Source: a bacterium (lineage in GTDB: Bacteria > Patescibacteriota > Minisyncoccia > Minisyncoccales > CG1-02-41-26). Taken from it: a DNA stretch of 64,000 bases. Within the stretch, counting starts at the first letter, position 1. Each line of letters starts with the position of its first letter. The position numbers and the translations under genes were made by a program. Positions 1 through 64,000 of the stretch are shown here, piece after piece. Location of the stretch: contig JAUSHZ010000007.1 of the NCBI GenBank assembly GCA_030648255.1, positions 24,404 to 88,403 of the forward strand. The letters run 5' to 3'. The notes below the pieces were generated by a model. The model made no database searches. It saw only the letters and a program-made list of their open reading frames with translations, and was not told the DNA's origin.

Positions 1-617
1 TCCTCTGGTGTAATAACGCCATTTGTTTCAACCTCTAAAATCACTTTGTCAAAGTCAGTCCTTTTCCCAACCCGCATATTTTCAACTGTAGAGTTTACCT
101 TTCTCACTGGGGTAAAAATTGCATCCATTGGAAAAACTCCAACTTCAGACTTTCCACCTTCTCTTTTTTCTAAGGGTTGATAGCCAATGCCTTTTTCAAC
201 AACTGCGTCAATCTCTAATTCAGAAGTTGACTTTGTTAATGTGGCAATATGAGCCTCTGGATTTGCTAACTTTAATTGAGCAGTGAGCTTAAAGTCTTTT
301 GCCTTTACGTCTTTTTCACCTTTAATTTTTAAAGTTATTGTTTGAGGTTCGTCGCTGTAATTCTTAAAATTCAATTTTTTAAGGTTTAAAATAATCATTA
401 TCACATCTTCCATAACACCGCTTATTGCTGAAAACTCGTGAGGAGCTCCTTTTATTTTAACTTGAGTAATAGCTGCCCCCTCCAAAGAAGAAAGCAAAAC
501 TCTTCTCATAGCGTTTCCAATAGTAACTCCATAGCCGGGATAAAGGCCTTCTATTTCAAAAAAAGCGGTATTTCCTTCCTGAGTGCTTATTTTTGGTTTT
601 GATGGTAATGGAATCAT
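1..617 (-). CDS. rpoA: DNA-directed RNA polymerase alpha subunit, N-terminal part (3' end runs off window start)
   Basis: Reverse complement translates MIPLPSKPKISTQEG...GNAMRRVLLSS...RTDFDKVILEVETNGVITPE. This matches the RpoA NTD motifs GNALRRILLSS and RTDLDKLVIEMETNG. ATG is the complement of 615-617. The ORF track missed it because it is edge-truncated. Confidence 0.85.
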   Translation of the reverse strand, partial: MIPLPSKPKISTQEGNTAFFEIEGLYPGYGVTIGNAMRRVLLSSLEGAAITQVKIKGAPHEFSAISGVMEDVIMIILNLKKLNFKNYSDEPQTITLKIKGEKDVKAKDFKLTAQLKLANPEAHIATLTKSTSELEIDAVVEKGIGYQPLEKREGGKSEVGVFPMDAIFTPVRKVNSTVENMRVGKRTDFDKVILEVETNGVITPE

Positions 618-641
618 ATAGTTTTTAATTTAATTATTTTT

Positions 642-1277
642 TTAGCGAGAATAGAACTCAAAAATAGATGAAATATCAATATTATTAACGTCTTCTGCTG
701 TGGGCTCGGCCATAATTTTACCTTCCATTTTTTCTTTATCTAAATCCAGCCATTTTGGCTGTTGATAATTTTTTAAGGCAGAAGAAAGATTCTTAAAAAT
801 CACTTTTCCTTTTTTATTCTCCTTAAAAGAAATGGCTAATCCTTTTTTAGTAGCAAAAGATGATATATTAACTGGTTTTCCATTTACTAAAAAATAACCA
901 TGAGAAACCATCTGCTTTGCCTCTCTCCTTGATTTAGCAAAACCTAATCTAAAAACAACATTGTCTAGCCGTCTTTCCAATTCTTTTAACAAAAACAGGG
1001 TAGCATCGCCTCCTTGCCCTCTTTTTTTCAAAACAAATTTAACATGGTTTCTAAACTGGCGCTCTCCCAAACCATAGTAGTTTCTTAATTTTTGTTTTTC
1101 TTTTAATTGTTTCGCAAACTCCGAAAAAGAGCCGCTTCTTCTTTTCTTTTTAGGGCCTGGGGCATATGGCCTTCTAATAAAAGGGCAGGTGGGGGAAAAG
1201 CATTTCTCCCCCTTTAAAAAAGTTTTTTGGCCTAATCGCCTGCAAACCTTGCAATTTGTGATAGTTTTTTTCTGCAT
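642..1277 (-). CDS. rpsD: 30S ribosomal protein S4
   Basis: 211 aa with a CKVCRR Zn-ribbon-like N-terminus and an S4 domain. Sits next to rpoA as in the alpha operon. Confidence 0.9.
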   Translation of the reverse strand: MQKKTITNCKVCRRLGQKTFLKGEKCFSPTCPFIRRPYAPGPKKKRRSGSFSEFAKQLKEKQKLRNYYGLGERQFRNHVKFVLKKRGQGGDATLFLLKELERRLDNVVFRLGFAKSRREAKQMVSHGYFLVNGKPVNISSFATKKGLAISFKENKKGKVIFKNLSSALKNYQQPKWLDLDKEKMEGKIMAEPTAEDVNNIDISSIFEFYSR

Positions 1278-1489
1278 GTTAGAAGCTGTGTGAATTTTTA
1301 AATTTAATGATTTAAAAATTCATTACAGATTCTTACACCCCGTTAAGTGCGAGCGATGAGCGAGCTACTTAACTGGGGTTTGTTTGTATTCTTATCCACC
1401 CCAGTGAAGTAAAATTTGAGTACAAATTCACTTCACGGGGTTAAGCGATTGTATTTGTTCAGCCTCGGCTTCGGCTTCGCAAACAATCG
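1278..1489 (-). repeat. Intergenic modular repeat copy 1 (head A, middle I, tail 1)
   Basis: Starts right after the rpsD ATG (cat 1275-1277) and ends at the rpsK stop. The tail hairpin agcgattgt...acaatcgCTA supplies the TAG stop of rpsK. Confidence 0.9.
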
Positions 1490-1981
1490 CTAAACCCTTC
1501 TTGGTTTTCTTGGCCGACAGCCATTATGAGGAATTGGCGTTACGTCTCTTATTGATTCTATCTCCAAGCCTTGAGCGGCAATAGTTTTTAAAGCTGAATC
1601 TCTTCCGCCTCCAACCCCCTTAACAAAAACAGCAACTTCTTTAATTTTAAATTGTTCGCAAGCTAAAGCTACCGCTTGGGCAACTTTAGAGGCGGCAAAA
1701 GAAGTGCCTTTCTTTGTGCCCTTAAACCCAACATTTCCAGCAGACCTCCAAAATAAGACATTTCCTTTTTCATCAGCCAAGCTGACAATAGTATTGTTAT
1801 AGGTTGAAGAAATATAAATTCTGCCCTTTCTAAAAGAAGTTCTGGTAGAAGCAACATTCAAATCTTTTCCTAATTTCTTTTCAACTTTATCTGTTTCTTC
1901 AATAAGCTCTTTTTCTGTTTTTTGTATTACTCTTTTCTTTCCCATGTTAGTATTCGTTAATGAATGAAGTGGCTTTGCCAC
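1490..1981 (-). CDS. rpsK: 30S ribosomal protein S11 (N-terminal extension)
   Basis: 163 aa. The C-terminal half matches S11 (ISSTYNNTIVSLADEKGNVLFWRSAGNVGFKGTKKGT...). Confidence 0.9.
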   Translation of the reverse strand: MAKPLHSLTNTNMGKKRVIQKTEKELIEETDKVEKKLGKDLNVASTRTSFRKGRIYISSTYNNTIVSLADEKGNVLFWRSAGNVGFKGTKKGTSFAASKVAQAVALACEQFKIKEVAVFVKGVGGGRDSALKTIAAQGLEIESIRDVTPIPHNGCRPRKPRRV

Positions 1982-2136
1982 GAATGAATTTACGAAGACT
2001 TACACCCTGTGGAGTAGAAATTTGCTCTGCAAATTTCTGTTTTAAATTTTTAGTAAAAAATTTAAAACTACTCCACGGGGTAAATTCGTCGTAAGCTCTG
2101 GCTTCGCCTGCTGGCTTTCCCTCGCTAACGGCTCAT
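1982..2136 (-). repeat. Intergenic modular repeat copy 2 (head C, middle II, tail 2)
   Basis: Has the catgttagtattcgttaatgaatga... head and the ccctgtggagtag...ctactccacgggg middle. The tail ...cgctaacggctcaTTTA abuts the rpsM stop. Confidence 0.9.
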
Positions 2137-2526
2137 TTACTTTGGCCCTGGGGCTGTTTTTCTTCCAGAACTTACAGTTCTCTTAACATTGCCCCTTACA
2201 GTTCTTGAATTCTTTTTTGTTTTTTGCCCTCTAACAGTCAAGCCCTTTATGTGCCTGGTTCCTCGCCAACACTTAATCTCTTTTAATCTTTTAATATGGG
2301 CCACGTGCTCTCTTCTTAAGTCTCCTTCAATCTTATAACTTGCATCAATAACCTCTTTTATCTTCATTGCTTCTTGCTCGGTTAAATCTTTAGCTTTTTT
2401 CTGTGGCTCTATGTTGCATTGCTTTAAAATTCTTAAAGCCAATGGCCTGCCAATGCCAAAAACATAAGTCAAAGAAATGGCTATTTGTTTATTATCTGGA
2501 ATTGTGATGCTTGCTATTCGTGGCAT
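2137..2526 (-). CDS. rpsM: 30S ribosomal protein S13
   Basis: True start is MPRIASITIPD (cat 2524-2526). The ORF track extends 8 codons into the repeat via a TTG start (MKIHTASNM...). Confidence 0.9.
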   Translation of the reverse strand: MPRIASITIPDNKQIAISLTYVFGIGRPLALRILKQCNIEPQKKAKDLTEQEAMKIKEVIDASYKIEGDLRREHVAHIKRLKEIKCWRGTRHIKGLTVRGQKTKKNSRTVRGNVKRTVSSGRKTAPGPK

Positions 2527-2751
2527 GTTAGAAGCTGTGTGAATTTTCAAATTTAATGATTTGAAAATTCATTACAGATTCTTACACCCCGTTAAGTGCG
2601 AGCGATTAGCAAGCTACTTAACTGGGGTTTGTTTATATTTCTATCCACACCCCAGTGAAGTAGAATTTAATTTCATTAAATTCACTTCACGGGGTAAATT
2701 CCGCCAACCGCTCAAACTTCGGCTCATCGCCTCGTTTTCGCGGGGCGTCAT
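2527..2751 (-). repeat. Intergenic modular repeat copy 3 (head A, middle I variant, tail 3)
   Basis: Lies between the rpsM ATG and the rpmJ stop. The tail is ...ctcaaacttcggctcatcgcctcgttttcgcggggcgtcattta. Confidence 0.9.
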
Positions 2752-2868
2752 TTATGCGCCTTGGCGCTGTTTGTGTTTTGGAGTTTTGCAAATAACATAA
2801 ACCCTCCCCTTTCTTCTGGCGATTTTACAATCCTTACATAATTTTTTTACTGATGGTTTAACCTTCAT
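2752..2868 (-). CDS. rpmJ: 50S ribosomal protein L36 (missed by the 60-aa ORF cutoff)
   Basis: Reverse complement reads ATG AAG GTT AAA CCA TCA... and translates [38 protein letters not shown]. This is a classic L36 with C-x2-C...C-x4-H, 38 aa, in the expected infA-rpmJ-rpsM position. Confidence 0.9.
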
Positions 2869-3085
2869 GTTAGAAGCTGTGTGAATTTTTAAATTTAATG
2901 ATTTGAAAATTCATTACAGATTCTTACACCCCGTTAAGTGCGAGCGATTAGCAAGCTACTTAACTGGGGTTTGTTTGTATTTCTATCCACACCCCAGTGA
3001 AGTAGAATTTGAGTACAAATTCACTTCACGGGGTAAATTCCGCTTGCCAATCGCGCTTCGCCTGCTGGCTCGCACTCTTGGAGCG
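2869..3085 (-). repeat. Intergenic modular repeat copy 4 (head A, middle I, tail 4)
   Basis: Near-identical to copy 3 across the head and middle. The tail ...gcttcgcctgctggctcgcactcttggagcgTCAttta uses tca as the TGA stop of infA. Confidence 0.9.
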
Positions 3086-3304
3086 TCATTTAAGTCTATA
3101 AACTATTCTGCCTCTTTTATCATCAATAGAGGCCATTTCAACCAACACCTTATCGCCCAACAAAATTTTTATGCGATTAATTCTAAGCTTCCCGGCCAAA
3201 TGCGCCAAAACCTCGTTTCCATTTTCCAATTGAATTTTAAATAAAAGACTAGGCAAAGCCTCTACAACTTGGCCTCTTTCTCTTATTGTATTAATTTGTT
3301 TCAT
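3086..3304 (-). CDS. infA: Translation initiation factor IF-1
   Basis: 72 aa with S1-like IF-1 sequence (LENGNEVLAHLAGKLR...GDKVLVE...RGRIVYRLK). Confidence 0.9.
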   Translation of the reverse strand: MKQINTIRERGQVVEALPSLLFKIQLENGNEVLAHLAGKLRINRIKILLGDKVLVEMASIDDKRGRIVYRLK

Positions 3305-3358
3305 CTCGTTACGATTGTCTAAAATAGCAAATTATTCAAAAAAGGTCAACCCCTTTGG

Positions 3359-4738
3359 CTAGAAAACCATTTCTATCTTTATCTTATCTAGGCTTTTTGG
3401 CGCTCTTTTTATCCAAAAAGGCCAAAATTGCGTGTCCAGTCGTTCAATTTGGGGGTAGCTATTATTCAATAAAATCTCCATATCTTCTTTAGATTTTCCA
3501 GCTAAATCCGCAATTAAGGCTGTTTGGTCAATATCATTATAAAGCTTGGCATCTGTTTTTAAATTAAAAATCAAACTCCCTTTTTCCGTAATGCTGCCTT
3601 TTGGAACTACGCTTGTCGCTAAGCTTTGTTCGTATAATTTCTTTGAAGAAGATAGTTTTGTATCAATAAAGCTTTTGGCCATATCCTGCAAATCTGATCC
3701 CTTAAAAACAATTGTCTTAGCTTTTATTTTTGCATAACAATTAAATTCAGCGAGGTTGGCGCCAACAGCTTGAGAACAAGAGAACTCGGGCTCGCCATAG
3801 TCAACTGATTCTTGGTTAAAAGAAAATCCAGCGGTTGTTTGCTCCTTCAAGCCCGAAACAGCCATTTTTTTTAACTCCCTAATCAAGCTTTCTTGAGCAT
3901 TATCCATATCTCCTTGAGTTACTTGATCAACTTCTTTCTGACCCCCGCCGTCAATTTTTTCTCTTGATTCACCCCAAACATTATAGTATAAAGCTGTTCC
4001 TGTTAATCCTGGAATAGAAAACTTAGCAGGGGCTATATTATATTCCTCTCCCTCCTGATCAGCGACAACCTGAACCTCTGTAATGCTTGGGGTTAATTTT
4101 CCATTAAACAATGTGGCTTGGGGCAAAGAAATCTTATTTTTTGCCCGATAAACCTTTCCATCTTTTGATGATATAAATCTTGTTCCTGCTTTTAAGTTTA
4201 AGGGCATTGGGGGATTAATATTATTGTAAACAAATATAGCGCCCGTTGCCCCAGATTGTTCTGTTTCTTTTCCAGTTGACTTAAATGTTTCCCATTTCTC
4301 TACTTCTTTTTCAATTACATTTCCGGGAATAATCTTTTTTTCAAAATCGATTTGCGCTTGAGAAAAAGAAACTTGAATCTCGTCTTTAATTGTAATTGGC
4401 TCTAATAGCGGTTTCACGCTTATTTCTGCTTTTGCCTGCATCGTTAAATATAAAAAGGCTCCCCCTAAAAGCAAAATGGCTACACCAATAACTATGGGAA
4501 TTTTTAGAGCAAGTCTTGGTAAAGTAAAAGAAACTCGAATTTCTTTTTTTCCCTTGCCACGTCGGAGTTCCGCAGGAACGGAGGCGGGTCTTTCTTTTTT
4601 CACCTCCCCCTTCTTCATCCCCTTTCTTGTAGGTGATTTTTTTTGAGGCTTAGTTGAAGCTAAAACAATTGGAAATTGTTCCTCTGTTTCTTCTGCTTCT
4701 TCCTCATCTGGATTTGTTATATCAATAATTTGCTTCAT
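3359..4738 (-). CDS. Hypothetical membrane-anchored protein: acidic then basic N-terminus, one TM helix, ~380-aa extracytoplasmic domain
   Basis: 459-aa ORF. The TM segment is IPIVIGVAILLLGGAFLYL. No recognisable family. It sits inside the r-protein operon. Confidence 0.5.
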   Translation of the reverse strand: MKQIIDITNPDEEEAEETEEQFPIVLASTKPQKKSPTRKGMKKGEVKKERPASVPAELRRGKGKKEIRVSFTLPRLALKIPIVIGVAILLLGGAFLYLTMQAKAEISVKPLLEPITIKDEIQVSFSQAQIDFEKKIIPGNVIEKEVEKWETFKSTGKETEQSGATGAIFVYNNINPPMPLNLKAGTRFISSKDGKVYRAKNKISLPQATLFNGKLTPSITEVQVVADQEGEEYNIAPAKFSIPGLTGTALYYNVWGESREKIDGGGQKEVDQVTQGDMDNAQESLIRELKKMAVSGLKEQTTAGFSFNQESVDYGEPEFSCSQAVGANLAEFNCYAKIKAKTIVFKGSDLQDMAKSFIDTKLSSSKKLYEQSLATSVVPKGSITEKGSLIFNLKTDAKLYNDIDQTALIADLAGKSKEDMEILLNNSYPQIERLDTQFWPFWIKRAPKSLDKIKIEMVF

Positions 4739-4866
4739 GTTAGAAATTCTTAATTGAGTGGCGAATTTATGAGCCGTGAAATTTAGAAGTTTTTAGTCCT
4801 CCGTAAATTCAAACTTCGCCTACTGACTCGTTTTCATTAACGGATTACTTATTCTACCACAAAAAT
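4739..4866 (-). repeat. Intergenic modular repeat copy 5 (short: head B + tail only)
   Basis: Sequence catgttagaaattcttaattgagtggcgaatttatgagccgtgaaatttagaag...cgttttcattaacggattacttatt. It lacks the middle module and sits between alaS and the membrane-protein gene. Confidence 0.8.
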
Positions 4867-6615
4867 TTACTGCTGCAAAATCGCTTTAATTCGCCGAACG
4901 CCAGCTGAACTGGCTTCTTCTTTAATAATTTTAAATACGCCCAAAGTTTTGGTATTTTCAACATGAGGACCAGCGCAAATTTCTTTAGAGAACTCTCCTG
5001 CGGAATAAACTTTCACTTTTTCTGGATACTTGTGGCCAAAAACTCCTGTGGCCCCTTCATCAAATGCTTTTTGAGTTTCCATTTCACGGCAAACAACAGG
5101 CAACTCCTTTTTTATTTGCTCGTTAACTAAGTCCTCCACTTTTTTTATTTCTTCTGGGGTTAATTTTCTTTCAAAAGAAAAATCAAACCTTATTCTTTCA
5201 GAAGTAATATTGCTACCTTTTTGCTGAACATCCCCTCCCAAAACTTGCCTTAAAGCAGCCAGCATTAAATGAGTGGCTGTGTGGTATTTTGTGGTTTGTT
5301 CAGAATCATCAGCTAAGCCGGATTTAAACTGCCCAGCACTGGCTGTTCTAGACAACTCTTGATGCTTTTTTAATTCCTCTTGAAAACCTTTTTCGTCAAT
5401 TTCCTTGTCTTTCTCCTTGGCAATCTCTCTTGTTATTTCTAAAGGAAATCCGTAAGTTTGATAAAGATTAAAAACCTCTTCCCCAGAAATAATTGGCATA
5501 TTTATTTTTTCAAATTCTTTTAATCCCCTGTCTAAACAAGTTAAAAATCTTTCTTCTTCTTTTTGTAGTTCATTTAAAATAAACTCCTGATTTTCTTTCA
5601 GTTCTGGGTAAACATTTTCATACATAGCAATAATAACTTTAGCAATCTCGCCCGTAAAAGCGCTCTCAATACCCAACAGCTTGCCGTATCTTATTGCCCG
5701 CCTTATTAATCTCCGCAACACATATCCTCTTTCTGTGTTTGACGGAACAAGCCCATCGGCTAATATAAAAACGCTGGCTTTTATATGGTCTGCAATAATG
5801 CGAAAAGATTTTGTATTTTCCTCATATTGCTTTCCCGAAATTTCTGAAATTCTATTTATTATCGGAGTAAACAGCTCTGTTTCATAAACATTACTTTTTC
5901 CTTGCAAAACCATTGTAGTTCTCTCCAGGCCCATGCCAGTGTCCACATTTTTCTGCGATAATTCTTCAAACTTTCCGTCTGCAGTTTTGTTATACTGCAT
6001 AAAAACATTGTTCCAAATCTCCACCCATTTTTTATCGCTTGGGTCAAATTTTTCAGGAACTTCCCCCTCTCCAACCCAATAAAACATTTCTGTGTCTGGG
6101 CCGCAGGGCCCTGTACTTCCTGCTGGGCCCCACCAATTATCCTCACGGCCCAAATAAGCAATCCGCTCTGGCTTAACCCCCAAACCTTGCCAAAGATTAA
6201 AGGCCCCCTCGTCTTTTGGTATATTATTTTCTGTTTCACCTTCAAAAACCGTAAAAGCTAACTTTTCCAAAGGAATATTTAATTCTTTAGTTAAAAATTC
6301 AAAGCTCCATTCAATGGCCTCTTTTTTAAAATAATCCCCCAAACTCCAATTACCAAGCATTTCAAAAAATGTTCCATGGGTGTTGTCCCCCACATCATCA
6401 ATATCACCCGTTCTAATACATTTTTGGCTATTGCAAAGCCGTTTACCTAGGGGATGGTTTTCCCCAAGCAAATAAGGCACCAATGGGTGCATACCTGCTG
6501 TGGTAAATAAAACTGTTGGGTCGTTTTCTGGAATTAAAGGGGCAGATGGTATTCTTTTGTGTCCCTTGTTCTCAAAAAACTTTAAATATTTTTCTCGTAT
6601 TTCTTTAGCTGTCAT
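4867..6615 (-). CDS. alaS: Alanine--tRNA ligase, aminoacylation + editing domains, lacking C-Ala domain
   Basis: Starts MTAKEIREKYLKFFENKGHKRIPSAPLIP with class-II AlaRS motifs. The C-terminus carries the editing-domain zinc motif HTATHLM...CAGPHVENT...GVRRIKAI. Length is 582 aa versus about 870 for full-length AlaRS. Confidence 0.85.
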   Translation of the reverse strand: MTAKEIREKYLKFFENKGHKRIPSAPLIPENDPTVLFTTAGMHPLVPYLLGENHPLGKRLCNSQKCIRTGDIDDVGDNTHGTFFEMLGNWSLGDYFKKEAIEWSFEFLTKELNIPLEKLAFTVFEGETENNIPKDEGAFNLWQGLGVKPERIAYLGREDNWWGPAGSTGPCGPDTEMFYWVGEGEVPEKFDPSDKKWVEIWNNVFMQYNKTADGKFEELSQKNVDTGMGLERTTMVLQGKSNVYETELFTPIINRISEISGKQYEENTKSFRIIADHIKASVFILADGLVPSNTERGYVLRRLIRRAIRYGKLLGIESAFTGEIAKVIIAMYENVYPELKENQEFILNELQKEEERFLTCLDRGLKEFEKINMPIISGEEVFNLYQTYGFPLEITREIAKEKDKEIDEKGFQEELKKHQELSRTASAGQFKSGLADDSEQTTKYHTATHLMLAALRQVLGGDVQQKGSNITSERIRFDFSFERKLTPEEIKKVEDLVNEQIKKELPVVCREMETQKAFDEGATGVFGHKYPEKVKVYSAGEFSKEICAGPHVENTKTLGVFKIIKEEASSAGVRRIKAILQQ

Positions 6616-6621
6616 ATATTT

Positions 6622-7377
6622 CTAAATATTTTTTACCATAGCAGTAAATTCTTTTATATTCAATGAAGCGCCACCAACTAAGAGGCCATCAATTGCTTCA
6701 TTTTCTAAATATTTATTTGCGTTGTCTGACCCAACGCTTCCACCGTATAAAACTCTTACTTTCTCTTTGGCTTTTCTGCCGTAAATTTCAGCTATTAATT
6801 TTTTTATATATAAAGCCATTGTTAAGGCGTCGTCGGGAGCACAGGTTAATCCTTGGTTTGTGCTAATTGCCCACAAGGGCTCATAGGCTATAACAAGCTC
6901 TCCTACTTGTTGTTTTTTAATAGCTTTTAAGCTTTCCCTTAGCTTTTTCTCAACAATTTGAAATGTTTTGCTTTGGTTTCTTTCTTCTAATGTCTCGCCA
7001 ATGCAAACAACTGGTGTTAAACCCGTGCTTAACACGGCTTTTACTTTTTTGGCAGTCATCTCATTTGTTTCTCCCATTACCATTACTCTTTCAGAATGAC
7101 CTAAAATAACATACTTAACTCCTAAATTTTTTAGCATTGTTGGCGAAACCTCGCCCGTGAATGCTCCTTGATTTTCCCAAAAACAATCTTGCGATCCAAT
7201 TTTTACTGCCCCAACTCCAAAAACTTTTTTTGCCTCTGCTAAATAAACAAAGGGGGGGCAAACCACAACTTCTATTTTATTGTTTTTTATCCCCGCTCTC
7301 AATCCAACCATCATCTTTTGCGCCTCTTTTAGGGTTGTTGGATTACACTTCCAATTTGCAATAATTAGCTTTTTCAT
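6622..7377 (-). CDS. tpiA: Triosephosphate isomerase
   Basis: 251-aa TIM barrel with conserved ANWKCN, GHSERV and YEPLWAI motifs. Confidence 0.9.
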   Translation of the reverse strand: MKKLIIANWKCNPTTLKEAQKMMVGLRAGIKNNKIEVVVCPPFVYLAEAKKVFGVGAVKIGSQDCFWENQGAFTGEVSPTMLKNLGVKYVILGHSERVMVMGETNEMTAKKVKAVLSTGLTPVVCIGETLEERNQSKTFQIVEKKLRESLKAIKKQQVGELVIAYEPLWAISTNQGLTCAPDDALTMALYIKKLIAEIYGRKAKEKVRVLYGGSVGSDNANKYLENEAIDGLLVGGASLNIKEFTAMVKNI

Positions 7378-7381
7378 AGAT

Positions 7382-8368
7382 TTAAATCTTTATCTTTCTT
7401 AAATATTCAGCGGCTTTTTCTGGAGGCATTGTTATTATTTCAATGCCACTTCCCAGCTCAAAGCCAGCCCACACAGAAATGCGGGGCATAATAGTGAAAT
7501 GCCAATGGAAAAAAGAGTACTCTTTGTCATCGCACGGGCTTGTGTGTAAATAAAAATTATAATCTGGAAACTCCAAACCATAACCAATCTTTTTTAAAAC
7601 CTCGCCAAAAATTTGGGCTAAATCGCTTTTTTCTTCTTTGGTTATTTTTTCAAAATAAGGCAAGTGGTTTTTTGGAGATATAACAACTTCAAAATTCACT
7701 TTTGAAGCAAAAGGACAAATGGCTAAAAAATTGCTGTTTTCAAAAACAATTCTTGTTTGAACTGATTTTTCCGCCCTATTTGTAGCGCAAAAAAGGCACT
7801 GGCTTTTTTCTTTAAAAAACTCGCGAGAGGAATTTAAAGAGATAGACAAGTCTTTATCAAAAAATGGAATAGCAATAATTTGAGAATGCGGGTGAATTAA
7901 AGAAGCCCCGGCCATCTTGCCATGATTGTGGAAAATAGAAACATAGTTAACAATTTTTTCTTTTGATAGTTCAGTGTATCTTTGCTGGTAAATGCCAAGC
8001 AATTCTTCCCAATCTATTTGAGAAAAATCAGTTAATTGCTTTGAGTGGTCATTAAAAACCACAACTTCATGAAAGCCATTTGAAGGCAATCTTTGGAACA
8101 AAGCGTTGTCAGTTTTTAGTAAATTATTTTTCTGTGGAAAAAATGCGGGAAACTTATTGGGTATTACTACAAAATTTTTATCCCTGAATTTTTCCTGCGC
8201 AAAATAATCACAAAAAGCGCAAGGCATGTTGTCTATCGCCTCGTCTGTTTTTTTCTTTTTAAAATCCTCTGGTCTCTTACCCCTCCCCTCTGCCACCACC
8301 ACCCAATCCTTGTTAATAATGTCGTATCTCAACTCGGATTTTGATTTTACTACTTTTTTGAAAAACAT
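7382..8368 (-). CDS. Galactose-1-phosphate uridylyltransferase-like (GalT/HIT superfamily) nucleotidyltransferase
   Basis: Carries a CAFCDY Zn site and the H-P-H-S-Q active-site motif (LIHPHSQIIAIP), over 328 aa. Confidence 0.7.
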   Translation of the reverse strand: MFFKKVVKSKSELRYDIINKDWVVVAEGRGKRPEDFKKKKTDEAIDNMPCAFCDYFAQEKFRDKNFVVIPNKFPAFFPQKNNLLKTDNALFQRLPSNGFHEVVVFNDHSKQLTDFSQIDWEELLGIYQQRYTELSKEKIVNYVSIFHNHGKMAGASLIHPHSQIIAIPFFDKDLSISLNSSREFFKEKSQCLFCATNRAEKSVQTRIVFENSNFLAICPFASKVNFEVVISPKNHLPYFEKITKEEKSDLAQIFGEVLKKIGYGLEFPDYNFYLHTSPCDDKEYSFFHWHFTIMPRISVWAGFELGSGIEIITMPPEKAAEYLRKIKI

Positions 8369-8438
8369 ATTTACTTATTATAGCAAAATCTTTAAATAAA
8401 CAAAAAGGCAGGGTTAAATTCCCCCGCCAAATCATAGA

Positions 8439-8573
8439 TCAAAAGTCCTGATTTGCTCTTGATTCCATAATTTCTTTGGATCTATCAATCATGCGAATCC
8501 TCTCCAGATATTTTTTAAGTAAACGCTCACGACATGTCTCTCTTTTTTTTAAAGTTCTTCTTCTTTTGTTCAT
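8439..8573 (-). CDS. Small basic protein (44 aa) with strong Shine-Dalgarno
   Basis: Sequence MNKRRRTLKKRETCRERLLKKYLERIRMIDRSKEIMESRANQDF. An AAGGAGG lies 7 nt upstream of the ATG, which is one of the few strong SDs in the window. Confidence 0.5.
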   Translation of the reverse strand: MNKRRRTLKKRETCRERLLKKYLERIRMIDRSKEIMESRANQDF

Positions 8574-8584
8574 TTGAAACCTCC

Positions 8585-9337
8585 TTATTTTGTAAGAATT
8601 TCTGCTCCTTTTCTTGTAATGGCTATGGTGTGCTCGAAATGGCAAGATAGGGAGCCGTCGGCTGTTTTATAGCCGAAGCCGTCATTAGCTTTTCTTAATT
8701 TCCAATTACCCATTGTTACCATTGGCTCAAGGCAAAAAACCATGCCAACCTCAATCTTTTCACCAGAGTTTCGCTTGCCATAGTTAGAAATTTTTGGGTC
8801 TTCATGCAATGCCTTGCCAATACCATGCCCGCACAAATCCCTAACCACATTAAACCCTTGGTATTCAACAAACCTTTGCACAATATTGCCAATATCTCCA
8901 AAAGTATTACCCGGCCTTGCTTTAGCAATGGCTAGTTTCAACGCTTTTTGCGTGGCTTTAATAAGCCGAATCTTTTCCGAATCCTCTGCTTCAGGCTTGC
9001 CCACCAGAGTAGAAAAAGCGTAATCAGAAAAATAATCTTGATATTTAATTCCTAAATCCAAACAAAGCAAATCGCCCTGCTTTAGAATATAACCATCGGG
9101 CACCCCATGCACCACCATATCATTAATAGAAATACAAGAAACACAAGGAAATCCTTCGTAATCTTTAAAGGCTGGTTCGGCCCTATATTCTAAAATAAGA
9201 TTTTCACACGCTCTGTCTAATTCTTTAGAAATAATGCCCGGAGCTATCATTGGCTTTATTTTTTCAATAATTTCAGCCAAAATTTTTCCAGCCTCTCGCA
9301 TTATTTTTATCTCATTTTCTGTTTTAATAATTATCAT
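8585..9337 (-). CDS. map: Methionine aminopeptidase type I
   Basis: 250 aa with MetAP metal-ligand motifs (D...D...H...E...E). Confidence 0.9.
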   Translation of the reverse strand: MIIIKTENEIKIMREAGKILAEIIEKIKPMIAPGIISKELDRACENLILEYRAEPAFKDYEGFPCVSCISINDMVVHGVPDGYILKQGDLLCLDLGIKYQDYFSDYAFSTLVGKPEAEDSEKIRLIKATQKALKLAIAKARPGNTFGDIGNIVQRFVEYQGFNVVRDLCGHGIGKALHEDPKISNYGKRNSGEKIEVGMVFCLEPMVTMGNWKLRKANDGFGYKTADGSLSCHFEHTIAITRKGAEILTK

Positions 9338-10001
9338 TTTTCTTTCTCACTTCATCTAAAATATCTTGAAAAACTTTTTCAATTGCCTGTTCGCCATTTA
9401 TCTTAATAAGTCGCTTTTTCTTTTTAAAATATTTTATTACCTTGCTCACGTCTTTATCAAAATAATCAAGCCGATTATTTATGGCTTGGGGAATATCGTC
9501 TGCTCTTTCTTCTAAATCACCGCCGCACTTATCGCAAGCTTGCAAGCTTTTATAATCCCCAACCCAAGGAATAATCTGTCCGCAATTCTTGCAAATTCTT
9601 CTTTTAGTTAATCTATCAAAAGCCTCTTTTCTTGAAATATTAAGCAAAATAACCATAGTACTTTTTTTTCTATCTAAGTAATCCAAAAAATCGTCTAGGT
9701 CTTTTGCCTCCTGCAATCTTCTTGGCATTCCATCCATAATAATTCCTTGCCCCTCTTTAACATTAAAAGCAATTTCGTGCATCCATAAAGTAGTAGCAAT
9801 ATCGTCAAATGGCAAGCCACCCCCTTCAATCAATTCTTTAATATGATGGCCCATTTCTGTATCTTGCCCAGCTAATTTTCTAAATAAAGAACCTGAAGAA
9901 ATGTAATAAAGATTACCAAAATGCTCACCTAAAAGCTTAGCTTGCGTACCCTTGCCACACCCCGCCCTGCCAATTAGAACAAAATTTATAGGTTTATGCA
10001 T
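9324..10001 (-). CDS. adk: Adenylate kinase (Zn-finger lid)
   Basis: P-loop GRAGCGKGTQ and a C-x2-C...C-x2-C lid. Occupies the secY-adk-map position. Confidence 0.9.
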   Translation of the reverse strand: MHKPINFVLIGRAGCGKGTQAKLLGEHFGNLYYISSGSLFRKLAGQDTEMGHHIKELIEGGGLPFDDIATTLWMHEIAFNVKEGQGIIMDGMPRRLQEAKDLDDFLDYLDRKKSTMVILLNISRKEAFDRLTKRRICKNCGQIIPWVGDYKSLQACDKCGGDLEERADDIPQAINNRLDYFDKDVSKVIKYFKKKKRLIKINGEQAIEKVFQDILDEVRKKNDNY

Positions 10002-10024
10002 ATTATTTAATGATAACAGAATTT

Positions 10025-10052
10025 AAAAAAGGGGCAAAGCCCCTATCGCACA
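10025..10052 (-). terminator. Intrinsic terminator (minus strand) between lipoprotein gene and adk
   Basis: On the minus strand, aggggctttgcccct followed by ttttttaaatt. Confidence 0.5.
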
Positions 10053-10239
10053 TATTTAATATATCATAAAAAAACTAACTTTCAATACTTGTGGATAATT
10101 CGGGTTAAATATTTTGATTCACTTTTGCGACGACCGTCTCAGAATTGAATCGTTTGAGATTTATGTTTTTTTAGCTTGAAATAAAGAAAAACAGGCTGGT
10201 CAGACCTGTATATTAGTTAACTTAACGACCGACTTTATT

Positions 10240-10524
10240 TTATCGAAAAACTACAAAATACCCACAGTTGACCCCATAGGGTTGATCAGTTGAATCGTCT
10301 GCTATAGAAATAAGTGTAAGGTTAGAGTGATTGGCAATAAATTTAGATAAAGAATTACCAAATGCCGCTTGAGTGGCAGCGAAATAATATACACCATTCC
10401 CATAATTAACTGGGGAAATAGTTTCTGTGGAATTAACTTTTGTTTCTTTGCCCGCATTACTACCACAGCCACAAATTATAAGAACAAGAACCATTAGAGA
10501 TATCAATATCGCTATTTTTCTCAT
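10240..10524 (-). CDS. Small lipoprotein
   Basis: Signal peptide with lipobox LIICGC. SD GAGGAG sits upstream. Confidence 0.6.
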   Translation of the reverse strand: MRKIAILISLMVLVLIICGCGSNAGKETKVNSTETISPVNYGNGVYYFAATQAAFGNSLSKFIANHSNLTLISIADDSTDQPYGVNCGYFVVFR

Positions 10525-10679
10525 TTTTTAACTCCTCTTAGATAATTTACCTAAAGCCAGTTTAAAGTATTCACGACAACACAAATATTACTACTTAACC
10601 ACAAAAAATCAAGCCATGCTGTCAAAACCCGATTTTGGGCTCCCTAAAAATCGGATTTCAAGGGATCCTTGATTGAAAT

Positions 10680-10712
10680 AAACAAAAAACGCCTTTCGGC
10701 GAGATATATATT
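10680..10712 (-). terminator. Intrinsic terminator downstream of secY
   Basis: On the minus strand, ctcgccgaaaggcg followed by ttttttgtttattt. Confidence 0.5.
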
Positions 10713-10937
10713 CTTTTTTCTCTTCACCCCCCAACAAGAAAACTTGGAGAAATGCGAGCTTGTTTGTTTTTCTTTGCCTTACGAAGAGAGATTAGAAAAT
10801 TTAGGAGCGAAACGAGGGAAAATAGTGGTAGGTCGCCGAAGGCGATCGGGCACCACGTAATTTTTCCGAAGTTTCGCGACTAAAATTTTCAAGCTCTTGA
10901 AGTTCAGCAAAGAAAAATAAATAAGCGAAGTCAGCTT

Positions 10938-12221
10938 CTACAAGTTTTCGTAGTCCCTCATTTCCATTTGGGCTTTTACTTGCCTCCAAATATCCAAAAC
11001 CACAGAAACCACAATCAATATGGCAGTTCCTCCAATTAAAAATTGAAAAGCCACCACCCCTGTTATCCCCTGAATAATTGAAGGCATTACCGCAATTAAG
11101 CTTAAAGATAAAGCGCCAATAAAAAGTGTGCGGTATAAAATCTTTTGCAAAAACTTGGCAGTTGATTCCCCCGGCCTAATGCCTGGCACAAAGCCACCCA
11201 TTTTTTGCAAGTTAGTGGCAATTGATTTTGGGTCAAAGGTAACGGCTGTGTAGAAAAAAGTAAACAGAAAAACCAAAACAAAAAATAGAGATCCGTTCAC
11301 CCAAACATTTGATAAAAATAATGAAACTGCCTTGGCGGTATTGGCAATAAAAGCGTTTCCTCCAACAGTTAAAAAATTAGCAATCATTGTAGGGAAAAGT
11401 AAAATGCTTAAAGCAAAAATAATAGGAATCACGCCAGCCGGGTTTAAATTAATTGGCAAATAAGTGGACACACCTCCATACATTTTATTGCCCCGCACTC
11501 TCTTGGCATAGTTAACTGGAATATTTCTTTTCGCTTCAGTTATTAAGACAACTCCAGCAATAATTACCAAAGCAATGATAAAAAATGCAATATATGGAAG
11601 CGCTTTTGAAGAGTCCCAACTTAAAGCAATTTGTCTGATTTGCGAAGGCGTATCAGCCACAATGCCAGCAAATATCAAAATTGAAACACCATTACCAACA
11701 CCCTTTTCAGTAATAAGTTCGCCAAGCCACATTAAAAATAACGCCCCCCCAGTAATTGTGATAATAGAGGTAATCATTTGCCACGCTGGCAAAACAGCAA
11801 TGGCTCCCTGTTTCTGAAATAGCATTAACATTGCGTAGGCCTGTAATACTGCTAAAGGCACTGTTAAAATTCTGCCATATTTATTAAACCTGGCTCTGCC
11901 TGCTTCTCCTTCTTCTTTATACATTTTTTCCAAAGCTGGAAAAATCATTGTTAAAAGCTGAATAATAATGGTTGAAGTGATATACGGGCCCAAGCCAAGC
12001 ATAACAATTGATAAATTAGAAAAAGCCCCCCCGACGAAAACATTTAAAAGCCCCAAAAGCTCGTTTTGGCTAAAAAATCTTTTTAAATTTTCTAAGTCAA
12101 TCCCTGGAATGGGAATGTTAGCGGCCAATCGTGAAACAGCCAACAAAGCCAAAACAAATAGAATTTTATTTCTTAATTGTTTGTCTTTAAATATTAATAA
12201 TAGTTTTTGAAACCACTCCAT
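10938..12221 (-). CDS. secY: Preprotein translocase subunit SecY
   Basis: 427 aa with 10 TM segments. Sits at the end of the spc operon. Confidence 0.9.
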   Translation of the reverse strand: MEWFQKLLLIFKDKQLRNKILFVLALLAVSRLAANIPIPGIDLENLKRFFSQNELLGLLNVFVGGAFSNLSIVMLGLGPYITSTIIIQLLTMIFPALEKMYKEEGEAGRARFNKYGRILTVPLAVLQAYAMLMLFQKQGAIAVLPAWQMITSIITITGGALFLMWLGELITEKGVGNGVSILIFAGIVADTPSQIRQIALSWDSSKALPYIAFFIIALVIIAGVVLITEAKRNIPVNYAKRVRGNKMYGGVSTYLPINLNPAGVIPIIFALSILLFPTMIANFLTVGGNAFIANTAKAVSLFLSNVWVNGSLFFVLVFLFTFFYTAVTFDPKSIATNLQKMGGFVPGIRPGESTAKFLQKILYRTLFIGALSLSLIAVMPSIIQGITGVVAFQFLIGGTAILIVVSVVLDIWRQVKAQMEMRDYENL

Positions 12222-12409
12222 GTTAGTAATTCTTAATTGAACGGCGAATTTATGAGCTGTGAAATTTAGAATTTCTTACACCCCGTGGAGTAGAAATTTG
12301 CTCTGCAAATTTCTATTTTAAATTTTTTACTAAAAATTTAAAATTACTCCACAGGGTAAATTCCGCTTGCCAATCGCGCTTCGATTACTCAGCACTCTTG
12401 GAGCGTCAT
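12222..12409 (-). repeat. Intergenic modular repeat copy 6 (head B, middle II, tail 4 variant)
   Basis: Sequence catgttagtaattcttaattgaacggcgaatttatgagctgtgaaatttagaa...ggagcgtcatTTA. The last tta is the rplO stop. Confidence 0.9.
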
Positions 12410-12841
12410 TTACTTTACTGTTCCTCCTGCTTTTTCTATTTTAACTTGAGCAGCTTTTGAAACCAAGCAATCCTCAATAGTAAGTGATTTAGTAAGTTCG
12501 CCATTTCCTAAAATTTTTACCAATGGAACTTTGCCTATAATTTTTCTAATTAATTTTTTATCAACTAAAACTTCCGGGGTAATTTTGTCTCCTTTTTCAA
12601 AATTCTTTTCTAAAACATTAAGATTTATAGAGGCTGTTTCTTCTCCTCTTAATTCCTGCCTGTATCCTCTTATTTTTGGATATCTTTTAATAATCTCTCT
12701 CATAAAGGGTTGCATTTTTCTCCCAGCCCTTGATTTTTGGCCTTTGCAACCCTTCCCACAGTAAGTTCCCTTCTTGCCTCCTCTGCCAATTCTTTTTCTA
12801 TCTTTTGTCTTATTATTTGGTTGTATTTCGTGAATTTGCAT
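12410..12841 (-). CDS. rplO: 50S ribosomal protein L15
   Basis: Starts MQIHEIQPN...RIGRGGKKG...GQKSRAG. Confidence 0.9.
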   Translation of the reverse strand: MQIHEIQPNNKTKDRKRIGRGGKKGTYCGKGCKGQKSRAGRKMQPFMREIIKRYPKIRGYRQELRGEETASINLNVLEKNFEKGDKITPEVLVDKKLIRKIIGKVPLVKILGNGELTKSLTIEDCLVSKAAQVKIEKAGGTVK

Positions 12842-13040
12842 GTTAGTAATTCTTAATTGAACTGCGAACGATTAGTGAGCTGTGAAATTTAGAAGTACTT
12901 ACACCCTGTGGAGTAGAAATTTGCTCTGCAAATTTCTGTTTTAAATTTTTAGTAAAAAATTTAAAACTACTCCACGGGGTAAATTCCGCCTTCCACTCAA
13001 ACTTCGGCTAATCGCCTCGTTTTCGTGGGGCGTCATTTAA
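12842..13040 (-). repeat. Intergenic modular repeat copy 7 (head B, middle II, tail 3); tail overlaps rpsE 3' end
   Basis: The tail ...cttcggctaatcgcctcgttttcgtggggcgtcattta is homologous to the copy-3 tail. Here it is read in frame as the last 11 codons of S5 ([10 protein letters not shown]). Confidence 0.85.
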
Positions 13041-13526
13041 CTGTTGTAAGGCCGCTACTGTTGCCCGGGCGATATTTAATTTATTTCTTGATCTTGACAA
13101 TAACTTTGATGATATATTCCTAATTCCAGCTAAACTGCAAATAACTCTTACCTGGCCGCCAGCCACCAACCCCCTACCTTTTGCCTGAGGCCTTAACAAA
13201 ACCCTTGCTGGGCCATACTTTGCTGTAACCTCATGGGGAATTGTTTCCTCAAACATTGGAACAGAAATTAAATTCTTCTTGGCCAACCGAGTTGATTTTT
13301 CAACAGCAATTGCCACATCAGGCCCCTTGGCCACACCTAATCCAATTTTTCCCTTTTTATTGCCAACCACCACAACTGCCCTAAACCTCATTTGCTTTCC
13401 TCCCTTTGTTACTCTTGTAACTCTGGCTAAATCTAAAACCACCGAGTCGAACTCATCTTTCGGTTTTGCTGGAAATTGACCTCTTCTTTCTCTATTAAAT
13501 TTTCCTTGTTGTTGCTGTTGTTCCAT
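13008..13526 (-). CDS. rpsE: 30S ribosomal protein S5 (C-terminus encoded by repeat tail)
   Basis: 172 aa with an S5 dsRBD-like domain. No L30 gene lies between rpsE and rplO. Confidence 0.9.
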   Translation of the reverse strand: MEQQQQQGKFNRERRGQFPAKPKDEFDSVVLDLARVTRVTKGGKQMRFRAVVVVGNKKGKIGLGVAKGPDVAIAVEKSTRLAKKNLISVPMFEETIPHEVTAKYGPARVLLRPQAKGRGLVAGGQVRVICSLAGIRNISSKLLSRSRNKLNIARATVAALQQLNDAPRKRGD

Positions 13527-13720
13527 GTTAGTAATTCTTAATTGAACGGCGAACGATTAGTGAGCTGTGAAGTTTAGAAGTACTTACACCCTGTGGAGTA
13601 GAAATTTGCTCTGCAAATTTCTGTTTTAAATTTTTTACTAAAAATTTAAAACTACTCCACGGGGTAAATTCCGCTTGCCAATCGTGCCTCACCTGCTGGC
13701 TCGCACTCTTGGAGCGTCAT
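13527..13720 (-). repeat. Intergenic modular repeat copy 8 (head B, middle II, tail 4)
   Basis: Runs from the rpsE ATG to the rplR stop (gagcgtcatTTAaaattg). Confidence 0.9.
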
Positions 13721-14065
13721 TTAAAATTGTAGCCCACCTTCTCTCGCTCCTTCAGCCAACGCTTTTATTCTACCATGATATTTAAAGCCTCCTCTATCAA
13801 AAACAACTTTTTTAATCTTTTTTTCTATTGCTAATTTAGCAATTTCCTTACCAACATTAAAAGCCTTTTCTAATTTTTTCAGTTTTTTCTCTTTTGAATC
13901 GTTTGCTGAAATAATAGTTTTGCCTTTTGTGTCGTCAATTATTTGAGCATAGATATGCTGGTTTGATTTAAATACGCAAAGCCGAGGCGCGGTTGGTGTG
14001 CCAATGACTTTTGCCCTGATTCGGCTGTGTCTTCTTGTTCTTTTTTGTTGTTTTGTCTGTTGCAT
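13721..14065 (-). CDS. rplR: 50S ribosomal protein L18
   Basis: 114 aa with L18 motifs [17 protein letters not shown]. Confidence 0.9.
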
Positions 14066-14258
14066 GTTAGTAGTCGTTAATGAATGAGTGGCGATTAGCC
14101 ACGAGTGAATTTACGAATTCTTACACCCTGTGGAGTAGAAATTTGCTCTGCAAATTTCTGTTTCAAATTTTTAGCAAAAAATTTGAAACTACACCACGGG
14201 GTAAGTCCTCCGTAAGCTCTGGCTTCGGCTAATCGCCTTGCCATCGCTAACGGATTAC
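14066..14258 (-). repeat. Intergenic modular repeat copy 9 (head C, middle II, tail 2)
   Basis: Sequence catgttagtagtcgttaatgaatgagtggcgattagccacgagtgaatttacgaa...cgctaacggattacTTA. Confidence 0.9.
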
Positions 14259-14819
14259 TTATTTTCCAGCTTTCTTGCCCTCTTTCTTGCGGACAATTTC
14301 ACCAAAATATCTAACGCCCTTGCCTTTGTATGGCTCTGGCTTTCTTAAAGCTCTTATTTTTGCTGCAAACTGGCCAACCTGTTGCTTGTCAAAACCAAAA
14401 ATATTTATAAATTGTTTTTCTATTTTTATAGACAAACCCCCTGGAATCTCCATAAAAATAGGGTGAGAAAAACCCAAGTCCAATCTTATTTTCGATTCTC
14501 CCTCCATAGCAGCCTTGTATCCAACTCCCCTAAGCTCTAATTTCTTTTCAAATCCAACTGAGACGCCATGAACATGGTTCAATAATAAAGCAGTGGTTAA
14601 CCCCCAGAGAGCAGGAATTTCTTTGCTCTCTTTTTCCTGTCTGCCGACAGGCAGGGCTGGCTTTACAACTAAAATATTACCTTGTTGTTCCACAACAATA
14701 CCAACAGGAATTTCCTGTTTTATCTCTCCCTTAGGCCCTTTAAATAAAACATTATCTTTTTCAAGAATAACTGTTACGCCTTGGGGTATTTCTATTGGTT
14801 TTTTTCCTATTCTTGACAT
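14259..14819 (-). CDS. rplF: 50S ribosomal protein L6
   Basis: True start MSRIGKKPIEIP (cat 14817-14819). The ORF track adds MKTHTISN from the repeat head. Confidence 0.9.
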   Translation of the reverse strand: MSRIGKKPIEIPQGVTVILEKDNVLFKGPKGEIKQEIPVGIVVEQQGNILVVKPALPVGRQEKESKEIPALWGLTTALLLNHVHGVSVGFEKKLELRGVGYKAAMEGESKIRLDLGFSHPIFMEIPGGLSIKIEKQFINIFGFDKQQVGQFAAKIRALRKPEPYKGKGVRYFGEIVRKKEGKKAGK

Positions 14820-15021
14820 GTTAGAAATTGTGTGAGTTTTCAAGCTATAATCTTTTTTATGGCTTGAAAACTCATTACAAGTTCTTACACCCTGTGGAGT
14901 AGAAATTTGCTCCGCAAATTTCTGTTTTAAATTTTTTACTAAAAATTTAAAACTACTCCACGGGGTAAGGTATCCGTAAGCTCGGGCTTCGCCTGCTGGC
15001 TCGCCCTCGCTAACGGCTACC
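14820..15021 (-). repeat. Intergenic modular repeat copy 10 (head D, middle II, tail 2)
   Basis: Sequence catgttagaaattgtgtgagttttcaagctataatcttttttatggcttgaaaactcattacaag...cgctaacggctaccTTA. Confidence 0.9.
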
Positions 15022-15411
15022 TTACCACACTTCCACCATTAATTCACCTCCGACTTTATCTTTTCTGGCTTGCTTATCTGTTAATAAACCATTGGTGGTT
15101 GAAACAATAGATAAGCCATAGCCACTTCTTACCTTTGAAATCTCGTCTGCTTTTTTATAAATTCTTTGCCCTGGCTTTGAAATCCTTTTAAACCCAGAGA
15201 CGGCTGGCATCTTTTCATTATATTTTAACTGTATTTTTATAATTTGAAACGGCTTTTTCCCTTTTTTCTTGCAATCCAAAATAAGCCCCTCTGCTTTTAA
15301 AATTTCAGCAATTGAGTATCTTAGTTTTGAAAAAGGAACATCGGTTGTTTTATGGAAAACAACTTGAGCGTTCCTTATTCTATTAAACATGTCTGTTATT
15401 GGATCGGTCAT
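15022..15411 (-). CDS. rpsH: 30S ribosomal protein S8
   Basis: True start MTDPITDMFNRIRNA. The start context here is ttctaaT-ATG rather than ttctaaC-ATG. Confidence 0.9.
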   Translation of the reverse strand: MTDPITDMFNRIRNAQVVFHKTTDVPFSKLRYSIAEILKAEGLILDCKKKGKKPFQIIKIQLKYNEKMPAVSGFKRISKPGQRIYKKADEISKVRSGYGLSIVSTTNGLLTDKQARKDKVGGELMVEVW

Positions 15412-15612
15412 ATTAGAAGTTGTGTGAGTTTTCAAGCTATAATTTTTTTTATGGCTTGAAAACTCATTACAAATTCTTATACCCCGTGGAGTAGAAATTT
15501 GCTCTGCAAATTTCTGTTTTAAATTTTTTACTAAAAATTTAAAACTACTCCACAGGGTAAGTCCTCCGTAAGCTCTGGCTCGGCTGTTGCCTCGCCATAG
15601 CTAACGGATTAC
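15412..15612 (-). repeat. Intergenic modular repeat copy 11 (head D, middle II, tail 2)
   Basis: Very close to copy 10. Ends ...agctaacggattacTTA at the rpsN stop. Confidence 0.9.
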
Positions 15613-15798
15613 TTACCAAGACGACTTCTTAATCCCGGGTATTTCTCCTTTACTTGCCATTTCCCTAAAACAAATTCTGCACAAACCAAAGTCCCTTATA
15701 AATCCCCTGTACCTTCCGCACTTAAAACATCGCCTCACTATTCTTGAAGAAAACTTTGGTTTTCGGTTTGATTGATTAATTAATGATTTTTTTGCCAT
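15613..15798 (-). CDS. rpsN: 30S ribosomal protein S14, Zn-ribbon type
   Basis: 61 aa with C-x2-C...C-x2-C. Confidence 0.9.
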
Positions 15799-16020
15799 GT
15801 TAGTGATTCTTAATTGAACGGCGAGCGATTAGCGAGCTGTGAAATTTAGAATGACTTACACCCCGTTAAGTGCGAGCGATTAGCGAGCTACTTAACTGGG
15901 GTTTCGTTGTATTCTTACCCCACCCCAGTGAAGTAGAATTTGAGTACAAATTCACTTCACGGGGTAAGGCTCTGCTACCGCTCAACCTTCGCCTTCGGCT
16001 CGGCTTCACGGGCAGAAGCC
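15799..16020 (-). repeat. Intergenic modular repeat copy 12 (head B, middle I, tail 3-like); tail overlaps rplE 3' end
   Basis: The tail ccgctcaaccttcgccttcggctcggcttcacgggcagaagcc is homologous to the tail-3 family. It encodes the L5 C-terminal residues ...ASAREAEPKAKVER*. Confidence 0.8.
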
Positions 16021-16634
16021 TTAAATGGAAACCCCAGCAATCTTAATAATGCAGCGCCTTCTTCCTTTGTTTTGGCTGTTGTTGAAATTGTTACTTCTAA
16101 TCCAAAAATGCCTTTCTCTTTTTCAACTTTCAATTCAGGAAATGGAACATACTCTTTAAATCCAACTGTAATATCTCCTTGGCTTGTCATAGATTTCTCT
16201 TCAACGCCCCTAAAGTCTCTAGACCTTGGCAAAACAACCCAAATCAACTTCTCTAAAAAATCATACATTCTTTTCTTTCTTAAGGTGCAGCTGGCTCCAA
16301 CCGCCATACCTTCTCTTAGCTTGAAAGCAGCAATTGATTTTTTTGCTTTATTTAGAGATGGTTTTTGCCCGGTAATAGCGGCTATTGATTGAGCAATATA
16401 TTCTTCCGCTTTTTCTCTCTCACTGGCGCTTTTTCCAATAACCATTTTGCCAAAACCGCAATTAACAACAATCTTCTTTATTTTTGGCACAGCCATAACA
16501 GAACTATACCCGAATTTCTTCGTCATTTCAGGAATAACTATTTTATTGTATTGCTCTTGTAATTTCATATTTTTCATGAAGCTGTCGAAGCTGTTGAAAC
16601 CGAGCTTCTGGAAGCCCTTGAAGCTCGGTTTCAA
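15975..16634 (-). CDS. rplE: 50S ribosomal protein L5 (with N- and C-terminal extensions)
   Basis: 219 aa. The core is NYSSVMAVPKIKKIVVNCGFG. Confidence 0.85.
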   Translation of the reverse strand: MKPSFKGFQKLGFNSFDSFMKNMKLQEQYNKIVIPEMTKKFGYSSVMAVPKIKKIVVNCGFGKMVIGKSASEREKAEEYIAQSIAAITGQKPSLNKAKKSIAAFKLREGMAVGASCTLRKKRMYDFLEKLIWVVLPRSRDFRGVEEKSMTSQGDITVGFKEYVPFPELKVEKEKGIFGLEVTISTTAKTKEEGAALLRLLGFPFKASAREAEPKAKVER

Positions 16635-16655
16635 CAGCTTCAGGCTCCATAGCTT

Positions 16656-16961
16656 TTAAATATCAGCTTTGCATTTCTTGCAAATTCTAACTTTATTTTC
16701 TCCTTCTACCTTATAGCCAATTCTTGTGGGTTTATTGCACTTAGGACATAAAGCCTGCGCTTTGGAGGCATTCATTGGAAAAGAAATTTCCACAATTTGC
16801 CCTTTTTCTCCTTGTTTTTTTGGCTTTTTATGCGTCTTTTTTATATTAACTCCTTCAACCAAAATCATTTCCTTAGATGGAAAGCTTTTTAAAACCTTGG
16901 CTTTCTTGCCTTTATCCTTGCCAGCGATTATTAAAACATTGTCTCCTTTTTTGATTCGCAT
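16656..16961 (-). CDS. rplX: 50S ribosomal protein L24
   Basis: True start MRIKKGDNVLIIAGKDKGK (KOW domain). Cat is at 16959-16961. Confidence 0.9.
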   Translation of the reverse strand: MRIKKGDNVLIIAGKDKGKKAKVLKSFPSKEMILVEGVNIKKTHKKPKKQGEKGQIVEISFPMNASKAQALCPKCNKPTRIGYKVEGENKVRICKKCKADI

Positions 16962-17177
16962 GTTAGAAATTGTGTGAGTTTTCAAGCTATAATCTTTTTT
17001 ATGGCTTGAAAACTCATTACAAGTTCTTACACCCTGTTAAGTGCGAGCGATGAGCGAGCTACTTAACTGGGGTTTGTTTATATTATTCTCATACCCCAGT
17101 GAAGTAGAATTTGATTACAAATTCACTTCACGGGGTTAAGCGATTGTAATGCTCGGCTATCGCCTCGCAGACAATCG
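16962..17177 (-). repeat. Intergenic modular repeat copy 13 (head D, middle I, tail 1)
   Basis: The tail hairpin agcgattgt...acaatcgCTA supplies the TAG stop of rplN. This matches copy 1 and its use at rpsK. Confidence 0.9.
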
Positions 17178-17546
17178 CTAAACAACATCTTTAGCCATGG
17201 TTATTATGGCATCAAATCCTTTTTCTTTTAATTCTCGAGGAACCGGCCCTAAAATTCTATTTCCTTTAGGCTGTTTCTGATCATTTAAAATACAGCAAGC
17301 ATTGTCATCAAATCGCAAATAGGAACCGTCTTTTCTTCTAAACGGACTCTTTTGCCTTACAATAACGGCCTTAACAACCTGATGTTCCTTAACATCGCGC
17401 CTTGGCTCTGCTTTTTTAACCGCTGCAACAATTATGTCGCCAATTCTTGCATATTTCTTTCTTGTGCCTCCAGGCACCCCAAAACACTGAACTATCTTAG
17501 CTCCAGTATTATCTGCCACATTTAACATTGTTCTTAACTGAATCAT
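17178..17546 (-). CDS. rplN: 50S ribosomal protein L14
   Basis: 122 aa starting MIQLRTMLNVADNTGAK. Confidence 0.9.
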   Translation of the reverse strand: MIQLRTMLNVADNTGAKIVQCFGVPGGTRKKYARIGDIIVAAVKKAEPRRDVKEHQVVKAVIVRQKSPFRRKDGSYLRFDDNACCILNDQKQPKGNRILGPVPRELKEKGFDAIITMAKDVV

Positions 17547-17550
17547 GGGT

Positions 17551-17778
17551 TTATTTTTTTACTACTTTCCAACACTTATCTTTACTCAAAGGCCTTGACT
17601 CTTCTATTAAAACCTTGTCTCCAATTTCAAAAATATTGCCCGCTGTATCTGCCTTATACTTTTTCGAAGATGTGTATCGCTTTCTGTATTTTGGATGCAC
17701 CTTTATTGTTTCCACTTTCACCACAACAGTGTTTGTCATTTTATTGGAAACTATTTGTCCTTTTAATATCTTTTTCAT
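17551..17778 (-). CDS. rpsQ: 30S ribosomal protein S17
   Basis: 75 aa. GQIVSNKMTNTVVVKVE is typical of S17. Confidence 0.85.
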   Translation of the reverse strand: MKKILKGQIVSNKMTNTVVVKVETIKVHPKYRKRYTSSKKYKADTAGNIFEIGDKVLIEESRPLSKDKCWKVVKK

Positions 17779-17966
17779 TTTTTTATTAAAGTTAATATGC
17801 GAGCTATATTTCTTCTTGATGTTCTTATCTGTCTAATATCCTTTATTTTTCCAGCAGCCAAATCAAATCTAAAAACTCGAAGATTTTCTTGCTTTTCCCT
17901 CAATGATTTTTGCAAATCATCTTTGCTTAATTTTGAAAGCTCTTTTAGCGCTTCTTGTCTTTTCAT
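17775..17966 (-). CDS. rpmC: 50S ribosomal protein L29
   Basis: 63 aa. L29-like sequence at the expected position, overlapping rpsQ by 4 nt. Confidence 0.8.
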   Translation of the reverse strand: MKRQEALKELSKLSKDDLQKSLREKQENLRVFRFDLAAGKIKDIRQIRTSRRNIARILTLIKK

Positions 17967-17967
17967 A

Positions 17968-18375
17968 CTATTTTTTTACAAATTTAACTTTAATTGGCAA
18001 TTTATCTGAGGCCTTGCCAAACGCCTCAACAGCAATCTTTTCATCCACTCCATCAATTTCAAATATCACTCTACCAGGTTTTATCGGAAAAACATAATGG
18101 TCAACAGCCCCCTTGCCTCCACCCATTCCAACTTCTCCGCCTTTTTGCGTAATTGGTTTTTGGGGGAATATCCTAATCCATAGCTTACCCTTTCTTTTCA
18201 TTGCTTTTGTAATAGCTTTTCTAGCTGATTCCATTTGGTTGGCTGTAATCCATTTTGTTCCCATTGATTTCAATCCAAAAGAACCATAGGAAACTTCTGT
18301 TCCTCTTGTATCATTTCCTTTGCTTGTGCCCTTATGCCATTTCCTATGTTTCATTTTTCTTGGTTGTGTCAACAT
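17968..18375 (-). CDS. rplP: 50S ribosomal protein L16
   Basis: True start MLTQPRKMKHRKWHKG (cat 18373-18375). Confidence 0.9.
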   Translation of the reverse strand: MLTQPRKMKHRKWHKGTSKGNDTRGTEVSYGSFGLKSMGTKWITANQMESARKAITKAMKRKGKLWIRIFPQKPITQKGGEVGMGGGKGAVDHYVFPIKPGRVIFEIDGVDEKIAVEAFGKASDKLPIKVKFVKK

Positions 18376-18566
18376 GTTAGAAGCTGTGTGAATTTTCAAA
18401 TTTAATGATTTGAAAATTCATTACAGATTCTTACACCCCGTGGAGTAGAAATTTGCTCTGCAAATTTCTGTTTTAAATTTTTAGTAAAAAATTTAAAACT
18501 ACTCCACAGGGTAAATTCCGCTTGCCAATCACGCTCGCCTGCTGGCTCGCGCTCTTGGAGCGTCAT
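18376..18566 (-). repeat. Intergenic modular repeat copy 14 (head A, middle II, tail 4)
   Basis: Runs from the rplP ATG to the rpsC stop (ggagcgtcatTTAattaaag). It carries a 3-nt deletion relative to copies 4 and 8 in the tail. Confidence 0.9.
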
Positions 18567-19226
18567 TTAATTAAAGCGTTCTCCCTTATACATCCAAACC
18601 TTAACGCCAATAACCCCATAAGTGCAGTGTGCCTCGCATGAGCCATATTCAACTATGGCTCTTATTGTTTGAAGCGGAAGTCGCCCATCTTTTAACCATT
18701 CTCTTCTGGAAATTTCAACTCCATTTAACCTACCTGATACCTCAACCTTCACGCCTTTTATTTCTTTTTGCTCAGCTGTTTTGCTTATTGCCATTTTCAA
18801 AACTCTTCTAAACGGCACTTGCTTTTCGATTTGGCCAGCCATCCATTGAGCTGTTAAGCTGGCTGAAAGCCATGGGTTTCTTATTTCAATAATTTCTATT
18901 TTAATGCTGTTTTTATCTGTTTTTATCTTCCCCTTTACTTTTGATATTGCTTTTTCAATTCCCATTTTCAAATCCTCAACTCCTTTGCCCCCCCTGCCGA
19001 TAATCAAAGCGGGTCTGGAAGTTTTAATAATAATTTTTAAGGCAGCGGATGTTCTCTCTATCTCTACTTCCTGAATAATACCCGCGGGTAGCTTCTTAGT
19101 GATAAACTGCCTAATTATAAAATCCTCCTCTAAGTAAACAGGAAAATTGTTCTTATAAAAGCCTCTTGAAAGCCAGTCTTTCATTTCTCTTATCTTAAAA
19201 GATTTTGGGTTGACTTTATGGCTCAT
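18567..19226 (-). CDS. rpsC: 30S ribosomal protein S3
   Basis: 219 aa with KH and S3-C domains. Confidence 0.9.
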   Translation of the reverse strand: MSHKVNPKSFKIREMKDWLSRGFYKNNFPVYLEEDFIIRQFITKKLPAGIIQEVEIERTSAALKIIIKTSRPALIIGRGGKGVEDLKMGIEKAISKVKGKIKTDKNSIKIEIIEIRNPWLSASLTAQWMAGQIEKQVPFRRVLKMAISKTAEQKEIKGVKVEVSGRLNGVEISRREWLKDGRLPLQTIRAIVEYGSCEAHCTYGVIGVKVWMYKGERFN

Positions 19227-19576
19227 ACTTTTGATTTATCTTGTTTAAAAATATCTAAATTTAAAGTAATATTAGAAGTTTTCTTTTCTATTCTACAAGC
19301 CCTGCCCCTAGCTCTGGCCCTCCATCTTTTAAGGGTTCTGCCCTCATCAACTTTAATTAAGGAAATAAACAAATCTTTTTCTTCTAATTTAAAATTGTTT
19401 TTAGCGTTGGCCACTGCTGAATCCAAAAGCTTTTTTAAAGGCAAGGCTCCTTTTTTAATGCAAAATCCTAAAGATGCTTGGGCTTTCCCAGCAGATTTTC
19501 CTCTAACCATATCAGCCACCAAGCGAACTTTTCTGGGTGATATTCTTAAATTGTTTAATTTTGCTATAACTTGCAT
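19223..19576 (-). CDS. rplV: 50S ribosomal protein L22
   Basis: True start MQVIAKLNNLRISPRK (cat 19574-19576). Confidence 0.9.
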   Translation of the reverse strand: MQVIAKLNNLRISPRKVRLVADMVRGKSAGKAQASLGFCIKKGALPLKKLLDSAVANAKNNFKLEEKDLFISLIKVDEGRTLKRWRARARGRACRIEKKTSNITLNLDIFKQDKSKV

Positions 19577-19776
19577 GTTAGAAATTGTGTGAGTTTTCAA
19601 GCTATATTTCCTTATGGCTTGAAAACTCATTACAAGTTCTTACACCCCGTGGAGTAGAAATTTGCTCCGCAAATTTCTGTTTTAAATTTTTAGTAAAAAA
19701 TTTAAAACTACTCCACAGGGTAAATTCCGCTTGCCAATCGCGCTTCGCCTGCTGGCTCGCGCTCTTGGAGCGTCAT
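19577..19776 (-). repeat. Intergenic modular repeat copy 15 (head D, middle II, tail 4)
   Basis: Ends ...gctcttggagcgtcatTTA at the rpsS stop. Confidence 0.9.
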
Positions 19777-20103
19777 TTATTTCTTTACTGGTACTGGTGC
19801 TTTAGGTTGGGTTTGAGTTTGCACTTTTGATTCTTGCTCTCTTTGCATTTTTCCGCCATGCCTGCCAAACTTCGTGGTTGGGGAAAATTCTCCTAATTTA
19901 TGGCCAACCATATCTTCTGAAACATAAACGGGAATATGCTCTTTTCCATTATGGACTCCAAAAGTAAAGCCAACCATTTCTGGTGTAACAGAACACTCGC
20001 GAGACCATGTCTTAATAACTTTTTTCTCGCCAGCTTTCTGGTTGATGACTTTTTTTATTAATCTTTCGTCCACAAAAGGACCCTTTTTTAGTGATCGTGG
20101 CAT
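19777..20103 (-). CDS. rpsS: 30S ribosomal protein S19
   Basis: Starts [12 protein letters not shown]..., a classic S19. Confidence 0.9.
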
Positions 20104-20107
20104 AAAA

Positions 20108-20902
20108 TTATTTGTGCTTCTTCTGAATTCGTCTTTTTAAAATTAACCTACTTGTCCAGCTTTTCCTTCTGGTTTTAACTCCCAAGGCTGGTTTTCCCCA
20201 AGGAGTTCTTGGGTGGCGGCCAATTGGCTGTTTGTTCTTTCCACCTCCATGAGGGTGGTCGCAAGCATTCATAGCTGAACCTCTCACAGTTGGACGGTGG
20301 CCCATTTTTCTGGCAGTGCCTGCTTTCCCAATTTGCTTAAATCTGTGTTCCGGATTTGAAACCTGACCAATTGAGGCAAAACATTCGTTTAAAACTTTCC
20401 TTACTTCAGTGGAAGGCATTTTTAACTGGCTATACTTTCCCTCGTGGCCCATAATAACAATGCCACTTCCAGCGGATCTTGCCATTTTACCCCCAGCCAT
20501 TGGAAATAGTTCAATATTATGGACAATTGAACCAACGGGAATATTTTTTAAACGCATTCTGTTGCCGGCCTTAATCGGAGTTAAGTCCGAACAAACTAGT
20601 TCATCGCCAACGGTTAATCCATCTGGAGCAATAATATATTTCTGTTCGCCATCATTATACTTTAATAAAGCAATATGGCAAGTTCTATTTGGGTCATATT
20701 CAAGAGATTGGACAACCGAAGATTCATTAATTCTTGATTGGCCAAAATCAACCATTCGATACATCCTTTTTACCCCGCCTCCTTTATGGTGTACAGTAAT
20801 ACGGCCGGTATTATTTTTACCGCCTGTTTTTTTCAACACCCTTAATAAACTCTTCTGGGGCTTGTTCTTTGATAAAATTGTTTTTTTTCTGTGTAAAGCC
20901 AT
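20108..20902 (-). CDS. rplB: 50S ribosomal protein L2
   Basis: 264 aa with [16 protein letters not shown]. Confidence 0.9.
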
Positions 20903-20904
20903 AA

Positions 20905-21348
20905 TTATCGCGGAATTATTTCAATCTCTTGCCCCTTCTTAATAGTAACAATTGCTTTTTTATATCCTTTTTTCCAGCCGGTTGTTCTGCCCAATCTTTT
21001 TTTCTTCCTGTCAACATTAATTATTCTTACTTTTTCAACGACAACACCATAAACCTCTTGGACTGCTTTTTTTACTTCTGGCTTGGTGGCTGTTTTAAAA
21101 GCTTGAAAAATATATTGGTTTTTTTCCATTAAAAAAGTGGCTTTTTCAGTAATTTGAGGCCTGCTTAAAACGCTTGGAGCTAATTTTATATCCACTTTTT
21201 TTGCTTTGCCCGCCGTAGTTTTAATAGGGGCGGACTTTTCCTCTACAACTTTCCTTTCCTTCTTGTCCGCCGAAGCTTTAGCGGAGGTGGACTTTTTCTT
21301 ATCTTTAAAGCTTTCCTCTTTTTTTGTTTTTTTAAAAAATAATGACAT
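20905..21348 (-). CDS. rplW: 50S ribosomal protein L23 (long K/E-rich N-terminal extension)
   Basis: The C-terminal 95 aa are L23-like (FKTATKPEVKKAVQEVYGV). Confidence 0.8.
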   Translation of the reverse strand: MSLFFKKTKKEESFKDKKKSTSAKASADKKERKVVEEKSAPIKTTAGKAKKVDIKLAPSVLSRPQITEKATFLMEKNQYIFQAFKTATKPEVKKAVQEVYGVVVEKVRIINVDRKKKRLGRTTGWKKGYKKAIVTIKKGQEIEIIPR

Positions 21349-21349
21349 A

Positions 21350-21988
21350 CTACTTCTTTTCTTTTATAAATAAATCCTGCATAACCTTTATACTTTCCTT
21401 GGGCATAATTAAATATTTGTTGTTCAAAACATCTAAAGCATTCAGGTCTTTTACTTGCATAATTTTTGTTTTGTCTATATTTCTAGAAGCCAAAATAAAG
21501 TCATTGTCCATTTCAGGTAAAGCAATTAAAGTTGTCTTGCCAAGAGTTGGCATTTTTTCTAAAATACCAGCTGCTAATTTTGTTTTAGCAGTTTTTATTT
21601 TTAAATCCTCTATTAAAATTACAAAATTATTCTTAGCTTTTTCAGTCAAAGCCATAAATAGAGCTGCTCTTTTTATTTTCTTTGGCACAATTTTTTTATA
21701 AACTTTTTCGTTTGTGGGGCCAAAAGTAACACCTCCGCCCTTCCAAATAGGAGACCTGGTGGAGCCAGCTCTGGCTCTGCCTGTTCCTTTTTGACGCCAT
21801 GGTTTTTTGCCTCCCCCAGAAACATCGCCTCTGTCTTTTGTGTGGGCGTTGCCTTGCCTTCTGTTTGCCATCTGGGAAACAGCCACTTGATGCAACAAAT
21901 CCTTAGATAATTTCACATCAAAAATCTCCTTCGGCAATTCCGCCTGGCCTGTTTTCTCACCCATTTGATTGTATATATCGATTTTCAT
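21350..21988 (-). CDS. rplD: 50S ribosomal protein L4
   Basis: 212 aa with L4 family motifs (KPWRQKGTGRAR). Confidence 0.9.
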   Translation of the reverse strand: MKIDIYNQMGEKTGQAELPKEIFDVKLSKDLLHQVAVSQMANRRQGNAHTKDRGDVSGGGKKPWRQKGTGRARAGSTRSPIWKGGGVTFGPTNEKVYKKIVPKKIKRAALFMALTEKAKNNFVILIEDLKIKTAKTKLAAGILEKMPTLGKTTLIALPEMDNDFILASRNIDKTKIMQVKDLNALDVLNNKYLIMPKESIKVMQDLFIKEKK

Positions 21989-22014
21989 GTTGGCTATTTT
22001 CTATCCACTGCTTA

Positions 22015-22641
22015 CTATTTACTCTTTTTCTTATTTACTATTGAACTTGTAATCTCTACAAGCGTTCCTCGCCTGCCAGGGATGGCGCCTTTTACTGCAA
22101 TCAAATTATTTTCCAAATCAATTTTAACAATTTTTAAATTTCTCACCGAAATTCGCACAAATCCCATATGGCCTGGCATTCTCTTGCCCGGGAAAACTCT
22201 ACCCGGGTCAGTAGCACCAACCGAACCAATTGTTCTTACTTCATGCTTTGTGCCATGGGTTGTGTGATGCCCCCTAAAATTATATCTCTTAACACCTCCT
22301 TGAAACCCTTTGCCCTTGCTAATACCTGAAATTTTAACTTTATCTCCTTCTTGAAAAACAGAGGCATTAATCTCCTGCCCTAATTCATAATTCTTAATTC
22401 CTGATTCCTGAGGCCTGAACTCTTTTAAATATCTATACTCTTTGCCTTTCTCGGTTTTCTTAATTTTTCTAGCTTTTTTTTCAAAACCAATCTGAACCGA
22501 TTCATAGCCATCTTTGCTTTCCTTGGTCTTATTTTGTAAAACAACACAAGGCCCAGCTGTAATCAAAGTTACTGGGACTGCATCTCCCTTTTCATTAAAT
22601 ATTTGAGTCATCTCTAATTTTTTTCCAAGAATAAATGACAT
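22015..22641 (-). CDS. rplC: 50S ribosomal protein L3
   Basis: 208 aa with GKGFQGGVKRYNF. Confidence 0.9.
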   Translation of the reverse strand: MSFILGKKLEMTQIFNEKGDAVPVTLITAGPCVVLQNKTKESKDGYESVQIGFEKKARKIKKTEKGKEYRYLKEFRPQESGIKNYELGQEINASVFQEGDKVKISGISKGKGFQGGVKRYNFRGHHTTHGTKHEVRTIGSVGATDPGRVFPGKRMPGHMGFVRISVRNLKIVKIDLENNLIAVKGAIPGRRGTLVEITSSIVNKKKSK

Positions 22642-22941
22642 GTTAGAAGCTGTGTGAATTTTTAAATTTAATGATTTAAAAATTCATTACAGATTCTTAC
22701 ACCCTGTGAAGTAAAATTTGAGTACAAATTTTAATTTTAAATTTTTTACTAAAAATTTAAAATTACTTCACGGGGTTAATAATCCGTAAGCTCAAGCTTC
22801 GCCTGCTGGCTCGCTCTCGCTAACGAATTATTAAAAACACGAGGCATTAACTCCCCGCATTTTTGTTAAAAACTCAAGGGTTAAATTCTTCCCACTTTCA
22901 AGGGTTAAACTAATTAAGTTTTACCTTGAACTCTATATTAA
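22642..22941 (-). repeat. Intergenic modular repeat copy 16 (head A, chimeric middle, tail 2 + ~110-bp unique extension)
   Basis: The middle is a hybrid: ccctgtgaagtaaaatttgagtacaaatt (the M-I loop) fused to ...ttttttactaaaaatttaaaattacttcacgggg (the M-II 3' half). The tail is followed by caagggttaaa(t/c)t direct repeats before the rpsJ stop. Confidence 0.8.
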
Positions 22942-23280
22942 TTAAATCGTTTTAATTTCAATTTCCACGCCCGCTGGCAAGGTTAAATCACGAAGCGACT
23001 CAATAAATCTTTGGTTTGGATTTGTTACTTCTATCAATCGCTTGTGCACTCTCATTTCAAATTGCTCTCTAGCATCTTTGTGAACAAATGTTGACCTGTT
23101 TACTGTGTATTTTTTTATTTCTGTTGGCAAAGGCACAGGCCCAACCATTTCCACGCCCGACCTGCCCGAAATTTCTGTAATCTGATGGCACGAAGCGTCA
23201 ACCACCTTGCTATCATATGATTTTAGCTTAATTCTTAGCTGAACCGCCTGCTCCACTGGTTTTTCTTTTACTGTTGCCAT
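22942..23280 (-). CDS. rpsJ: 30S ribosomal protein S10
   Basis: 112 aa. The S10 fold motif is RIKLKSYD...VHKRLIEV. Confidence 0.9.
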   Translation of the reverse strand: MATVKEKPVEQAVQLRIKLKSYDSKVVDASCHQITEISGRSGVEMVGPVPLPTEIKKYTVNRSTFVHKDAREQFEMRVHKRLIEVTNPNQRFIESLRDLTLPAGVEIEIKTI

Positions 23281-24479
23281 TATTTTATTATCTTTGAAAC
23301 CACCCCAGCGCCAACTGTTCGCCCGCCCTCTCTAATAGCAAATTTCTGTTTCTCTTCTAAGGCAATTGGGGTAATCAATTTAACTGTCACACTGATCGTA
23401 TCTCCCGGCATAACCATTTCAACTCCCGCTGGCAAAATAACATCTCCTGTTACATCGCAAGTTCTAATAAAGAACTGTGGCTTGTATCCAGAGAAAAACG
23501 GAGTGTGCCTTCCGCCTTCATCTTTAGTTAAGGCGTAAATTTCTGCTTCAAATTCAGAATGAGGAGTCACAGAGCCTGGCTTAGCAAGCACTTGCCCCCT
23601 TTCAATATCTTCCTTTTTAAACCCTCTCAACAAAATACCCACGTTATCGCCAGCTCTGCCTTCATCAAGAATTTTGTTAAACATTTCCACGCTTGTGGCA
23701 ATAGTTTTTTGAGTGGCTCTTAAGCCAACAATTTCCACCTCCTCTCCGCCCTTCACAATACCTCTTTCTACTCTGCCAGTAGCCACTGTGCCTCTGCCTT
23801 CAATAGAAAAAACATCTTCCACAGCCATTAAAAATGGCTTGTCAGTAGCTCTTACGGGTTCGGGAAAGAAAGAATCAATCTTTTCAAATAATTCAGCAAT
23901 TGGCTTCATATCCTCATCATCCGCTGATTCGGCCGCCACTGCTTTTAATGCTGAGCCTCTAATAATTGGGGTTGTGTCTCCCGGGAAATCGTATTTCTTT
24001 AACAACTCTCGCAATTCTGATTCCACTAATTCAATCATTTCTGGGTCATCCACCTGATCGCATTTATTTAAAAAGATAAGCAAATTTGGCAAACCCACTT
24101 GATTGGCAAGCAAAACGTGCTCTCTGGTTTGAGGCATAGGGCCTTCGGCCGCAGACACAACCAAAATACCTCCGTCCATTTGAGCGGCGCCAGTAATCAT
24201 ATTTTTGATATAATCAGCGTGGCCCGGGCAGTCAATCAAAGCGTAGTGCCTGTTAGCTGTTTCAAATTCGTTGTGTGAAATGTTAATCGTTACGCCTCTG
24301 GCTTTTTCTTCTGGAGCTGAATCAATTTCATCAATTGATTTATTTGAAGATTTAAAACCTTTTAAGTGGGCGTACTTCAACATAGCTGCTGTTAAAGTAG
24401 TTTTGCCGTGGTCAACATGGCCAATAGTGCCAATATTTAAGTGCGGCTTAGTTCTTTCGAATTTTTGTTTCTCTGCCAT
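23280..24479 (-). CDS. tuf: Elongation factor Tu
   Basis: 399 aa with [15 protein letters not shown] and NKCD motifs. Confidence 0.95.
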
Positions 24480-24535
24480 AGATTTAAATTATTTTATTAT
24501 GTTTATTATATTGATTAAAAAAATAAAGTCAATGC

Positions 24536-24805
24536 TTAAAACGGTAAATCATCTAAAGTTAGATCAGCTGTGGGCTTTTCTGACGCTGAAATTTTTTCTA
24601 ATTGCGATTCTGGTTTTGCTTCTAACTCTATTTCTTCAACTGTAATGGGCGTTTTTGATTCTAATAAAGCCGAAGTTAAATCTAAATTTTTTCTTTTTGT
24701 TTTTTCGTACTCGTTAAAAGACATAACCACCATAATATCGTCATTGTCAATTATGAGAACCTTTCCCTCTTCAGAAACAATTTGTTTTATTTTAAATAAA
24801 TCCAT
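24536..24805 (-). CDS. Phd/YefM-like antitoxin-fold small acidic protein (orphan) between fusA and tuf
   Basis: N-terminus VLIIDNDDIMVVMSFNEYEKT resembles the YefM/Phd N-terminal fold (cf. ...CVLMSLEEYNSL). No toxin gene is adjacent. Confidence 0.4.
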   Translation of the reverse strand: MDLFKIKQIVSEEGKVLIIDNDDIMVVMSFNEYEKTKRKNLDLTSALLESKTPITVEEIELEAKPESQLEKISASEKPTADLTLDDLPF

Positions 24806-24898
24806 AATCTTAGAAACCAGAATTCCGAAACCAGAATTCCGAACTTTAATAACTAGAAATTTTTCGGATTTCGGATTTCGTGCTTCGGATTTTTATTG
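24806..24898. repeat. Tandem/inverted short repeats (accagaattccgaa x2; ttcggattt x3) in fusA-downstream spacer
   Basis: Direct repeats are visible in sequence. The two repeat sets are partly complementary to each other, which would form an imperfect hairpin. Confidence 0.6.
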
Positions 24899-27001
24899 TT
24901 ATATTCTTTTTCCTTCCACTATTTCTTGCGCTATGTTACTTGGCACTCTTTCATAATGATCAAATTCCATTGTAAAAGCTCCTCTGCCTTGAGTCAATGA
25001 CCTAAGCGAAGTGGCATAGCCAAACATTTCTGACAAAGGCACCTTGCCTTTAATTATTTTTTGGCCAACTCTGTCATCTGTTTCTTCAATCAATCCCCTT
25101 CTTCTATTTAAATCGCCAATTACATCGCCAAAAAATTCTTCTGGGCAAGCTGCTTCAAGTTTCATGATTGGTTCCAAGACAATTGGAGTAGCTTTTTTAC
25201 AAGCTGCCTGAAACGCCATAGACGAGGCAATTTTAAAAGCGATTTCTGACGAATCAACGTCATGATAAGAGCCATCATACAAAGTTATTTCAATATCCAC
25301 CACTGGATACCCCGCCACAACGCCCTTGTTAGTAGCTTCTTTAACTCCTTTCTGAACGCCTGGAATAAACTCTTGAGGAATAGCCCCTCCTTTAATAGCA
25401 TTGATAAATTCATAGCCAAGCCCTCTTTCTTTTGGCTTAACTCTCAAATACACATGGCCATATTGACCTCGCCCGCCTGACTGCTTAATATATTTTCCTT
25501 CAGCTTCGGCCTGGGCCATAATTGTTTCTTTGTAGGCCACTTGGGGCTTGCCAGTATTGGCCTCAACGCCAAATTCTCTTTTCATTCTTTCAACTAAAAT
25601 ATCTAAATGCAATTCTCCCATACCCGACATAATTGTCTCCCCAGTTTCCAAATCCTCTTTAATCCTAAAAGTTGGGTCTTCATCAGATAACTTCTTTAAG
25701 GCAATAATAAGCTTTTCTTGGTCTGCCTTTGTTTTTGGCTCAATTCTAATAGAAATAACTGGCTCTGGGAATACTGGCTTTTCTAAAATAATTTGATTAG
25801 CTTCATCACATAAAGTGTGACCTGTGCCAGTTCTTCGCAAGCCCACGGTGGCTGCAATATCTCCGGCCATAATCTCATCAATATCTTTTCTGGAATTTGC
25901 ATGCATTTGCAAAATTCGGCCAATTCTTTCTTTTTCACCAGTAATTGGATTTAATAAATAAGAACCTTTTGTTAAAGTTCCAGAATAAACCCTAAAATAA
26001 GCCAAACTGCCCACAAATGGGTCGGTGGCAATTTTAAAAACTAAAGCTGAAAATGGCTCTGTGTCATCTGCTTTTCTGGTAATTTCTTTTTCAGTTTTTG
26101 GGTCAAGGCCCTTAACTGGTGGCAAGTCGGCTGGGCTTGGCAAATAATAGCAAACAGCGTCAAGCATTAGTTGAACGCCTTTATTTTTTAAAGCTGAACC
26201 CGCCATCACTGGAATAAGCTTATAAGCTAAAACTGATTTTCGTAAAGATGCCCTCACTTCGTCCACTGAAATTTCTTTACCTTCCACAAACCTGTCTAAT
26301 AAATCTTCGTCTTCTGAAGCAATTTTTTCCATCATATTATGCCTCCATTCTTTGGCTTTTTCTTTTAGGTTTTCCGGGATTTCATTTTCAATAACTTTTT
26401 CTCCTTTTTCTCCCTCAAATGTATAATATTTTTGCGTAATTAAGTCCACAATGCCTTTAAATCTTTCCTCGTGGTCATCGGGAAATTGAATAGCCACAGA
26501 CGACTTGGTAAGTTTTTGTTCAATAGAAGCCAAGCATTTATCAAAACTTGCTCCCATTCTGTCCAGTTTATTAACAAAACAAATTCGGGGCACTTTATAA
26601 TTGTCGGCCTGTCTCCAAACAGTTTCAGATTGAGCTTCCACTCCAGCTACTCCATCAAACACAACCACAGCCCCATCTAAAACCCGCAAAGATCTTTGCA
26701 CCTCGGCTGTAAAATCAATGTGGCCGGGAGTATCAATTAAATTAAATCTAAATAAATTGTCTTTTTCTTTTTCCATTCCAGTGGGCGTCCAATAACAAGT
26801 GGTAGCAGCTGATGTAATAGTAATGCCCCTTTCTCTTTCTTGTTCCATCCAATCCATTACTGCCTCGCCTTCGTGCACTTCGCCAATTTTATGGGAAATG
26901 CCGGTATAAAACAAAACCCGCTCCGAAACGGTTGTTTTTCCTGCGTCAATATGAGCAATAATGCCAATATCCCTTGTTTTTTCTATAGAAAATTCTCGCA
27001 T
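24899..27001 (-). CDS. fusA: Elongation factor G
   Basis: 700 aa with AHIDAGKTT and DTPGH. Confidence 0.95.
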   Translation of the reverse strand: MREFSIEKTRDIGIIAHIDAGKTTVSERVLFYTGISHKIGEVHEGEAVMDWMEQERERGITITSAATTCYWTPTGMEKEKDNLFRFNLIDTPGHIDFTAEVQRSLRVLDGAVVVFDGVAGVEAQSETVWRQADNYKVPRICFVNKLDRMGASFDKCLASIEQKLTKSSVAIQFPDDHEERFKGIVDLITQKYYTFEGEKGEKVIENEIPENLKEKAKEWRHNMMEKIASEDEDLLDRFVEGKEISVDEVRASLRKSVLAYKLIPVMAGSALKNKGVQLMLDAVCYYLPSPADLPPVKGLDPKTEKEITRKADDTEPFSALVFKIATDPFVGSLAYFRVYSGTLTKGSYLLNPITGEKERIGRILQMHANSRKDIDEIMAGDIAATVGLRRTGTGHTLCDEANQIILEKPVFPEPVISIRIEPKTKADQEKLIIALKKLSDEDPTFRIKEDLETGETIMSGMGELHLDILVERMKREFGVEANTGKPQVAYKETIMAQAEAEGKYIKQSGGRGQYGHVYLRVKPKERGLGYEFINAIKGGAIPQEFIPGVQKGVKEATNKGVVAGYPVVDIEITLYDGSYHDVDSSEIAFKIASSMAFQAACKKATPIVLEPIMKLEAACPEEFFGDVIGDLNRRRGLIEETDDRVGQKIIKGKVPLSEMFGYATSLRSLTQGRGAFTMEFDHYERVPSNIAQEIVEGKRI

Positions 27002-27088
27002 AAGTTAATCGGTTTAGTCATTCTGAGCCAACGGGCGAAGAATCTCGGCCGAGACCCTTCGCTAATCACTTAGGGTGACAACAATATT

Positions 27089-27550
27089 TTATCGGGCTAG
27101 ATAAGCAAAAGCTTTGTTGGCTTCGGCCATTTTATGGACATTGATTTTCTTTTTCACTGCCTCGCCCTCCCCCTTGCTTGCCTGCATAATTTCTTCAGCT
27201 AATCTGCTGGCCATATCTTTGCCTTTTTTCTTTTGGGCAGATGAAATAAGCCATCTCATGGCCAAGCTCAAAGCCCGTTTGTCTTTAACCTCTCTGGGCA
27301 CCTGATAAGTAGCTCCCCCAACACGCTGTGGCCTCACTTCAACTTTTGGAGCAGCTTCTTCTAAAGCTTTTTCAAAAATATCCATTGGCTCTTGTTTGGT
27401 TTGCTCTTTGACAATATCAAAAGCGCTATAAACAATTTTTTGGGCAATGCTTTTTTTGCCTTGAGTCATTACAGTGTTTATAAATTTTGCAACAATAACG
27501 CTGTCATAAGATGAATCAGGCAATATTTCTCTTGTTTTAAATTTAGCCAT
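27089..27550 (-). CDS. rpsG: 30S ribosomal protein S7
   Basis: 153-aa S7 family protein. Confidence 0.9.
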   Translation of the reverse strand: MAKFKTREILPDSSYDSVIVAKFINTVMTQGKKSIAQKIVYSAFDIVKEQTKQEPMDIFEKALEEAAPKVEVRPQRVGGATYQVPREVKDKRALSLAMRWLISSAQKKKGKDMASRLAEEIMQASKGEGEAVKKKINVHKMAEANKAFAYLAR

Positions 27551-27814
27551 GTTAGTAATCGTTAATGAATGAGTGGCGATTAGCCACGAGTGAATTTACG
27601 AGGACTTACACCCTGTGAAGTAAGATTTGAGGTCTCTTCCAAAAAGTGTATTCTCTTAAACTTTTAACTATTTTTCTCTCGCATCAATTGTTAATAATCG
27701 TACCCTCAAATCTTAATTTTAAATTTTTTACTAAAAATTTAAAATTACTTCACGGGGTAAATTCCGCCAACCGCTCAAACTTCGGCTCATCGCCTCGTTT
27801 TTGCTGGGCGTCAT
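27551..27814 (-). repeat. Intergenic modular repeat copy 17 (head C, middle with ~75-bp nested insertion, tail 3)
   Basis: The apical loop of the middle hairpin is replaced by the stem-loop gatttgaggtctc...gtaccctcaaatc. The tail ...ctcgtttttgctgggcgtcatTTA supplies the TAA stop of rpsL. Confidence 0.85.
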
Positions 27815-28231
27815 TTAACTTTTAACTCTTTTTGCTCCGTATTTAGATCTTCCATTTTTTCTGCCAGCCACCCCTGTGGTATCTAAATGTCCTCTAACAA
27901 TATGATATCTCACGCCGGGTAAATCTTTAACCCTTCCCCCTCTCACCAAAACCATTGAGTGCTCTTGTAGGTTGTGGCCTTCCCCGCCAATATAAGCAGA
28001 AACTTCTTTGCCATTTGATAGCTTAACCCTGGCTACTTTTCGTAAAGCCGAGTTTGGTTTTTTTGGAGTAACTGTGAAAACCTTAGTGCAAATTCCTCTC
28101 TTAAATGGAGACGCGTAGTCCTGTGGCCTGTTTTTTAAAACATTAAAACCATAAGTCAAAGCTCTCATCTTGATTGTTTTTTTCACTGGCTTTCTTGGCT
28201 TTTTAATTAATTGATGAATTGTTGGACACAT
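27815..28231 (-). CDS. rpsL: 30S ribosomal protein S12
   Basis: 138 aa with [11 protein letters not shown], a classic S12. Confidence 0.95.
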
Positions 28232-28235
28232 AAAT

Positions 28236-28320
28236 AATAAAAATAAATAAAAAATAAATCACTCTTTCACAAGTAAATTTAATTTACCAAATAAAAAATT
28301 TAATGTCAACAATGCTTGAA
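28236..28320 (-). promoter_or_regulatory. Putative sigma70-type promoter of the str operon (rpsL)
   Basis: On the minus strand, TTGACA then 17 nt then TAAATT, about 60 nt upstream of the rpsL ATG. Confidence 0.45.
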
Positions 28321-28321
28321 C

Positions 28322-28360
28322 TAAAACTCAGCAGATATCTGCTGAGTTTAGTTTTTAAAA
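28322..28360. terminator. Palindromic hairpin aaactcagcag-atat-ctgctgagttt flanked by A/T tracts (bidirectional terminator)
   Basis: Perfect 11-bp inverted repeat immediately 3' of the 28367..29317 gene. Confidence 0.55.
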
Positions 28361-28366
28361 TAATTT

Positions 28367-29317
28367 TTACTTACACTGCTGGGGTTTCACAGAGGTGCAG
28401 GTCAATGTTCCGTCAAGTGCTGTGCACCAAGTAATTCCTGCTTTGTCTGTATCTCCAATTCCCAAACAGCCAGTCAACGCTCCACTTCCTATCATAACTG
28501 TTGTCGAAGCAGAAGACGACACCTCCAAATTATACGCCGGCGTTGTCGTCCCAATCCCGATATTACCCTTCAATATTGTTTTCGTAATACTAGTATTTCC
28601 TAAAGTTACAGAATTGCTGCCATTGCCTATAGCACTCGCTCCTATTACTATTTCATTGGTATTCCCGTCTGCTCCAGCCATTGCGTTATAACCCTCATAA
28701 ACAGAGTTACTGGAAGTTGTATTGGCGGTAACACCATCGGCAATATAAACACCAGCCTTCGTGCCATTGGCGGTGTTTTGATAACCAGTATTATAGTAGA
28801 GAGCCTGCATACCGTTAGCGGTATTTTGATAACCAGTAGTGTTTGAGAAAAGAGCCTGCATACCGTTAGCGGTATTGTAATCGCCAGCAGTATTAGAATA
28901 AAGGGCATACACGCCATTAGCTGTATTTGTATATCCTGTAGTGTTAGAGTAGAGAGATCTATAACCAACAGCAGTATTATAACCCGCTTCATTTGTACTG
29001 GCTGTTGAACTTGCCATCCCCGCTTGATAGCCAACAAAAGTATTGTATAAGGATACATCATAATGACCTGCCTGGTAGCCAATATTAGTTTTAAAGCCAA
29101 TATTATTAAAATCAATTAGATCAGTAACCGCTATACCAAGAGAGGTTAGATATGTAGTAGTAGTTGTAGCTAATGTGCTAGTACTAAAAACATCTAGAGC
29201 TCCCCCAATAGAAACATTATTACCAATTGTGGTAACAGCTTGGGCGACTATAACTACGCAAAAAACCGTTGTTATGACGCTCACTACTACAGTAAAAATT
29301 TGCTTTTTATTATTCAT
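28367..29317 (-). CDS. Secreted repeat protein with T-rich N-region and ~19-aa tandem repeats (GYQNTANGMQALYSNT...)
   Basis: N-terminal signal/TM segment. Five or more degenerate tandem repeats are visible at both the DNA (about 57-60-nt period) and protein level. The C-terminus is Cys-containing. Confidence 0.6.
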   Translation of the reverse strand: MNNKKQIFTVVVSVITTVFCVVIVAQAVTTIGNNVSIGGALDVFSTSTLATTTTTYLTSLGIAVTDLIDFNNIGFKTNIGYQAGHYDVSLYNTFVGYQAGMASSTASTNEAGYNTAVGYRSLYSNTTGYTNTANGVYALYSNTAGDYNTANGMQALFSNTTGYQNTANGMQALYYNTGYQNTANGTKAGVYIADGVTANTTSSNSVYEGYNAMAGADGNTNEIVIGASAIGNGSNSVTLGNTSITKTILKGNIGIGTTTPAYNLEVSSSASTTVMIGSGALTGCLGIGDTDKAGITWCTALDGTLTCTSVKPQQCK

Positions 29318-29448
29318 AGCTTCTTCATTCTTAATTTTTTAGTTTATATCCTATACTACCTTTTACACTTAGTCAAACAAAAAACTAACACTTTTTGTTA
29401 GTTAAATTTTTACTTCACTTTACCCGCGGTCGCCGGTATTTTGAAGCA

Positions 29449-29610
29449 TTGACAAATGACTTTGAAATTTGCTATTATTTAAATAACCTGCTGGATGCCT
29501 TAGTGACCACCGCTCGTAATTGACGGTCTGAGCTAAGGATTACTTGGGCACAGACCCAAGTCGATCCCTGCAGAACGAAGCCCGCGGCTATTTAAGCCGT
29601 GGTTTTCGTT
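29449..29610 (+). ncRNA. Candidate sRNA with consensus-like promoter and intrinsic terminator
   Basis: TTGACA (29449-29454), 18 nt, TATTAT (29473-29478). About 120 nt of transcript with stems ccttag...ctaagg and cttggg...cccaag. Terminator ccgcggct-attta-agccgtgg plus ttttcgttt. No ORF. Confidence 0.45.
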
Positions 29611-30103
29611 TATCTGAAGAAAAAATGTCTAAAACATTATTGGCTTTTACTACAACATCTGGCTTTCTTTCACCTCGGAAAACAGCGATGGCCTCTTGAT
29701 GCGCTTTACTTTTCTTGCCTATTTGGCTAAAAGACACCTTTGGCGATTTAATTTTATTTTTATCAAACAAAGAAAGTAAGATGCTTCTAATTACGGCTTC
29801 GTGACCTGGGTATTCTCTATCAATAATTAAAGAATCAATTTTTTCGTTTTTAATTAGTAAAAATACTAAACCAGCAAAAATTCTAAATACAAAATTTTTG
29901 TGGGGCCTGTCTATCTCTCGCATAACAATTAAAACCTTTCGTTTTTCTTTAGCGCTAATCAAAAGAGTTCTCGCCTTACCATTAGCAAAACAAACTACCG
30001 TTAGTTTCCTAGTATCTTCAACTTTTCCTGATTGATCAATTTCTATAGGCATAAAGTTATCATAATTTATTCTAATTCTAACATAAGGATTTTTACAAAA
30101 CAA
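29588..30103 (-). CDS. Hypothetical protein
   Basis: 171-aa ORF with no recognisable motifs. Confidence 0.4.
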   Translation of the reverse strand: MFCKNPYVRIRINYDNFMPIEIDQSGKVEDTRKLTVVCFANGKARTLLISAKEKRKVLIVMREIDRPHKNFVFRIFAGLVFLLIKNEKIDSLIIDREYPGHEAVIRSILLSLFDKNKIKSPKVSFSQIGKKSKAHQEAIAVFRGERKPDVVVKANNVLDIFSSDKRKPRLK

Positions 30104-30299
30104 AACCGCCCTAATAAAATCAAAAGCGGAATTTTGTTTAGTATTTTATTTTTTTATTTCGCTGGGAAGGCTGGAATATTTGGTCTTATCTGGATTGACT
30201 GGGCGGTGATGCTGCCGTCATAGCTAGCGATTTTTCATCACCTTTCAAGTTGTGGAAATATCATACCATTTTTCACCCAAAATTCAAACCCTAAAATAC

Positions 30300-30335
30300 A
30301 ACAACGTTCGGAGTTCCGAACGCTGTCTAATATGC
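30300..30335 (-). terminator. Intrinsic terminator (cagcgttcggaactccgaacgttg + U-tract)
   Basis: 10-bp stem with a U-rich tail on the minus strand, downstream of the small ORF and the M50 protease gene. Confidence 0.5.
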
Positions 30336-30340
30336 AAAGC

Positions 30341-30436
30341 TCATTTAATATTATGATTTTTGCCAAAAAATTGGCTAAAAAACACAACACACAAAACAAG
30401 AATACTAGCAATTAAAGTACTATAATTAATGGTCAT
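30341..30436 (-). CDS. Candidate 31-aa hydrophobic small protein
   Basis: AAGGAGG, 8 nt, ATG. Sequence MTINYSTLIASILVLCVVFFSQFFGKNHNIK*. A hairpin terminator follows (see 30300-30335). Confidence 0.35.
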   Translation of the reverse strand: MTINYSTLIASILVLCVVFFSQFFGKNHNIK

Positions 30437-30518
30437 TATTTACGCCTCCTTTTAAGTTAAAGAGCCCTTACTTAAGACACAAAAGAAATTGCTATACTTT
30501 AGCAACTTTTTTTGTGGC

Positions 30519-31142
30519 TCAAACGATTTTTGTTCCAACCAAAAACTGAAAAATCTCCATCAAATAACTTCCAAAATACGGGAATACAAAATAAATAAAC
30601 ATAATAAGAAAAAATATTCCAAATTGGTTTAAAAAAGCTATGGCGTTTTCTGCTGATTTTGGTAAAAAAGCAAACAAAATATGCGAGCCGTCAAGCGGAG
30701 GTATCGGCACCAAATTAAAAAATGCCAATAGTAAATTTATCCAAACAACTTCCAAGAAAATCGCCCCTAAATTTTGGCTAAATAAAGAACTGCCCAATGG
30801 TAAAAAGCGCAAAACTAAAGTAAAAATCAAAGCCACAGAAATATTAGCCAAGGGACCTGCCATAGCCACCTTAGCTTCGCCATATTTTCTATCTCGCAAG
30901 GCATACGGATTTATTGGCACTGGTTTTGCCCAGCCAATCAACATACTGCTATGAGATATTACCAAAAGCAAAGGCACAATTATTGAGCCAAACAAATCAA
31001 TGTGTTTTATGGGGTTTAAGGTTATTCTCCCCATATCTCTGGCGGTTCTATCTCCCAAGCGTTCAGCCATGGCTCCATGGGCCACTTCGTGGATAATAAT
31101 AGAAAAAACCAAAACAATTACGCTAAAAATAATATCAATCAT
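30519..31142 (-). CDS. Peptidase M50 family (site-2 protease-like) membrane metalloprotease
   Basis: HEVAHG motif in the first TM helix, multi-pass membrane, 207 aa. Confidence 0.7.
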   Translation of the reverse strand: MIDIIFSVIVLVFSIIIHEVAHGAMAERLGDRTARDMGRITLNPIKHIDLFGSIIVPLLLVISHSSMLIGWAKPVPINPYALRDRKYGEAKVAMAGPLANISVALIFTLVLRFLPLGSSLFSQNLGAIFLEVVWINLLLAFFNLVPIPPLDGSHILFAFLPKSAENAIAFLNQFGIFFLIMFIYFVFPYFGSYLMEIFQFLVGTKIV

Positions 31143-31189
31143 TGTTTTTTCTTACATATTATACTAATATGATTAAAACTACAAATTAA

Positions 31190-31401
31190 ATGGTGGGCTA
31201 CCCCAGCTCAAATTTTGCGAAGTAATGCGGGGGCAACCCGCTTCGCCCACCGCCAGCTGGCGGTAAGGGATGGGGCTATTCGCCCCACGCAGGTTGCAAG
31301 ATATTTTTTTAAGTTTAATTAAATTTTATATAAAGTGGTGTTAGCGGAGGCAAAATTTGAGCGGGGTGCTCATTTTGTTAATTCGCTTCGCTCAAAACAA
31401 A
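31190..31401 (+). promoter_or_regulatory. Structured GC-rich leader upstream of rpmB
   Basis: Nested stems ggtgggc...gcccacc, gcgaag...cttcgc, gccagctggc, ggggctattcgcccc and gagcg...cgctc lie immediately 5' of the rpmB ATG. Confidence 0.35.
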
Positions 31402-31686
31402 ATGGCAAAAGTATGTACAATATGTGGCAAGGGCTCATTAATGTTTGGAAAATTAAACAAGTTAAGGGGAAAATATAACCCAGCCCCAAAAGTAAGAAAA
31501 TACCCAAACCTTCAATGGCTAACTGTGCCAAAAGATGTTCGCAATAAAAAATTCACTAAGCTTGCTGGCCAAAGAATCGAGGCCTGTACTAAGTGTATTA
31601 AAACTTTATCTAAGCCCGTGCGACAGAAAAAGCAAAAAGAATCTCCAAAAGAAGAAGTAAAAGAACCCGCAAAAATCGGGGCATAG
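31402..31686 (+). CDS. rpmB: 50S ribosomal protein L28 with K/E-rich C-terminal extension
   Basis: Starts MAKVCTICGKGSLMFGK...NPAPKVRKYPNLQ (L28 signature). The ORF track starts 15 codons early. Confidence 0.8.
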   Translation: MAKVCTICGKGSLMFGKLNKLRGKYNPAPKVRKYPNLQWLTVPKDVRNKKFTKLAGQRIEACTKCIKTLSKPVRQKKQKESPKEEVKEPAKIGA

Positions 31687-31764
31687 TATATCAGTATTAT
31701 GCAGGGCTGGGGGTCCTGTGAGCTGGGTGCGATTCCCAGTGCCCCGACTGTAAAGCCCGCCAAA

Positions 31765-31795
31765 CCAAAAACCGCCGAAAGGCGGTTTTTGGTTA
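31765..31795 (+). terminator. Intrinsic terminator of rpmB
   Basis: aaaaccgccgaaaggcggttttt. Confidence 0.7.
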
Positions 31796-31832
31796 AATTA
31801 TTACACTGGTAAGACCTGTGTAAAACTTTATC

Positions 31833-32060
31833 TTGACAATGGTTATATTTTTTTGCTAATATAACAGTGTGCTTGTGGGGCGTCAGCCCTATTCGGCTAA
31901 TTCCTAAGCTGAAGGCAGGCACATTTACATCTTCTTGCGGGGCTGAAATGCAGAAAATCGGCTCTACTGCGGGGTGCGAGTAGTCCCTTTACGGGGTATC
32001 CAAAGCGCTACGAGGGAGGGTTGCCGTCCTCCCAGCTCCACAAGAGGATGTATTTTTTTA
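31833..32060 (+). ncRNA. Candidate ~190-nt structured sRNA with promoter
   Basis: TTGACA (31833-31838), 18 nt, TAATAT (31857-31862). The 5' cuugugg pairs with the 3' ccacaag (a terminal closing helix) followed by auguauuuuuuu. The ORF called on the opposite strand (31512..31922) overlaps rpmB and is judged spurious. Confidence 0.4.
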
Positions 32061-32247
32061 TATAATCGTTATCTCGCAATCTAAATGCTGTGGCAATTTG
32101 AATTTCTTCTAATTCTATTCCATCGCATAATATTTTTACAGCTTCAATGGAGCATAAATAATCTAAACTTCCAATTCTTTTCACCAAGCAATACCCACCC
32201 CGTTTGCTTGTTTTATTTTGGTAAATTTTATCTGGATACTTAACTAT

Positions 32248-32436
32248 TTATTCCTCAACCTCAACCCCACACTCCCGACAAAAAATCTTAAAATCATTTA
32301 TGTTCTCGGTATGGTCAACCTGAAGCTGGCCATCAGAAAAAGTCAAAATGTCGTATTGATTCGGCTCACTAACAAACTCCCCCGCCCCACACTTCGCACA
32401 ACACCCATCAACTATTTTAAAAAACTTTTTTGACAT
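32248..32436 (-). CDS. Small Zn-ribbon protein (two C-x2-C pairs)
   Basis: 62 aa with CCAKC...CREC. Confidence 0.45.
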   Translation of the reverse strand: MSKKFFKIVDGCCAKCGAGEFVSEPNQYDILTFSDGQLQVDHTENINDFKIFCRECGVEVEE

Positions 32437-32440
32437 GAGT

Positions 32441-32983
32441 TTAAAATATTCTAAAAATAAAAAAATCTTGTGGTAAAAAAGAAACTAGAATAACCGTAGT
32501 GCCAATGACAAATAAAATTAGTAAAACATTTAATGCGGTAGTTCCATAATTTTCCTGTTCTTTTGGTTGCTTCATTGTGTTTGCTAAATTTATCGTTTTT
32601 TCTTTTAATTGTTCCATTCTAATTTCTATCAAATCCTTTGACACTATTTGCATTCTTGCCTCAATGATTTTACCTAATTCCTTAATCCATTTTTTATATT
32701 TTCCAGCTTCATCAATAAAAGTTCTCTTCACCCAAAAAATTGCGTATGCGATAGATAAAAATAATATAAATTGTCCAAGTAGCCATAATTCTAAATGTTT
32801 TGCAAAAGATAATGCTGTAAAGCCAAAACCAGCTATTAAACCAAACACTTGGACTAATTTATATACATAATCAAGTGCCCTTTCCCTCACTTTCTCGTGT
32901 GCTTGCACTATTTCTTCCTGTAATTTTATATCCTCGTGAAGATAATATAAATTATCTTTGAGTAATTGTGTGTATTCTTTCAT
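32441..32983 (-). CDS. Hypothetical membrane protein
   Basis: 180 aa with 3-4 TM helices. Confidence 0.4.
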   Translation of the reverse strand: MKEYTQLLKDNLYYLHEDIKLQEEIVQAHEKVRERALDYVYKLVQVFGLIAGFGFTALSFAKHLELWLLGQFILFLSIAYAIFWVKRTFIDEAGKYKKWIKELGKIIEARMQIVSKDLIEIRMEQLKEKTINLANTMKQPKEQENYGTTALNVLLILFVIGTTVILVSFLPQDFFIFRIF

Positions 32984-33036
32984 ATTTTAAAAACCTTCTT
33001 TGCCATAGATTTAATTAGCTGGAATCTAAAAGAAAT

Positions 33037-33285
33037 TTACCTATATTTTTCTGGCATAAATTTTGCTTCTTCCTGCCAAGTCAAATTAAATACATCTTCG
33101 CCAATTCTATGAAATTCAAATAGACAATCTCCATCTACACATCCATCTTCTTCGTCCCATTCCTCAACACTAACCATATTTTCGTCTTTTAAACAATCAA
33201 CCGTACCTAATCCATTTTTTTCGCAAATGTCTGCTATATCGTCAAAAGAATACTTTTTATCTTTTGTAAAAATTTCCATAATCAT
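33037..33285 (-). CDS. Small acidic Cys-containing hypothetical protein
   Basis: 82-aa ORF. Confidence 0.35.
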   Translation of the reverse strand: MIMEIFTKDKKYSFDDIADICEKNGLGTVDCLKDENMVSVEEWDEEDGCVDGDCLFEFHRIGEDVFNLTWQEEAKFMPEKYR

Positions 33286-33457
33286 AATTAAGAAATATTT
33301 CTTTTACATCTTTTTTTGAGTATCTCTCAATAACAACACTCTTATTCCAAACTTGTAGATCTTTTCCCTCGTACTCCAAATAATCAAACGGCTCAGTAGT
33401 CGTTTTGAAATACGAATAAATTTTATTGTATTGAGATTCTAATTTTTTATAATTCAT
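33257..33457 (-). CDS. Small hypothetical protein
   Basis: 66-aa ORF. Confidence 0.3.
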   Translation of the reverse strand: MNYKKLESQYNKIYSYFKTTTEPFDYLEYEGKDLQVWNKSVVIERYSKKDVKEIFLNYDYGNFYKR

Positions 33458-33462
33458 AATTT

Positions 33463-34305
33463 TTATGAAAAATCTGTTAAAAACTTGATTTGGTTTGCTT
33501 GTTGCACATTAAAGTTTATTTTATTTTTGATAAATTCCAAACGATATTCTGGAGAAATTTCCCCGCCATTTGCCAACCTATCTAAAATCATTTGATAATA
33601 TTTAGGATGTATTTCACAAGAAACAAAATCTCTCTTAAGTTCTTTACATTTTAGTAGCTCTGAACCACTCCCACCAAACAACACAAAAATATTGTCGCCT
33701 TCTTTGGTGCTTGATTTTATCAACATTTCAACTAAGCTCAAAGGTATTTGGCAAGAATGAAAAGTTTTATCTTTAGAAACATTTTTAACTAAATCAAAAT
33801 AAAACCAAGAGTATGGCATCCTTCCAGCACTTCCATTTTTAATTCTTCCCTGTATTCTTTTATCGGTTGGATTTTGATAGGGTAAAGCAACTTGATCTTT
33901 ATAAAAATTATTATTTTTTGTTTTTGTAGCGTGTAAAATAACTCTATGGGCAGTGGTAAATTTTTTATCGCTATGGCCAATATTTGAGTTATAAACCCAA
34001 ACATAGTCATTTACTAAAAAGGCATTGTCGTCTAGAAATTTTACTCTTAAATAGGCATTTTGTTTTGGGTAATTCATCATAAATAAATTCCCTGTCGGTT
34101 TTAAAACCCTCATACATTCTTTCGTAAGCTCAATATACCAATCAATATACTCATTCCATTTAGCGGTAAATTTTTTACCAGCATAATTTATGCCCACATT
34201 ATAATCTGGGTCACCATATACCATATCAACCGAATTATCTGGCATTTTCTTTAGAGTAACTAGAATATCGTCATTAAAAATTTTGTTTATAAAATTTTCT
34301 ATCAT
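33463..34305 (-). CDS. DNA methyltransferase, beta-class N4/N6 (DPPY-like DPDY then FGGSGS)
   Basis: Motif IV-like VYGDPDYNVG lies N-terminal to the AdoMet motif VLFGGSGS. This is the ParB-less PF01555 architecture. Confidence 0.7.
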   Translation of the reverse strand: MIENFINKIFNDDILVTLKKMPDNSVDMVYGDPDYNVGINYAGKKFTAKWNEYIDWYIELTKECMRVLKPTGNLFMMNYPKQNAYLRVKFLDDNAFLVNDYVWVYNSNIGHSDKKFTTAHRVILHATKTKNNNFYKDQVALPYQNPTDKRIQGRIKNGSAGRMPYSWFYFDLVKNVSKDKTFHSCQIPLSLVEMLIKSSTKEGDNIFVLFGGSGSELLKCKELKRDFVSCEIHPKYYQMILDRLANGGEISPEYRLEFIKNKINFNVQQANQIKFLTDFS

Positions 34306-35141
34306 TTTTTGTTTTGATTTATTAAGTTATACCTAACTGACTTTAAAAATTTAATTGAAGTTATGTCTTGGGGATTAGTAAAAGTATAAGCATACAAATT
34401 AAGTGCATCAAACCCCTTTTGCCTTTCCCTGACCACATAGATACAAACAATTTCTTTTATTTTTGTTTTTAATTCTGGTTTTTGTTTTGCCTGCCAATAA
34501 TAAAGAAAGGGGTGGTAAATTTGGTATATCGAAAAATTCGTTGGCTTACCATTTTTTGCTTCAAAAATCCCTATTTTGCCCATAAATTCAATCGTTAAAT
34601 CAATCTCAATCTGAACTTTATTTAGTTTTATCCCTACATTTTTACCAAAACCATACCCTAAATTAGCTTTTGTTCTATGGGGAAAATATGTTTTTGGTCT
34701 ACTGGCAATGTCCGAATTATCAAACTCTTTGTCTTGACCAAATAAAAAGTGATGCAAAATTCGCTGATTGTTTGCAACCGACAAAATATTCGATTCGCTG
34801 GTGTTGTATTGGTTTAAAATTGATTTTTTATATTGCCAATCAATTATCTTTTGTATTGGCTCAAAATTATGATAAATTTTTTCTATATCTTTAATAAACT
34901 GGTGCTTTCCACTTCCTAAATGAATAAGAGCAAAATCTTCTTTTTGCAAAGCAACAGGCAGTCTTTCTTTGGTATCTAGTTTTGTAGCGTCGAAATGATT
35001 TTGAAATCCTACTTTTTTAGAAACCGCTTTAACTAAGTCATTGTCAAAAACAAAATCGTTTTTATCTTTACAAATTTTAAAAATCATCGACAAAACCTTT
35101 TTCTTTTTATTTTCTTTTTGTGAAGCTTTTTTGGTACTCAT
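34302..35141 (-). CDS. Putative type II restriction endonuclease (partner of adjacent MTase)
   Basis: Overlaps the MTase gene by 4 bp. Has a PD-(D/E)xK-like ...IEID...FEAK. No other homology is recognisable. Confidence 0.45.
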   Translation of the reverse strand: MSTKKASQKENKKKKVLSMIFKICKDKNDFVFDNDLVKAVSKKVGFQNHFDATKLDTKERLPVALQKEDFALIHLGSGKHQFIKDIEKIYHNFEPIQKIIDWQYKKSILNQYNTSESNILSVANNQRILHHFLFGQDKEFDNSDIASRPKTYFPHRTKANLGYGFGKNVGIKLNKVQIEIDLTIEFMGKIGIFEAKNGKPTNFSIYQIYHPFLYYWQAKQKPELKTKIKEIVCIYVVRERQKGFDALNLYAYTFTNPQDITSIKFLKSVRYNLINQNKK

Positions 35142-35165
35142 AATTTTATTTTTACTATATCAAAA

Positions 35166-35786
35166 TTAAATACTTTTGTCTTTCACTACATCTGTGAAAT
35201 TTCTCAAAACACTGATGACTTTGCCTTGGATTATTACGGTTTTAACATATAGGGGTTTTAAGGCGGGGTTGGCGGGTTGGAGGCGGATGCGGGTTTTTTC
35301 TTTAAATATCTTTTTTAAAGTAACTTCGTTGCCGTTTATCAACGCCACAGCTGTTTCCCCATTTTCTACGGTGTTTTGTTTGCGGATTATCACAGTATCC
35401 CCATCAAAAATACCTTCGTCAATCATACTGTTGCCTTTTACCCCCAAAGCAAAATGTTCGCCCGAGACAGCCACCATATTTTGAGGCACGGTTATAGTTT
35501 CGTGTTCTTCAATAGCTTCAATTGGCTCACCTGCGGCAATGTATCCCTTAAATGGAATGCTAACACTTGACTCCTGCTTGCCAACTTTTACAGCTCTAGC
35601 GATATTTTTTTCTCGCGTAATATAACCCTTTCCTTGCAAGACCTGCATATAGTGGTTCACTGTTGAAACAGACGCCAACTTAAAATGTTTTCTTATTTCC
35701 TCGTGCGATGGGCTATACCCATTTTTTTCAAAACAATTTTGAATATAATCCAAAAACTTTTTTTGTTTTTTAGTAAGTGAAAACAT
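35166..35786 (-). CDS. lexA: LexA-like repressor (HTH + S24 peptidase)
   Basis: N-terminal winged HTH. C-terminal VKGNSMIDEGIFDGD with a Ser/Lys dyad. Start taken at MFSLTKKQ. Confidence 0.75.
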   Translation of the reverse strand: MFSLTKKQKKFLDYIQNCFEKNGYSPSHEEIRKHFKLASVSTVNHYMQVLQGKGYITREKNIARAVKVGKQESSVSIPFKGYIAAGEPIEAIEEHETITVPQNMVAVSGEHFALGVKGNSMIDEGIFDGDTVIIRKQNTVENGETAVALINGNEVTLKKIFKEKTRIRLQPANPALKPLYVKTVIIQGKVISVLRNFTDVVKDKSI

Positions 35787-35850
35787 ATGAATACTTTTAT
35801 TCACTGTAATAGAACAAAAATAGAAAATCAAGCCAAGTTATCCACAGCAA

Positions 35851-35875
35851 CCAAAAAGACGGCTTTAGCCGTCAT
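35851..35875 (-). terminator. Intrinsic terminator after hicB locus
   Basis: On the minus strand, gacggctaaagccgtc followed by tttttgg. Confidence 0.5.
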
Positions 35876-35901
35876 TAGACAAAAACACCCCTTAAAAAAT
35901 T

Positions 35902-35962
35902 TTACAGAAACTTTGAAAATTCTGCTGGCGAAACATTTATTTCCCGCAAAATTTGTCTTAAT
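35902..35962 (-). pseudogene. HicA-toxin C-terminal remnant (…LLRQILREINVSPAEFSKFL*)
   Basis: A 20-24 codon open frame directly after hicB. It resembles the HicA C-terminus (...ILKQAGIS.EEFLKLL). It has no start codon, and a stop lies 5 codons upstream. Confidence 0.35.
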
Positions 35963-36155
35963 AATTTAGGCTGTACTTAGGATTTGTTTTCGCTACTTCA
36001 AGGCAAAGCAAGATTGCTTCGCGAATTCTTTCTTTTAAATCCCCTAATGTTTTTGCTTGCGTATGACAACCAGGCAGGGCTGGCACAGAAGCCACGAAAT
36101 AGCCGTCTTCATCCTGCTCAATAATAATTTTATATTGATTGATTTTTTTAGCCAT
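35958..36155 (-). CDS. hicB: HicB-family (UPF0150) antitoxin
   Basis: 65 aa. ...DGYFVASVPALPGCHTQAKTLGDLKERIREAI is the hallmark of standalone HicB. Confidence 0.75.
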   Translation of the reverse strand: MAKKINQYKIIIEQDEDGYFVASVPALPGCHTQAKTLGDLKERIREAILLCLEVAKTNPKYSLNY

Positions 36156-36225
36156 AAGTTTATTTTTATGTTAGACAAAAAATTCCCCAAAGTCAAATTT
36201 TCCGCCAAAATACCATTAACTCATC

Positions 36226-36552
36226 TTAAACTCCCAAATCCCTTTTCTTCTCCTCAAATTCTTTTTTATCTATTTCACCTTTCGCGTATCGTTCTTTCAA
36301 AATCTCAAGCGGAGATTTTTCATGCGCGCCATCGCTATGGTTGTGTCCGCACATATGACCCTTTCCAGAACCTCCTCTTATTAAAGCTATAATCCCCCAA
36401 ATTATGAGGCCCCAAAAAACCAGCATAAAAATCCAACCGAATCCGCCAAAAGGCGTAAATCCAAAATTCATCATACCTTGCGCAAGGGAGAAAGTCGGCA
36501 AAACAAAACTTAAAATAAAAATAAAAGTTGTGATAAAAAATATTTTTTTCAT
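36226..36552 (-). CDS. SHOCT-domain membrane protein
   Basis: Signal/TM region followed by the C-terminal LEILKERYAKGEIDKKEFEEKKRDL. Confidence 0.55.
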   Translation of the reverse strand: MKKIFFITTFIFILSFVLPTFSLAQGMMNFGFTPFGGFGWIFMLVFWGLIIWGIIALIRGGSGKGHMCGHNHSDGAHEKSPLEILKERYAKGEIDKKEFEEKKRDLGV

Positions 36553-36562
36553 AAATTTATTG

Positions 36563-36955
36563 TTATCTAAACCACTCCTTTAAACTTTTTGGAATTTCCA
36601 ACAGATATAAAAGCGCCAACGGCGCGCCGATATTGGCAAATCGTTCTACAAAGTCCCAAATGGGTTCTCCGGCTATTGGCCGAATAAGCGCGGTGGCAAA
36701 TGCCCAAAACGTCATCCAGAGCAAAGCTATTCTAACTGGTTTTATCAGAATTAAAATGGCAAGGGCTATATCTAAAGCGCCGATAAGCGGTAAAAGAGTA
36801 ACGGCGGTATCCGCCGAAATGCCCACCGAAGTAAAATAAGGAATCCAGCCTTGCTTTGCTTGCAAGCCAAATACGCCATGGCCGATAAACTCGCCAGCCA
36901 CGGCTACCCGCAGAATCCATTCAATTTTTTTAGAGTTTTCCATATTTTTATTCAA
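36563..36955 (-). CDS. DoxX-like small membrane protein
   Basis: 130 aa with 3-4 TM helices. Confidence 0.4.
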   Translation of the reverse strand: MNKNMENSKKIEWILRVAVAGEFIGHGVFGLQAKQGWIPYFTSVGISADTAVTLLPLIGALDIALAILILIKPVRIALLWMTFWAFATALIRPIAGEPIWDFVERFANIGAPLALLYLLEIPKSLKEWFR

Positions 36956-37282
36956 TTAACCGAAAACTAAAACTTTATCCGAGTCCTCGACCATTTTTAG
37001 CAAGTCGGGCATCGTGGAAACAGGACACACCTTGCTTTCCTCTTTGCCACGAACTTTTAGACAAGTTCCGCAAGCATAAATTTCACCTTTTGACTCTTTA
37101 AACTCCGCCACTTTCATGGATATGTCAAAATTCTCGCTGTCTGGAATAATATCAAGTTCTGACCCCTCGTTCATTAAAAAAATTTTCACTTGATGGCTTG
37201 CTTTTAAAGCGGTAATTCCAAAACGAAATGTATTCCACACATGTTCAGGTTTATTTGATTGCAAGATAATACCGAGTTTCAT
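36956..37282 (-). CDS. DsrE/DsrF-like family protein
   Basis: 108 aa. The architecture MKLGIILQSNKPE...CGTC is DsrE-like. Confidence 0.45.
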   Translation of the reverse strand: MKLGIILQSNKPEHVWNTFRFGITALKASHQVKIFLMNEGSELDIIPDSENFDISMKVAEFKESKGEIYACGTCLKVRGKEESKVCPVSTMPDLLKMVEDSDKVLVFG

Positions 37283-37863
37283 AATTTAATATGTTGTTTT
37301 GATTCTTTTATAATTTTAACCGAAAAATATAAAACCAATCCAGCCATTCCCATTCCAACGATTATATCAGGCCACATAGAGTTGAAGTAGCCAACCAAAA
37401 TTCCAGCTCCAATAACGCTGATGTTTCCATACACATCATTTCTGGAGCAAATCCAGGCAGACTTCATATTTATGTTTTTATCTCTATATCTTGTTAGAAG
37501 GAAAAAACATACGACATTGGCTACAAGGGCCAAAATACCAATCAGCGTAATAGTTTGCGCCGATGGAACTACTGGATAAAACACTCTATAAAATGATTGC
37601 CAAAGAACATACAAACCTACTGTAAGCATTATAACACCTTTTATTAGAGACGCCCTCGCTTGGGTTTTATGGTTTTTAGATAAAACAAATAAACTAAGCC
37701 CGTACACAAACGCGTCCCCAAACATATCCAAAGAATCAGCGATCAATACATTAGAGTGAGCCACTATTCCGCTTGCCAATTCAGTAAAGAACATCCCGGC
37801 GTTGATAAAAAAAGCTACATAAAGCACCCACTTTATCCTCGGCTCTATATTACAGCAATCCAT
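37279..37863 (-). CDS. Cation diffusion facilitator family transporter, TMD only
   Basis: LIADSLDMFGDAFVYGLSL is a CDF signature. 194 aa with no cytoplasmic C-terminal domain. Confidence 0.6.
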   Translation of the reverse strand: MDCCNIEPRIKWVLYVAFFINAGMFFTELASGIVAHSNVLIADSLDMFGDAFVYGLSLFVLSKNHKTQARASLIKGVIMLTVGLYVLWQSFYRVFYPVVPSAQTITLIGILALVANVVCFFLLTRYRDKNINMKSAWICSRNDVYGNISVIGAGILVGYFNSMWPDIIVGMGMAGLVLYFSVKIIKESKQHIKL

Positions 37864-37867
37864 AATT

Positions 37868-38800
37868 TTAGAATATTATAAATTTTTTAATCTCGGTTCT
37901 GTAAACACGGTATGGCTTGGGCCCTACGAAAGCTTTGCCATTGATAAAAACTGTCGGGGTGCCATAGAGATGGGTTTTTTGCAGCTGTTCGAGCTGATAC
38001 TCTACTGCGTCAACGGTTTCTGAATTATTAAGGCATTGATTAATTTTATTTACATCAAACTCAAAATTATCCAAGATTCTTTCCATATAATCCTTGCCAT
38101 AAATTGCCACTTTATCTACTGTAAATAAATAATCGTTAAACTGCCAAAATCGTTCACCATATTCTTTATACACGCAATATCCAATCTCCGACAAGTAATT
38201 TGTGGTTTCTTTAGCGGGATAGTGGGCAAAAGTATAATTGGTTTTTTGTTCTTTCACTAATTTTTGAATATCGGGATATGCCTTTCGAGTATAGTCACAC
38301 TCATAACACCCTATTAAAACAACTGTATTTTTTGAACCGATATTTTTAGTTGGAAAACTTGATAAATCTACATTGTCAAGAGTTACATTTTCCTCTTTCT
38401 TTTCTACCTCCGGGCACTGAACGTTAATTTCAGTCACTTTATTGTTTTCGCCTTTTGGGTCAAAAGCGCAAAAACCGCTTTGGTTGAGGCCATTACAGCT
38501 GCCATAAAGATAATAATTATATCCGCCTTTTACCACCCAAAAAGTGCTGGCTACCATTAAGATAAGAAATGCCCAGGAAAAAACTTCAAAGTATTTATTG
38601 AAAATACGAGCGGCAAAAACAGACCTGTTTAACAGTCGGGCGACTAATTGACTTTTTATTTTTTCATTGAATCCGGTGTTGCACGGACGGAGTGTTACTC
38701 TTCTAAATACGCAGTCTAACGCCTCTTTAGCTAACACTCGGTGCGTAGCGCTGAAAATTCCGAGTATAGAAAATACAATCAAAGCTATAATACAAATCAT
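37868..38800 (-). CDS. Membrane-anchored DsbA-like thioredoxin-fold protein
   Basis: N-terminal TM helices. The C-terminal thioredoxin-like domain has CYEC. Confidence 0.5.
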   Translation of the reverse strand: MICIIALIVFSILGIFSATHRVLAKEALDCVFRRVTLRPCNTGFNEKIKSQLVARLLNRSVFAARIFNKYFEVFSWAFLILMVASTFWVVKGGYNYYLYGSCNGLNQSGFCAFDPKGENNKVTEINVQCPEVEKKEENVTLDNVDLSSFPTKNIGSKNTVVLIGCYECDYTRKAYPDIQKLVKEQKTNYTFAHYPAKETTNYLSEIGYCVYKEYGERFWQFNDYLFTVDKVAIYGKDYMERILDNFEFDVNKINQCLNNSETVDAVEYQLEQLQKTHLYGTPTVFINGKAFVGPKPYRVYRTEIKKFIIF

Positions 38801-40005
38801 AATATTTTAATTATTTTATTGAATGTTTCAATAAAAATTTTTGCCTCATCCATAGTATTATAAAAATACAAAGACACCCGAGCAGAATTTTTAATCTTTC
38901 TATCATTAAACCAAGAATGGACGCAATGCTGGCCAGACCTAATCATTACATTGGACATCTCATCTAGTATTAAAGTGGTCTGGTGCATATCCGTACCATC
39001 AATATAAAAAGAAATAATGCCCGACCTTAAAGCCGAATCGCTAGGGCCAATGATTTTAATTTTTGGAAATTTGCTTATTTCTTCGGTAATATAGCGATTT
39101 AGTTTCAACTCCTGCTCTCTTATATTATCAAATCCTATGGCTTCAAGGTACTTAATCGCCTCGCCAAGCCCTATAATTCCAGCGTAATCCTGAAGTCCGG
39201 CCTCAAATTTTTCTGGCGATTGCAACATTTTGTGGTCAGTATAAGTAGAATATTCTACTGTGTCTCCCCCAACCATAAATGGTTCTAATTTTTCAAGTAA
39301 GTTATATTTTCCATAAAAAACACCTGTGCCAGTCGGCCCCAACATTTTATGCCCAGAAAAAGCCATAAAATCAACATCTAAATCCCTTACATCAATTTTT
39401 TTATGCGGAGCGCTTTGCGCCGCATCCAAAAATACTAAAGCGCCATTTTCGTGGGCAATTTTAATAATTTCTTTAGCTGGAATTGTCGCGCCATCTAAAT
39501 TTGAAGTGTGAACCATTGACACCAATTTTACCCCCCTTACCAATTCTTTGTACTTTTCAAAATTAAAAACACTGTCGTCGTTTGATTTGACTATCTCATG
39601 ACGAATTCCTTTCTTCTTAATCAATACTTGCCACGGAATCAAATTGGAATTGTGCTCCTTGTCGGTAGTTAAAACCAAGTCCCCGTTTCTTAGATCTAAT
39701 GAGTTGGCTAACAAATTGATTCCTTCGGTGGTGTTTCTCGTAAAAACGATTTCTTGTTCGTCAGCGTTAATAAACCTGGCAACTGCCTGTCTCGCTCCTT
39801 TTATTTTCTTTGTAACCAATTCGCCTAGACGATGCGAACTTCTACCCGCACACGCTGGAAATTCAAAATAATATTCGTTCATCGCTTCAATAACCTGCCT
39901 CGGCTTCAAGCTCATACAAGAACTGTCAAAATAAATTATCTTTTTATCATTTATCTGCTTACTCAATAATGGAAAATCATTTTTAATTTTTTCGTAATTT
40001 AACAT
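38797..40005 (-). CDS. Cysteine desulfurase (class V aminotransferase, SufS/NifS-like)
   Basis: 402 aa with a SGHK PLP-lysine motif. Confidence 0.8.
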   Translation of the reverse strand: MLNYEKIKNDFPLLSKQINDKKIIYFDSSCMSLKPRQVIEAMNEYYFEFPACAGRSSHRLGELVTKKIKGARQAVARFINADEQEIVFTRNTTEGINLLANSLDLRNGDLVLTTDKEHNSNLIPWQVLIKKKGIRHEIVKSNDDSVFNFEKYKELVRGVKLVSMVHTSNLDGATIPAKEIIKIAHENGALVFLDAAQSAPHKKIDVRDLDVDFMAFSGHKMLGPTGTGVFYGKYNLLEKLEPFMVGGDTVEYSTYTDHKMLQSPEKFEAGLQDYAGIIGLGEAIKYLEAIGFDNIREQELKLNRYITEEISKFPKIKIIGPSDSALRSGIISFYIDGTDMHQTTLILDEMSNVMIRSGQHCVHSWFNDRKIKNSARVSLYFYNTMDEAKIFIETFNKIIKIL

Positions 40006-40017
40006 TTTTTACAGGAT

Positions 40018-42660
40018 TTAGCTCATTTTGCTCAAGCGAGCGAAGAGAAAGAAAATTAAAGTGAATATTATGGCCATGGCAAACGGGGCTACACTAGAAA
40101 GCCAGTTGCGTTTGTTTGGCTTAAAGCCACGCAAAAATAATGAATTAGAAACCACCGAAACCGAGCTCAAAGCCATAGCCAGGCCTGCCAATTCGGGTTT
40201 TAAAACAATGCCCAGCCCCACCAAAACTCGAGCCGCAATTGGAATGCCCATTACATTATAAAACAAAGCAAAAAACATATTTTGTTTTATTTTGCTCATT
40301 GTTTCTTTGCTTAACTGTATGGCAGTTAACACATCTCGCAAATCATCTTTGATTATCACAATGCCCCCTGCCTCCATTGCCACGTCTGTGCCACTGCCCA
40401 TAGCAATGCCCAAATCCGCTTGGGCTAAAGCTGGAGCGTCATTTATGCCATCTCCCACCATTGCCACTTTAATACCTGTATCTTGCAATTTTTTAATTTC
40501 ATTGGCTTTATCTTGAGGCAGAACTTCAGCTAAAACATTTTTTATGCCAGCCTGTTTAGCGATAGCTTGGGCTGTTCTTTGATTGTCCCCTGTTATCATA
40601 TAAACGGCTATGCCTCTTTTTTGTAATAAAGAAACTGTTTCTGCTGATGTTTCTTTAATAGTGTCAGCCACCGCCACCAATCCCAAAATTTCCTGGCTTG
40701 AAGCCAAGATCATTACGGTCTTTCCTTCTTCTTCTAAGCGTTTCATCTTTCTTTCGATGCCTTCCACTTTAAAGCCAGCGATATCCATAATTAACTTACG
40801 ATTGCCCAAATAATATTTATTAGCATTGATAACTCCCTCAACACCATGCCCGGGAATTGCTTTAAAATTACTTGCTTCTTTTATAGTAATTGCCTCTTCT
40901 CCTGCGTATTTAACAATGGCTTCAGCTAATGGATGTTCGGATAATTTTTCCAAGCTTGCTGCTATAGCGATAACTTCGTCTTCGTCAATTGAGGTAACTC
41001 CAACAATATCTGTAACCTCTGGCTTGCCTTTAGTTAAAGTGCCTGTTTTATCAAAGACAATCGCCCTTACTTTACAAGCCGCTTCCAATGGCTCCCCTCC
41101 TTTAATTAAAATACCGCTTTCAGCGCCCTTGCCAGTTCCTACCATAATAGCGGTTGGCGTGGCTAATCCCAAAGCACAAGGGCAGGCAATAACAATTACC
41201 GAAGTAAATGCCATTAAAGCAAAACTCAAGCTAGAACCTAATATAAAAAACCAAATTAAAAATGTTAAAACAGATATTCCCAAAACAATAGGCACAAACT
41301 TAGCGGAAATTTTATCAGCCACCGCCTGAATAGGGGCTTTAGAGCCTTGGGCGTCTTCAATTAAGCGGATAATTTGCGCTAACGCAGTTTCTTTGCCAAC
41401 TTTAGTGGCTTTAAATTCAAAACTGCCATTTTTGTTAATAGTGGCGCCAATAACCATATCCCCAATATTTTTTTCTTTGGGAATGCTCTCCCCTGTTAGC
41501 ATTGACTCGTCCACCGATGACTGGCCTTTAACAATAACACCGTCAACTGGAATTTTTTCACCCGGCCGAACCACCACAATATCCCCTGCCATTACTTGGT
41601 CCACTGGAATATCAACTGTTGAACTGCCACGAGTCACTCGAGCTGTTTTTGGCTGCAAGCCAACCAGCTTTTTAATGGCTTGAGAAGTTCTGCCTTTGGC
41701 TTTTGCCTCAAGAAACTTTCCTAAAGAAACAAAAGTAATTAAAAAAGCGGCTGTTTCAAAATAGAGTTCTGGTATTTTGGCGCCAGCCAATCCGATTACA
41801 GAATTATTTACAACAATATAATTAATAAACTGCCACAAGCTATAGAAAAAAGCGGTGCTGGTGCCAATGGCAATCAAACTATCCATATTAAAGGTTTTCA
41901 TTTTCAGCCCGCTCCAAAACCCTTTGTAAAATCCCTTGCCAATAATAAACTGGACAGGCAAAGTTAAAATTAAAGAAATAATGCCAATGTAGGGTAAAAA
42001 AGCAACGCCTCCCGGTAAGAACTTAAAAAAGTCCAAGAACATAAAGTAAAGCATTGGGGCAGACAACACTGCTCCCCAGATAAATTTCCTCCACAATGAT
42101 TTTATATGCTTTTCTTTGTTAGCGCTTTCTTCCTCTGTGTTTGCCTCCTCGTGTACAGATGCTTTATAGCCAGCTTTATTAACAGCAGAAATTAAATTTT
42201 CAACTGAAGAAACCGAGCTATCAAAAATAACCCGGGCTTTTTCCGCGGCAAAGTTAACCGAAGCGGTTTTAACCCCAGGCGTTTTTTTAATTGCTCTTTC
42301 AATAATACCTGCGCACGAAGCGCAATGCATTCCGCCTAAAATTAAGCTAATATGTTCTTCTCCTTTGCTTTTTGTTGAAGAGGAATCTGGCAATGAGTCG
42401 TGATGGGGCATTTGAGGTGGCTGCAGAACAACCCCAGAGCTAATATTTTGGGTTGATTTAACATCCCCAGAAAAAATACTGAACAACTGGCTAATTTTTG
42501 AAGAGTGAATTAAATTTTCAACAATTTTATCAATGTCTTCTCGGCCTTGGGGCACCTCAAACTCGCCTTTTTTATAATGCTTAACCTTACCTTCAAAATT
42601 TGGAATGTCATTTTTAGAAGAAAAGCTACCTTCTGCTTCCACCATTGACTCCACCTTCAT
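40018..42660 (-). CDS. copA: Copper-translocating P1B-type ATPase
   Basis: HMA domain [25 protein letters not shown]. The likely start MKVESM (cat 42658-42660) avoids overlap with the upstream copZ. The longer six-frame ORF reaches 42765. Confidence 0.9.
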
Positions 42661-42676
42661 TTTAAAAGGCGCGTCG

Positions 42677-42970
42677 CTATTTACCGTTTTTTTTTTCCAG
42701 AGAAATTTGCGACTCTTCATTGGCGCTGTTATTGCTATTGTTTTGATTGCCCTCTTCGTTGGCAATCTCTGCTTTATAGCCAGCTTTTTCTATTGTCTGT
42801 AAAACAGCTTGCTCGCTAACAAGACCGCTGTCTATTTCTAATTCCCCAACTCCAGATGTAGAATCTATTTTTATATTGCTTACCCCTGGCAATTCGCCAA
42901 GCTCCATAGTGATAATTTTTTCACAAGAAGCGCAGTGCATACCGCTAATTTTTAGAATTATTTTTTTCAT
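42677..42970 (-). CDS. copZ: Copper chaperone (HMA domain)
   Basis: [13 protein letters not shown] over 97 aa. Confidence 0.8.
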
Positions 42971-42983
42971 AAATTTTTTTTGT

Positions 42984-43211
42984 TTAAATCCATATCTTAA
43001 AATTTTGACCCAAAACCGCTAAAGCAAAATGAACGAGAAAGAACACTACTGCCAAATAAATAATCTTTTTGTGGTATTTTTGGGCTAAATTGAAAAATTT
43101 ATTTCTCGCCAGCCGTAAATTGCAACAGCAGCCCAAAAAGCTAAGAACGAAAAATATGCCTGTTAGCATGCCCGACCAATAAACCAAGCTTTTATCAAAG
43201 ATTGTTATCAT
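42984..43211 (-). CDS. Small membrane protein
   Basis: 75 aa with 2 TM helices. Confidence 0.35.
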   Translation of the reverse strand: MITIFDKSLVYWSGMLTGIFFVLSFLGCCCNLRLARNKFFNLAQKYHKKIIYLAVVFFLVHFALAVLGQNFKIWI

Positions 43212-43215
43212 TGCA

Positions 43216-43644
43216 TTATTTCACTATCAACTTGCCTTGCATGGCTCTATGCCCTTCCCCGCACATATTAGTACAGTACCAAGAAAATTCTCCAACCTGG
43301 TCTGCTGTAAATTCTAATACTTCATTACCGCTTATTCCCAAGTCCGGAATTCTCATCCCATGAAGGACATCTGTATTCTCTATATTAATTTTTATTTTTT
43401 CGCCCTTTGTTGCATTAATAACATTTGGCTCATAGCCAAACCGAAACGCTTTTATACTTACCTCTCTTGGTGGCTGTTCTTTTCCTTTTTGAACTTCTTG
43501 TTGAACTTCTACCGGCTTTTTTTCTAAAGCCAAGTTAGTATTGGCTGTCTTGGGGATATTTCCTTTTAAAAGTGATAAAAATGCTATTCCACCTATAAAA
43601 ATAATTCCCACCACAGCTGAAATAATTTTTTGATTTTTTGTCAT
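43216..43644 (-). CDS. Cupredoxin-domain protein (type-1 copper site H...C...H...M)
   Basis: C-terminal ...HGMRIPDLG...YCTNMCGEGHRAMQG. Confidence 0.65.
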   Translation of the reverse strand: MTKNQKIISAVVGIIFIGGIAFLSLLKGNIPKTANTNLALEKKPVEVQQEVQKGKEQPPREVSIKAFRFGYEPNVINATKGEKIKINIENTDVLHGMRIPDLGISGNEVLEFTADQVGEFSWYCTNMCGEGHRAMQGKLIVK

Positions 43645-43670
43645 ATGTTTTTTTTCTTTAAATGATTTGA

Positions 43671-44504
43671 TTAAAAAAGATTAGAAACTTGCTCAATATC
43701 GGCCTGTTCTATAATTATTTTACCATCTTGTAATTGTAAATTGGGGTTTATTGGCCCGGGATTGCACCCGCCCTTTTCTGTGGCGATTTTTTCTATAGGA
43801 TAGCGATTGCCACAATTATTGCAAACAATTTCATCTCCTTCTTGGCGGAATCCTTTTCGCTCTCCGAAACAAACTTGGCAAGCATCTGCGGCGGCTCGAT
43901 AAACTCCTTTCTTATCCTTAATCACAAAAAAACGAACTATCTTCCCATCAGGCATCTCCACATTATAAAAACGAGCTTTGTTATCATTAAATTGCGTGGC
44001 TTCCAACCTAATTTCTTTGTTCTCAAAAACCACTTTTTCGCCCTTTTGGCCAAAAAAAGATTTTTCTGTTTGAACTTGAACTGCAGGCAAAGAAACAGAT
44101 GTGGAGGACGGTTGATTTTCAGCTTGATAGCCATCGCCTACCGGGCAAGAAAGCAATTCTTTTATTTCATCAAAAGTTCTGTAGCCCTCATAAACTTTTT
44201 CATTAATAATAAAAGTGGGCACCCCTGTAAACTTATAGCGAACAGGGCCCACAGAGGCATTTATTTTATTTATCTTAATGCCTAACCCCTCTATTTTCTC
44301 CAATGTGCCCTCTGATTTTACTTTATTACACCATTCACAGCCGTCAAGATAGTAAAAAGTTATTTCTTTAATTGCGCAAATAGAAGAAGCATTGCCTCCT
44401 TGTTTTCCCTGCTCTCCTGGCTTGGCAAAAAGAAAATAACCAGCCATAGCAACTGCCACAGCCACAATAATAATGCTAATAATAAAATTTCGTTTTATTT
44501 TCAT
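43671..44504 (-). CDS. Thioredoxin-like (CEWC) + C-terminal 4-Cys domain membrane-anchored protein
   Basis: YYLDGCEWC is thioredoxin-like. The C-terminus carries CQVC...CNNC. Confidence 0.45.
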   Translation of the reverse strand: MKIKRNFIISIIIVAVAVAMAGYFLFAKPGEQGKQGGNASSICAIKEITFYYLDGCEWCNKVKSEGTLEKIEGLGIKINKINASVGPVRYKFTGVPTFIINEKVYEGYRTFDEIKELLSCPVGDGYQAENQPSSTSVSLPAVQVQTEKSFFGQKGEKVVFENKEIRLEATQFNDNKARFYNVEMPDGKIVRFFVIKDKKGVYRAAADACQVCFGERKGFRQEGDEIVCNNCGNRYPIEKIATEKGGCNPGPINPNLQLQDGKIIIEQADIEQVSNLF

Positions 44505-44507
44505 AAA

Positions 44508-45482
44508 TTATTTCAACAAACTATCAATGGCTTCTTTAAAGGTGGCGTAAGGCAATGCTCCGCTAATTAACTGACCATTTATAAAAGTAGCTGGCGTGCC
44601 ATCCACTCCTTTTTCTTGGCCTTCTTTGGCATCGGCTTGAACTTTTTGAGCGTATTTTCCAGAATCAAGACAGTTATTAAACTGGCTACTCTTTAAGCCC
44701 AAATCACTGGCCCATTTTTTGAAATTTTCAACGCTATAACTGCTCTGGTTTTCGAATAGTTTATCGTGATATTCCCAAAAGCCGTCTTGTTCGCTAGCAC
44801 ACTCTGACGCTTCAGCCGCTTTTTGAGCGTATTGATGAAAACCCAAAGGAAAATGCTTATAAACCAACCTTATTTCTTTTGGATATTCTTTTTGTAACTG
44901 CTTTAAAGTTTGATATTGCTTTTCGCAAAATGGACACTGAAAATCAGAAAATTCCACCAAAGTAATATTAGCATTTGAGTTGCCTCTAATATGGTCGTCT
45001 TTGGTAATAGTAAAGGTTTGTACTGTTTGGGCGTCTTGAATGATGCCCGCATCTTGAGCTTGTTTTTGAGGTAGATTGTTATTTTTTGCAGAATCCGCTT
45101 TTGCTTGCAAAGATGATTGCTTATACGAAACGCTAAAAAATATATTTAATAACAAAAAAACAGCTACCCCGCCCGCTAAAAGCCCTTTTAAAAAGGACTT
45201 GGAAAAAGTAGGCGTTGCATTTTGACCATCTGCTTTATCTTGGCCATCGCTATCGCCAAGTTCTTGGGCTTGATAATCTCCCGCTTTTTTAACAGCGTCA
45301 AAAATGCCTTGCTTTTGTATTTTTGTTTTATCATACATAACCAAGCCGGAATTGGATTCAAAATCAACTTTGGCCTCAATAACTCCATGCTGTTCTTTCA
45401 ATTCTTTAGTAATTAATTGAACGCAAGCATTACAGCTCATTCCTCTTATTTTAAAATTTATTTTATTCATATGATTTAGCAA
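44508..45482 (-). CDS. HMA-domain + DsbA-like thiol:disulfide oxidoreductase fusion
   Basis: N-terminal HMA motif GMSCNAC. The C-terminal thioredoxin fold has FQCPFC. Confidence 0.6.
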   Translation of the reverse strand: MLNHMNKINFKIRGMSCNACVQLITKELKEQHGVIEAKVDFESNSGLVMYDKTKIQKQGIFDAVKKAGDYQAQELGDSDGQDKADGQNATPTFSKSFLKGLLAGGVAVFLLLNIFFSVSYKQSSLQAKADSAKNNNLPQKQAQDAGIIQDAQTVQTFTITKDDHIRGNSNANITLVEFSDFQCPFCEKQYQTLKQLQKEYPKEIRLVYKHFPLGFHQYAQKAAEASECASEQDGFWEYHDKLFENQSSYSVENFKKWASDLGLKSSQFNNCLDSGKYAQKVQADAKEGQEKGVDGTPATFINGQLISGALPYATFKEAIDSLLK

Positions 45483-45494
45483 TATAACCTTGAT

Positions 45495-47045
45495 TTATTT
45501 CCCGCCACAGCTACTACCACCTCCCCCCCCACAGCCACAGCCCTTAGCCCCAGACGGGACAACATCCGTATTATTTACAGCGATATTAGCATTACCGCTA
45601 TTTCCGCTTGGAGCTGAATTTACATCCACCACCTCCATAATCCCCGAAACCATTCCCATCCAGCAGGAAAATTTAAACTTTCCTGTTTTTTTAGGCGTAA
45701 ACTCTTTAACACTGGTTTGCCCGGGAGTTAAACCAATCTGCCCGCTAAATAAACTATTAGAGATAACCGCATTAGTACAACCGCTTGTGCCTTTGTCAGT
45801 AATTTCCCATCTAACTGGCACGCCAACCCTTACTTTAAAATAATTAGGACTATACCCCGAAGAAGAAGCGTCCATCTTTATCACCTGCTTGCCATCTACA
45901 ATTGCCGGCAAGCCCTCTTCGTTATTGCTATTATTATTTTGAGTTTTGTTGCTTGCTGATTGAGTTGTCTTGCCAAGAAAATCGCCAATACCCGAATAGC
46001 CCAAAACATTCATTTGGTTATTGGCATTAAATAGGGCAAAAAATAGAACCACCACTCCAGCTGTTTTCAAAAACCTTTCTGATAACTTCCTATTGTTTAC
46101 AAGCTTAGCGCTAGAAAGCCCAATAAACAACAAAACCGGCAAAGTTCCCAAAGCAAAGGCCAACATAATTAAACTGCCTTGTAAAAAACTCCCGGAAATT
46201 AAAGCCAAGCCCTGCGCGGTTATAGTGAACCCGCAAGGCAAAAAGAAAGTTAAAGCGCCCATTACAAGAGGCATATATTTGCCCTTAAAATTTTTCTCGT
46301 TAGCCACATAGCGAGTCATTGACTTTGGCATAGTTATCTGGAAACGCTGAAAAGCCTTAACCCCTATCATTTGCAAAGCCAAAAATAGCATTAAAACCGA
46401 AACCCCTAAAACCAAAAGAGCCGAAAAGCTGGGCGATAATTGCAGCTTGCTTCCAATAGCGCCTAATATGCCTCCCAATAAAGCGTACGAAACTAAACGG
46501 CCAGCATTAAACATTAAATGAGGAGTTGATTTTTGCTTGTTGCTTCCGCCTGCGTAGGCCTCATTCCATTGTTTGGACATAGAAAGCACTAAACCCCCAA
46601 CCAAGGCCGCACAAGTAGAAAGCCCAGCCAACAGCCCAAATAGCATAAAAGCTGGCAAGGAAGATTTCTCGCCCACATTAACCCATCTTGAAAGCCCTAA
46701 TTTATTTAAAAATAGAAACCCTAAAAATACGAACGCCCCTATCACAACAGCCATGATAATATTATAAGAGCTGTTAGAATTTTTTTCTTCCTCGCCACGC
46801 CGAACCCCCGCAGGGACGGAGACGGTTTTTTCTTTTTCCGAAAAAATATAACCGTCTTTTTCAAATAGCTTATTCAAATGATGGGCAGAGGGCTTTTCGC
46901 CTGTATATTCAACTAAAACCTCGCCCCTTTGGTTTGATGCCTCCACTGCTTCTATGTTTTTTTCTTCAAGTAATTTTTTCTCAATTAAAATTTCACAGCT
47001 CGCACAATGAGTTCCCTTAACGAAATATTTTTGTTCTTTTATCAT
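45495..47045 (-). CDS. HMA + CcdA/DsbD-like transmembrane + cupredoxin-like fusion with Cys/Gly-rich tail
   Basis: HMA motif GTHCASC. Six-TM CcdA-like core. The C-terminus is ...KGCGCGGGGGSSCGGK. Confidence 0.55.
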   Translation of the reverse strand: MIKEQKYFVKGTHCASCEILIEKKLLEEKNIEAVEASNQRGEVLVEYTGEKPSAHHLNKLFEKDGYIFSEKEKTVSVPAGVRRGEEEKNSNSSYNIIMAVVIGAFVFLGFLFLNKLGLSRWVNVGEKSSLPAFMLFGLLAGLSTCAALVGGLVLSMSKQWNEAYAGGSNKQKSTPHLMFNAGRLVSYALLGGILGAIGSKLQLSPSFSALLVLGVSVLMLFLALQMIGVKAFQRFQITMPKSMTRYVANEKNFKGKYMPLVMGALTFFLPCGFTITAQGLALISGSFLQGSLIMLAFALGTLPVLLFIGLSSAKLVNNRKLSERFLKTAGVVVLFFALFNANNQMNVLGYSGIGDFLGKTTQSASNKTQNNNSNNEEGLPAIVDGKQVIKMDASSSGYSPNYFKVRVGVPVRWEITDKGTSGCTNAVISNSLFSGQIGLTPGQTSVKEFTPKKTGKFKFSCWMGMVSGIMEVVDVNSAPSGNSGNANIAVNNTDVVPSGAKGCGCGGGGGSSCGGK

Positions 47046-47088
47046 ATGTTTTTAGCTTTAATAACATTATTACAACCAAAAACAAATT

Positions 47089-64000: not shown

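Follow-up and report, generated by a model that had tools for sequence, protein, structure and literature searches.

A hairpin-rich mosaic repeat family of Paceibacteria that adjoins start codons and looks like a mobile element

Several bacterial repeat systems consist of short non-coding intergenic hairpin modules of variable make-up with no internal transposase, among them BOX of Streptococcus pneumoniae (boxA-boxB-boxC) and the BIMEs of enterobacteria, which are mosaic REP clusters. ERIC/IRU of enterobacteria and Correia/NEMIS of Neisseria are MITE-like, 100 to 160 nt in length, often situated within transcription units and co-transcribed; their long RNA hairpins are processed by RNase E or RNase III and alter the stability of flanking mRNA segments. 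MIRUs of Mycobacterium tuberculosis occupy intercistronic operon junctions in one orientation, as 40- to 100-nt tandem units with small ORFs overlapping the flanking stop and start codons. Phage T7 early-gene RNase III hairpins, chloroplast intercistronic processing and stabilizer sites, and the trypanosome spliced leader supply each cistron with a common structure or leader that can define mRNA ends and expose the initiation region.

The 17 repeats in the window, by which we mean the whole 64,000-nt stretch analyzed, are genuine members of a hairpin-rich mosaic family, undescribed until now, in tiny uncultured CPR/Paceibacteria. There are 16 full copies and one that lacks the middle module, about 170 to 300 nt in length and all on the minus (transcribed) strand between 1278 and 27814. 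An earlier note had placed a minus-strand copy at each of these 17 junctions, and the assignment holds throughout: the core ACTYMACRGGGTRTAAG occurs 16 times in the window versus 0.04 expected, and below 28.3 kb profile HMMs match 17 tails, 16 middles, and 17 heads. As the note also claimed, the rest of the window is free of copies, with no significant match to the tail, middle, or head HMM from 28.3 to 64 kb; 17 of 37 junctions are occupied below 28.3 kb and 0 of 39 above (Fisher p=4e-7). Copies in the window are limited to translation-related operons, a restriction that could reflect benefit to highly expressed genes and to that extent speaks against a mobile element. Searched at the gathering threshold, Rfam recognizes just a tRNA and DUF3800-V in the whole window and leaves the element unmatched; a permissive search of 12.2 to 19.8 kb returns only generic miRNA-hairpin matches far under threshold, and we found no paper describing the element.

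The copies draw on four head types (5, 4, 5, and 3 copies of H1 to H4) and two middle types (M-I, n=5; M-II, n=11), as the note had it, and on four to five tail types where it counted four. M-I is found at rpsK|rpsD (1278..1489; T4 and H1, 212 nt), rpmJ|rpsM (2527..2751; T3 and H1, 225 nt), and infA|rpmJ (2869..3089; T1 and H1), where the infA stop codon is the TGA within the element's 5' ATGA, and again at rplE|rpsN (15799..16022; T5 and H3) and rplN|rplX (16962..17177; T4 and H2, 216 nt). M-II occupies rpsM|rpsK (1946..2136; T2 and H4, 191 nt), rplO|secY (12222..12409; T1 and H3, 188 nt), rpsE|rplO (12842..13040; T3 and H3), rplR|rpsE (13527..13720; T1 and H3, 194 nt), rplF|rplR (14066..14258; T2 and H4, 193 nt), rpsH|rplF (14820..15021; T2 and H2, 202 nt), rpsN|rpsH (15412..15612; T2 and H2, 201 nt), rpsC|rplP (18376..18566; T1 and H1, 191 nt), and rpsS|rplV (19577..19776; T1 and H2, 200 nt), the last being the copy used for folding. 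It is also present at rpsJ|rplC (22642..22834; T2 and H1), with a GUGAAGU stem, and at rpsL|rpsG (27551..27814; T3 and H4, 264 nt), with a nested insert of ~70 nt (GAGGGUAC...GACCUC) that recurs in copies from JAQULB01 and L050. The copy without a middle joins T2 to H3 between alaS and a 459-aa GlxA-domain gene (4739..4866) and leaves ~15 nt of native spacer on its 5' side. At rpsJ|rplC the element fills the 3' two-thirds of a 300-nt spacer and adjoins the ATG, with the native leader (22835-22941) kept on its 5' side.

The upstream ORF extends into the tail in three cases: rpsE, whose C terminus is encoded by the first ~33 nt of the tail, rplE, whose 3' end contains the tail, and rpsQ of a relative. 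The element's 3' end reads YU(U/A)CUAAC-AUG; the UUCUAAC-AUG ending given in the earlier note is thus correct for some copies, whereas others have UACUAAC, and the copy at rpsN|rpsH ends CUAAU-AUG with a compensating link, GGGUAUAAG. The note's statement that all copy-free junctions measure 0 to 26 nt does not stand, as rplX|rplE (78 nt), rpsG|fusA (87 nt), fusA|tuf (419 nt), and the junction of the 459-aa gene with infA (54 nt) are longer.

Each copy is predicted to form three irregular, independent hairpin domains on the sense strand (tail, middle, and head), with the head helix reaching nucleotide -1 of the start codon; the copy at rpsS|rplV has a folding energy of -92 kcal/mol (z=-11.5). 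Pairing in the tail helices stands at 95%, compared with 20 to 34% in slid controls, and double changes number 133 versus 35 in shuffles; at the head base pairing reaches 96%, with 58 double changes versus 18. Both domains are thus backed by covariation, and the compensatory hairpin changes for which the earlier note proposed a test are present in them. Covariation also ties nucleotide -1 to the link (GC 37, AU 5, GU 2), and the terminal -2/-1 nucleotides pair, again with covariation, with link U6/G5 lying 5' of the head hairpin foot; no pairing of this kind is evident at the tail end. G.U pairs outnumber A.C in the tail helices (23 versus 8), and the tail internal loops (GA/GAA and GA/GA) are conserved. 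In the middle stem, 34 of 55 copies have a C.A mismatch, and overall the sense and antisense strands fold equally well. Terminator-like hairpin and T-run signals within the elements are confined to the plus (antisense) strand, not the transcribed strand on which an intrinsic terminator or attenuator needs them. TAA lies 5' of about 90% of copies, even where it is out of frame or within a promoter, and a TAA near the 3' end is invariant (45/45). As C(-1) covaries with an internal base, it belongs to the element, and a simple TAA target-site duplication does not readily fit. By inspection, the sense strand has the YYYAAC of an integron attC site (5'-RYYYAAC ... GTTRRRY-3') at its 3' end and no GTTRRRY-like 5' end; integron cassettes are also rejected, the genes being those of a conserved ribosomal-protein operon.

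The family extends well beyond the window. Scans recovered ~90 distinct copies across several Paceibacteria metagenome-assembled genomes (MAGs) and metagenomes; all 18 pattern matches in four MAGs and 41 metagenome stretches are true copies. Among distinct testable heads, 88 of 89 adjoin an ATG and ORF. The genes 3' of copies include those for RRF (frr), NusA, S18, rubrerythrin, response regulators, a kinase, and VirB4 and, judged by N-terminal sequence, RpoC, NusG, S16, L10, SSB, DnaJ, and pilin. Some copies make up the entire 5' UTR, with a TATAAT box upstream. The element is not specific to ribosomal-protein operons, and the exclusivity to essential operons read from the window by the earlier note is lost, since copies in relatives precede many unrelated genes and form complete 5' UTRs.

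Occupancy varies sharply among relatives with 82 to 88% mean protein identity. In the same syntenic operons, copies number 17 in the window, at least 13 in JAQULB01, four in L050, two in L058, and none in L061, L062, and L063, an insertion polymorphism of the kind expected of MITEs; in L064 both covered junctions are copy-free, and the single shared protein (L6) is 89% identical (BLASTP 90%). The zero-copy relatives, at 85 to 88% protein identity, have the same operons with 1- to 40-nt spacers, so the element is not a required punctuation device there. At the same junction, different genomes have differing tail and head types, and modules are nested, shuffled, and internally deleted. By the refutation test that the earlier note set, presence/absence polymorphism among sister genomes together with module shuffling points to mobility, which was the earlier note's alternative of a "selfish element with extreme target specificity"; its core description of a modular, hairpin-rich, orientation-fixed repeat family is likewise upheld.

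Copies resemble each other more within one genome than orthologous copies do between genomes. Identity between orthologous copies is 80%, versus 51% at fourfold sites, with paired and unpaired positions conserved alike (86% and 85%), a pattern that fits copies that arose after the hosts diverged. A functional RNA, too, would be expected to show compensatory changes and a conservation far exceeding that of neutral sites, and to that extent these features count against a mobile element. The tendency of orthologous junctions to share a head type speaks for a degree of vertical persistence. Of decayed copies, just the 3'-terminal 11 to 25 nt beside the ATG survive, as in ATTAAGAATTACTAAA at rpsH|rplF of L058, L061, and L062 and GAATTACTAAA at rpsE|rplO of L061; further remnants lie at rplB|rpsS of L050 and rpsM|rpsK of L019. 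The native spacer of empty sites is absent from both sides of filled sites, and no standard insertion mechanism accounts for this loss. Across 390 kb of loci, we found no arrangement of tail, long insert or ORF, and head, and no transposase or autonomous parent.

Set beside the described systems, the element shares with BOX and BIMEs interchangeable hairpin modules, a copy number and make-up that vary by site and strain, and the lack of a transposase inside; the resemblance to BOX/RUP/Correia-type mosaics seen earlier is borne out. No sequence relation to BOX or BIMEs was found, however, and whereas those repeats show no polarity with respect to genes and do not terminate at start codons, nearly all heads here adjoin an ATG in sense, and covariation is found in separate domains. 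Like ERIC and Correia, it is a MITE-like, hairpin-forming repeat co-transcribed inside transcription units. Those elements have clear TIRs, a TA duplication, and both orientations; the present one has absolute polarity, a 3' end flush with the AUG, and TIR-like ends in one module combination only. There, in ~12 copies (T2'/H4), the 5' end GTAATCCGTTAATGAA matches the reverse complement of the H4 3' end at 13 to 14 of 15 to 16 nt (p<=0.01), and no TIR is found where T1, T3, or T4 tails are combined with H1, H2, or H3 heads, as in most window copies. MIRUs share the single orientation at intercistronic operon junctions, but the present element has no conserved ORF. The T7, chloroplast, and spliced-leader structures are functional analogues only; the element is encoded in cis at each site, dispensable, and polymorphic.

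The best explanation, which we hold with about even confidence, is a recently or even currently active, non-autonomous, mosaic mobile repeat that is co-transcribed and survives only in an expression-compatible form in a host that does not depend on Shine-Dalgarno (SD) pairing. The copies look like a mobile element adapted to intergenic life, not an operon-specific control device: they stand in a single orientation flush with start codons, yet are gained and lost between close relatives. Given one polarity between a TAA and a gene's ATG, co-transcription is necessary, whether a copy serves as intercistronic spacer or makes up the entire 5' leader. An SD-like motif stands ahead of 3 of 77 genes versus a background of 7%, and TATAAT lies 5 to 9 nt upstream of the ATG in 12 of 77; part of the Parcubacteria has been reported to lack the anti-SD motif (PMC9297842). 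The host bacteria probably leave SD pairing unused and rely instead on tight stop-start junctions or leaderless starts. Insertions would then be tolerated if they (i) kept the stop codon at the 5' edge, (ii) took the orientation that creates no terminator-like hairpin and U-tract signals, and (iii) placed the AUG behind the element's 3'-terminal leader (...AAUUACUAAC or ...GAUUUCUAAC), where a weak helix has its foot. Such a filter, combined with a putative insertion preference directly 5' of ATG, would produce the dense, orientation-fixed, start-codon-flush pattern and would make the repeat a "stealth" spacer cassette, compatible with translation and not needed by the ribosomal-protein operons.

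A second reading, tentative and well short of probable, is a host-functional cis-acting RNA leader, in which strongly expressed genes of a clade lacking SD pairing would have recruited a portable module for their expression. The 5' tail hairpin would shield the 3' end of the upstream mRNA or the 5' end of the primary transcript, processing would take place in the middle and head helices (for instance by RNase III, as in phage T7 early mRNA), and the head 3' strand with the AUG at the helix foot would form an SD-independent (re-)initiation site at which stop and start are brought together. Such a leader accords with the strict sense orientation and AUG adjacency, with tail and head covariation up to nucleotide -1, with the excess of G.U over A.C in the tail, which favors the sense strand, with a conservation of 80 to 88% where neutral sites have 51%, and with the disuse of SD motifs. 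Transcription and translation machinery is enriched among downstream genes, remnants retain the AUG-proximal leader, and promoter-proximal copies have, by inspection, a TATAAT box positioned so that the transcript would begin at the tail helix foot; CPR bacteria keep RNase III, RNase J, and PNPase (PMC12641178). However, the same operons of the closest relatives work element-free with their short spacers, so any function is dispensable and facultative. The equal conservation of unpaired and paired positions and the homogenized paralogues suit young repeats better than an ancient functional RNA, and the unrelated sequences of interchangeable modules disfavor a specific ligand or protein pocket. 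The equal folding of the two strands overall and the mismatch in the middle stem also count against this reading. More doubtful is a bolder form, a portable SD-independent initiation or coupling module that would play in bacteria the part of an IRES or common leader: its three-hairpin fold would set the AUG at the foot of a helix stack beside the upstream stop or the transcript 5' end, with ...AAUUACUAAC-AUG as ribosome landing site, and its spread would rewire which genes are strongly expressed.

It is unlikely that the hairpins are instead DNA-level signals of a single-strand element of the IS200/IS605 or REP/RAYT type, moved by an HUH Y1 transposase, with RNA structure incidental. On this view, tail and head would correspond to the subterminal imperfect palindromes at the left end and the right, cleavage would fall at the terminal nucleotides, recognized through "guide" bases on the 5' side of the hairpin foot, and strand-specific insertion beside a short target on the lagging-strand template would fix the polarity. 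The likeness to IS200/IS605 PATEs and REP/RAYT comprises subterminal imperfect hairpins at both ends, here with conserved loops, bulges, and mismatches, no TIR or TSD (most module combinations are TIR-free), a short conserved flank on one side, here the 5' TAA, and strand polarity; REP/BIMEs are themselves linked to RAYT (PMC3333891). In PATEs, too, terminal bases pair with bases 5' of the hairpin foot, and the pairing of -2/-1 with U6/G5 matches the guide and cleavage-site logic described for IS608 (PMC3201880), although it is equally an RNA helix that simply continues. The two strands fold equally well, and the clean empty sites of relatives agree with precise "peel and paste" excision (PMC5027513). 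Yet insertion 3' of a target should spare the native spacer on one side, and it is missing from both; the element has a large variable middle module, and no PATE or RAYT-associated repeat is known to have an end directly against a start codon. The tail excess of G.U over A.C and the remnants that keep just the AUG-proximal end suggest selection at the level of RNA or translation, and no Y1 transposase was seen in the loci covered, of 8 to 20 kb.

A gene-specific regulatory leader repeated by chance (ribosomal-protein autoregulation by rRNA mimicry, a riboswitch, or a thermosensor) is suggested by the operons occupied in the window and by the tail internal loops, which look like protein-binding motifs, but is very improbable and largely refuted by distribution, as dozens of unrelated genes are preceded by the same element, close relatives' operons lack it, modules are interchangeable, and no Rfam family matches, ribosomal-protein leaders included. 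Small MIRU-like coding or coupling ORFs, tRNA-like punctuation, or an assembly artifact are barely credible: a UAA does stand one nucleotide before the AUG and many tails start with AUG right after the upstream stop, but the reading frame that this UAA closes stays open for just 7 to 70 codons with no conserved start or peptide and stem substitutions are compensatory, not codon-like. The only matches from ARAGORN are tRNA-Pro and tRNA-Ser, at other places in the window, and independent NCBI, JGI, ENA, and Logan assemblies carry the element.

If the reading as a mobile, translation-compatible repeat holds, this would be the first described interspersed repeat family of CPR/Paceibacteria and among the most position-specific bacterial repeats known, being flush with start codons, of single polarity, and present at up to half of the junctions in the cell's most conserved operons. 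The repeats would inflate and fragment ribosomal-protein operons that serve as phylogenetic markers and for binning, and they would be useful as strain markers. SD-independent hosts would tolerate stable structures of ~200 nt that separate stop from start codons in essential operons, and the route by which the downstream cistron is translated, whether leaderless-like recognition at the helix foot, processing, or re-initiation, would be testable with natural filled and empty alleles.

Extraction of every junction in the str, S10, spc and alpha operons shows that each of the 17 gene junctions singled out in the earlier note holds an insert of 166 to 300 nt. The core ACTYMACRGGGTRTAAG occurs 16 times in the window against 0.04 expected, and the 17th copy, at 4739-4866 between alaS and a gene for a 459-aa protein, consists of tail and head only. 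Repeat finding and profile HMMs of the three domains agree on 17 copies of the head, 17 of the tail and 16 of the middle, each on the minus strand and below 28.3 kb, and neither approach finds anything significant at 28-64 kb. The fixed orientation within the window and the copy-free remaining 36 kb both stand. The minus strand carries the genes across 1-52 kb of the window. Junction occupancy is 17/37 versus 0/39 (p = 4e-7), and the copy-free 36 kb holds accessory and metabolic genes (restriction-modification, Cu-ATPase, Dsb proteins, hydrogenase and an ABC exporter). The module census likewise agrees, with four heads (H1 to H4), two middles (M-I and M-II) and four to five tails (T1 to T5).

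On the transcribed strand, the 5' border of the element is UAA followed by RURA, in the form of AUGA, GUAA, AUAA or GUGA. The tail is a single long irregular hairpin (P1, P1b, GA-GA, P2, GA-GAA, P3 and a 4- to 5-nt loop), joined by a (G)AAUUUA linker to the middle, which either takes the form CCCY-GUGRAGU...ACUYCAC-R-GGG around two AT-rich hairpins (M-II) or comprises two bulged hairpins (M-I). A UGUA linker leads into the head hairpin, whose apex varies, and the 3' border is AAC-AUG. Compensatory substitutions, proposed in the earlier note as the check on RNA structure, are found in both terminal domains: the tail has 133 double changes versus 35 ± 7.5 in shuffles, and the head base has 58 versus 18, with 96% of cells paired. 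Pairing in tail helices P1b, P2 and P3 holds for 95% of cells among 53 distinct copies, while slid partners pair in only 20 to 34%. P2 occurs as AAGC/GCUU, AAAC/GUUU, UGGC/GCCA, GGGC/GCCC, GCGC/GCGC and others, and P3 as GCC/GGC, GGC/GCC and GCU/AGC. The GA/GAA loop is retained in 31 of the 39 parsed copies; reading it as a K-turn is rejected, since it is the P2 register that covariation favors.

The head-base helix pairs a link sequence, AG(A/U)A, with the "spacer" U(U/A)CU (AU in 28 copies, UA in 14). As link G5 also pairs with nucleotide -1 (GC 37, AU 5, GU 2), the helix stack extends to the base preceding AUG. Pairing is also conceivable between link U4 and the first base of AUG, which are both invariant. 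The middle stem covaries as well (GUGAAGU/ACUUCAC 29, GUGGAGU/ACUCCAC 16, GUUAAGU/ACUUAAC 5), and at the fourth position of this stem 34 copies have C.A, 10 have U.G, 8 have U-A and 3 have C-G. The C.A mismatch is a conserved helix defect, replaced in M-I by one-base bulges. The predicted folding energy of a representative copy is -92 kcal/mol (z = -11.5). G.U exceeds A.C in the tail (23 versus 8, p = 0.011) and stands at 4 versus 2 in the head; the middle-stem C.A mismatch would read as a U.G pair on the antisense strand, and minimum free energies of -71.9 (sense) and -73.2 kcal/mol (antisense) are too close to inform on the folding strand.

Exclusivity to ribosomal protein operons, as claimed in the earlier note, applies within the 64-kb window only, and related genomes carry the element before diverse genes. 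A scan of species-representative genomes with one degenerate pattern returned 18 matches, all true copies, in Candidatus Paceibacterota MAG STD1_120 (JAQULB01), a Gribaldobacteria MAG (PFAV01), CAYVXQ01 and JAZDKU01; those of JAQULB01 are spread over four contigs and both DNA strands. A relaxed pattern scanned over metagenomes gave 41 stretches, almost all true copies. There are 90 distinct heads in ~486 kb of sequence, and 88 of the 89 testable ones have an ATG and an open reading frame (ORF) in the same orientation within ~12 nt downstream. The head-to-ATG gap is zero in ~85%, and otherwise 2 to 10 nt (CTAAC-AC-ATG, -AT-ATG and so on). Downstream genes include, by Pfam, those for RRF, NusA, S18, rubrerythrin, response regulators, a histidine kinase, a debranching enzyme, VirB4/TraG and a DUF5667 secreted protein, and, by N-terminal sequence, RpoC, NusG, S16, L10, SSB, DnaJ, type IV pilin, PBP and H+-PPase. 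In several cases a copy is preceded by a terminator and a TATAAT box (TATAAT-AA-RTRA-P1) and makes up the whole 5' untranslated region; the spacing suggests that transcription of these promoter-proximal copies would begin at the base of the tail helix. Given this diversity and the copies forming an entire leader, the element is a general start-codon-linked leader of the clade rather than a device of ribosomal protein operons.

To compare syntenic junctions, relatives were collected via L6 homologues; the window L6 protein has an identical counterpart on a 108-kb NCBI MAG contig. Presence or absence, which the earlier note had proposed to compare in sister genomes, proves strongly polymorphic, ranging from 0 to 17 copies. 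Relative to the window, with its 17, no junction is filled in L061 (0/30; 87.6% mean protein identity), L063 (0/7; 85.9%) or L062 (0/28; 84.9%), and there are two copies in L058 (85.5%), at least 13 in JAQULB01 (84.1%), four in L050 (82.2%) and one plus two partial copies in L040 (62%). In L064, which shares only the L6 protein with the window (89% by tblastn, 90% by BLASTP), both covered junctions are empty. Ribosomal protein operons clearly work without the element. Junctions of 1 to 4 nt in the window are filled in JAQULB01 (rplW-rplB, rplB-rpsS, rplP-rpmC and rpsQ-rplN), and converse cases exist. Module types also differ between genomes at one junction, as at rplW-rplB (T2/H3 in JAQULB01 versus T3/H2 in L050). 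Some copies carry nested inserts (~70 nt, GAGGGUAC...GACCUC, in the middle; a ~25-nt hairpin in the tail loop), exchanged or inverted inner hairpins, or internal deletions (the window copy at 4739-4866; L040 rplR-rpsE). Orthologous copies in the window and JAQULB01 share 80% identity, or 85 to 88% where modules match; the flanking genes share 51% at fourfold-degenerate sites and 61% at third codon positions. Conservation is 86% at paired and 85% at unpaired positions. Paralogues within a genome are even more similar than orthologous copies and have genome-specific variants in common. This pattern bears the marks of a young repeat family that is expanding and homogenizing and has possibly been exchanged between lineages, and not those of an ancient operon component. 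We favor, at roughly even confidence, a mobile, mosaic, non-autonomous repeat family that is co-transcribed and whose copies persist only in a translation-compatible configuration.

Some "empty" junctions of relatives contain short stretches that match the 3' end of a head exactly: ATTAAGAATTACTAAA at rpsH-rplF (L058, L061 and L062), GAATTACTAAA at rpsE-rplO (L061), AAAATTAACGATTACTAA(TTAT) at rplB-rpsS (L050) and ...TTCATTAACGATTTCTAAT at rpsM-rpsK (L019). These remnants preserve the AUG-proximal end, which suggests that initiation at the downstream gene may use the last 11 to 25 nt of the element; the partial L040 copy at rplR-rpsE preserves the tail as well. The main rival is that the host uses the element as a leader that stabilizes or processes mRNA and supports Shine-Dalgarno (SD)-independent initiation. 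With entire operons of close relatives free of copies, we consider it possible but rather unlikely. Element-free spacers at rplF-rplR and rplR-rpsE of L058, L062, L063 and L050 are composed of repeated (A/C)TAATAAC-like units and frequently end in ...TAAC or ...TAAA before ATG, much like the 3' end of the element; they may be either remnants or a clade-wide initiation-region motif.

The borders bear on how copies arrive. TAA precedes RTRA in ~90% of copies, even out of frame, where rpsE, rplE and JAQULB01 rpsQ run into the tail, and even where it falls within the TATAATAA of a promoter. At the 3' end, ...CUAAC adjoins ATG, and C(-1) structurally belongs to the element. Where the native spacer is long (rpsJ-rplC, alaS and the 459-aa gene, promoters), the element abuts the ATG instead of the stop codon, so that ATG adjacency is the primary placement rule. 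The native 1- to 40-nt spacers of empty sites are missing at filled ones. Simple TAA duplication does not fit the structural constraint on C(-1), and duplication of the whole stop-start junction (TAA-N-ATG) does not fit the finding that copies at different junctions share identical ends; insertion on the 3' side of a short target likewise fails on some point of the border evidence. Terminal inverted repeat-like ends are limited to the T2'/H4 combination, and no autonomous parent is seen in the 390 kb of loci examined. A second rival, that the hairpins act as single-stranded DNA signals for transposition by an IS200/IS605- or REP/RAYT-like system, draws on base pairing between terminal nucleotides and nucleotides on the 5' side of the hairpin foot, parallel to the guide/cleavage-site logic of IS608 (PMC3201880). 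We hold this rival improbable. The mobile-repeat, host-leader and transposition-signal readings overlap, for example in a domesticated or "stealth" element.

The element matches no Rfam family at gathering or permissive thresholds, and no description of it was found in the literature by topic or sequence string. No tRNA-like fold was found, likeness to integron attC or group II intron domain V is ruled out by inspection and Rfam, and viral contigs yielded no match that would indicate phage origin. Coding is rejected, as neither the UAA-terminated frame nor AUG-initiated tail frames are conserved. Internal sigma-70 promoters are not enriched (32 versus 24.9 ± 4.5), with no consistent sense-strand site. 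An antisense TAGAAA-18-TATAAT site is restricted to H2 heads; this sigma-70-like 10/12 match (14822-14851, 16964-16993 and 19579-19608, plus strand) is directed back into the element and upstream gene. The elements have no sense-strand terminators, and terminator-like hairpin and T-run signals are restricted to their antisense strand, a bias through which selection could simply account for the absolute polarity.

Invasion of operon junctions is general in this clade. Long AT-rich inverted repeats of short tandem units, unrelated to the element, fill rplC-rplD, rplB-rpsS, rpsH-rplF, rplF-rplR and rpsE-rplO in L040 (Ga0066637_10001736) and rplD-rplW and rpsC-rplP in L050; by eye, the L040 rplC-rplD filler resembles a HicA/HicB-type toxin-antitoxin pair. 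An additional hairpin module, CCCGATTAAACGC...GCGTTTAACAGGATC, interrupts or replaces parts of some copies (L012, ~7700-7800; L050 rpsE-rplO, 140 nt; L008, 4523-4653), so that module diversity exceeds that of the window. Between rplX and rplE in the window lies a different, G+C-richer palindromic insert of 78 nt (16578-16655, minus strand), with only generic hairpin (miRNA-model) Rfam matches far below threshold; this junction is 4 nt in four relatives. The fusA-tuf spacer (24480-24898) has an 89-aa ORF (24536-24805, minus strand) without a Pfam match, flanked by inverted repeats AAATCCGAAGCACGAAATCCGAAA... and ...TTTCGGAATTCTGG that resemble those of other junction fillers, found in L040, and L058 and L062 have a 78- to 80-aa gene in the same place. 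Downstream of secY, a non-coding stretch (10678-10937) with a GGTGCCCGATCGCCTTCGGCGACCTACCAC hairpin and no Rfam match is ~82% identical to JAQULB01 and ~71% to L040, about as conserved as coding DNA, and may be an undescribed RNA or 3' untranslated region element. Elsewhere in the window, a DUF3800-V RNA (RF02964, 41.9 bits; 48983-49080, plus strand) adjoins a DUF3800 protein gene (49116-49784, minus strand), an expected association, and four tandem 51-nt repeats (28739-28939) lie within a 316-aa ORF (28367-29317, minus strand) with a signal peptide-like N terminus and no Pfam match.

SD-like tetramers precede 3 of 77 window genes, versus a 7% background. A TATAAT-like box lies 5 to 9 nt before ATG in 12 of the 77, the geometry of leaderless mRNAs, which suggests that such mRNAs may be widespread in this organism. 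One Parcubacteria subgroup lacks the anti-SD motif in a published survey (PMC9297842); together with the SD-motif count, this points to probable anti-SD loss in this lineage. Internal cistrons in an organism without SD presumably depend on tight stop-start coupling, which makes a structured insert of 200 nt remarkable and would act as a strong filter on the insertions that survive.

Follow-up and report, generated by a model that had tools for sequence, protein, structure and literature searches.

In a ribosomal-protein region of an uncultured Patescibacteria bacterium, stop-AUG and CUAAC-AUG junctions correspond to the hairpin feet of a palindromic, probably mobile DNA element

INTRODUCTION

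Miniature inverted-repeat elements (MITEs) are non-autonomous deletion derivatives of coding mobile elements. The REP/BIME elements of E. coli, the BOX elements of pneumococci and the Correia elements of Neisseria are mosaics of palindromic units that lie between genes within operons, at variable distances from those genes; Correia and REP elements, like the intergenic sites of phage T7, also provide models for RNA punctuation. Translational coupling is associated with overlapping or adjacent stop and start codons, as in UAAUG, AUGA and UAAAUG, the last of these being the classic context. The seg proteins of T-even phages, which have a DNA-binding domain, home to a single cognate site. Their genes are reviewed as free-standing GIY-YIG homing endonuclease genes (PMC2988022).

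Here, we analyze a 64-kb stretch of DNA (the window) from an uncultured Patescibacteria bacterium. Within a 28-kb span of it, the stop-to-start spacers hold 17 copies of an element of 113 to 270 nt, all on the minus (gene) strand. The element is palindromic and typically about 200 bases long, its copies together make up about 3.4 kb, and its neighbors are mostly ribosomal-protein genes. A non-exhaustive search of the literature on intergenic repeats of the CPR, on MITEs of Patescibacteria and on mobility of GIY-YIG/COG2827/UPF0213 proteins yielded no description of these elements. On sequence evidence, we propose that the termini seen at these junctions are probably those of a mobile DNA element of Patescibacteria (Parcubacteria) that resembles MITEs and is non-autonomous.

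RESULTS

Element copies abut the downstream start codon

At the RNA level, the termini take the form stop-AUGACGCUCC ... CUAAC-AUG. As a preliminary description of this DNA had stated, every copy (17/17) ends at the ATG of the downstream gene, on the gene strand. The pentamer before this ATG, given there as (c/t)taac, is CTAAC in 16 of the 17 copies but CTAAT in the copy between rpsN and rpsH (15412-15615). The terminal sequence CTAACATG occurs 16 times, only on the minus strand and each time at a gene start, against an expectation of 1.21 ± 1.09. At the other end, TAAATGACGC(C/T)C opens eight copies, counting the ...GCCCA variant of the rpsL>rpsG copy (27551-27817), rather than the nine first reported; the ninth exact 13-mer (40433-40445) lies inside a P-type ATPase gene, where it encodes the INDAP of a GDGINDAP motif, and is a coincidence.

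The copy between infA and rpmJ (2869-3092, minus strand) has three modules. M1 (3034-3092) starts with TAAATGA and contains the infA stop codon, TGA at 3086-3088, which reads TCA on the plus strand, as noted earlier, within GGAGCGTCATTTA (3080-3092). It is followed by the double-hairpin module M2 (2928-3033) and by M3 (2869-2927; GTAAG...CTAAC), and the rpmJ ATG occupies 2866-2868. On the same strand, the copies rpsM>rpsK (1946-2139; M3 of class c), rpmJ>rpsM (2527-2754), rplF>rplR (14066-14261) and rpsH>rplF (14820-15024) open with TAAATGAGCCGTTAGC, TAAATGACGCCCC, TAAGTAATCCGTTAGC and TAAGGTAGCCGTTAGC, respectively, and a further copy separates rpsC from rplP (18376-18569). The two Tail-1 copies, rpsK>rpsD (1278-1492) and rplN>rplX (16962-17180), open with TAG-CGATTGT and the Tail-2 copies with TAA-GTAATCCGTTAGC or TAA-GGTAGCCGTTAGC, in agreement with the TAG and TAA ends described for these two groups. 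The short copy between alaS and the gene for a 459-aa protein (4739-4851) consists of M1 and M3 without M2, an "empty pad." In the rpsJ>rplC spacer, only 22642-22834 is element; the 107 nt upstream of it (22835-22941) are native, conserved and also present in element-free relatives.

The TAA carried by the element had been taken for the stop codon of the upstream gene, which does not hold for all copies. In the rpsE>rplO copy (12842-13039), of which 32 nt lie within the rpsE frame, the TAA is out of frame, TAAATGA is read through and rpsE stops 30 nt into the element, with a TAG (13008-13010). In the rplE>rpsN copy (15799-16023), the TAA that opens M1 is likewise out of frame and lies 8 nt upstream of the native stop of rplE; the rplE reading frame enters the element by about 15 codons, its C terminus is element encoded and the copy replaces 11 nt of native sequence. 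The element provides the working stop in a few copies (infA TGA, rpsE TAG and rplE TAG), and it carries its TAA even where no gene lies upstream (L127 and L106). The TAG stop at rpsK>rpsD is native, since the relative L108 also has TAG.

The conserved termini are strands of hairpin helices

The element is built of three hairpins, M1, M2 and M3, that abut one another and leave essentially no single-stranded linker. UAAnn/nnUUA closes M1, which contains tandem G.A loops; at its foot, UAA and the next 2 nt pair with ..UUA, with compensatory changes, and UAAAUGA makes up the 5' strand of the basal helix plus the tandem G.A loop. M2 consists of an inverted repeat (ACCCYGTGRAGTA...TACTYCACRGGGT). 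M3 resembles an inverted M1 and is closed by GUAAG/CUAAC; in this hairpin, GUAAGnn pairs with nnCUAAC around a fixed A.A mismatch, positions 6 and 7 covary and CUAAC provides the 3' strand of the basal helix. In copies ending in CTAAT, such as that of rpsN>rpsH, the partner GTAAG has changed in step to ATAAG, replacing a G-C pair by A-U. When 47 copies of M1 were folded, 37 closed at the M1/M2 boundary, and the stop triplet lay within the closing helix in all 37. In alignment A1, 96.2% of the cells were paired and 11 of 14 pairs changed on both sides, which none of 500 shuffles reached. Since UAAAUGA and CUAAC are both strands of basal hairpin helices, of M1 and M3, respectively, their conservation is structural.

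Because GUAAG and CUAAC pair and covary, CUAAC was ruled out as an rRNA- or tRNA-pairing signal, as was a reading built on the resemblance of GUAAGU...UACUAAC to eukaryotic splice and branch motifs. A kink turn was rejected on inspection, the GA/GAA and GA/GA loops of M1 having no 3-nt bulge of the kind seen in kink turns. Rfam gave no match on the elements at the gathering score, be it to a ribozyme, an intron, a riboswitch or a leader family, and at E <= 1 only sub-threshold matches to generic hairpins (miRNA precursors), on both strands. A group I or II intron or a self-cleaving ribozyme was rejected for want of core motifs and for unfit end sequences. A mobile promoter or leaderless start was likewise dismissed: promoter-like sites showed no enrichment (24 versus 17.9 ± 3.8), and the sense strand had no conserved site of this type ahead of the ATG.

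The outer hairpins differ in the strand on which they fold best. M1 favors the sense strand (21 G.U pairs versus 3 on the antisense strand; -24.2 versus -17.4 kcal/mol) and M3 the antisense strand (5 versus 51 G.U pairs; -14.5 versus -20.1 kcal/mol), the latter asymmetry coming partly from one recurrent wobble position in copies that are not independent. Read as its reverse complement, M3 has M1's sequence and architecture, so that the two form terminal inverted repeats, and over whole elements both strands fold equally well, with no sense-strand wobble bias. With M1 folding best on one strand and M3 on the other, the element is a DNA palindrome of two-fold symmetry. Fold stability is very high (z = -6.1 and -9.3), as would be expected if the hairpins had been domesticated for RNA punctuation, that is, as sites for RNase III or other processing and as 3' stabilizers that split the ribosomal-protein transcript into separately tuned units. 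Terminator-like sites (27 versus 7.3 expected) lie nearly all on the antisense strand of the elements; the sense strand has none, which also suits RNA punctuation, whereas the missing sense-strand bias of the whole element and the antisense bias of M3 do not.

The AUG after the stop opens no conserved reading frame

An AUG directly follows the stop in 9 of the 17 window copies, and the preliminary description had suggested that ribosomes re-initiate there. A translational device of this kind would couple termination at UAA to re-initiation at the adjacent AUG (a uORF), or to a handover across the fold to CUAAC-AUG, in place of Shine-Dalgarno coupling. It is favored by the UAAAUG coupling context, by the sense orientation of all copies, each directly abutting the ATG, by remnants of decayed copies that retain the 3' arm beside the ATG, and by the proximity of the stop and the next start in the folded RNA, which are adjacent because the three hairpins close end to end. 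It would also suit an organism without Shine-Dalgarno sequences; their absence is not specific to the elements but genome-wide, a Shine-Dalgarno core being present at 2 of 82 ORFs versus a background of 8%.

The reading frames opened by the post-stop AUG are as short and nonconserved as first described (3, 6, 22, 22, 22, 27, 31, 36 and 54 codons), and they end 27 to 180 nt upstream of the next start. The AUG itself is base paired in the M1 stem, many of the 37 M1 hairpins have AUA, GUA or GGU in its place, and M3 pairs more strongly on the antisense strand than as mRNA. With the AUG lost in many family members, and with uORFs that differ in length and end at such distances from the start, the element is unlikely to act as a conserved relay for re-initiation or as a regulatory uORF, although re-initiation may occur as a side effect.

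Element-free relatives retain the same stop and start codons

The relative L026 is fully syntenic with the window, its coding DNA is 77 to 88% identical and the element is absent from it. Its junctions consist of TAA, 1 to 19 nt and ATG, or of overlapping genes, with stop and start codons as in the window. At rpsS>rplV (element at 19577-19779, minus strand), the empty L026 site is TAA tt ATG; at rplO>secY (12222-12412, minus strand), the two L026 genes overlap by 17 nt; at rplN>rplX, L026 and L137 both have TAA attt ATG; and at rplR>rpsE (13527-13723, minus strand), the empty L137 site is TAA acat ATG. In element-free relatives, the start codons and 10 of the 16 comparable stop codons occupy codon positions identical to those in the window. 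These codons are therefore native, with the element wedged between them. Of the proposed stop-spacer-start cassette, there remains an element that fills the exact stop-to-start interval and has a TAA of its own. It stands in place of a short native spacer, running from a TAA near the end of one gene up to the next gene's ATG; the native stop and start codons are retained and the native 1 to 4 nt are gone. TAA is found at both element ends (TAA-... and ...C-TAA-C-ATG), and neither a target-site duplication nor a clean excision allele was found for the element.

In L137, L135, L126 and L108, the element lies at other junctions, including rpsQ>rplN, tuf>rpsJ and rplW>rplB. Metagenomes contain dozens more copies, among them copies upstream of lexA-like, nusA, nusB, rpsP, ssb and secretion genes; since these were retrieved with a pattern containing CATGTTAG, ascertainment accounts in part for their constant 3' ends. 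Remnants of the 3' end persist in "empty" sites, for example, attaagaattactaaaATG in L026, and the M2 modules within the window share a mean identity of 95%, above that of the orthologous genes of relatives. A scan of viral contigs with GGGTGTAAG..CTAACATG gave 25 matches, all in unrelated coding sequence. The variation of insertion sites among close relatives argues against a conserved regulatory device, and element-free relatives express the same genes from junctions of 1 to 4 nt; we consider a translational device very unlikely.

Of the 37 junctions in the ribosomal region, 17 are filled, whereas all 30 junctions in the remaining 36 kb are empty (p = 6e-6), an excess beyond junction density that could reflect function. 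In other Parcubacteria, unrelated palindromes fill the same junctions, some with a conserved motif of their own just before the ATG, which hints that junction hairpins are possibly useful or specially tolerated. Both the enrichment in ribosomal operons and these independent palindrome families would fit RNA punctuation, but close relatives manage without the elements and the same element precedes unrelated genes, making this alternative an unlikely one.

Some copies contain a GIY-YIG nuclease gene

In several metagenomic copies (L106/L109/L111/L121, L113/L115 and L145), M2 contains an ORF of 89 aa, surrounded by the same M1 and M3. The protein matches the Pfam GIY-YIG domain over residues 3 to 72 (E = 2.9e-15), no DNA-binding or target-recognition domain was detected in it by Pfam, and the nearest solved structures are the UPF0213 (YhbQ-type) proteins BH0048 and EF2693. 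YhbQ and YazA are members of the Slx1 family of structure-selective nucleases (PMC7017083). The ORF has at least 3300 close homologs, mostly in Parcubacteria, and all inspected GIY-YIG cassettes are co-oriented with their neighbors and flanked by the same inverted repeat. The window holds no autonomous copy: tblastn detected no intact GIY-YIG ORF in it, a degenerate remnant of the 3' end of this ORF lies in M2 of the rpsL>rpsG copy (27551-27817, minus strand), and 40 ORFs at 28 to 64 kb showed no transposase or nuclease domain. Because some metagenomic copies hold the GIY-YIG gene within M2, the window copies look like ORF-less derivatives, and the 89-aa nuclease may possibly have a role in mobility, by guilt of association.

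The element could also be mobilized by another enzyme, such as a Y1 (HUH) transposase of the IS200/IS605 type or a REP-associated RAYT, with single-stranded hairpins as the substrate; the GIY-YIG cassette would then be only a passenger that homes into the repeat. The subterminal imperfect hairpins, the lack of a terminal duplication, the insertion beside a short motif (TAA) and the strict orientation are compatible with such an enzyme, the copy at 4739-4851 indicates that the outer hairpins can exist cassette-free, and in Bacteroidota, M2-type cassettes occur without M1 and M3. However, no Y1, RAYT or other transposase domain was found among the ORFs of the window or the neighbors of the inspected cassettes, the native spacer after the TAA is lost, unlike in a simple insertion 3' of a target motif, and each end is an inverted copy of the other, an arrangement atypical of IS200/IS605. 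We give little credence to this possibility.

DISCUSSION

The element is most likely selfish DNA that is tolerated at gene junctions and not a translation signal. It would spread by a DNA-level process that recognizes the hairpin ends, possibly with a structure-selective GIY-YIG nuclease acting in trans, and TAA and ATG could then anchor break repair or gene conversion that replaces the interval from one to the other. Only copies in sense orientation that keep the upstream stop and the downstream start would survive, and the antisense orientation would put terminator-like hairpin-plus-T-run sites into the operon. The stop-AUG juxtaposition and CUAAC-AUG would be by-products of hairpin closure and of the tolerated position.

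More tentatively, and with considerable doubt on our part, the element may represent an undescribed class of mobile elements, in which a minimal GIY-YIG enzyme of the UPF0213 (YhbQ/Slx1-like) type reads hairpin or cruciform ends rather than sequence and targets the TAA..ATG joint, and in which the end-to-end hairpins keep stop and start adjacent in the mRNA. Even the ribosomal-protein superoperon of a streamlined bacterium without Shine-Dalgarno sequences would then tolerate 17 insertions because stop and start stay adjacent in the folded mRNA. If so, the large UPF0213 family would gain a role and bacteria a DNA-level counterpart of "harmless" intron-like insertions.

The translational account of stop-AUG and CUAAC-AUG is thus unsupported, and these contexts are the hairpin feet of a probably mobile palindrome. 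In a tiny CPR genome, it appears, mobile DNA can riddle even the operon with the highest conservation and expression. Gene calling is affected, since callers extend ORFs into the elements, and the element load also bears on ribosomal-protein phylogenies, binning and ideas on genome streamlining. The tie to the very abundant GIY-YIG/UPF0213 family offers a testable hypothesis for the role of its nucleases, and the junctions raise the question of how translation and transcript processing proceed across palindromes without Shine-Dalgarno sequences.

Among the known systems, translational-coupling sites share with nine copies a stop followed by AUG at the 5' end, but the AUG of the element opens no conserved ORF, is paired and is dispensable, and the real start lies about 200 nt away. 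Like REP/BIME, BOX and Correia elements, the element is modular and palindromic, intergenic within operons, presumably co-transcribed and stably folded; unlike them, it abuts stop and start to the nucleotide, and the searches revealed no similarity in sequence and no match in Rfam. With the palindromic elements derived from IS200/IS605 it shares hairpin ends, and it appears to share the lack of a duplication and strand-specific insertion by a short motif, but the lost native spacer does not fit. IStrons (PMC4227781) follow the same principle as the element, in that the insertion is rendered harmless to the host gene. In contrast to both, its ends are mutually inverted, and no Y1 transposase, TnpB or intron ribozyme was found. 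The 89-aa ORF resembles the UPF0213/YhbQ-YazA/Slx1 (URI) nucleases in its matches to Pfam GIY-YIG, BH0048 and EF2693; no mobility role is described for this family in the literature searched, and the genes seen here lie in inverted-repeat cassettes at gene junctions. As with the seg genes of T-even phages, a GIY-YIG gene sits between conserved genes, co-oriented with them, probably expressed by read-through and present or absent among related genomes, but here the nuclease is reduced to an 89-aa core, hairpins enclose the cassette and copies lacking the ORF are found at many non-homologous junctions. From MITEs, the element differs in the lack of a clear target-site duplication, in a related ORF that encodes a minimal GIY-YIG nuclease and not a known transposase, and in its replacement of the exact stop-to-start interval, always in sense orientation. 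It nevertheless resembles them in being short, non-coding and multi-copy with inverted-repeat ends, in having ORF-bearing relatives that share these ends and in the polymorphism of its insertion sites between relatives.

Distribution and architecture of the element

The str-S10-spc-alpha ribosomal-protein superoperon, whose gene identities were confirmed by Pfam, occupies the minus strand between rpsL (28231) and rpsD (642). Within this 28-kb stretch a single repeat family fills 17 stop-to-start spacers, lying in gene orientation in 17/17. No copy or fragment of the element was found in the other 36 kb of the window; co-directional junctions were occupied in 17 of 37 cases in the ribosomal region versus 0 of 30 elsewhere (p = 6e-6).

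Each copy, read in the mRNA sense, consists of three abutting hairpins, M1, M2, and M3. M1 (~59 nt) has the layout UAAAU GA CGCU CCAA GA GYGC GA GCC-loop-GGC GAA GCRC GA UUGG CA AGCG GA AUUUA. The stop triplet forms part of the basal helix, to which the "AUGA" following the stop adds two pairs, while also making up one side of a tandem G.A loop. Forty-seven copies, drawn from both the window and metagenomes, were folded, and the basal helix was present in 37/37 of those closing at the M1/M2 boundary. In an alignment of 25 M1 sequences (A1), 96.2% of the cells were paired and both sides changed in 11 of 14 pairs, values reached by 0 of 500 shuffles; sliding the partners destroyed the signal. 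M2 is formed by a long inverted repeat, ACCCYGTGRAGTA…TACTYCACRGGGT, within which lie either two small hairpins or a second pair of repeats. M2 modules within the window average 95% identity to each other, a similarity that suggests they spread or were homogenised recently. In 49 distinct copies, M3 (58-69 nt) closes with GUAAGnn/nnCUAAC, with an A.A mismatch at position 3 without exception and covariation (A-U/U-A) at positions 6-7; the three ATAAG copies have CTAAT ends, a double change. On the basis of pairing and covariation in M1 and M3, CUAAC and UAAAUGA are the feet of hairpins. Whole-copy folds were far more stable than shuffles (z = -6.1 and -9.3), and no Rfam family matched the element. 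In four related loci, further palindromes are nested in the loops, for example cccgagggcagacctcc…ggaggtctgccctcagg (M2 region of L114, L124, and L130; M1 loop of L106), and this nesting suggests that new hairpins insert into existing ones.

Termini of the copies

The preliminary description of the termini was largely right as a sequence observation. It held that every copy ends in (c/t)taac-ATG, which is correct for 16 copies: CTAACATG occurs 16 times (1.2 expected), always on the minus strand and at a gene start, while the 17th copy ends in CTAAT-ATG. The 5' sequence TAAATGACGCYCC has 8 occurrences versus 0.01 expected. One of them, a 13-nt exact match to the element 5' end (TAAATGACGCTCC) at 40433-40445, falls within a P-type ATPase gene, where it codes for a portion of the GDGINDAP motif; it is a coincidence and inflates the count. 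Including the rpsL>rpsG variant (…GCCCA), element copies of this 5' type number eight rather than the nine reported. The infA end had been placed accurately (plus strand 3080-3092, GGAGCGTCATTTA, with the TGA stop read as TCA at 3086-3088), as had the TAG and TAA "tails." Two features had been missed: in rpsE the TAA is out of frame, so that translation would continue to a stop 30 nt into the element, and the rplE reading frame enters its element for ~15 codons.

Empty and filled junctions in relatives

Scanning GTDB genomes with the S8 protein retrieved a close relative, L026, an unclassified MAG with 98% identical S8 and 77-88% identical coding DNA; the next relatives were Staskawicz-, Nealson-, and Paceibacteria, which assigns the organism to Patescibacteria/Parcubacteria. 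L026 is fully syntenic with the window and lacks the element, its junctions reading TAA-tt-ATG, TAA-attt-ATG, TAA-atat-ATG, and so on, with rplO and secY overlapping. The stop/start context had been taken to be borne by the element, but the start codons of L026 lie at positions identical to those in the window. Stop positions are common to both for rpsS, rpsC, rpsN, rpsH, rplF, rplR, and rplN (TAA in L026, TAG in the window), and comparison with L108 likewise gave common stop positions for rpmJ, rpsM, and rpsK. Occupation itself varies among close relatives recovered by the metagenome scan described below: L137 carries an element at rpsQ>rplN, a junction without one in the window, L135 at tuf>rpsJ, rpsJ>rplC, rplW>rplB, and rplE>rpsN, L126 at rpsN>rpsH, and L108 at infA>rpmJ and rpsM>rpsK. 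At some "empty" sites 3' remnants persist, such as attaagaattactaaa-ATG in L026, showing that elements also get lost. At several junctions (rpsJ>rplC, rplR>rpsE, upstream of alaS) L026 carries a small GC-rich palindrome repeat of its own, ccccacccctc … gaggagtgggg.

A metagenome scan with an element-derived pattern gave 39 loci; because the pattern included CATGTTAG, the constancy of the 3' ends of these copies is partly ascertainment, and extra copies in the same loci ended in CTAACAC-ATG, CTATC-ATG, or TTAAC-ATG. Many copies lay upstream of non-ribosomal genes (lexA-like, nusA, nusB, rpsP, ssb, response regulators, secretion genes), all of them in sense orientation and with the ATG starting a real ORF.

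At occupied junctions the native 1- to 4-nt spacer is missing, and no clean target duplication was found at the junctions of the copies. Copies without an upstream gene still begin with TAAGTAATCC, so the TAA is part of the element itself, yet in most copies it falls on the native stop position. In the rplE copy, M1 sets in at a TAA that is out of frame and lies 8 nt ahead of the native stop; the native sequence between the two is replaced. Given the lost spacer, the position of the TAA, and the rplE replacement, repair/gene conversion or a core-type exchange, with TAA and ATG as anchor points, would fit better than simple cut-and-paste.

Translational coupling and RNA-level roles

The AUG following the stop does open short ORFs, of 3 to 54 codons, as first described. 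As a re-initiation or uORF start it fared poorly: it is base-paired and unconserved in the family, and its ORFs are erratic in length and end far from the next start. Shine-Dalgarno-like cores precede 2 of 82 ORFs across the window, more rarely than in random background (8%), and are likewise absent from ordinary junctions; their absence is thus a trait of the organism, which appears to start translation without such pairing. The 16S rRNA gene lies outside the window. The translational interpretation is largely not supported. Since each hairpin closes against the next, stop and next start would be neighbors in the folded RNA, which may have helped the insert to be tolerated or even favored coupling; we nevertheless consider a role in translational coupling improbable. 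The longest ORFs at 14259-14843, 15022-15435, 16656-16985, 17968-18399, and 19223-19630 extend upstream into elements from TTG or ATG starts, giving LKTHT(I/T/A)SNM…, and such extensions would mislead gene callers.

Of the modules, M1 favors the sense strand (21 versus 3 G.U pairs, -24.2 versus -17.4 kcal/mol; 14 G.U and 3 A.C cells in alignment A1). Over whole elements, both strands fold equally (34 versus 46 G.U pairs, ~97% Watson-Crick, mean difference 0.2 kcal/mol), and M3 of both classes favors the antisense strand (5 versus 51 G.U pairs, -14.5 versus -20.1 kcal/mol), a signal due in part to one recurrent wobble among copies related to each other. M3, once reverse-complemented, shares the architecture of M1. 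Together with the opposite strand preferences, this makes the element a DNA palindrome with two-fold symmetry, in which each end hairpin is "good" if read inward from its outer edge, the signature expected of DNA-level recognition and not of selection on mRNA. An RNA-processing or stabilising role seems unlikely to us. Terminator-like hairpin-plus-T-run sites numbered 27 versus 7.3 expected, almost all on the antisense strand of elements, and promoter-like sites were not enriched. Antisense insertions in operons would probably be lethal, which can explain the strict sense orientation.

Other palindromes and neighboring features

Many of 47 related loci have tight junctions. Junctions of at least 100 nt, filled by unrelated AT-rich palindromes, were found in L075 (13/18), L064 (8/12), and L057 (8/14). 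In these Parcubacteria loci and in L040, L044, and L049, such palindromes (~75-170 nt) sit in most ribosomal-protein junctions, some sharing the motif ttttagcgaagcRcWY-ATG. Colonisation of junctions by hairpin elements seems recurrent in Parcubacteria ribosomal operons. The rplX>rplE spacer of the window (16578-16655) is a separate 78-nt near-perfect hairpin, GAAGCTGTTGAAACCGAGCTTC ... GAAGCTCGGTTTCAACAGCTTC, unrelated to the 17 elements; this spacer is 4 nt in L026 and L137. A ~107-nt native spacer (22835-22941) separates rpsJ from the element preceding rplC. It is conserved in L026 and L135, ends with a hairpin and T-run resembling a terminator (cggggag…ctcgtgttttt), and may serve the genes that follow rpsJ as an attenuator or leader. 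Elsewhere, an Rfam DUF3800-V RNA match (48983-49080, plus strand; 41.9 bits, gathering score 37.4) adjoins a DUF3800-domain gene (49116-49784, minus strand), and four tandem 51-nt repeats (28739-28939) lie within ORF 28367-29317 (316 aa), which had no Pfam match.

ORF-bearing copies

Copies in L106/L109/L111/L121, L113/L115, and L145 harbor an 89-aa ORF inside M2, flanked by M1 and M3. Pfam assigned it to GIY-YIG (E = 2.9e-15), its closest solved structures are UPF0213 proteins, and its close homologues number at least 3300, most of them from Parcubacteria and some from Bacteroidota. Every cassette inspected shares the orientation of its neighbors and is bracketed by the same inverted repeat; two stand in tandem in L145. 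A homologous cassette with this repeat is present in Bacteroidota contigs L152-L154 (gene 2501-2761), indicating that cassettes also move outside Patescibacteria; in L152 it interrupts, in frame, a gene of the 23S_rRNA_IVP (four-helix-bundle) type. Visual comparison of the sequences indicates that deletions between short direct repeats (AAATTT, CTCAAAT) could turn the coding form into the ORF-less M2. The rpsL>rpsG copy retains an ORF remnant. Neither an intact GIY-YIG gene nor a transposase-like domain was found among the ORFs of the window.

The best explanation, which we hold to be probable, is that a palindromic mobile element, non-autonomous and associated with GIY-YIG, is lodged between native stop and start codons. 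We found no description of these elements in the searchable literature. YhbQ and YazA are members of the same family as Slx1, a structure-selective nuclease (PMC7017083). In kind, the element comes closest to a MITE or a homing-endonuclease cassette.

Follow-up and report, generated by a model that had tools for sequence, protein, structure and literature searches.

Two ribosomal-protein genes, rpsE (S5) and rplE (L5), end inside sequence that recurs elsewhere in the same gene cluster, which raises the question of whether their C-termini were made by repeat DNA or are native. The analysis covered a window of 64,000 nucleotides, that is, the whole stretch of DNA under study; its minus strand carries the str/S10/spc/alpha ribosomal-protein cluster of a member of Candidatus Paceibacterota (Patescibacteria), and homologues of the window proteins are named Candidatus Pacebacteria or Patescibacteria. 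A preliminary description of the sequence had claimed that insertion or recombination of an element had remodelled both C-termini and that the head of the element gives in-frame TTG starts upstream of six further genes.

A modular repeat between stop and start codons

Gene order on the minus strand was rpsL and rpsG near 27-28 kb, tuf, rpsJ through rplO, secY, adk, map, infA, rpmJ, rpsM, rpsK, rpsD and rpoA; a gene for L30 was not found in the ribosomal-protein cluster. Throughout the window, no Shine-Dalgarno motif was visible upstream of the start codons, where the sequence is A/T-rich.

Inspection of the intergenic regions revealed a modular repeat composed of tail, core and head, present in the window as 16 full copies and one partial copy, all in sense orientation to the genes; its recurrence is far beyond chance. 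A full copy runs from the stop codon of one gene to the ATG of the next and fills the gap with approximately 190-230 nt. The tail (approximately 57-60 nt) occurs in four sequence types (T1-T4), the core as a three-way junction (A) or as two hairpins (B), and the head in three types (H1/H1b, H2 and H3), with tail, core and head types combining freely in many pairings. In the predicted folds, the three hairpin domains abut with few unpaired bases at most between them, the stop codon of the preceding gene falls within the base pairs that open the tail, and the A of the following AUG takes part in the final pair of the head. Predicted folding energies ranged from -71 to -100 kcal/mol with z-scores from -8.75 to -11.1. 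Inverted arms of 13-14 bp (ACCCYGTGGAGTAG / CTACTCCACRGGGT) were found in the core only. The copies, together with the two gene ends, are as follows.

1275..1492, minus strand: copy between rpsK and rpsD; tail T4, core B, head H1 with TTG changed to TTT
1943..2139, minus strand: copy between rpsM and rpsK; T2-like tail, core A, head H3
2524..2754, minus strand: copy between rpmJ and rpsM; non-coding T3 tail at 2695-2754, head H1 with in-frame TTG at 2548-2550
2866..3092, minus strand: copy between infA and rpmJ; the infA stop is the second-frame TGA (3086-3088) of the tail start UAAAUGA
4736..4850, minus strand: partial, core-less copy; T2-like tail fused to H2-like head, 3' of a -10-like TGGTAGAAT box and upstream of a 459-aa ORF
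12219..12412, minus strand: copy between rplO and secY; T1 variant tail, core A, head H2
12839..13039, minus strand: copy between rpsE and rplO; tail T3 at 12980-13039, core A at 12903-12979, head H2 at 12839-12902 ending in the rplO ATG; MFE -70.8 kcal/mol, z -8.75
13008..13039, minus strand: last 10 codons of rpsE (S5) with the stop TAG, covering the T3 5' arm and the apical loop GAUUA, which holds the TAG
13524..13723, minus strand: copy between rplR and rpsE; tail T1, core A, head H2, ending at the rpsE ATG
14063..14261, minus strand: copy between rplF and rplR; tail T2, core A, head H3
14817..15024, minus strand: copy between rpsH and rplF; tail T2', core A, head H1b, in-frame TTG at 14841-14843
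15409..15615, minus strand: copy between rpsN and rpsH; head closing pair altered on both sides (UAU/AUA), TTG at 15433-15435
15796..16023, minus strand: copy between rplE and rpsN; tail at 15965-16023, core B at 15860-15964, head H2 ending in the rpsN ATG
15975..16023, minus strand: end of rplE (L5) in the tail; native Lys AAG at 16020-16022, then 14 codons (ASAREAEPKAKVER) and TAG at 15975-15977
16959..17180, minus strand: copy between rplN and rplX; tail T4 from the TAG stop, core B, head H1b, TTG at 16983-16985
18373..18569, minus strand: copy between rpsC and rplP; tail T1, core A, head H1, TTG at 18397-18399; MFE -86.8 kcal/mol, z -11.1
19574..19779, minus strand: copy between rpsS and rplV; tail T1, core A, head H1b, TTG at 19598-19600
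22639..22834, minus strand: copy upstream of rplC; tail approximately 108 nt past the rpsJ stop, behind a conserved terminator-like hairpin
27548..27817, minus strand: copy between rpsL and rpsG; third T3 tail at 27758-27817, non-coding, its TAA being the rpsL stop

An ATG-started ORF was present inside just 25 of 93 copies, with lengths of 3-54 codons and differing frames, on which grounds an element-encoded small protein was rejected. A scan for promoters and terminators revealed nothing systematic on the sense strand inside the elements.

Several other features of the window were recorded along with the repeat. The 78-nt spacer between rplX and rplE is filled by a near-perfect 31-bp hairpin (16580-16650, minus strand; -51.9 kcal/mol, z -8.6), unrelated in sequence to the tail/core/head family, the 3' arm of which reaches the rplE AUG; the same spacer measures only 4 nt in the related loci L001 and L005, and the rplE ORF is over-long (219 aa) because of this hairpin. 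A structured region of approximately 110 nt after rpsJ (22780-22941, minus strand) closes with a hairpin resembling a terminator (GCGGGGAG...CCUCGUG) and a run of five U residues; L001 and L005 retain this region, the window element is inserted just behind it, and it may be an attenuator or leader in the S10 operon. An inverted repeat at 10758-10926, with 65-nt arms that are 72% complementary and 39 nt apart, sits between secY and a small lipoprotein-like ORF. At 3086-3092 (minus strand), the final Lys codon of infA may also be common to gene and repeat.

The C-termini of S5 and L5 and the TTG frames

The end of rpsE, which the preliminary description had placed at 13008-13040 of the minus strand, proved exact in coordinates and translation (TTAAATGACGCCCCACGAAAACGAGGCGATTAG). 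The gene closes with ...CAG TTA AAT GAC GCC CCA CGA AAA CGA GGC GAT TAG, which predicts the C-terminal peptide ATVAALQQLNDAPR with the tail residues NDAPRKRGD. Homology to the non-coding tail after rpmJ, also claimed there, was recovered as 55 identities in 60 positions (91.7%) between the T3 tails at 12980-13039 and 2695-2754, the five differences comprising three unpaired bases and one compensatory pair, from A-U to G-C.

Four loci from relatives, with approximately 81-85% nucleotide identity to the window, were used for comparison, L001 being the closest relative among them. L001 and L005 (approximately 83-85% identity) have no element between rpsE and rplO and are free of it at most junctions, where spacers of 1-40 nt are found. 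Their S5 proteins end in ...LKIKQYADKRPKTTT and ...LKTNANPRNTTATQK, and these ends are encoded out of frame by the first 32-38 nt of rplO, the two genes overlapping at L001 10563-10594 and L005 10497-10534. In the window, this overlap is gone, the element stands at the rplO ATG, and S5 differs from ...QQL onward. The hypervariable S5 tails of many Patescibacteria (YAD.../HA...KTKT-like) appear to exist because the conserved first codons of rplO are read out of frame, and the S5 residues lost in the window are, on this sequence comparison, themselves an overlap-encoded, non-conserved tail.

Among 121 aligned S5 sequences (the query and its 120 best homologues), NDA[PS]R was found in five; the two of these whose DNA was examined, L004 and L065, have a T3-type tail at the junction. 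S5 ends in ...LKVNDASRKQGEAKV in L004 (tail-derived: ...VNDASRKQGEAKV) and in ...KINDAPRTPKHGEV in L065/L066, where the tail-derived end of L065 is ...INDAPRTPKHGEV; an end of the ...VNDASR type is an alternative tail-derived form among genomes. Judged by eye, the changes from T3 of the window to that of L004 appear to be compensatory (CCCAC/GUGG versus CUCGC/GCGA), and the S5 tail of L065 looks closer to the non-coding rplO-secY tail of L065 than to the S5 tail of the window.

For rplE, the end at 15975-16025 (minus strand, FKASAREAEPKAKVER*) was likewise exact, and its position in the tail (15965-16023) was upheld; the earlier count of about 16 tail-encoded codons has to be corrected to 14 past the native ...GFPFK. 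The gene reads ...TTT AAG | GCT TCT ... CGG TAG, the bar marking entry into the 14 codons, in a tail of canonical fold. A BLAST comparison of this tail with T1-T4 gave no match; its fold is the same as that of the other tails, and close relatives of it are found in L054 and L065. Without the element, L5 ends in GFPFKK* or GFPFKKS* (L001, L005), and 89 of 121 aligned L5 sequences end 0-3 residues past GFPFK. A 14-residue extension of the tail type (ASARE...KxER) was seen in 5 of the 121. The ends in other loci are FPFKGLGR* (L065), FPFKNTLNLT* (L004, reading into a core remnant) and ...ASTREAETKVKAER* (L054).

Why these two genes and not the others are extended is explained by the reading frame at the stop codons built into the tail. 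Most tails begin with UAAAUGA, UAAGUAA or UAAAUAA and thus carry stops in two of the three frames; 12 upstream genes in the window end at the first UAA or UAG of the tail, and infA ends at the second-frame UGA. The rpsE frame enters its tail in the sole open, third frame and runs for 10 codons to the UAG in the apical loop. The rplE tail starts with UAAGGC, which lacks the second-frame stop; entry is in the second frame, with 14 codons up to a UAG in the 3' arm, and the UAA of the tail itself (16021-16023) is out of frame. We infer from the open reading frames alone that translation passes through both tails.

When S5 and L5 were compared with their element-free relatives, the same C-terminal residues were not found there, L001 and L005 carrying different ends for both proteins; the proposal that the element had remodelled these C-termini is thus supported. 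Very probably, the ends were rewritten by the repeat through an accident of frame at its built-in stop codons. The ancestral state would be the rpsE/rplO overlap, and an element placed at the rplO ATG would have removed the native S5 end, since with insertion at that site the overlapping end is necessarily lost. The left joins lie at short matches between the gene and the 5' end of the tail, TTAAA for rpsE and TTTAAG for rplE. These matches suggest, from a handful of junctions, that the element was copied from junction to junction by microhomology-guided recombination or template switching and not by cut-and-paste transposition. The new S5 and L5 peptides would be by-products, with their sequence set by tail folding and by the other tails of the same genome.

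Three other accounts of the two ends were weighed. If the ends were native, the tail after rpmJ would be a captured rpsE 3' end and the direction of homology reversed. An unusual S5 end alone proves nothing, the S5 C-terminal tails being variable in this group; against this, the T3 fold with its G-A loops is common to dozens of non-coding tails before unrelated genes, the element-free relatives lack these residues and overlap rplO instead, and few homologues have S5 or L5 ends derived from a tail. From the relatives and the homologue surveys it follows that the ends are not native, and we consider the reversed direction highly improbable. An assembly or frameshift error, by which the true stops would be the UAA codons of the tails and the extensions absent, might be suspected from the fact that the exact window S5 sequence is without a record in the protein collection. 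We give this very little credence, as conserved residues (...ATVAALQQL and ...LLGFPFK) anchor the frame up to the very start of the tail and the same out-of-frame layout occurs in independent NCBI, JGI and ENA assemblies (L004, L065/L066, L054, P0001, P0106, P0121, P0128, P0129 and P0169).

The third account is that selection maintains the tail-encoded peptides because they serve S5 and L5 as functional C-terminal extensions. In five protein clusters at 90% identity, the L5 extension can still be recognised as the conserved pattern ASARE[AT]E[PST].[AIV]K[VA]ER, and C-terminal extensions of ribosomal proteins can stabilise rRNA (PMC9297842). The conserved E, K and R residues, however, coincide with bases of the tail helices and of the invariant GA, GAA and GAG loops, and between the window and L054 all nine substitutions fall at base-paired positions, with five of the seven affected pairs staying paired and two breaking in the fold of the window. 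The S5 extensions vary in length and sequence between genomes, and the S5 end they replaced was itself out-of-frame rplO. Selection on the peptides is therefore improbable, and remodelling by frame accident is retained as the explanation of both ends.

At the other end of the element, an in-frame TTG eight codons 5' of the ATG was confirmed for rpsM, rplF, rpsH, rplX, rplP and rplV. That these frames are over-extensions, as had been proposed, agrees with the element-free orthologues, which use the same ATG with the upstream stop only 1-40 nt away. In heads H1/H1b, the apical hairpin has as its 3' arm the sequence TTG AAA A(C/T)T CAC ACA ... TAA CAT G, and TTG becomes TTT where the head hairpin covaries (rpsD and rplC heads). 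The six apparent N-terminal extensions are ORF-calling artefacts of one hairpin arm. Public gene calls that start inside the element include S8 of L065 with 137 aa versus 129 (5649-6062), L24 of L065 with 109 aa versus 101 (4198-4527) and L14 of L005 with 140 aa versus 122 (6918-7340); the two L065 calls are 8 codons over-long, consistent with the head TTG. A tail-derived C-terminus is carried by a public call that NCBI names S5 (P0003).

Fold conservation and distribution of the element

The tail has a fixed design, ((((..((((((((..((((..(((....)))...))))..))))..))))..)))). In 62 tails, 80% of the cells were paired versus 58% in shuffles, and 288 double-change cells were counted versus 103 ± 8; none of 500 shuffles reached the observed values. 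The internal loops are invariantly GA/GA and GA/GAA, seen 93 and 43 times, and their bases are 82% purine on the sense strand. These strand-specific G-A loops suggest a single-stranded role. A K-turn reading of the GA/GAA loop was rejected on visual inspection, since the loop lacks the second sheared A and carries its extra base on the incorrect side.

Predicted folding energy was equal for sense and antisense strands (-74.3 versus -75.0 kcal/mol) and, with no difference, was discarded as a proof of an RNA role. Interior G.U pairs exceeded A.C mismatches barely on the sense strand (84 versus 69), and this asymmetry was set aside as uninformative. Hairpin loops and core also occur flipped, as expected of DNA palindromes. 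The closing pair of the head was G-C in 86 cases, G.U in five, A-U in two and A.C in none; there is weak support for sense-strand pairing of the head reaching the AUG. All heads whose 3' end was located by BLAST adjoin an ATG, and a start-codon search that did not require ATG found TAAY-ATG within 110 nt past the core/head junction in 117 of 124 cases. The core is more variable. In L004 (4664-4879 and 9789-10002), its inner hairpin has grown to 135-140 nt, and in L065 (3583-3700 and 8038-8110) one hairpin, ACCCCCTCTTTTT...AAAAAGAGGGGGT, makes up the whole core; the variants have nothing but the closing ACCC...GGGT helix in common, the interior varying freely.

For a wider search, the exact pattern of core, head and ATG was used. 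Many copies were found on four contigs of STD1_120 (GCA_028718785.1; one GTDB species genome), and single copies in three more Patescibacteria genomes, one labelled Saccharibacteria and one Gribaldobacteria. The pattern also occurred in 42 metagenome stretches and once, as a likely chance match, in a Methanolobus genome; the viral contigs scanned with it contained no copies. Apart from ribosomal-protein genes, the element precedes rpoA, rpoC, nusA, frr, ssb, rnpA, yidC, secG, murG, pyrG, dnaJ and genes for proton pyrophosphatase and pilB-type and TraG-type ATPases, and some copies lie directly 3' of a TATAAT-like box. Because so many non-ribosomal genes follow it, a ribosomal-protein autoregulatory leader was rejected as its general role. 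At L060 1513-5310, the gene following a copy encodes a 1266-aa TraG/VirB4-type ATPase with a LAGLIDADG-domain intein.

Occupancy varies among the window, L001, L004, L005 and L065. The window and L004 carry the same tail types at orthologous junctions; a copy between the S17 and L14 genes is present in L001 and L005 and lacking in the window; and at the rpsN-rpsH junction the element is also found in L004, L005, L065 and L016 and partly in L001. Informative sites in 21 genes gave the quartet topology (window, L001 | L004, L005), supported by 96 amino-acid sites versus 32-34 for the alternatives. The element-rich genomes are therefore not sisters, each having an element-poor sister, which ruled out a single gain in the common ancestor. 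Repeated gain, repeated precise loss or between-lineage recombination is needed to reconcile occupancy with topology. A further difference in gene content is a hicB/hicA toxin-antitoxin pair between rplC and rplD in the S10 operon of L001 (2329-2794).

Relation to known repeats and meaning

A search of the whole window against Rfam 15 at the gathering score returned tRNA and DUF3800-V RNA only, with no match to the element, and a permissive search of 12200-19850 gave just sub-threshold matches to microRNA-type hairpins. The DUF3800-V match (48983-49080, plus strand; 41.9 bits, gathering score 37.4) lies beside a DUF3800 protein gene (49116-49784, minus strand), on the opposite strand and at the 3' side of the gene. 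Literature searches found no description of the tail/core/head element, and the family appears to be undescribed.

Repeat-derived protein ends are known in other bacteria. QMITE1 and QMITE2 of Coxiella burnetii overlap the 3' ends of genes and give the last residues and the stop, with overlaps of 42-50 bp and, in one strain, a 33-residue extension of EnhC (PMC5896051). The likeness is that a repeat with secondary structure touches or runs into functional genes at their 3' ends; in S5 and L5, too, the terminal codons and the stop lie in repeat-homologous sequence and repeat-free orthologues end differently. QMITEs, however, have terminal inverted repeats and occur in varied positions and orientations, whereas the window element is strictly sense, runs exactly from stop to start and affects universal ribosomal proteins. 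What is new here is apparently this stop-to-start, strand-specific, structured cassette. Overlapping or overprinted gene ends offer another parallel, the element-free S5 tail likewise being incidental coding, which in the window is replaced by the repeat. The Rickettsia palindromic elements (RPE) of Ogata et al. 2000 reportedly become coding sequence without destroying the protein. RPEs lie inside ORFs and are translated through in frame, whereas the window element lies between genes and has part of one module translated, translation ending there; a host protein continuing in frame beyond the repeat was not found.

Intergenic hairpin repeats such as Neisseria Correia, enterobacterial ERIC/IRU and REP/BIME are co-transcribed and can alter mRNA processing or stability. 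The window element resembles them in being abundant, intergenic and hairpin-forming; they occur in both orientations and at variable gene distances, whereas it is sense-only, and we know of none reported with an exact stop-to-start span or repeated tandem G-A loops. The REP/BIME repeats that RAYT transposases mobilise are imperfect palindromes, 20-40 bp long and marked by GTAG or CGTC, in genomes that encode a RAYT. The window element has GTAG...CTAC in its core arms, beside the inner hairpins, but is a composite of approximately 200 nt. RNase III sites between cistrons are known from phage T7. In selectively processed, stabilised operons, intercistronic stem-loops define processed ends and transcript stability (PMC8219983, PMC10311766), and processing sites are described in archaeal ribosomal-protein operons (PMC5499594). 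If the element acts as RNA, such intercistronic hairpins would most likely be the best analogy, with the difference that they are single and not mobile repeats, whereas the window element is a three-domain cassette.

In the manner of a MITE, the element is small and non-coding, exists in many copies and varies in presence from one relative to the next. Terminal inverted repeats of the whole element were not found, the tail 5' end (TAAATGACGC or TAAGTAATCC) not being complementary to the head 3' end (...TTCTAACATG). At 10 junctions compared with and without the element, no target-site duplication was seen and the element replaces the whole stop-to-ATG spacer; T1 and T3 tails start with TAA-ATG, readable as a repeated ATG, and T2 and T4 lack it. 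None of 20 window ORFs scanned against Pfam was a transposase. Single-strand transposition of the IS200/IS605 type, considered for the end hairpins and strand specificity of the element, was rejected, as it leaves the replacement of native spacers unexplained and no transposase was seen among those ORFs.

Whether the element is nothing but a selfish DNA palindrome comparable to a MITE or REP, its siting from stop to start reflecting insertion tolerance or targeting, has to be weighed against a function in the mRNA. Its patchy occupancy in both directions among close relatives, the flipping of core and hairpin loops, equally good folding of both strands without a clear G.U excess and the free combination of modules all fit selfish DNA, a reading that is quite possible without being the one we would expect. 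It sits less easily with the fact that every copy is sense and ends exactly at ATG with no native spacer left on either side, with the purine bias of the tail loops on the sense strand, and with the missing inverted repeats and target-site duplications; by eye, at the junction between the S14 and S8 genes in window and L004, the tail also seems better kept than the flanking genes of approximately 81% identity. The element would be co-transcribed and at least tolerated within mRNA, and it may act in processing, stability or start-codon presentation. A genuine RNA function of the cassette we place between doubtful and evenly balanced. More specifically, and only tentatively, we propose a portable stop-to-start mRNA adaptor, widespread in Patescibacteria, recognised by a protein or nuclease and spreading by recombination. 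The tail of such an adaptor would be a rod of 4-bp helices split by three conserved tandem G-A loops, the core a sequence-conserved closing helix round a freely variable interior, and the head a hairpin with the A of AUG in its last base pair.

For annotation, the consequence is that public gene calls carry tail-derived C-termini and head-derived false N-termini. The termini of even universally conserved ribosomal proteins can be rewritten by repeat DNA. If the adaptor proposal is true, the element organises how the mRNAs of highly expressed genes are processed, how stable they are or how their start codons are selected, and a functional RNA, rather than junk DNA leaving scars, would have given rise to the S5 and L5 extensions as a side effect. 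The element is a compact candidate for the organisation of operon mRNA in Shine-Dalgarno-poor, genome-reduced bacteria.

Follow-up and report, generated by a model that had tools for sequence, protein, structure and literature searches.

Mosaic three-hairpin repeats fill gene junctions of the ribosomal-protein superoperon in a Parcubacteria genome

The str/S10/spc/alpha superoperon of a candidate-phyla-radiation bacterium holds, in the gaps between its genes, 17 copies of a three-hairpin repeat of about 190 nt, all in a single orientation. The family is a true mosaic, the modules of which assort independently; its copies are insertions relative to the closest relative, and between related genomes they have been gained, lost and replaced site by site.

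The window, i.e., the whole stretch of 64,000 nucleotides that was analysed, is A/T-rich (36-40% G+C), and the str, S10, spc and alpha ribosomal-protein operons occupy the minus strand of the first 28 kb. A search with the product of rplC assigns the host to the Parcubacteria/Paceibacteria, within the candidate phyla radiation; L001 is the genome locus nearest to it (rplC 87.9%, EF-Tu 98.0% identical), ahead of L002-L004 and L007. Of the roughly 50 gene starts of the window, only one has a Shine-Dalgarno sequence, and a TATAAT motif lies about 5-11 nt 5′ of the ATG at many genes; a promoter scan gave promoter-like sites without enrichment (33 found against 27.5 expected).

The original prediction had counted 17 copies in the window, a number that direct reading confirmed. 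In the sense (mRNA) order the repeat consists of a 5′ hairpin (R), a central branched module (M) and a 3′ hairpin (L). The copies are given below with their module types in the order L, M, R.

Copy 1, 1278..1492, minus strand: upstream of rpsD; L-a, M-I, r3
Copy 2, 1946..2139, minus strand: upstream of rpsK; L-c, M-II, r1
Copy 3, 2527..2755, minus strand: upstream of rpsM; L-a, M-I, r2′
Copy 4, 2869..3093, minus strand: upstream of a short ORF, probably rpmJ; L-a, M-I, r2
Copy 5, 4739..4852, minus strand: between alaS and a GlxA-domain gene; L-b, no M, r1-like R
Copy 6, 12222..12412, minus strand: upstream of secY; L-b, M-II, r2
Copy 7, 12842..13040, minus strand: upstream of rplO; L-b, M-II, r2′
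Copy 8, 13527..13723, minus strand: upstream of rpsE; L-b, M-II, r2
Copy 9, 14066..14261, minus strand: upstream of rplR; L-c, M-II, r1
Copy 10, 14820..15024, minus strand: upstream of rplF; L-d, M-II, r1
Copy 11, 15412..15615, minus strand: upstream of rpsH; L-d, M-II, r1; ends in CUAAU, not CUAAC
Copy 12, 15799..16012, minus strand: upstream of rpsN; L-b, M-I, r4
Copy 13, 16962..17180, minus strand: upstream of rplX; L-d, M-I, r3
Copy 14, 18376..18569, minus strand: upstream of rplP; L-a, M-II, r2
Copy 15, 19577..19779, minus strand: upstream of rplV; L-d, M-II, r2
Copy 16, 22642..22834, minus strand: upstream of rplC; L-a, M-III, r1
Copy 17, 27551..27817, minus strand: upstream of rpsG; L-c, M-III with long arm, r2′

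The catalogue covers one 64-kb window of the host genome. Within it, copies stand at 17 of about 37 gene starts between 1 and 28 kb and at none of about 42 between 28 and 64 kb (Fisher p = 2e-7, with the gene starts taken from our own tally). The repeats measure 114-267 nt, and each fills the gap to the preceding gene. On the plus strand they open with CAT followed by GTTAG at 16 sites (CATGTTAG) and with CAT followed by ATTAG at copy 11 (CATATTAG), the CAT being the start codon of the downstream minus-strand gene. Conservation is found in the basal stem of R (UAA...UUA), in the long stem of M (CCCCGUG...CACRGGG) and in the basal stem of L (GUAAG...CUAAC, with CUAAC directly 5′ of the AUG), and the upper part of each module is interchangeable. 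The upstream stop codon lies inside the R basal stem in 13 of the 17 copies. In two copies the reading frame of the upstream gene enters R: the rpsE frame (S5) runs into R of copy 7 by 11 codons, and the rplE frame (L5) crosses R of copy 12, gaining 16 codons. The ends of the element, TAAATGACGC... or TAAGTAATCC... on one side and ...TTACTAAC on the other, are not inverted repeats. Some modules, 60-76 nt long, recur with 100% identity in different copies, and the repeats lie far beyond chance.

An ATG adjoins all 17 window copies. Fifteen further copies were found in other contigs: 10 adjoin an ATG directly, three stand 2 nt 5′ of one, and of the remaining two one runs off the contig end and one has no ATG nearby. 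Elements in other contigs precede non-ribosomal genes, such as those for membrane proteins and a response regulator, and in contigs L084 and L091 the element lies directly 3′ of a TATAAT box, i.e., in the position of a 5′ leader. A 17-mer core searched against viral contigs gave 11 matches, all of them due to chance and lacking the structure of the element.

The independent assortment of the modules is evident from the distance matrices of L, M and R among the 16 full copies (Mantel tests: R-L, r = -0.002, p 0.46; M-L, r = -0.016, p 0.50; R-M, r = 0.17, p 0.09). The matrices are uncorrelated (r ~0), and the mosaic reading of the original prediction came through this check of congruence. The following pairs illustrate the pattern, with the identity given for each module.

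Copies 1 and 16: L 100%, M 57%, R 63%
Copies 10 and 13: L 100%, M 57%, R 58%
Copies 2 and 7: L 76%, M 100%, R 64%
Copies 3 and 17: L 70%, M 56%, R 95%

Exchange is seen within a module as well. In the 76-nt M-II module of nine copies, three features were scored, namely the mismatch in the outer stem, the direction in which the loop of arm A lies and the base in the arm-B loop; all three feature pairs fail the four-gamete test, each showing all four combinations. Arm A occurs in two forms, ...TTTTTAGTAAAAAA... and its reverse complement ...TTTTTTACTAAAAA..., with AGTA or TACT as the loop; from contig to contig another arm flips in the same way, and the two arms may change places. The relation of similarity to genomic distance is weak and concerns M alone (r = 0.30, p = 0.014), with no trend in R and L.

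The superoperon of L001 is colinear with that of the window and has spacers of 0-60 nt at each site that an element fills in the window. A blastn search with six representative window copies gave no hit in 80 related operon loci; in these same loci, an nhmmer profile of the M-L junction likewise detected no copies beyond two remnants in L001. The remnants are two sites, occupied by an element in the window, at which AAGAATTACTAA immediately precedes the ATG; this 12-mer, with which L type b ends on its 3′ side, is missing from the remaining 79 loci. At the filled sites the native spacer is gone, with neither target-site duplications nor terminal inverted repeats. A metagenome scan for the core motif gave 11 contigs, one of which, L089, carries the same operon (rplC 83.5%, EF-Tu 93.7%). 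This contig has elements at rplW-rplB and tuf-rpsJ, where the window sites are empty (TAATTATG and the overlap TAATG, respectively), and also upstream of rpsN, rplO and rplC. The window is more closely related to L001 than to L089, but it is with L089 that it shares the copy at the rplC site, so that L001 most likely lost its elements.

Replacement can be followed at the orthologous rplE-rpsN site, where R is common to the window (copy 12) and L089 and also encodes a C-terminal extension of L5, and where the types of M and L differ. M of copy 9 is 96% identical to that of the L089 copy at tuf-rpsJ. Paralogous modules reach 97-100% identity as against 80-92% for orthologous ones, and this higher paralogous identity suggests homogenisation since the split, an indirect hint that exchange may be recent.

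The junction of rpsJ and rplC, where copy 16 lies, is composed as follows.

22642..22701, minus strand: L of copy 16, type a; ends ...CUUCUAAC directly 5′ of the rplC AUG (22641-22639)
22702..22775, minus strand: M of copy 16, type M-III; stem CCCCGUGAAGUAA/UUACUUCACAGGG with two arms
22776..22834, minus strand: R of copy 16, type r1; apical motif GAGCCAGCAGGCGAAG
22835..22941, minus strand: ancestral rpsJ-rplC leader, a hairpin followed by a G+C-rich hairpin and a U-run; outside the repeat

According to the original prediction, the middle of copy 16 joins parts of M-I and M-II. The match in sequence is real: one arm, aaaatttgagtacaaatttt, has a core, aatttgagtacaaatt, that is identical in the M-I copies 1, 4 and 12, and the second arm, aattttaaattttttactaaaaatttaaaatt, is present in M-II copies. 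A recent chimera is nevertheless contradicted by better matches outside the window (95.9% in L091, 93.2% in L084 and 90.5% in the L089 orthologue, against at most 85.5% within it) and by the L089 copy upstream of rplC, which is composed like copy 16, with L-a, the same central type and R of type r1, and has the arm AAAATTTGTACTCAAATTTT in identical form. Because the same make-up is found in the L089 orthologue, and M-III in L084 and L091, the apparent chimera predates the species split, and the middle is an established third type, M-III, rather than as a recent recombinant of M-I and M-II. Module by module, copy 16 and its L089 orthologue are 91.7% (L), 90.5% (M) and 79.7% (R) identical, and the rplD-rpsJ alignment (HSP) of the window with L089, element included, is about 78% identical; by direct reading, four compensated base pairs differ in the lower stem of R. 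L of copy 16 is also 100% identical to that of copy 1 and 97-98% identical to those of copies 3, 4 and 14.

The stretch at 22835-22941 had been taken for a unique extension of copy 16, of about 110 bp, which it is not: it is 76.6% identical over 111 nt to the rpsJ-rplC spacer of L001 (E 1e-12) and homologous to those of L002 (71%) and L089, and the spacers of L001 and L002 carry no repeat. All four sequences have the hairpin, the G+C-rich hairpin with its U-run and a TATAAT-like box just after rpsJ, and the consensus fold contains four compensated pairs. The segment is the native leader of rplC. The caagggttaaa(t/c)t direct repeats noticed earlier are indeed present (22875-22887 and 22899-22911), within the leader, where each caagggttaaa forms the 3′ arm of a helix of its own.

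Copy 17 is built from the following parts.

27551-27610, minus strand: L-c
27611-27757, minus strand: M-III with long arm
27631..27704, minus strand: insert of 74 nt, closed by gatttgagg/cctcaaatc, which replaces the apical part of the arm
27758-27817, minus strand: R of type r2′

Its R is 95% identical to that of copy 3, and its L is 93% identical to that of copy 9. The apical loop is replaced in the same arm, as had been claimed, by 74 nt; the replacement is not a 75-bp stem-loop, the long arm having a 12-bp stem, common to the short arm, around about 70 nt that are weakly structured. When the insert was sought elsewhere, no second copy was found within the window, and the L089 copy upstream of rpsN proved to have a homologous long arm of equal length that aligns with that of copy 17 over its whole length. 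Copy 17 thus represents an old, inherited module type and not a recent chimera. Copy 5 (4739-4852) lacks the middle, as had been described; it has L and R only and is a degenerate two-hairpin copy. The proposal that copies exchange modules therefore holds for the family as a mosaic, but copies 16, 17 and 5 do not serve as evidence that the exchange is ongoing.

The folds of the repeats were compared as RNA and as DNA. Folding as RNA gave z-scores of -9.2 (copy 16 and its flanks) and -6.1 (copy 8), and folding of the copy 16 repeat alone as DNA gave -11.4. Nearly all stem pairs are Watson-Crick, and the two strands fold with equal stability: 0-5 G-U pairs are predicted among the 29-84 pairs per copy, whichever strand is folded, the sense strand is the more stable one in 8 of 17 copies, and all stem covariation in 24-26 copies is Watson-Crick. 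Other Parcubacteria operons (L012, L015, L016 and L036) have hairpin families of their own, unrelated to this one, in the gaps between stop and start codons; neither these nor the present family showed strand asymmetry (G-U versus C-A pairs, sense versus antisense stability). The rarity of G-U pairs, the equal stability of the strands and the flipping of loops argue for DNA-level palindrome dynamics, and the pattern points to maintenance of palindromes in DNA rather than to an evolved RNA fold. Small hairpin-associated inversions are known in chloroplast DNA.

The stems also contain conserved irregularities. Position 3 of the L stem is an A.A mismatch in 26 of 26 copies, and position 8 is a pyrimidine-pyrimidine mismatch in 22 of 26. 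At position 4 of the M stem, 24 copies show C.A (16), U.G (5) or C-G (3); the commonest state, C.A, is mismatched in the RNA sense and becomes a G.T wobble when the opposite strand is read. These conserved mismatches look like a surface for recognition by a protein, which could act on DNA or on RNA.

Taken together, the repeats are, somewhat more probably than not, a new, lineage-specific family of composite DNA palindromes, akin to BIMEs and BOX elements, reshuffled by template switching or short-tract conversion and tolerated by a host that has no need of Shine-Dalgarno sites. The family would spread and be reshuffled at the DNA level, probably by short-tract gene conversion or copy-choice (template switching) involving copies that lie on the same strand, with microhomology provided by the conserved stem bases and by the stop (TAA) and start (ATG) codons. 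Such microhomology at TAA and ATG would account for the exact replacement of the spacer, for the lack of target-site duplication and for the single orientation. The elements would be co-transcribed with the operon, and would be tolerated because the genome makes no use of Shine-Dalgarno sites and the fold leaves both codons, stop and start, at the base of hairpins that lie next to each other.

Three observations sit less easily with DNA-level reshuffling. The similarity-distance relation is weak and restricted to M. The invariant mismatches resemble the site of a protein, a candidate transposase, recombinase or ribonuclease, and count against passive copy-choice, which needs no recognition site. 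Finally, the copies in 5′ leaders, directly 3′ of a TATAAT box, hint at a role at the RNA level.

Such a role would make the element a functional RNA, "punctuation" or a leader, recognised after co-transcription either by the ribosome or by an endoribonuclease of an RNase III-like or hairpin-specific kind; this reading is unlikely. In one version, cleavage at the foot of L would produce cistrons that begin at or near the AUG; in the other, the compact fold would carry a ribosome that terminates at the base of R, where the stop codon lies, across to the start codon at the base of L. Both are in line with the fusion of the AUG to the 3′ end (17/17 copies in the window and 10/15 further ones, three more being 2 nt off) and with the stop codon within the R basal stem (13/17), and the irregularities of the L and M stems are invariant although modules shuffle. 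The lack of Shine-Dalgarno sites and the TATAAT about 5-11 nt 5′ of the ATG are as for leaderless or near-leaderless mRNAs, the element forms a 5′ leader after the TATAAT box in L084 and L091, and unrelated hairpin families stand at the stop-to-start gaps of other Parcubacteria operons. At the orthologous site, moreover, L is 91.7% identical against about 78% for the flanking coding DNA. The element is, however, dispensable, since L001 has the same genes and none of the copies, and the occupied sites differ between the window and L089. Furthermore, a sense-strand signature is lacking, as G-U pairs are equally rare on the sense and antisense strands and the usual C.A of M stem position 4 is mismatched in the RNA; the other hairpin families also lack strand asymmetry, and no Rfam family matches. 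Known intercistronic processing hairpins, such as the RNase III sites of phage T7, offer an analogy for this reading. A plastid intercistronic expression element is likewise a processing element between cistrons (PMC2230500). The plastid element resembles the present family, as do the T7 sites, in being structured and placed between the cistrons of a polycistronic RNA; both differ from it in being single-copy and site-specific, with cleavage demonstrated, whereas the family described here is dispensable and shuffled.

A non-autonomous transposable element, of the REPIN/BIME-RAYT kind or of the IS200/IS605 type, is unlikely. It would be mobilised in trans by an enzyme acting on folded single-stranded hairpins, and this would agree with the strictly single-strand orientation, the absence of terminal inverted repeats and target-site duplication, the conserved mismatches in both imperfect end hairpins, the presence or absence of copies among relatives and the equal folding of both strands, which is expected for DNA hairpins. 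A Pfam scan of 40 window proteins, about half of the roughly 80 genes in the 64 kb, nevertheless revealed no transposase, recombinase or reverse transcriptase. The hairpins are terminal, unlike the subterminal ones of IS608; insertion at a fixed tetranucleotide would retain the native spacer, whereas here the spacer is replaced and the element always touches the ATG; and the copies, rather than being scattered, cluster in a single superoperon.

More speculative is the view that stop-to-start hairpin cassettes are a general, hitherto undescribed expression feature of Parcubacteria that lack Shine-Dalgarno sites, i.e., an RNA module anchored at the AUG. Recognition may then depend on the invariant A.A and pyrimidine-pyrimidine mismatches and lead to cleavage, which would set free leaderless cistrons, or to the passing on of terminating ribosomes over the fold to the following AUG, and the families of L012, L015, L016 and L036 would be convergent solutions.

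It is very improbable that the chimeric copies are artefacts of short-read assembly across repeats: repeats do confuse assemblers, as independent short-read contigs break inside them, but at four gene-element junctions contigs L092 and L093 of run SRR13727527 agree with the window at 100% identity, which rules out misassembly there, the gene order is canonical and colinear with L001, where a wrong path through a shared module would rearrange genes, and the orthologous L089 copy has the architecture of copy 16. An exact-sequence look-up of five window proteins gave these two short contigs from the one run, both identical to the window, and L093 also confirms the junction of copy 13, on the R side, with the upstream rplN.

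The nearest known kind of element is the mosaic palindromic repeat, as represented by BIMEs, which are assembled from REP units, the pneumococcal BOX and organelle hairpin elements. The BIMEs of enterobacteria are extragenic, transcribed palindromic units, in which linkers and a small number of unit types are combined into mosaics. Like REP sequences and BIMEs, the present repeats are short imperfect palindromes, mosaic in composition and located in extragenic transcribed DNA; like BIMEs, they are found within operons, vary in copy number and content among strains and have near-perfect stems. They differ in having no sequence similarity to BIMEs and in their larger (45-150 nt), branched units. 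BIMEs leave the ribosome-binding site intact, whereas here the spacer is replaced and the start codon fused, in a host without Shine-Dalgarno sites and with no RAYT gene among the 40 scanned window proteins. Families of REP tags have been described (PMC3733652). In REP elements the palindrome has a conserved GTAG or CGTC tag at its foot; here, related motifs occur as GAGTAG/CTACTC inside the M-II stem and as GAGCGTC in r2, and do not lie at the foot of the hairpin in all types.

The BOX elements of Streptococcus pneumoniae consist of boxA, a variable number of boxB and boxC, and are dispersed in intergenic regions genome-wide. They share with the present family the three-part modular build, a middle that is variable or missing (copy 5), stable transcript structures and an obscure mobilising mechanism, but there is no sequence similarity, and BOX elements are not anchored at start codons. 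Among organelles, the double-hairpin elements of Allomyces are a counterpart. Repetitive hairpin-forming elements of organelle genomes are short selfish repeats that invade compact genomes (PMC2800124); they are comparable in being lineage-specific, in nested insertions and in repeated invasion and loss, and they differ in being tied neither to stop-start junctions nor to one orientation. As regards hairpin elements of the kind described here, literature searches gave no account from candidate-phyla-radiation bacteria. What is new about the present family is its branched three-hairpin design, its fusion with the start codon at the cost of the whole spacer, its having invaded ribosomal operons, and the lineage of its host.

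Several other classes were considered and set aside. The MIRUs of Mycobacterium tuberculosis, reportedly described by Supply and colleagues in 1997, are said to be intercistronic repeats in sense orientation with an exact stop-to-start fit; they are 40-100-bp tandem units with short ORFs overlapping the flanking stop and start codons. A coupling ORF of this type was rejected here: the units are hairpins, the frame opened by an ATG in r2-type R stops within 22 codons inside M, and no frame is open across the element. A MITE was excluded, the ends not being inverted repeats and the spacer being replaced without duplication. Nor do the copies have the form of an IS200/IS605-derived element, in which hairpins are subterminal and insertion occurs 3′ of a fixed tetra- or pentanucleotide that remains on the left with the native flank on the right, as their hairpins are terminal and the native spacer on the ATG side is kept in none of the 17. 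Integron attC sites, single imperfect palindromes next to mobile gene cassettes whose two ends carry complementary R″ (RYYYAAC) and R′ (GTTRRRY) cores, were discarded in view of the three separate hairpins, the non-complementary ends and the flanks, which are canonically ordered ribosomal genes. An intrinsic terminator was rejected, the terminator-like matches within the elements being all on the antisense (plus) strand, where they reflect A/T-rich arms; they were not read as antisense termination either, because the order of the arms is reversed in some other contigs, and the sole candidate on the sense strand is the native leader at 22835-22941, outside the repeat. Known Rfam RNAs (ribozymes, HEARO, IS605-associated RNAs and r-protein leaders) gave no match: a scan of the whole window at gathering thresholds returned only a tRNA and DUF3800-V, and a permissive scan of 12000-23000 only sub-threshold microRNA-hairpin matches. 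tRNA-like punctuation and known self-cleaving ribozymes were likewise considered and rejected.

Ribosomal-protein operons are among the most compact and conserved bacterial loci, and here they hold 17 structured repeats of about 190 nt, none of which is present in a relative 88% identical in rplC. For annotation the family carries a warning, as its elements extend reading frames (S5, L5) and break short-read assemblies. With sites that are filled, empty or reduced to remnants, with orthologous copies and with loops in both orientations, it offers a clean natural dataset on the spread and recombination of palindromic repeats. A candidate-phyla-radiation genome without Shine-Dalgarno sites can tolerate, or may exploit, large hairpin cassettes before its start codons. 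If a role at the RNA level were true, it would represent a new mode of operon punctuation, and if such cassettes were a general expression feature of Parcubacteria, the mobility of the elements would let lineages re-punctuate even their ribosomal operons.

L001, the colinear operon of the closest relative, carries a G+C-rich hairpin repeat of 45 nt, CCCCACCCCTC.GCTT.CGGGC.GAGGAGTGGGG, in four copies; the two of the four that were inspected occupy the rplR-rpsE and rpsJ-rplC junctions, where the window holds the 190-nt element of the 17-copy family.

L001 5325-5367, 45-nt hairpin repeat
L001 9499-9546, 45-nt hairpin repeat
L001 12693-12741, 45-nt hairpin repeat
L001 17010-17052, 45-nt hairpin repeat

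Long intercistronic hairpins of 80-200 nt were also observed in the ribosomal operons of other Parcubacteria, namely loci L012, L015, L016 and L036, and also L007, L020, L026 and L029. These operons have hairpin families of their own, bearing no relation to the 17-copy family; short oligonucleotides repeated in tandem (AAATTCCAAATCAC...) make up one arm and their complement the opposite arm, and the hairpin often extends from the stop codon to a few nucleotides from the start codon. No strand asymmetry in folding was found in the long-hairpin families of L012, L015, L016 and L036.

L036 14897-15032, intercistronic long hairpin
L015 12222-12360, intercistronic long hairpin

Two reading frames of the window run into R, the 5′ hairpin module of the 17-copy family, and the L5 extension, KASAREAEPKAKVER, is kept as KASTREAETKVKAER in L089, a metagenome contig with the same operon.

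13008-13040, minus strand, rpsE (S5) frame continuing into the R hairpin for 11 codons
15975-16012, minus strand, rplE (L5) frame continuing into the R hairpin for 16 codons

Separate from the 17-copy family, and unrelated to it, is a hairpin located at or over the rplE start, for which Rfam returned only sub-threshold matches to microRNA hairpins. In a conserved leader, common to four genomes and without a match in Rfam, a TATAAT-like box right after rpsJ precedes two hairpins, the second of which is G+C-rich and has a U-run behind it; this leader may represent an internal promoter and attenuator for the rplC-led genes.

16575-16650, minus strand, perfect 22-bp G+C-rich hairpin, GAAGCTGTTGAAACCGAGCTTC...GAAGCTCGGTTTCAACAGCTTC, at the rplX-rplE junction
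22835-22941, minus strand, conserved leader between rpsJ and rplC

Between adk and secY, a 94-aa ORF with no Pfam match is flanked by two long non-coding stretches, neither of which has a match in Rfam. Positions 10113-10208 are 94.8% identical to L001, above the identity of the adjoining coding DNA, and the region is a candidate for a small RNA or for a regulatory function.

10001-10239, non-coding stretch on one side of the 94-aa ORF
10525-10937, non-coding stretch on the other side

Further features are found between 28 and 61 kb. The ORF directly downstream of rpsL (28367-29317, 316 aa), which contains tandem repeats, has no Pfam match. The low-G+C stretch, preceded by a tRNA-Pro at 31677 and coding for an N6/N4 DNA methylase, a DUF6996/DUF6997 protein and LexA, may be an island. 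The DUF3800-V motif lies beside a DUF3800 gene, a known association.

28739-28939, four tandem repeats of 51 nt (17 codons) inside the 316-aa ORF
32000-36000, low-G+C stretch (31-32%)
48983-49080, plus strand, DUF3800-V RNA motif (Rfam RF02964, 41.9 bits)
49116-49784, minus strand, DUF3800 protein gene adjoining the motif
59906-60319, plus strand, Gp49-like gene (DUF891, HigB-type toxin family) after MacB-type ABC transporter genes

Across the whole window, a Shine-Dalgarno sequence is present at one of about 50 gene starts, that at 10524. Many window genes have TATAAT about 5-11 nt before the ATG, an arrangement suggestive of leaderless or near-leaderless mRNAs.

What the first reader, a model, noticed from the sequence alone, without database searches (positions are those of the whole stretch)
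29449..29610. Promoter-terminator-bounded candidate sRNA #1
Near-consensus sigma70 promoter (TTGACA-18-TATTAT) followed by ~120 nt with two well-formed hairpins and a canonical intrinsic terminator. The terminator also serves the convergent gene 29588..30103. There is no ORF and no match I can assert to SRP, 6S, tmRNA or RNase P consensus motifs.
Basis: seen in the sequence. Interest (0 to 1): 0.5.

Follow-up and report, generated by a model that had tools for sequence, protein, structure and literature searches.

The report
Structured sRNA paired with RNase-H-like gene
The flagged stretch is a real, conserved, highly structured small RNA gene that always sits tail-to-tail with a gene for a small uncharacterised RNase-H-like protein. 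The pair recurs in hundreds of uncultured bacteria, resembles the enigmatic "DUF3800 RNA" modules, and is in no RNA or protein family database searched here.

Summary
A near-consensus extended -10 promoter (29449-29478) drives a predicted RNA of about 125 nt (about 29485-29610) that ends in an intrinsic terminator.

The RNA folds as a closing helix P1 around a long hairpin (P2/P3, 29498-29538) and a short hairpin (P4, 29542-29561). It matches no Rfam family at the gathering score.

It is nevertheless a real RNA class:
- Covariance models built from it find it at the same place in 56 of 80 genomic loci, and about 70 by eye.
- In each case it lies directly 3' of, and convergent with, homologues of the 154-aa protein at 29588-30052(-).
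- The promoter is conserved.
- 24 of 27 base pairs show compensatory changes.
- A search starting from the RNA found the gene next door in 22 of 26 metagenome contigs.

The protein has no Pfam, NCBIfam or PADLOC hit. Its predicted fold is RNase HII-like, the same top structural match as the window's true DUF3800 protein, which carries its own convergent DUF3800-V RNA at 48983-49080.

Best reading: a self-contained RNA-protein module in which the RNA is the protein's cognate ligand, probably an inhibitor or antitoxin-like partner. It is analogous to the DUF3800 RNA motifs but is not a member of any of them. The function is inferred, not shown.

The parts
29449..29454 (+). -35 box TTGACA of the sRNA promoter
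   Evidence: scores the promoter 11/12. A TTGAC box is conserved at the same distance upstream of the RNA in 31 of 33 type-1 loci (counted by eye) and in most other loci.
29470..29478 (+). Extended -10 box TGcTATTAT
   Evidence: A -10 box is conserved in related loci.
29485..29610 (+). Predicted sRNA transcript, about 125 nt. The 5' end is inferred as about 7 nt after the -10 box; the 3' end is in the U-tract.
   Evidence: Inferred from the promoter and terminator geometry. No expression data.
29488..29496 (+). P1 5' strand (CUGC-U-GGAU), the closing helix of the three-way junction
   Evidence: MFE fold. CM R2 matches 29488-29575 at 69.2 bits. P1 is 95% paired, and 6 of its 7 pairs show changes on both sides.
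29498..29538 (+). P2/P3 core hairpin: CCUUAG-UGACC-ACCG[CUCGUAAUUGA]CGGU-CUGAG-CUAAGG. It has conserved internal loops and a UAA-containing apical loop.
   Evidence: CM R3 scores 40.7 bits, E = 2e-8, the only hit in the window at E below 1. P2 is 98% paired and P3 92%. Conserved unpaired nucleotides are UG, UAA and U.A.
29542..29561 (+). P4 hairpin (ACUUGGG-CACAGA-CCCAAGU). Its sequence varies but its structure is conserved.
   Evidence: All 7 pairs show compensatory changes.
29564..29573 (+). P1 3' strand (AUCC-CU-GCAG)
29574..29610 (+). Separate intrinsic terminator: stem 29582-29602, extended by AACGAAG/UUUUCGU, with the U-tract from 29603. In most relatives this element is absent and P1 followed by a U-run is the terminator.
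   Evidence: Comparison with relatives. The only relatives seen to share the extra hairpin are L001 and L096.
29588..30052 (-). Partner gene: a 154-aa protein of an unannotated family with motifs IDQSGK, IDxEYPGHE and IGKKSxAH and a predicted RNase HII-like fold. Its stop codon lies inside the sRNA terminator.
30069..30098 (-). Promoter-like site of the partner gene (TTGTAA-18-TAGAAT, 9/12), leaving a leader of about 10 nt
   Evidence: Consensus match only; it is weaker than the sRNA promoter.

Best explanation
The locus is a two-gene RNA-protein module.

A strong sigma-70 promoter transcribes a structured sRNA of about 90-125 nt. It has a closing helix P1, a conserved P2/P3 hairpin with fixed internal-loop and apical-loop nucleotides, and a variable hairpin P4. 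It terminates tail-to-tail at the stop codon of a gene for a 154-aa RNase HII-fold protein.

I infer that the RNA is the specific ligand of that protein. The protein recognises the conserved single-stranded nucleotides of the P2/P3 hairpin and the junctions, and the two form a ribonucleoprotein.

The most likely role of the RNA is to hold a potentially harmful nuclease in check or to regulate it. That would make it an antitoxin-like partner, functionally akin to type III toxin-antitoxin RNAs or to the msDNA that restrains DUF3800 effectors in type VII retrons. On this reading the module is an accessory, horizontally moving element, probably toxin-antitoxin or defence related.

Shown here:
- the RNA is conserved, structured and strand-specific;
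- it is linked to the gene, and the two are inherited together;
- the protein model has an RNase HII-like fold with invariant D78, E80 and H118 and nearly invariant D6.

Inferred: transcription, direct binding, nuclease activity and the antitoxin-like role.
For: (1) Conservation and structure. CM R2 finds the RNA in 33 genome loci and in all 26 metagenome contigs retrieved with the RNA pattern. 93.4% of cells are paired, 24 of 27 pairs show double changes, and the covariation score is 0.651 against 0.244 when shuffled. Slid controls give 26-46% paired.

(2) Strand. G.U outnumbers A.C by 46 to 12.

(3) Linkage from the protein side. In 80 loci fetched through the protein, the RNA lies directly 3' of the gene on the opposite strand. 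It is found in 56 loci by CM and in about 70 by promoter, closing stem and U-run. The RNA's 3' end usually falls within -38 to +16 nt of the stop codon.

(4) Linkage from the RNA side. An RNA-pattern scan of metagenomes gave 26 contigs, and 22 carry the gene convergent and adjacent.

(5) Co-inheritance. The RNA variant tracks the protein clade on a neighbour-joining tree.

(6) Conserved unpaired nucleotides. UG (98-100%), UAA (85-94%), U.A in the 3' internal loop, and junction U and C. Cis-antisense pairing or termination cannot explain these.

(7) Module behaviour:
- Flanking genes are not conserved between loci.
- Five MAGs carry two loci each.
- L022 is an island holding two such modules, two DUF3800-type genes (one with a convergent DUF3800-II RNA) and an ORF that looks NYN-like by eye.
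- In two loci the protein is fused to a DNA methyltransferase.

(9) Literature. DUF3800 proteins are associated with structured RNAs followed by terminators (PMC5737381) and act as retron type VII partners (PMC7736814).

(10) Guide RNA unlikely. There is no long variable single-stranded segment; the 5' leader is only about 3-8 nt.
Against: - There are no expression, binding or activity data. All sequences come from MAGs or metagenomes.
- The catalytic-type motif is D-Q rather than the D-E of RNase HII and DUF3800, so the protein may not be a nuclease.
- The strictly convergent, 3'-abutting geometry equally suits an antisense mechanism.
- Four of 26 RNA copies are orphans without the gene next door, so the RNA can persist, and perhaps act, without a cis partner.
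- No PADLOC hit and no phage or plasmid copies, so a defence or mobile-element role is only circumstantial.
- The CM alignments are fitted to the model, and the custom E-values are rough.
Confidence: 0.55

Rival explanations
1. Cis-antisense regulator, with a geometry like type I toxin-antitoxin systems. The sRNA is transcribed convergently into the 3' end of the gene. The mRNA must read into the sRNA gene, so its 3' UTR is fully complementary to the sRNA. Duplex formation would then trigger RNase III-type decay or alter translation, as in Bacillus txpA/RatA and bsrG/SR4 (own knowledge).
For: - Convergent orientation at every locus where both the RNA and the gene were found.
- The RNA's 3' end overlaps or abuts the stop codon, usually within -38 to +16 nt.
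- No terminator for the gene is called on its own strand, so read-through into the sRNA gene is likely.
- The sRNA promoter (11/12 plus TG) is much stronger than the gene's (9/12).
Against: - Antisense pairing in cis needs neither a conserved three-way-junction fold nor conserved unpaired nucleotides across phyla.
- The overlap with the coding sequence is short or absent.
- Orphan RNA copies with intact promoter and structure exist.
- The protein is a 154-aa soluble alpha/beta protein, not a small membrane peptide.
- There is no extra complementarity to the rest of the mRNA.
Confidence: 0.2
2. A divergent member of the Rfam family DUF3800-V (RF02964). On this view it is homologous to the RNA at 48983-49080 and simply too diverged to reach the threshold.
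For: - A weak full-length match to the DUF3800-V model: 16.4 bits, E = 2.6, at 29467-29561.
- The same genomic geometry: a structured sRNA convergent with the 3' end of an RNase HII-fold gene.
- By eye, both have a hairpin of the form stem, GUG-type 5' internal loop, stem with a UAA loop, CUKAR 3' internal loop, stem.
Against: - The score is far below the gathering score of 37.4 bits.
- No DUF3800-family hit at gathering score at the RNA site in 40 related loci, and none at E up to 10 at that site in 14 loci.
- Models built from this RNA, full length (R2, filters off) and core hairpin (R3, filters off), do not detect the DUF3800-V copy in the window at E up to 10.
- The architectures differ. 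DUF3800-V has an extra helix and no P4.
- The partner protein is not PF12686.
- A loose descriptor of the shared hairpin matches by chance about 3.8 times per 64 kb.
Confidence: 0.1
3. A trans-acting regulatory or housekeeping sRNA whose function is unrelated to the neighbouring protein. The adjacency would then reflect shared inheritance only.
For: - It has its own strong promoter and terminator.
- Four orphan copies lack the gene.
Against: - 22 of 26 RNA-first loci, and at least 56 of 80 protein-first loci, keep the pair in the same geometry across Patescibacteria and Chloroflexota, although the flanks are unrelated.
- The RNA type follows the protein clade.
- The distribution is sporadic and multi-copy, which is unlike a housekeeping RNA.
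Confidence: 0.08
4. Not an RNA gene at all: a structured bidirectional terminator or 3' UTR element of the convergent gene, with a chance promoter match.
For: - Promoter-like matches are at chance density in this AT-rich DNA.
- The element sits at the gene's 3' end.
Against: - The -35 and -10 boxes are conserved at a fixed distance in nearly all loci.
- The G.U over A.C bias shows that the structure is selected on the strand opposite the gene.
- The U-run follows P1 on the sRNA strand.
- P2, P3 and P4 with conserved loops go far beyond what termination needs.
- Orphan copies exist without the gene.
Confidence: 0.03
5. A guide RNA for an RNA-guided nuclease, in the manner of omega RNA/TnpB or Argonaute.
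For: - The RNA-protein pairing is obligate.
Against: - There is no variable single-stranded guide segment. The variable parts are base-paired (P4, P1) and the 5' leader is about 3-8 nt.
- The protein has only 154 aa and a single domain.
- The RNA is on the opposite strand and is not at a transposon end.
Confidence: 0.04

Closest known systems
DUF3800-associated RNA motifs (DUF3800-I to -XI; Weinberg et al. 2017, PMC5737381), especially DUF3800-V (RF02964)
   Same: - Structured sRNA-like motifs of unknown function that are tied to one protein family with an RNase H2-like fold.
[quoted passage not shown]
- They are not in 5' UTRs.
- In this window DUF3800-V (48983-49080, +) is convergent with the 3' end of a PF12686 gene (49116-49784, -), the same geometry as the finding. 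In L022 a DUF3800-II RNA sits the same way.
- A UAA-containing loop is present, which the authors also noted as a recurring feature of the 11 motifs.
   Different: - No Rfam DUF3800 model reaches threshold on this RNA or at the RNA site of the relatives scanned.
- Reciprocal CMs do not find DUF3800-V.
- The architecture differs: a three-way junction with P4.
- The partner protein is not PF12686. It has no HMM hit, D-Q instead of D-E, and AH instead of QxxD.
- The orientation here is fixed and convergent, whereas DUF3800-I was reported on either side and in either orientation.
Type III toxin-antitoxin systems (ToxIN and CptIN type; own knowledge)
   Same: A protein enzyme acting on nucleic acid is paired with a dedicated, structured, highly expressed RNA that is presumed to bind and neutralise it. 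The modules are small, self-contained, sporadically distributed and sometimes multi-copy.
   Different: - Type III antitoxins are tandem repeats upstream of the toxin in the same operon, and the toxin processes them. Here the RNA is single-copy, convergent and has its own promoter.
- The protein fold is RNase HII-like, not ToxN or Kid-like.
- No toxicity or binding has been shown.
Type I toxin-antitoxin pairs with convergent 3'-overlapping antisense RNAs (B. subtilis txpA/RatA, bsrG/SR4; own knowledge)
   Same: A convergent sRNA gene with its own strong promoter terminates at or inside the 3' end of the partner gene.
   Different: - The partner is a 154-aa soluble RNase-H-fold protein, not a hydrophobic peptide of fewer than 60 aa.
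- The RNA has a conserved tertiary-type architecture and conserved loop nucleotides.
- The overlap with the coding sequence is minimal.
Type VII retrons (reverse transcriptase, msDNA and a DUF3800 effector; PMC7736814)
   Same: An RNase H2-like accessory protein is genetically coupled to a structured non-coding nucleic acid in a putative toxin/antitoxin-like defence module.
   Different: There is no reverse transcriptase nearby. The partner is a plain RNA, and the protein family is different.
RNase HII / RNase HIII (PDB 1io2, 4py5, 2d0a)
   Different: - Sequence identity is only about 13%.
- Glutamine replaces the second catalytic carboxylate.
- The protein is smaller (154 aa).
- It is an accessory gene linked to an RNA, not a housekeeping gene.

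Membership tests
Rfam RF02964 DUF3800-V RNA | Covariance-model score at or above the gathering score (37.4 bits) | tested here: not met
   16.4 bits, E = 2.6, at 29467-29561. No hit at the gathering score. The true member at 48983-49080 scores 41.9 bits.
Rfam RF02964 DUF3800-V RNA | Shared architecture, so that a model of one detects the other | tested here: not met
   R2 (full length, filters off) and R3 (core hairpin, filters off) do not hit 48983-49080 at E up to 10.
DUF3800-associated RNA motifs as a class (Weinberg 2017) | Located next to a gene encoding a Pfam PF12686 (DUF3800) domain | tested here: not met
   The neighbouring protein and 52 relatives give no PF12686 hit at E up to 1. 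hhalign against a DUF3800 alignment aligns only the N-terminal motif, probability 0.6%.
DUF3800-associated RNA motifs as a class (Weinberg 2017) | Conserved structured RNA, not in a 5' UTR, often with a 3' Rho-independent terminator, associated with an RNase H2-like protein | tested here: met
Any other Rfam 15 family (including SRP, 6S, tmRNA, RNase P, drum, skipping-rope) | Gathering-score hit at the RNA site | tested here: not met
   None in the window and none at the RNA site in 40 related loci.
Pfam PF12686 DUF3800 (protein) | N-terminal DE motif and C-terminal QxxD motif (PMC7736814), with an HMM match | tested here: not met
   The family has D6-Q7 and A117-H118 instead. No HMM match.
RNase H-like superfamily, type 2 (fold level) | A beta1-3/alpha/beta4/alpha/beta5 core that superposes on RNase HII, with conserved acidic residues at the ends of beta1 and beta4 | tested here: met
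Type III toxin-antitoxin | RNA antitoxin made of tandem repeats upstream of the toxin, on the same strand and separated by a terminator | tested here: not met
   A single RNA copy, convergent and downstream of the gene. Only L078 has two tandem RNA genes.
Type III toxin-antitoxin | The RNA binds and inhibits a toxic endoribonuclease | not testable with these tools
   Needs toxicity, co-purification and activity assays.
Type I toxin-antitoxin (3'-overlap class) | The toxin is a small hydrophobic peptide, and the antisense RNA base-pairs with the toxin mRNA | tested here: not met
   The partner is a 154-aa globular alpha/beta protein. Overlap with the coding sequence is usually within -38 to +16 nt. 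Pairing with a read-through 3' UTR is possible but untested.
Intrinsic (Rho-independent) terminator | G+C-rich stem-loop followed by a U-run on the transcribed strand | tested here: met
   29582-29602 plus UUUUCGUUU on the + strand only. In relatives, P1 followed by a U-run takes this role.

The most novel reading that the evidence does not exclude
This RNA and the roughly 150-aa RNase-HII-fold protein define a previously unrecognised and widespread two-component RNA-protein system. The protein family has about 1200 clusters at 50% identity, and homologues occur in MAGs labelled Patescibacteria, Chloroflexota, Omnitrophota and DPANN archaea. In this reading a dedicated structured RNA controls, or is required by, a nuclease. 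That would be a new kind of RNA-based toxin-antitoxin or defence module. It would also offer a minimal model that could finally explain what the eleven DUF3800 RNA motifs do.
Probability: 0.3. Interest if true: 0.8.

Novelty: new variant of a known kind. Interest (0 to 1): 0.6.

Why it matters
The DUF3800 RNA motifs were singled out in 2017 as structured RNAs with "sophisticated" features and no functional hypothesis. They remain unexplained in the held literature.

This finding adds a further RNA class that is absent from Rfam 15 and a further partner protein family that is absent from Pfam, NCBIfam and PADLOC. The logic is the same but the system is simpler: a 154-aa single-domain protein, an RNA of about 85-125 nt, a fixed geometry, clear covariation, and RNA and protein variants that are inherited together.

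That makes the open question directly testable. One can co-express the two parts, test for toxicity and rescue, pull down the RNA, mutate the conserved loops, and solve the complex.

Practical consequences:
- The RNA deserves an Rfam entry.
- The protein deserves a family model. At present both go unannotated in thousands of CPR and Chloroflexota MAGs.

Tried and rejected
- **Rfam scans.** The whole window at gathering score, and 29250-29750 at E up to 10, gave only sub-threshold noise plus a 16.4-bit DUF3800-V match. Scans of 40 related loci at gathering score and 14 at E up to 10 gave nothing at the RNA site.
- **Homology to DUF3800-V.** I tested this with my own models (R2, R3, filters off) and found no hit.
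- **Hand-written hairpin descriptor.** A descriptor for the apparently shared hairpin did match the DUF3800-V copy. It also matches about 3.8 times per 64 kb in Markov-simulated sequence and misses the window's own RNA, so I discarded it as evidence.
- **Automatic core extraction.** This needed two rounds. Only the clean cores were used for R3.
- **Protein family libraries.** Pfam, NCBIfam, PADLOC and PDB sequence searches gave no meaningful hit. hhalign against DUF3800 aligned only the N-terminal motif.
- **Mobile-element check.** tblastn against phages and plasmids gave no match. IMG/VR gave a single locus.
- **Antisense check.** RNAduplex of the sRNA against its own mRNA showed no enrichment over the coding region (p = 0.53). 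An apparent signal in the 5' region (p about 0.003) involved sequence upstream of the predicted transcription start and was disregarded.
- **Apparent second family member.** ORF 33463-34305 looked like a second family member in the clustering. It is a DNA methyltransferase, linked only through two fusion proteins.
- **Unavailable resources.** The afdb50 fold library was unavailable. The supplement of Weinberg 2017 and one 2026 preprint were not held.
- **Literature.** Searches found no prior description of this RNA or protein family.

Full report
**1.

The sequence has TTGACA at 29449-29454, an 18-nt spacer ending in TG-C, and TATTAT at 29473-29478. That scores 11 of 12 with a TG extension and is the best promoter-like site between 28000 and 31500. 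A terminator-like hairpin at 29582-29602 (8 pairs, 6 G-C) followed by TTTTCGTTT is called on the + strand only.

Folding 29480-29612(+) gives -56 kcal/mol, z = -6.2, and none of 200 dinucleotide shuffles is as stable. The minus strand folds less well. They are enclosed by a helix (29488-29496 with 29564-29573), so the body is a three-way junction. An extended terminator stem (29574-29610) follows.

Promoter-like and terminator-like matches are not enriched locally: 11 against 10.8 expected, and 5 against 3.0. The local pattern alone would not be convincing. The comparative evidence below is what makes the case.

**2. It is not a known RNA family.**

At gathering scores the window holds only a tRNA (31677-31747) and a DUF3800-V RNA (48983-49080, 41.9 bits). 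At E up to 10 the candidate gets only noise plus a weak full-length match to DUF3800-V: 16.4 bits against a threshold of 37.4.

**3. The neighbouring gene is the key.**

The DUF3800-V RNA lies convergent with the 3' end of a PF12686 (DUF3800) gene at 49116-49784(-). The candidate has the same geometry relative to ORF 29588-30103(-). The likely start of that ORF is ATG 30052, giving MPIEIDQSGK... and 154 aa.

This protein has no Pfam, NCBIfam or PADLOC hit. It does have 173 relatives in a word-indexed search. A full profile search finds 1208 cluster representatives at E up to 0.001, of which 871 are at 1e-10 or better. Most are stand-alone proteins of about 145-160 aa.

Conserved motifs are IDQSGK, IDxEYPGHE and IGKKSxAH. 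K37, F59, D78, E80, Y81, A117 and H118 are invariant, and D6 and Q7 are nearly invariant.

**4. The RNA is conserved with the gene.**

I fetched 80 genomic loci that encode relatives of the protein. They come from MAGs labelled Patescibacteria/CPR, Chloroflexota, one Omnitrophota and two DPANN archaea. Some MAG labels are clearly unreliable.

blastn and nhmmer with the candidate RNA hit 14 of these loci. Every hit lies directly downstream of the gene on the opposite strand, even where protein identity is only about 45-55%. Reading those regions shows four recurring features:
- a TTGACA...TAnAAT promoter;
- a short leader;
- P1 (typically GGUUGGA/UCCAACC);
- the strongly conserved hairpin GCCUUAGUGACCACCG-UCGUAAYUG-CGGUCUKAGCUAAGG, a variable second hairpin, and then a U-run directly after P1.

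So in most relatives P1 plus the U-run is itself the terminator. Among the relatives read, only L001 and the orphan copy in L096 share the window's separate terminator hairpin.

A covariance model with my hand-set structure (R1) found 26 matches. The rebuilt model R2 found 34, all at that site. Among those 34, the RNA's 3' end usually lies -38 to +16 nt from the stop codon, and TTGAC is present upstream in 31 of 33 loci by my count.

**5. The structure is under selection.**

On 56 matches (47 distinct sequences), 93.4% of cells form standard pairs and 24 of 27 pairs show changes on both sides. The covariation score is 0.651 against 0.244 +/- 0.012 in shuffles (0 of 500 reach it). When the partners are slid by 1-3 columns, only 26-46% of cells pair. 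A smaller set gave the same picture.

The alignment is fitted to the model, which flatters these numbers, but the margin is large. Independent MFE folds of individual sequences also give the same architecture.

G.U pairs outnumber A.C mismatches 46 to 12, so the structure is selected on the sRNA strand and not on the gene strand.

Unpaired nucleotides are conserved too:
- the P1/P2 junction UG (98-100%);
- UAA in the apical loop (85-94%);
- U.A in the 3' internal loop (89-94%);
- a junction U and a junction C (94% each).

**6. A wider family.**

Most loci without an R2 hit still carry a promoter, a closing helix (often GAUCGGG/CCCGAUC) and a U-run at the same place. Their core has the same layout, P2, CGACC, P3, loop, P3', CUUAA, P2', with or without a P4.

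A core-hairpin model (R3, from 33 loci) hits the expected site in 42 loci, 23 of them not found by R2. In L022 and L078 its only hits are additional copies away from that site. Together the two models cover 56 of 80 loci, and about 70 by eye.

On a neighbour-joining tree of the proteins, the window-type RNA is confined to two protein clades and the other type to the rest. RNA and protein are therefore inherited together.

**7. The association holds from the RNA side.**

A scan of metagenome contigs for the RNA pattern ACCACCGYTCGTAAYTGRCGGTCT returned 26 contigs. Twenty-two have the gene convergent and adjacent, 29-92 nt from the core to the gene's 3' end.

Four are orphans with intact promoter, fold and terminator but a different gene, or none, next door.

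**8. The protein.**

DUF3800 is described as an RNase H fold with a rearranged active site (PMC10910872). Its DE and QxxD motifs are described in PMC7736814. The present family has DQ and AH at those positions instead. I therefore treat it as a distinct family of the same fold class.

D6 in strand beta1, D78 at the end of beta4 with E80 just after it, and H118 in the helix after beta5 occupy canonical RNase-H active-site positions. This is inferred from topology and not from a superposition.

**9. Context.**

Flanking genes are not conserved between loci. Only L001 (Ca. Paceibacterota; 80-86% DNA identity) is syntenic, with the module next to rpsL-rpsG-fusA. Five MAGs contribute two loci each.

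L022 is an island holding the following:
- a DUF3800-type gene (assigned from its IDESG motif) with a convergent DUF3800-II RNA;
- a second DUF3800-like gene;
- two members of the present family, each with its RNA;
- an ORF that looks NYN-like by eye, which I did not test.

In L049 and L068 the domain is fused in frame to a DNA methyltransferase. There are no copies in the phage or plasmid collections, and one in IMG/VR, which also has an RNA candidate.

**10. Mechanism.**

Shown:
- a strand-specific, structured sRNA gene preceded by a conserved promoter;
- obligate-looking linkage and co-inheritance with an RNase-HII-fold protein gene;
- behaviour as a self-contained, sporadically distributed and sometimes multi-copy module.

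Inferred: the RNA is the protein's cognate ligand, and most likely restrains or regulates a nuclease. That would be an antitoxin-like role, akin in logic to type III toxin-antitoxin systems and to retron type VII, where a DUF3800 protein accompanies the msDNA and reverse transcriptase (PMC7736814).

The main argument for binding over pure antisense is the conservation of specific unpaired nucleotides and of a three-way-junction fold across phyla. Cis-complementarity does not require either. Orphan copies point the same way.

The main rival is a type-I-like antisense mechanism. It is favoured by the strictly convergent, 3'-abutting geometry and by the absence of a terminator for the gene on its own strand. 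I cannot exclude it, nor a combination of the two.

A guide-RNA role is unlikely because there is no variable single-stranded segment.

**11. Comparison and novelty.**

The closest known things are the eleven DUF3800 RNA motifs of Weinberg et al. 2017. They are structured, often followed by a terminator, and tied to an RNase H2-like protein. The authors stated that no specific hypothesis for their function was apparent (PMC5737381).

Membership in DUF3800-V fails on three counts:
- the gathering score;
- reciprocal model searches;
- the identity of the partner protein.

The RNA works like those motifs in genomic logic but is a separate RNA class with a separate protein family. My literature searches found no description of either.

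I rate it a new variant of a known kind, of moderate to high interest, because it gives a minimal and tractable system for an unexplained class of RNA-protein modules.

**Caveats.** There is no expression or biochemical evidence. All data come from MAGs and metagenomes. The E-values of the custom models are rough.

Noticed in passing
window 48983-49784: A second RNA-protein module of the same logic. A bona fide DUF3800-V RNA (RF02964, 41.9 bits, + strand, 48983-49080) is convergent with the 3' end of a PF12686 DUF3800 gene (49116-49784, - strand). Immediately upstream of the RNA lies a divergently transcribed TrmB-type regulator gene (48216-48956, - strand).
   Followed up: partly
L022 1-5183 (Ca. 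Uhrbacteria MAG): An island of four RNase-H-like genes. It holds a DUF3800-type gene (265-870, assigned from its IDESG motif) with a convergent DUF3800-II RNA (853-922, -), and a DUF3800-like gene (1397-1969). It also holds an IDQSGK-family gene (2252-2698) with its RNA (2696-2776, -), and a paralogue (4061-4510) with an RNA core at 4531-4570(-). Between them lies an ORF (3074-3604) that looks NYN/LabA-like by eye; I did not test this.
   Followed up: partly
L049 1322-2944 and L068 1325-2941 (Chloroflexota MAGs): The IDQSGK domain is fused in frame to the C-terminus of a DNA methyltransferase with a DPPY motif, about 540 aa in total. The convergent RNA is still present downstream. This hints at a DNA-directed or restriction-modification-like context.
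   Followed up: partly
L094, L096, L098, L100 (metagenome contigs): Orphan copies of the sRNA with intact promoter, fold and terminator but no partner gene next door. In L094 and L098 a class I SAM methyltransferase takes the convergent position. L096 keeps the window-type extra terminator hairpin with no gene after it.
   Followed up: partly
L078 about 2921-3150: Two tandem copies of the sRNA gene, each with its own promoter and U-run, downstream of a single protein gene.
   Followed up: no
window 28367-29317 (-): A 316-aa ORF with an N-terminal hydrophobic segment and Asn/Thr/Gly/Tyr-rich repeats (YxNTAxG) and no Pfam hit. It lies between rpsL and the module, in a segment with no detectable counterpart in the otherwise syntenic relative L001, so it is a lineage-specific insertion or a divergent gene.
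   Followed up: partly
window 33463-34305 (-): A stand-alone N4/N6-type DNA methyltransferase (DPDY motif), 25-28% identical to the methyltransferase part of the L049 and L068 fusion proteins. It lies 3.4 kb from the module.
   Followed up: partly
L071, L072 (DPANN archaeal MAGs) and L081 (IMG/VR contig): Homologues of the protein in two archaeal MAGs have a TATA-box-like element (TTTATATA / TTTATAA) and a U-run on the opposite strand downstream of the gene, which suggests an archaeal version of the RNA gene. The structure is unclear. The single viral-collection hit also has a promoter plus a longer RNA candidate closed by GAUCGGG...CCCGAUC.
   Followed up: partly
window 29372-29407: A short inverted repeat (CTAACA-CTTTT-TGTTAG) lies in the divergent intergenic region between the sRNA promoter and the 316-aa ORF. 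It got only a noise-level CRISPR-repeat hit (17.4 bits). It may be an operator or a small hairpin.
   Followed up: no
L007 245-381 and 1966-2043: A tmRNA hit lies about 100 nt upstream of the IDQSGK gene, and a fragmentary match to archaeal LSU rRNA (positions 1166-1243) lies about 1 kb downstream, in a contig labelled Saccharibacteria. Several MAG taxon labels in the locus list (for example "Gammaproteobacteria" and "Planctomycetales" for CPR-like contigs) look unreliable.
   Followed up: no
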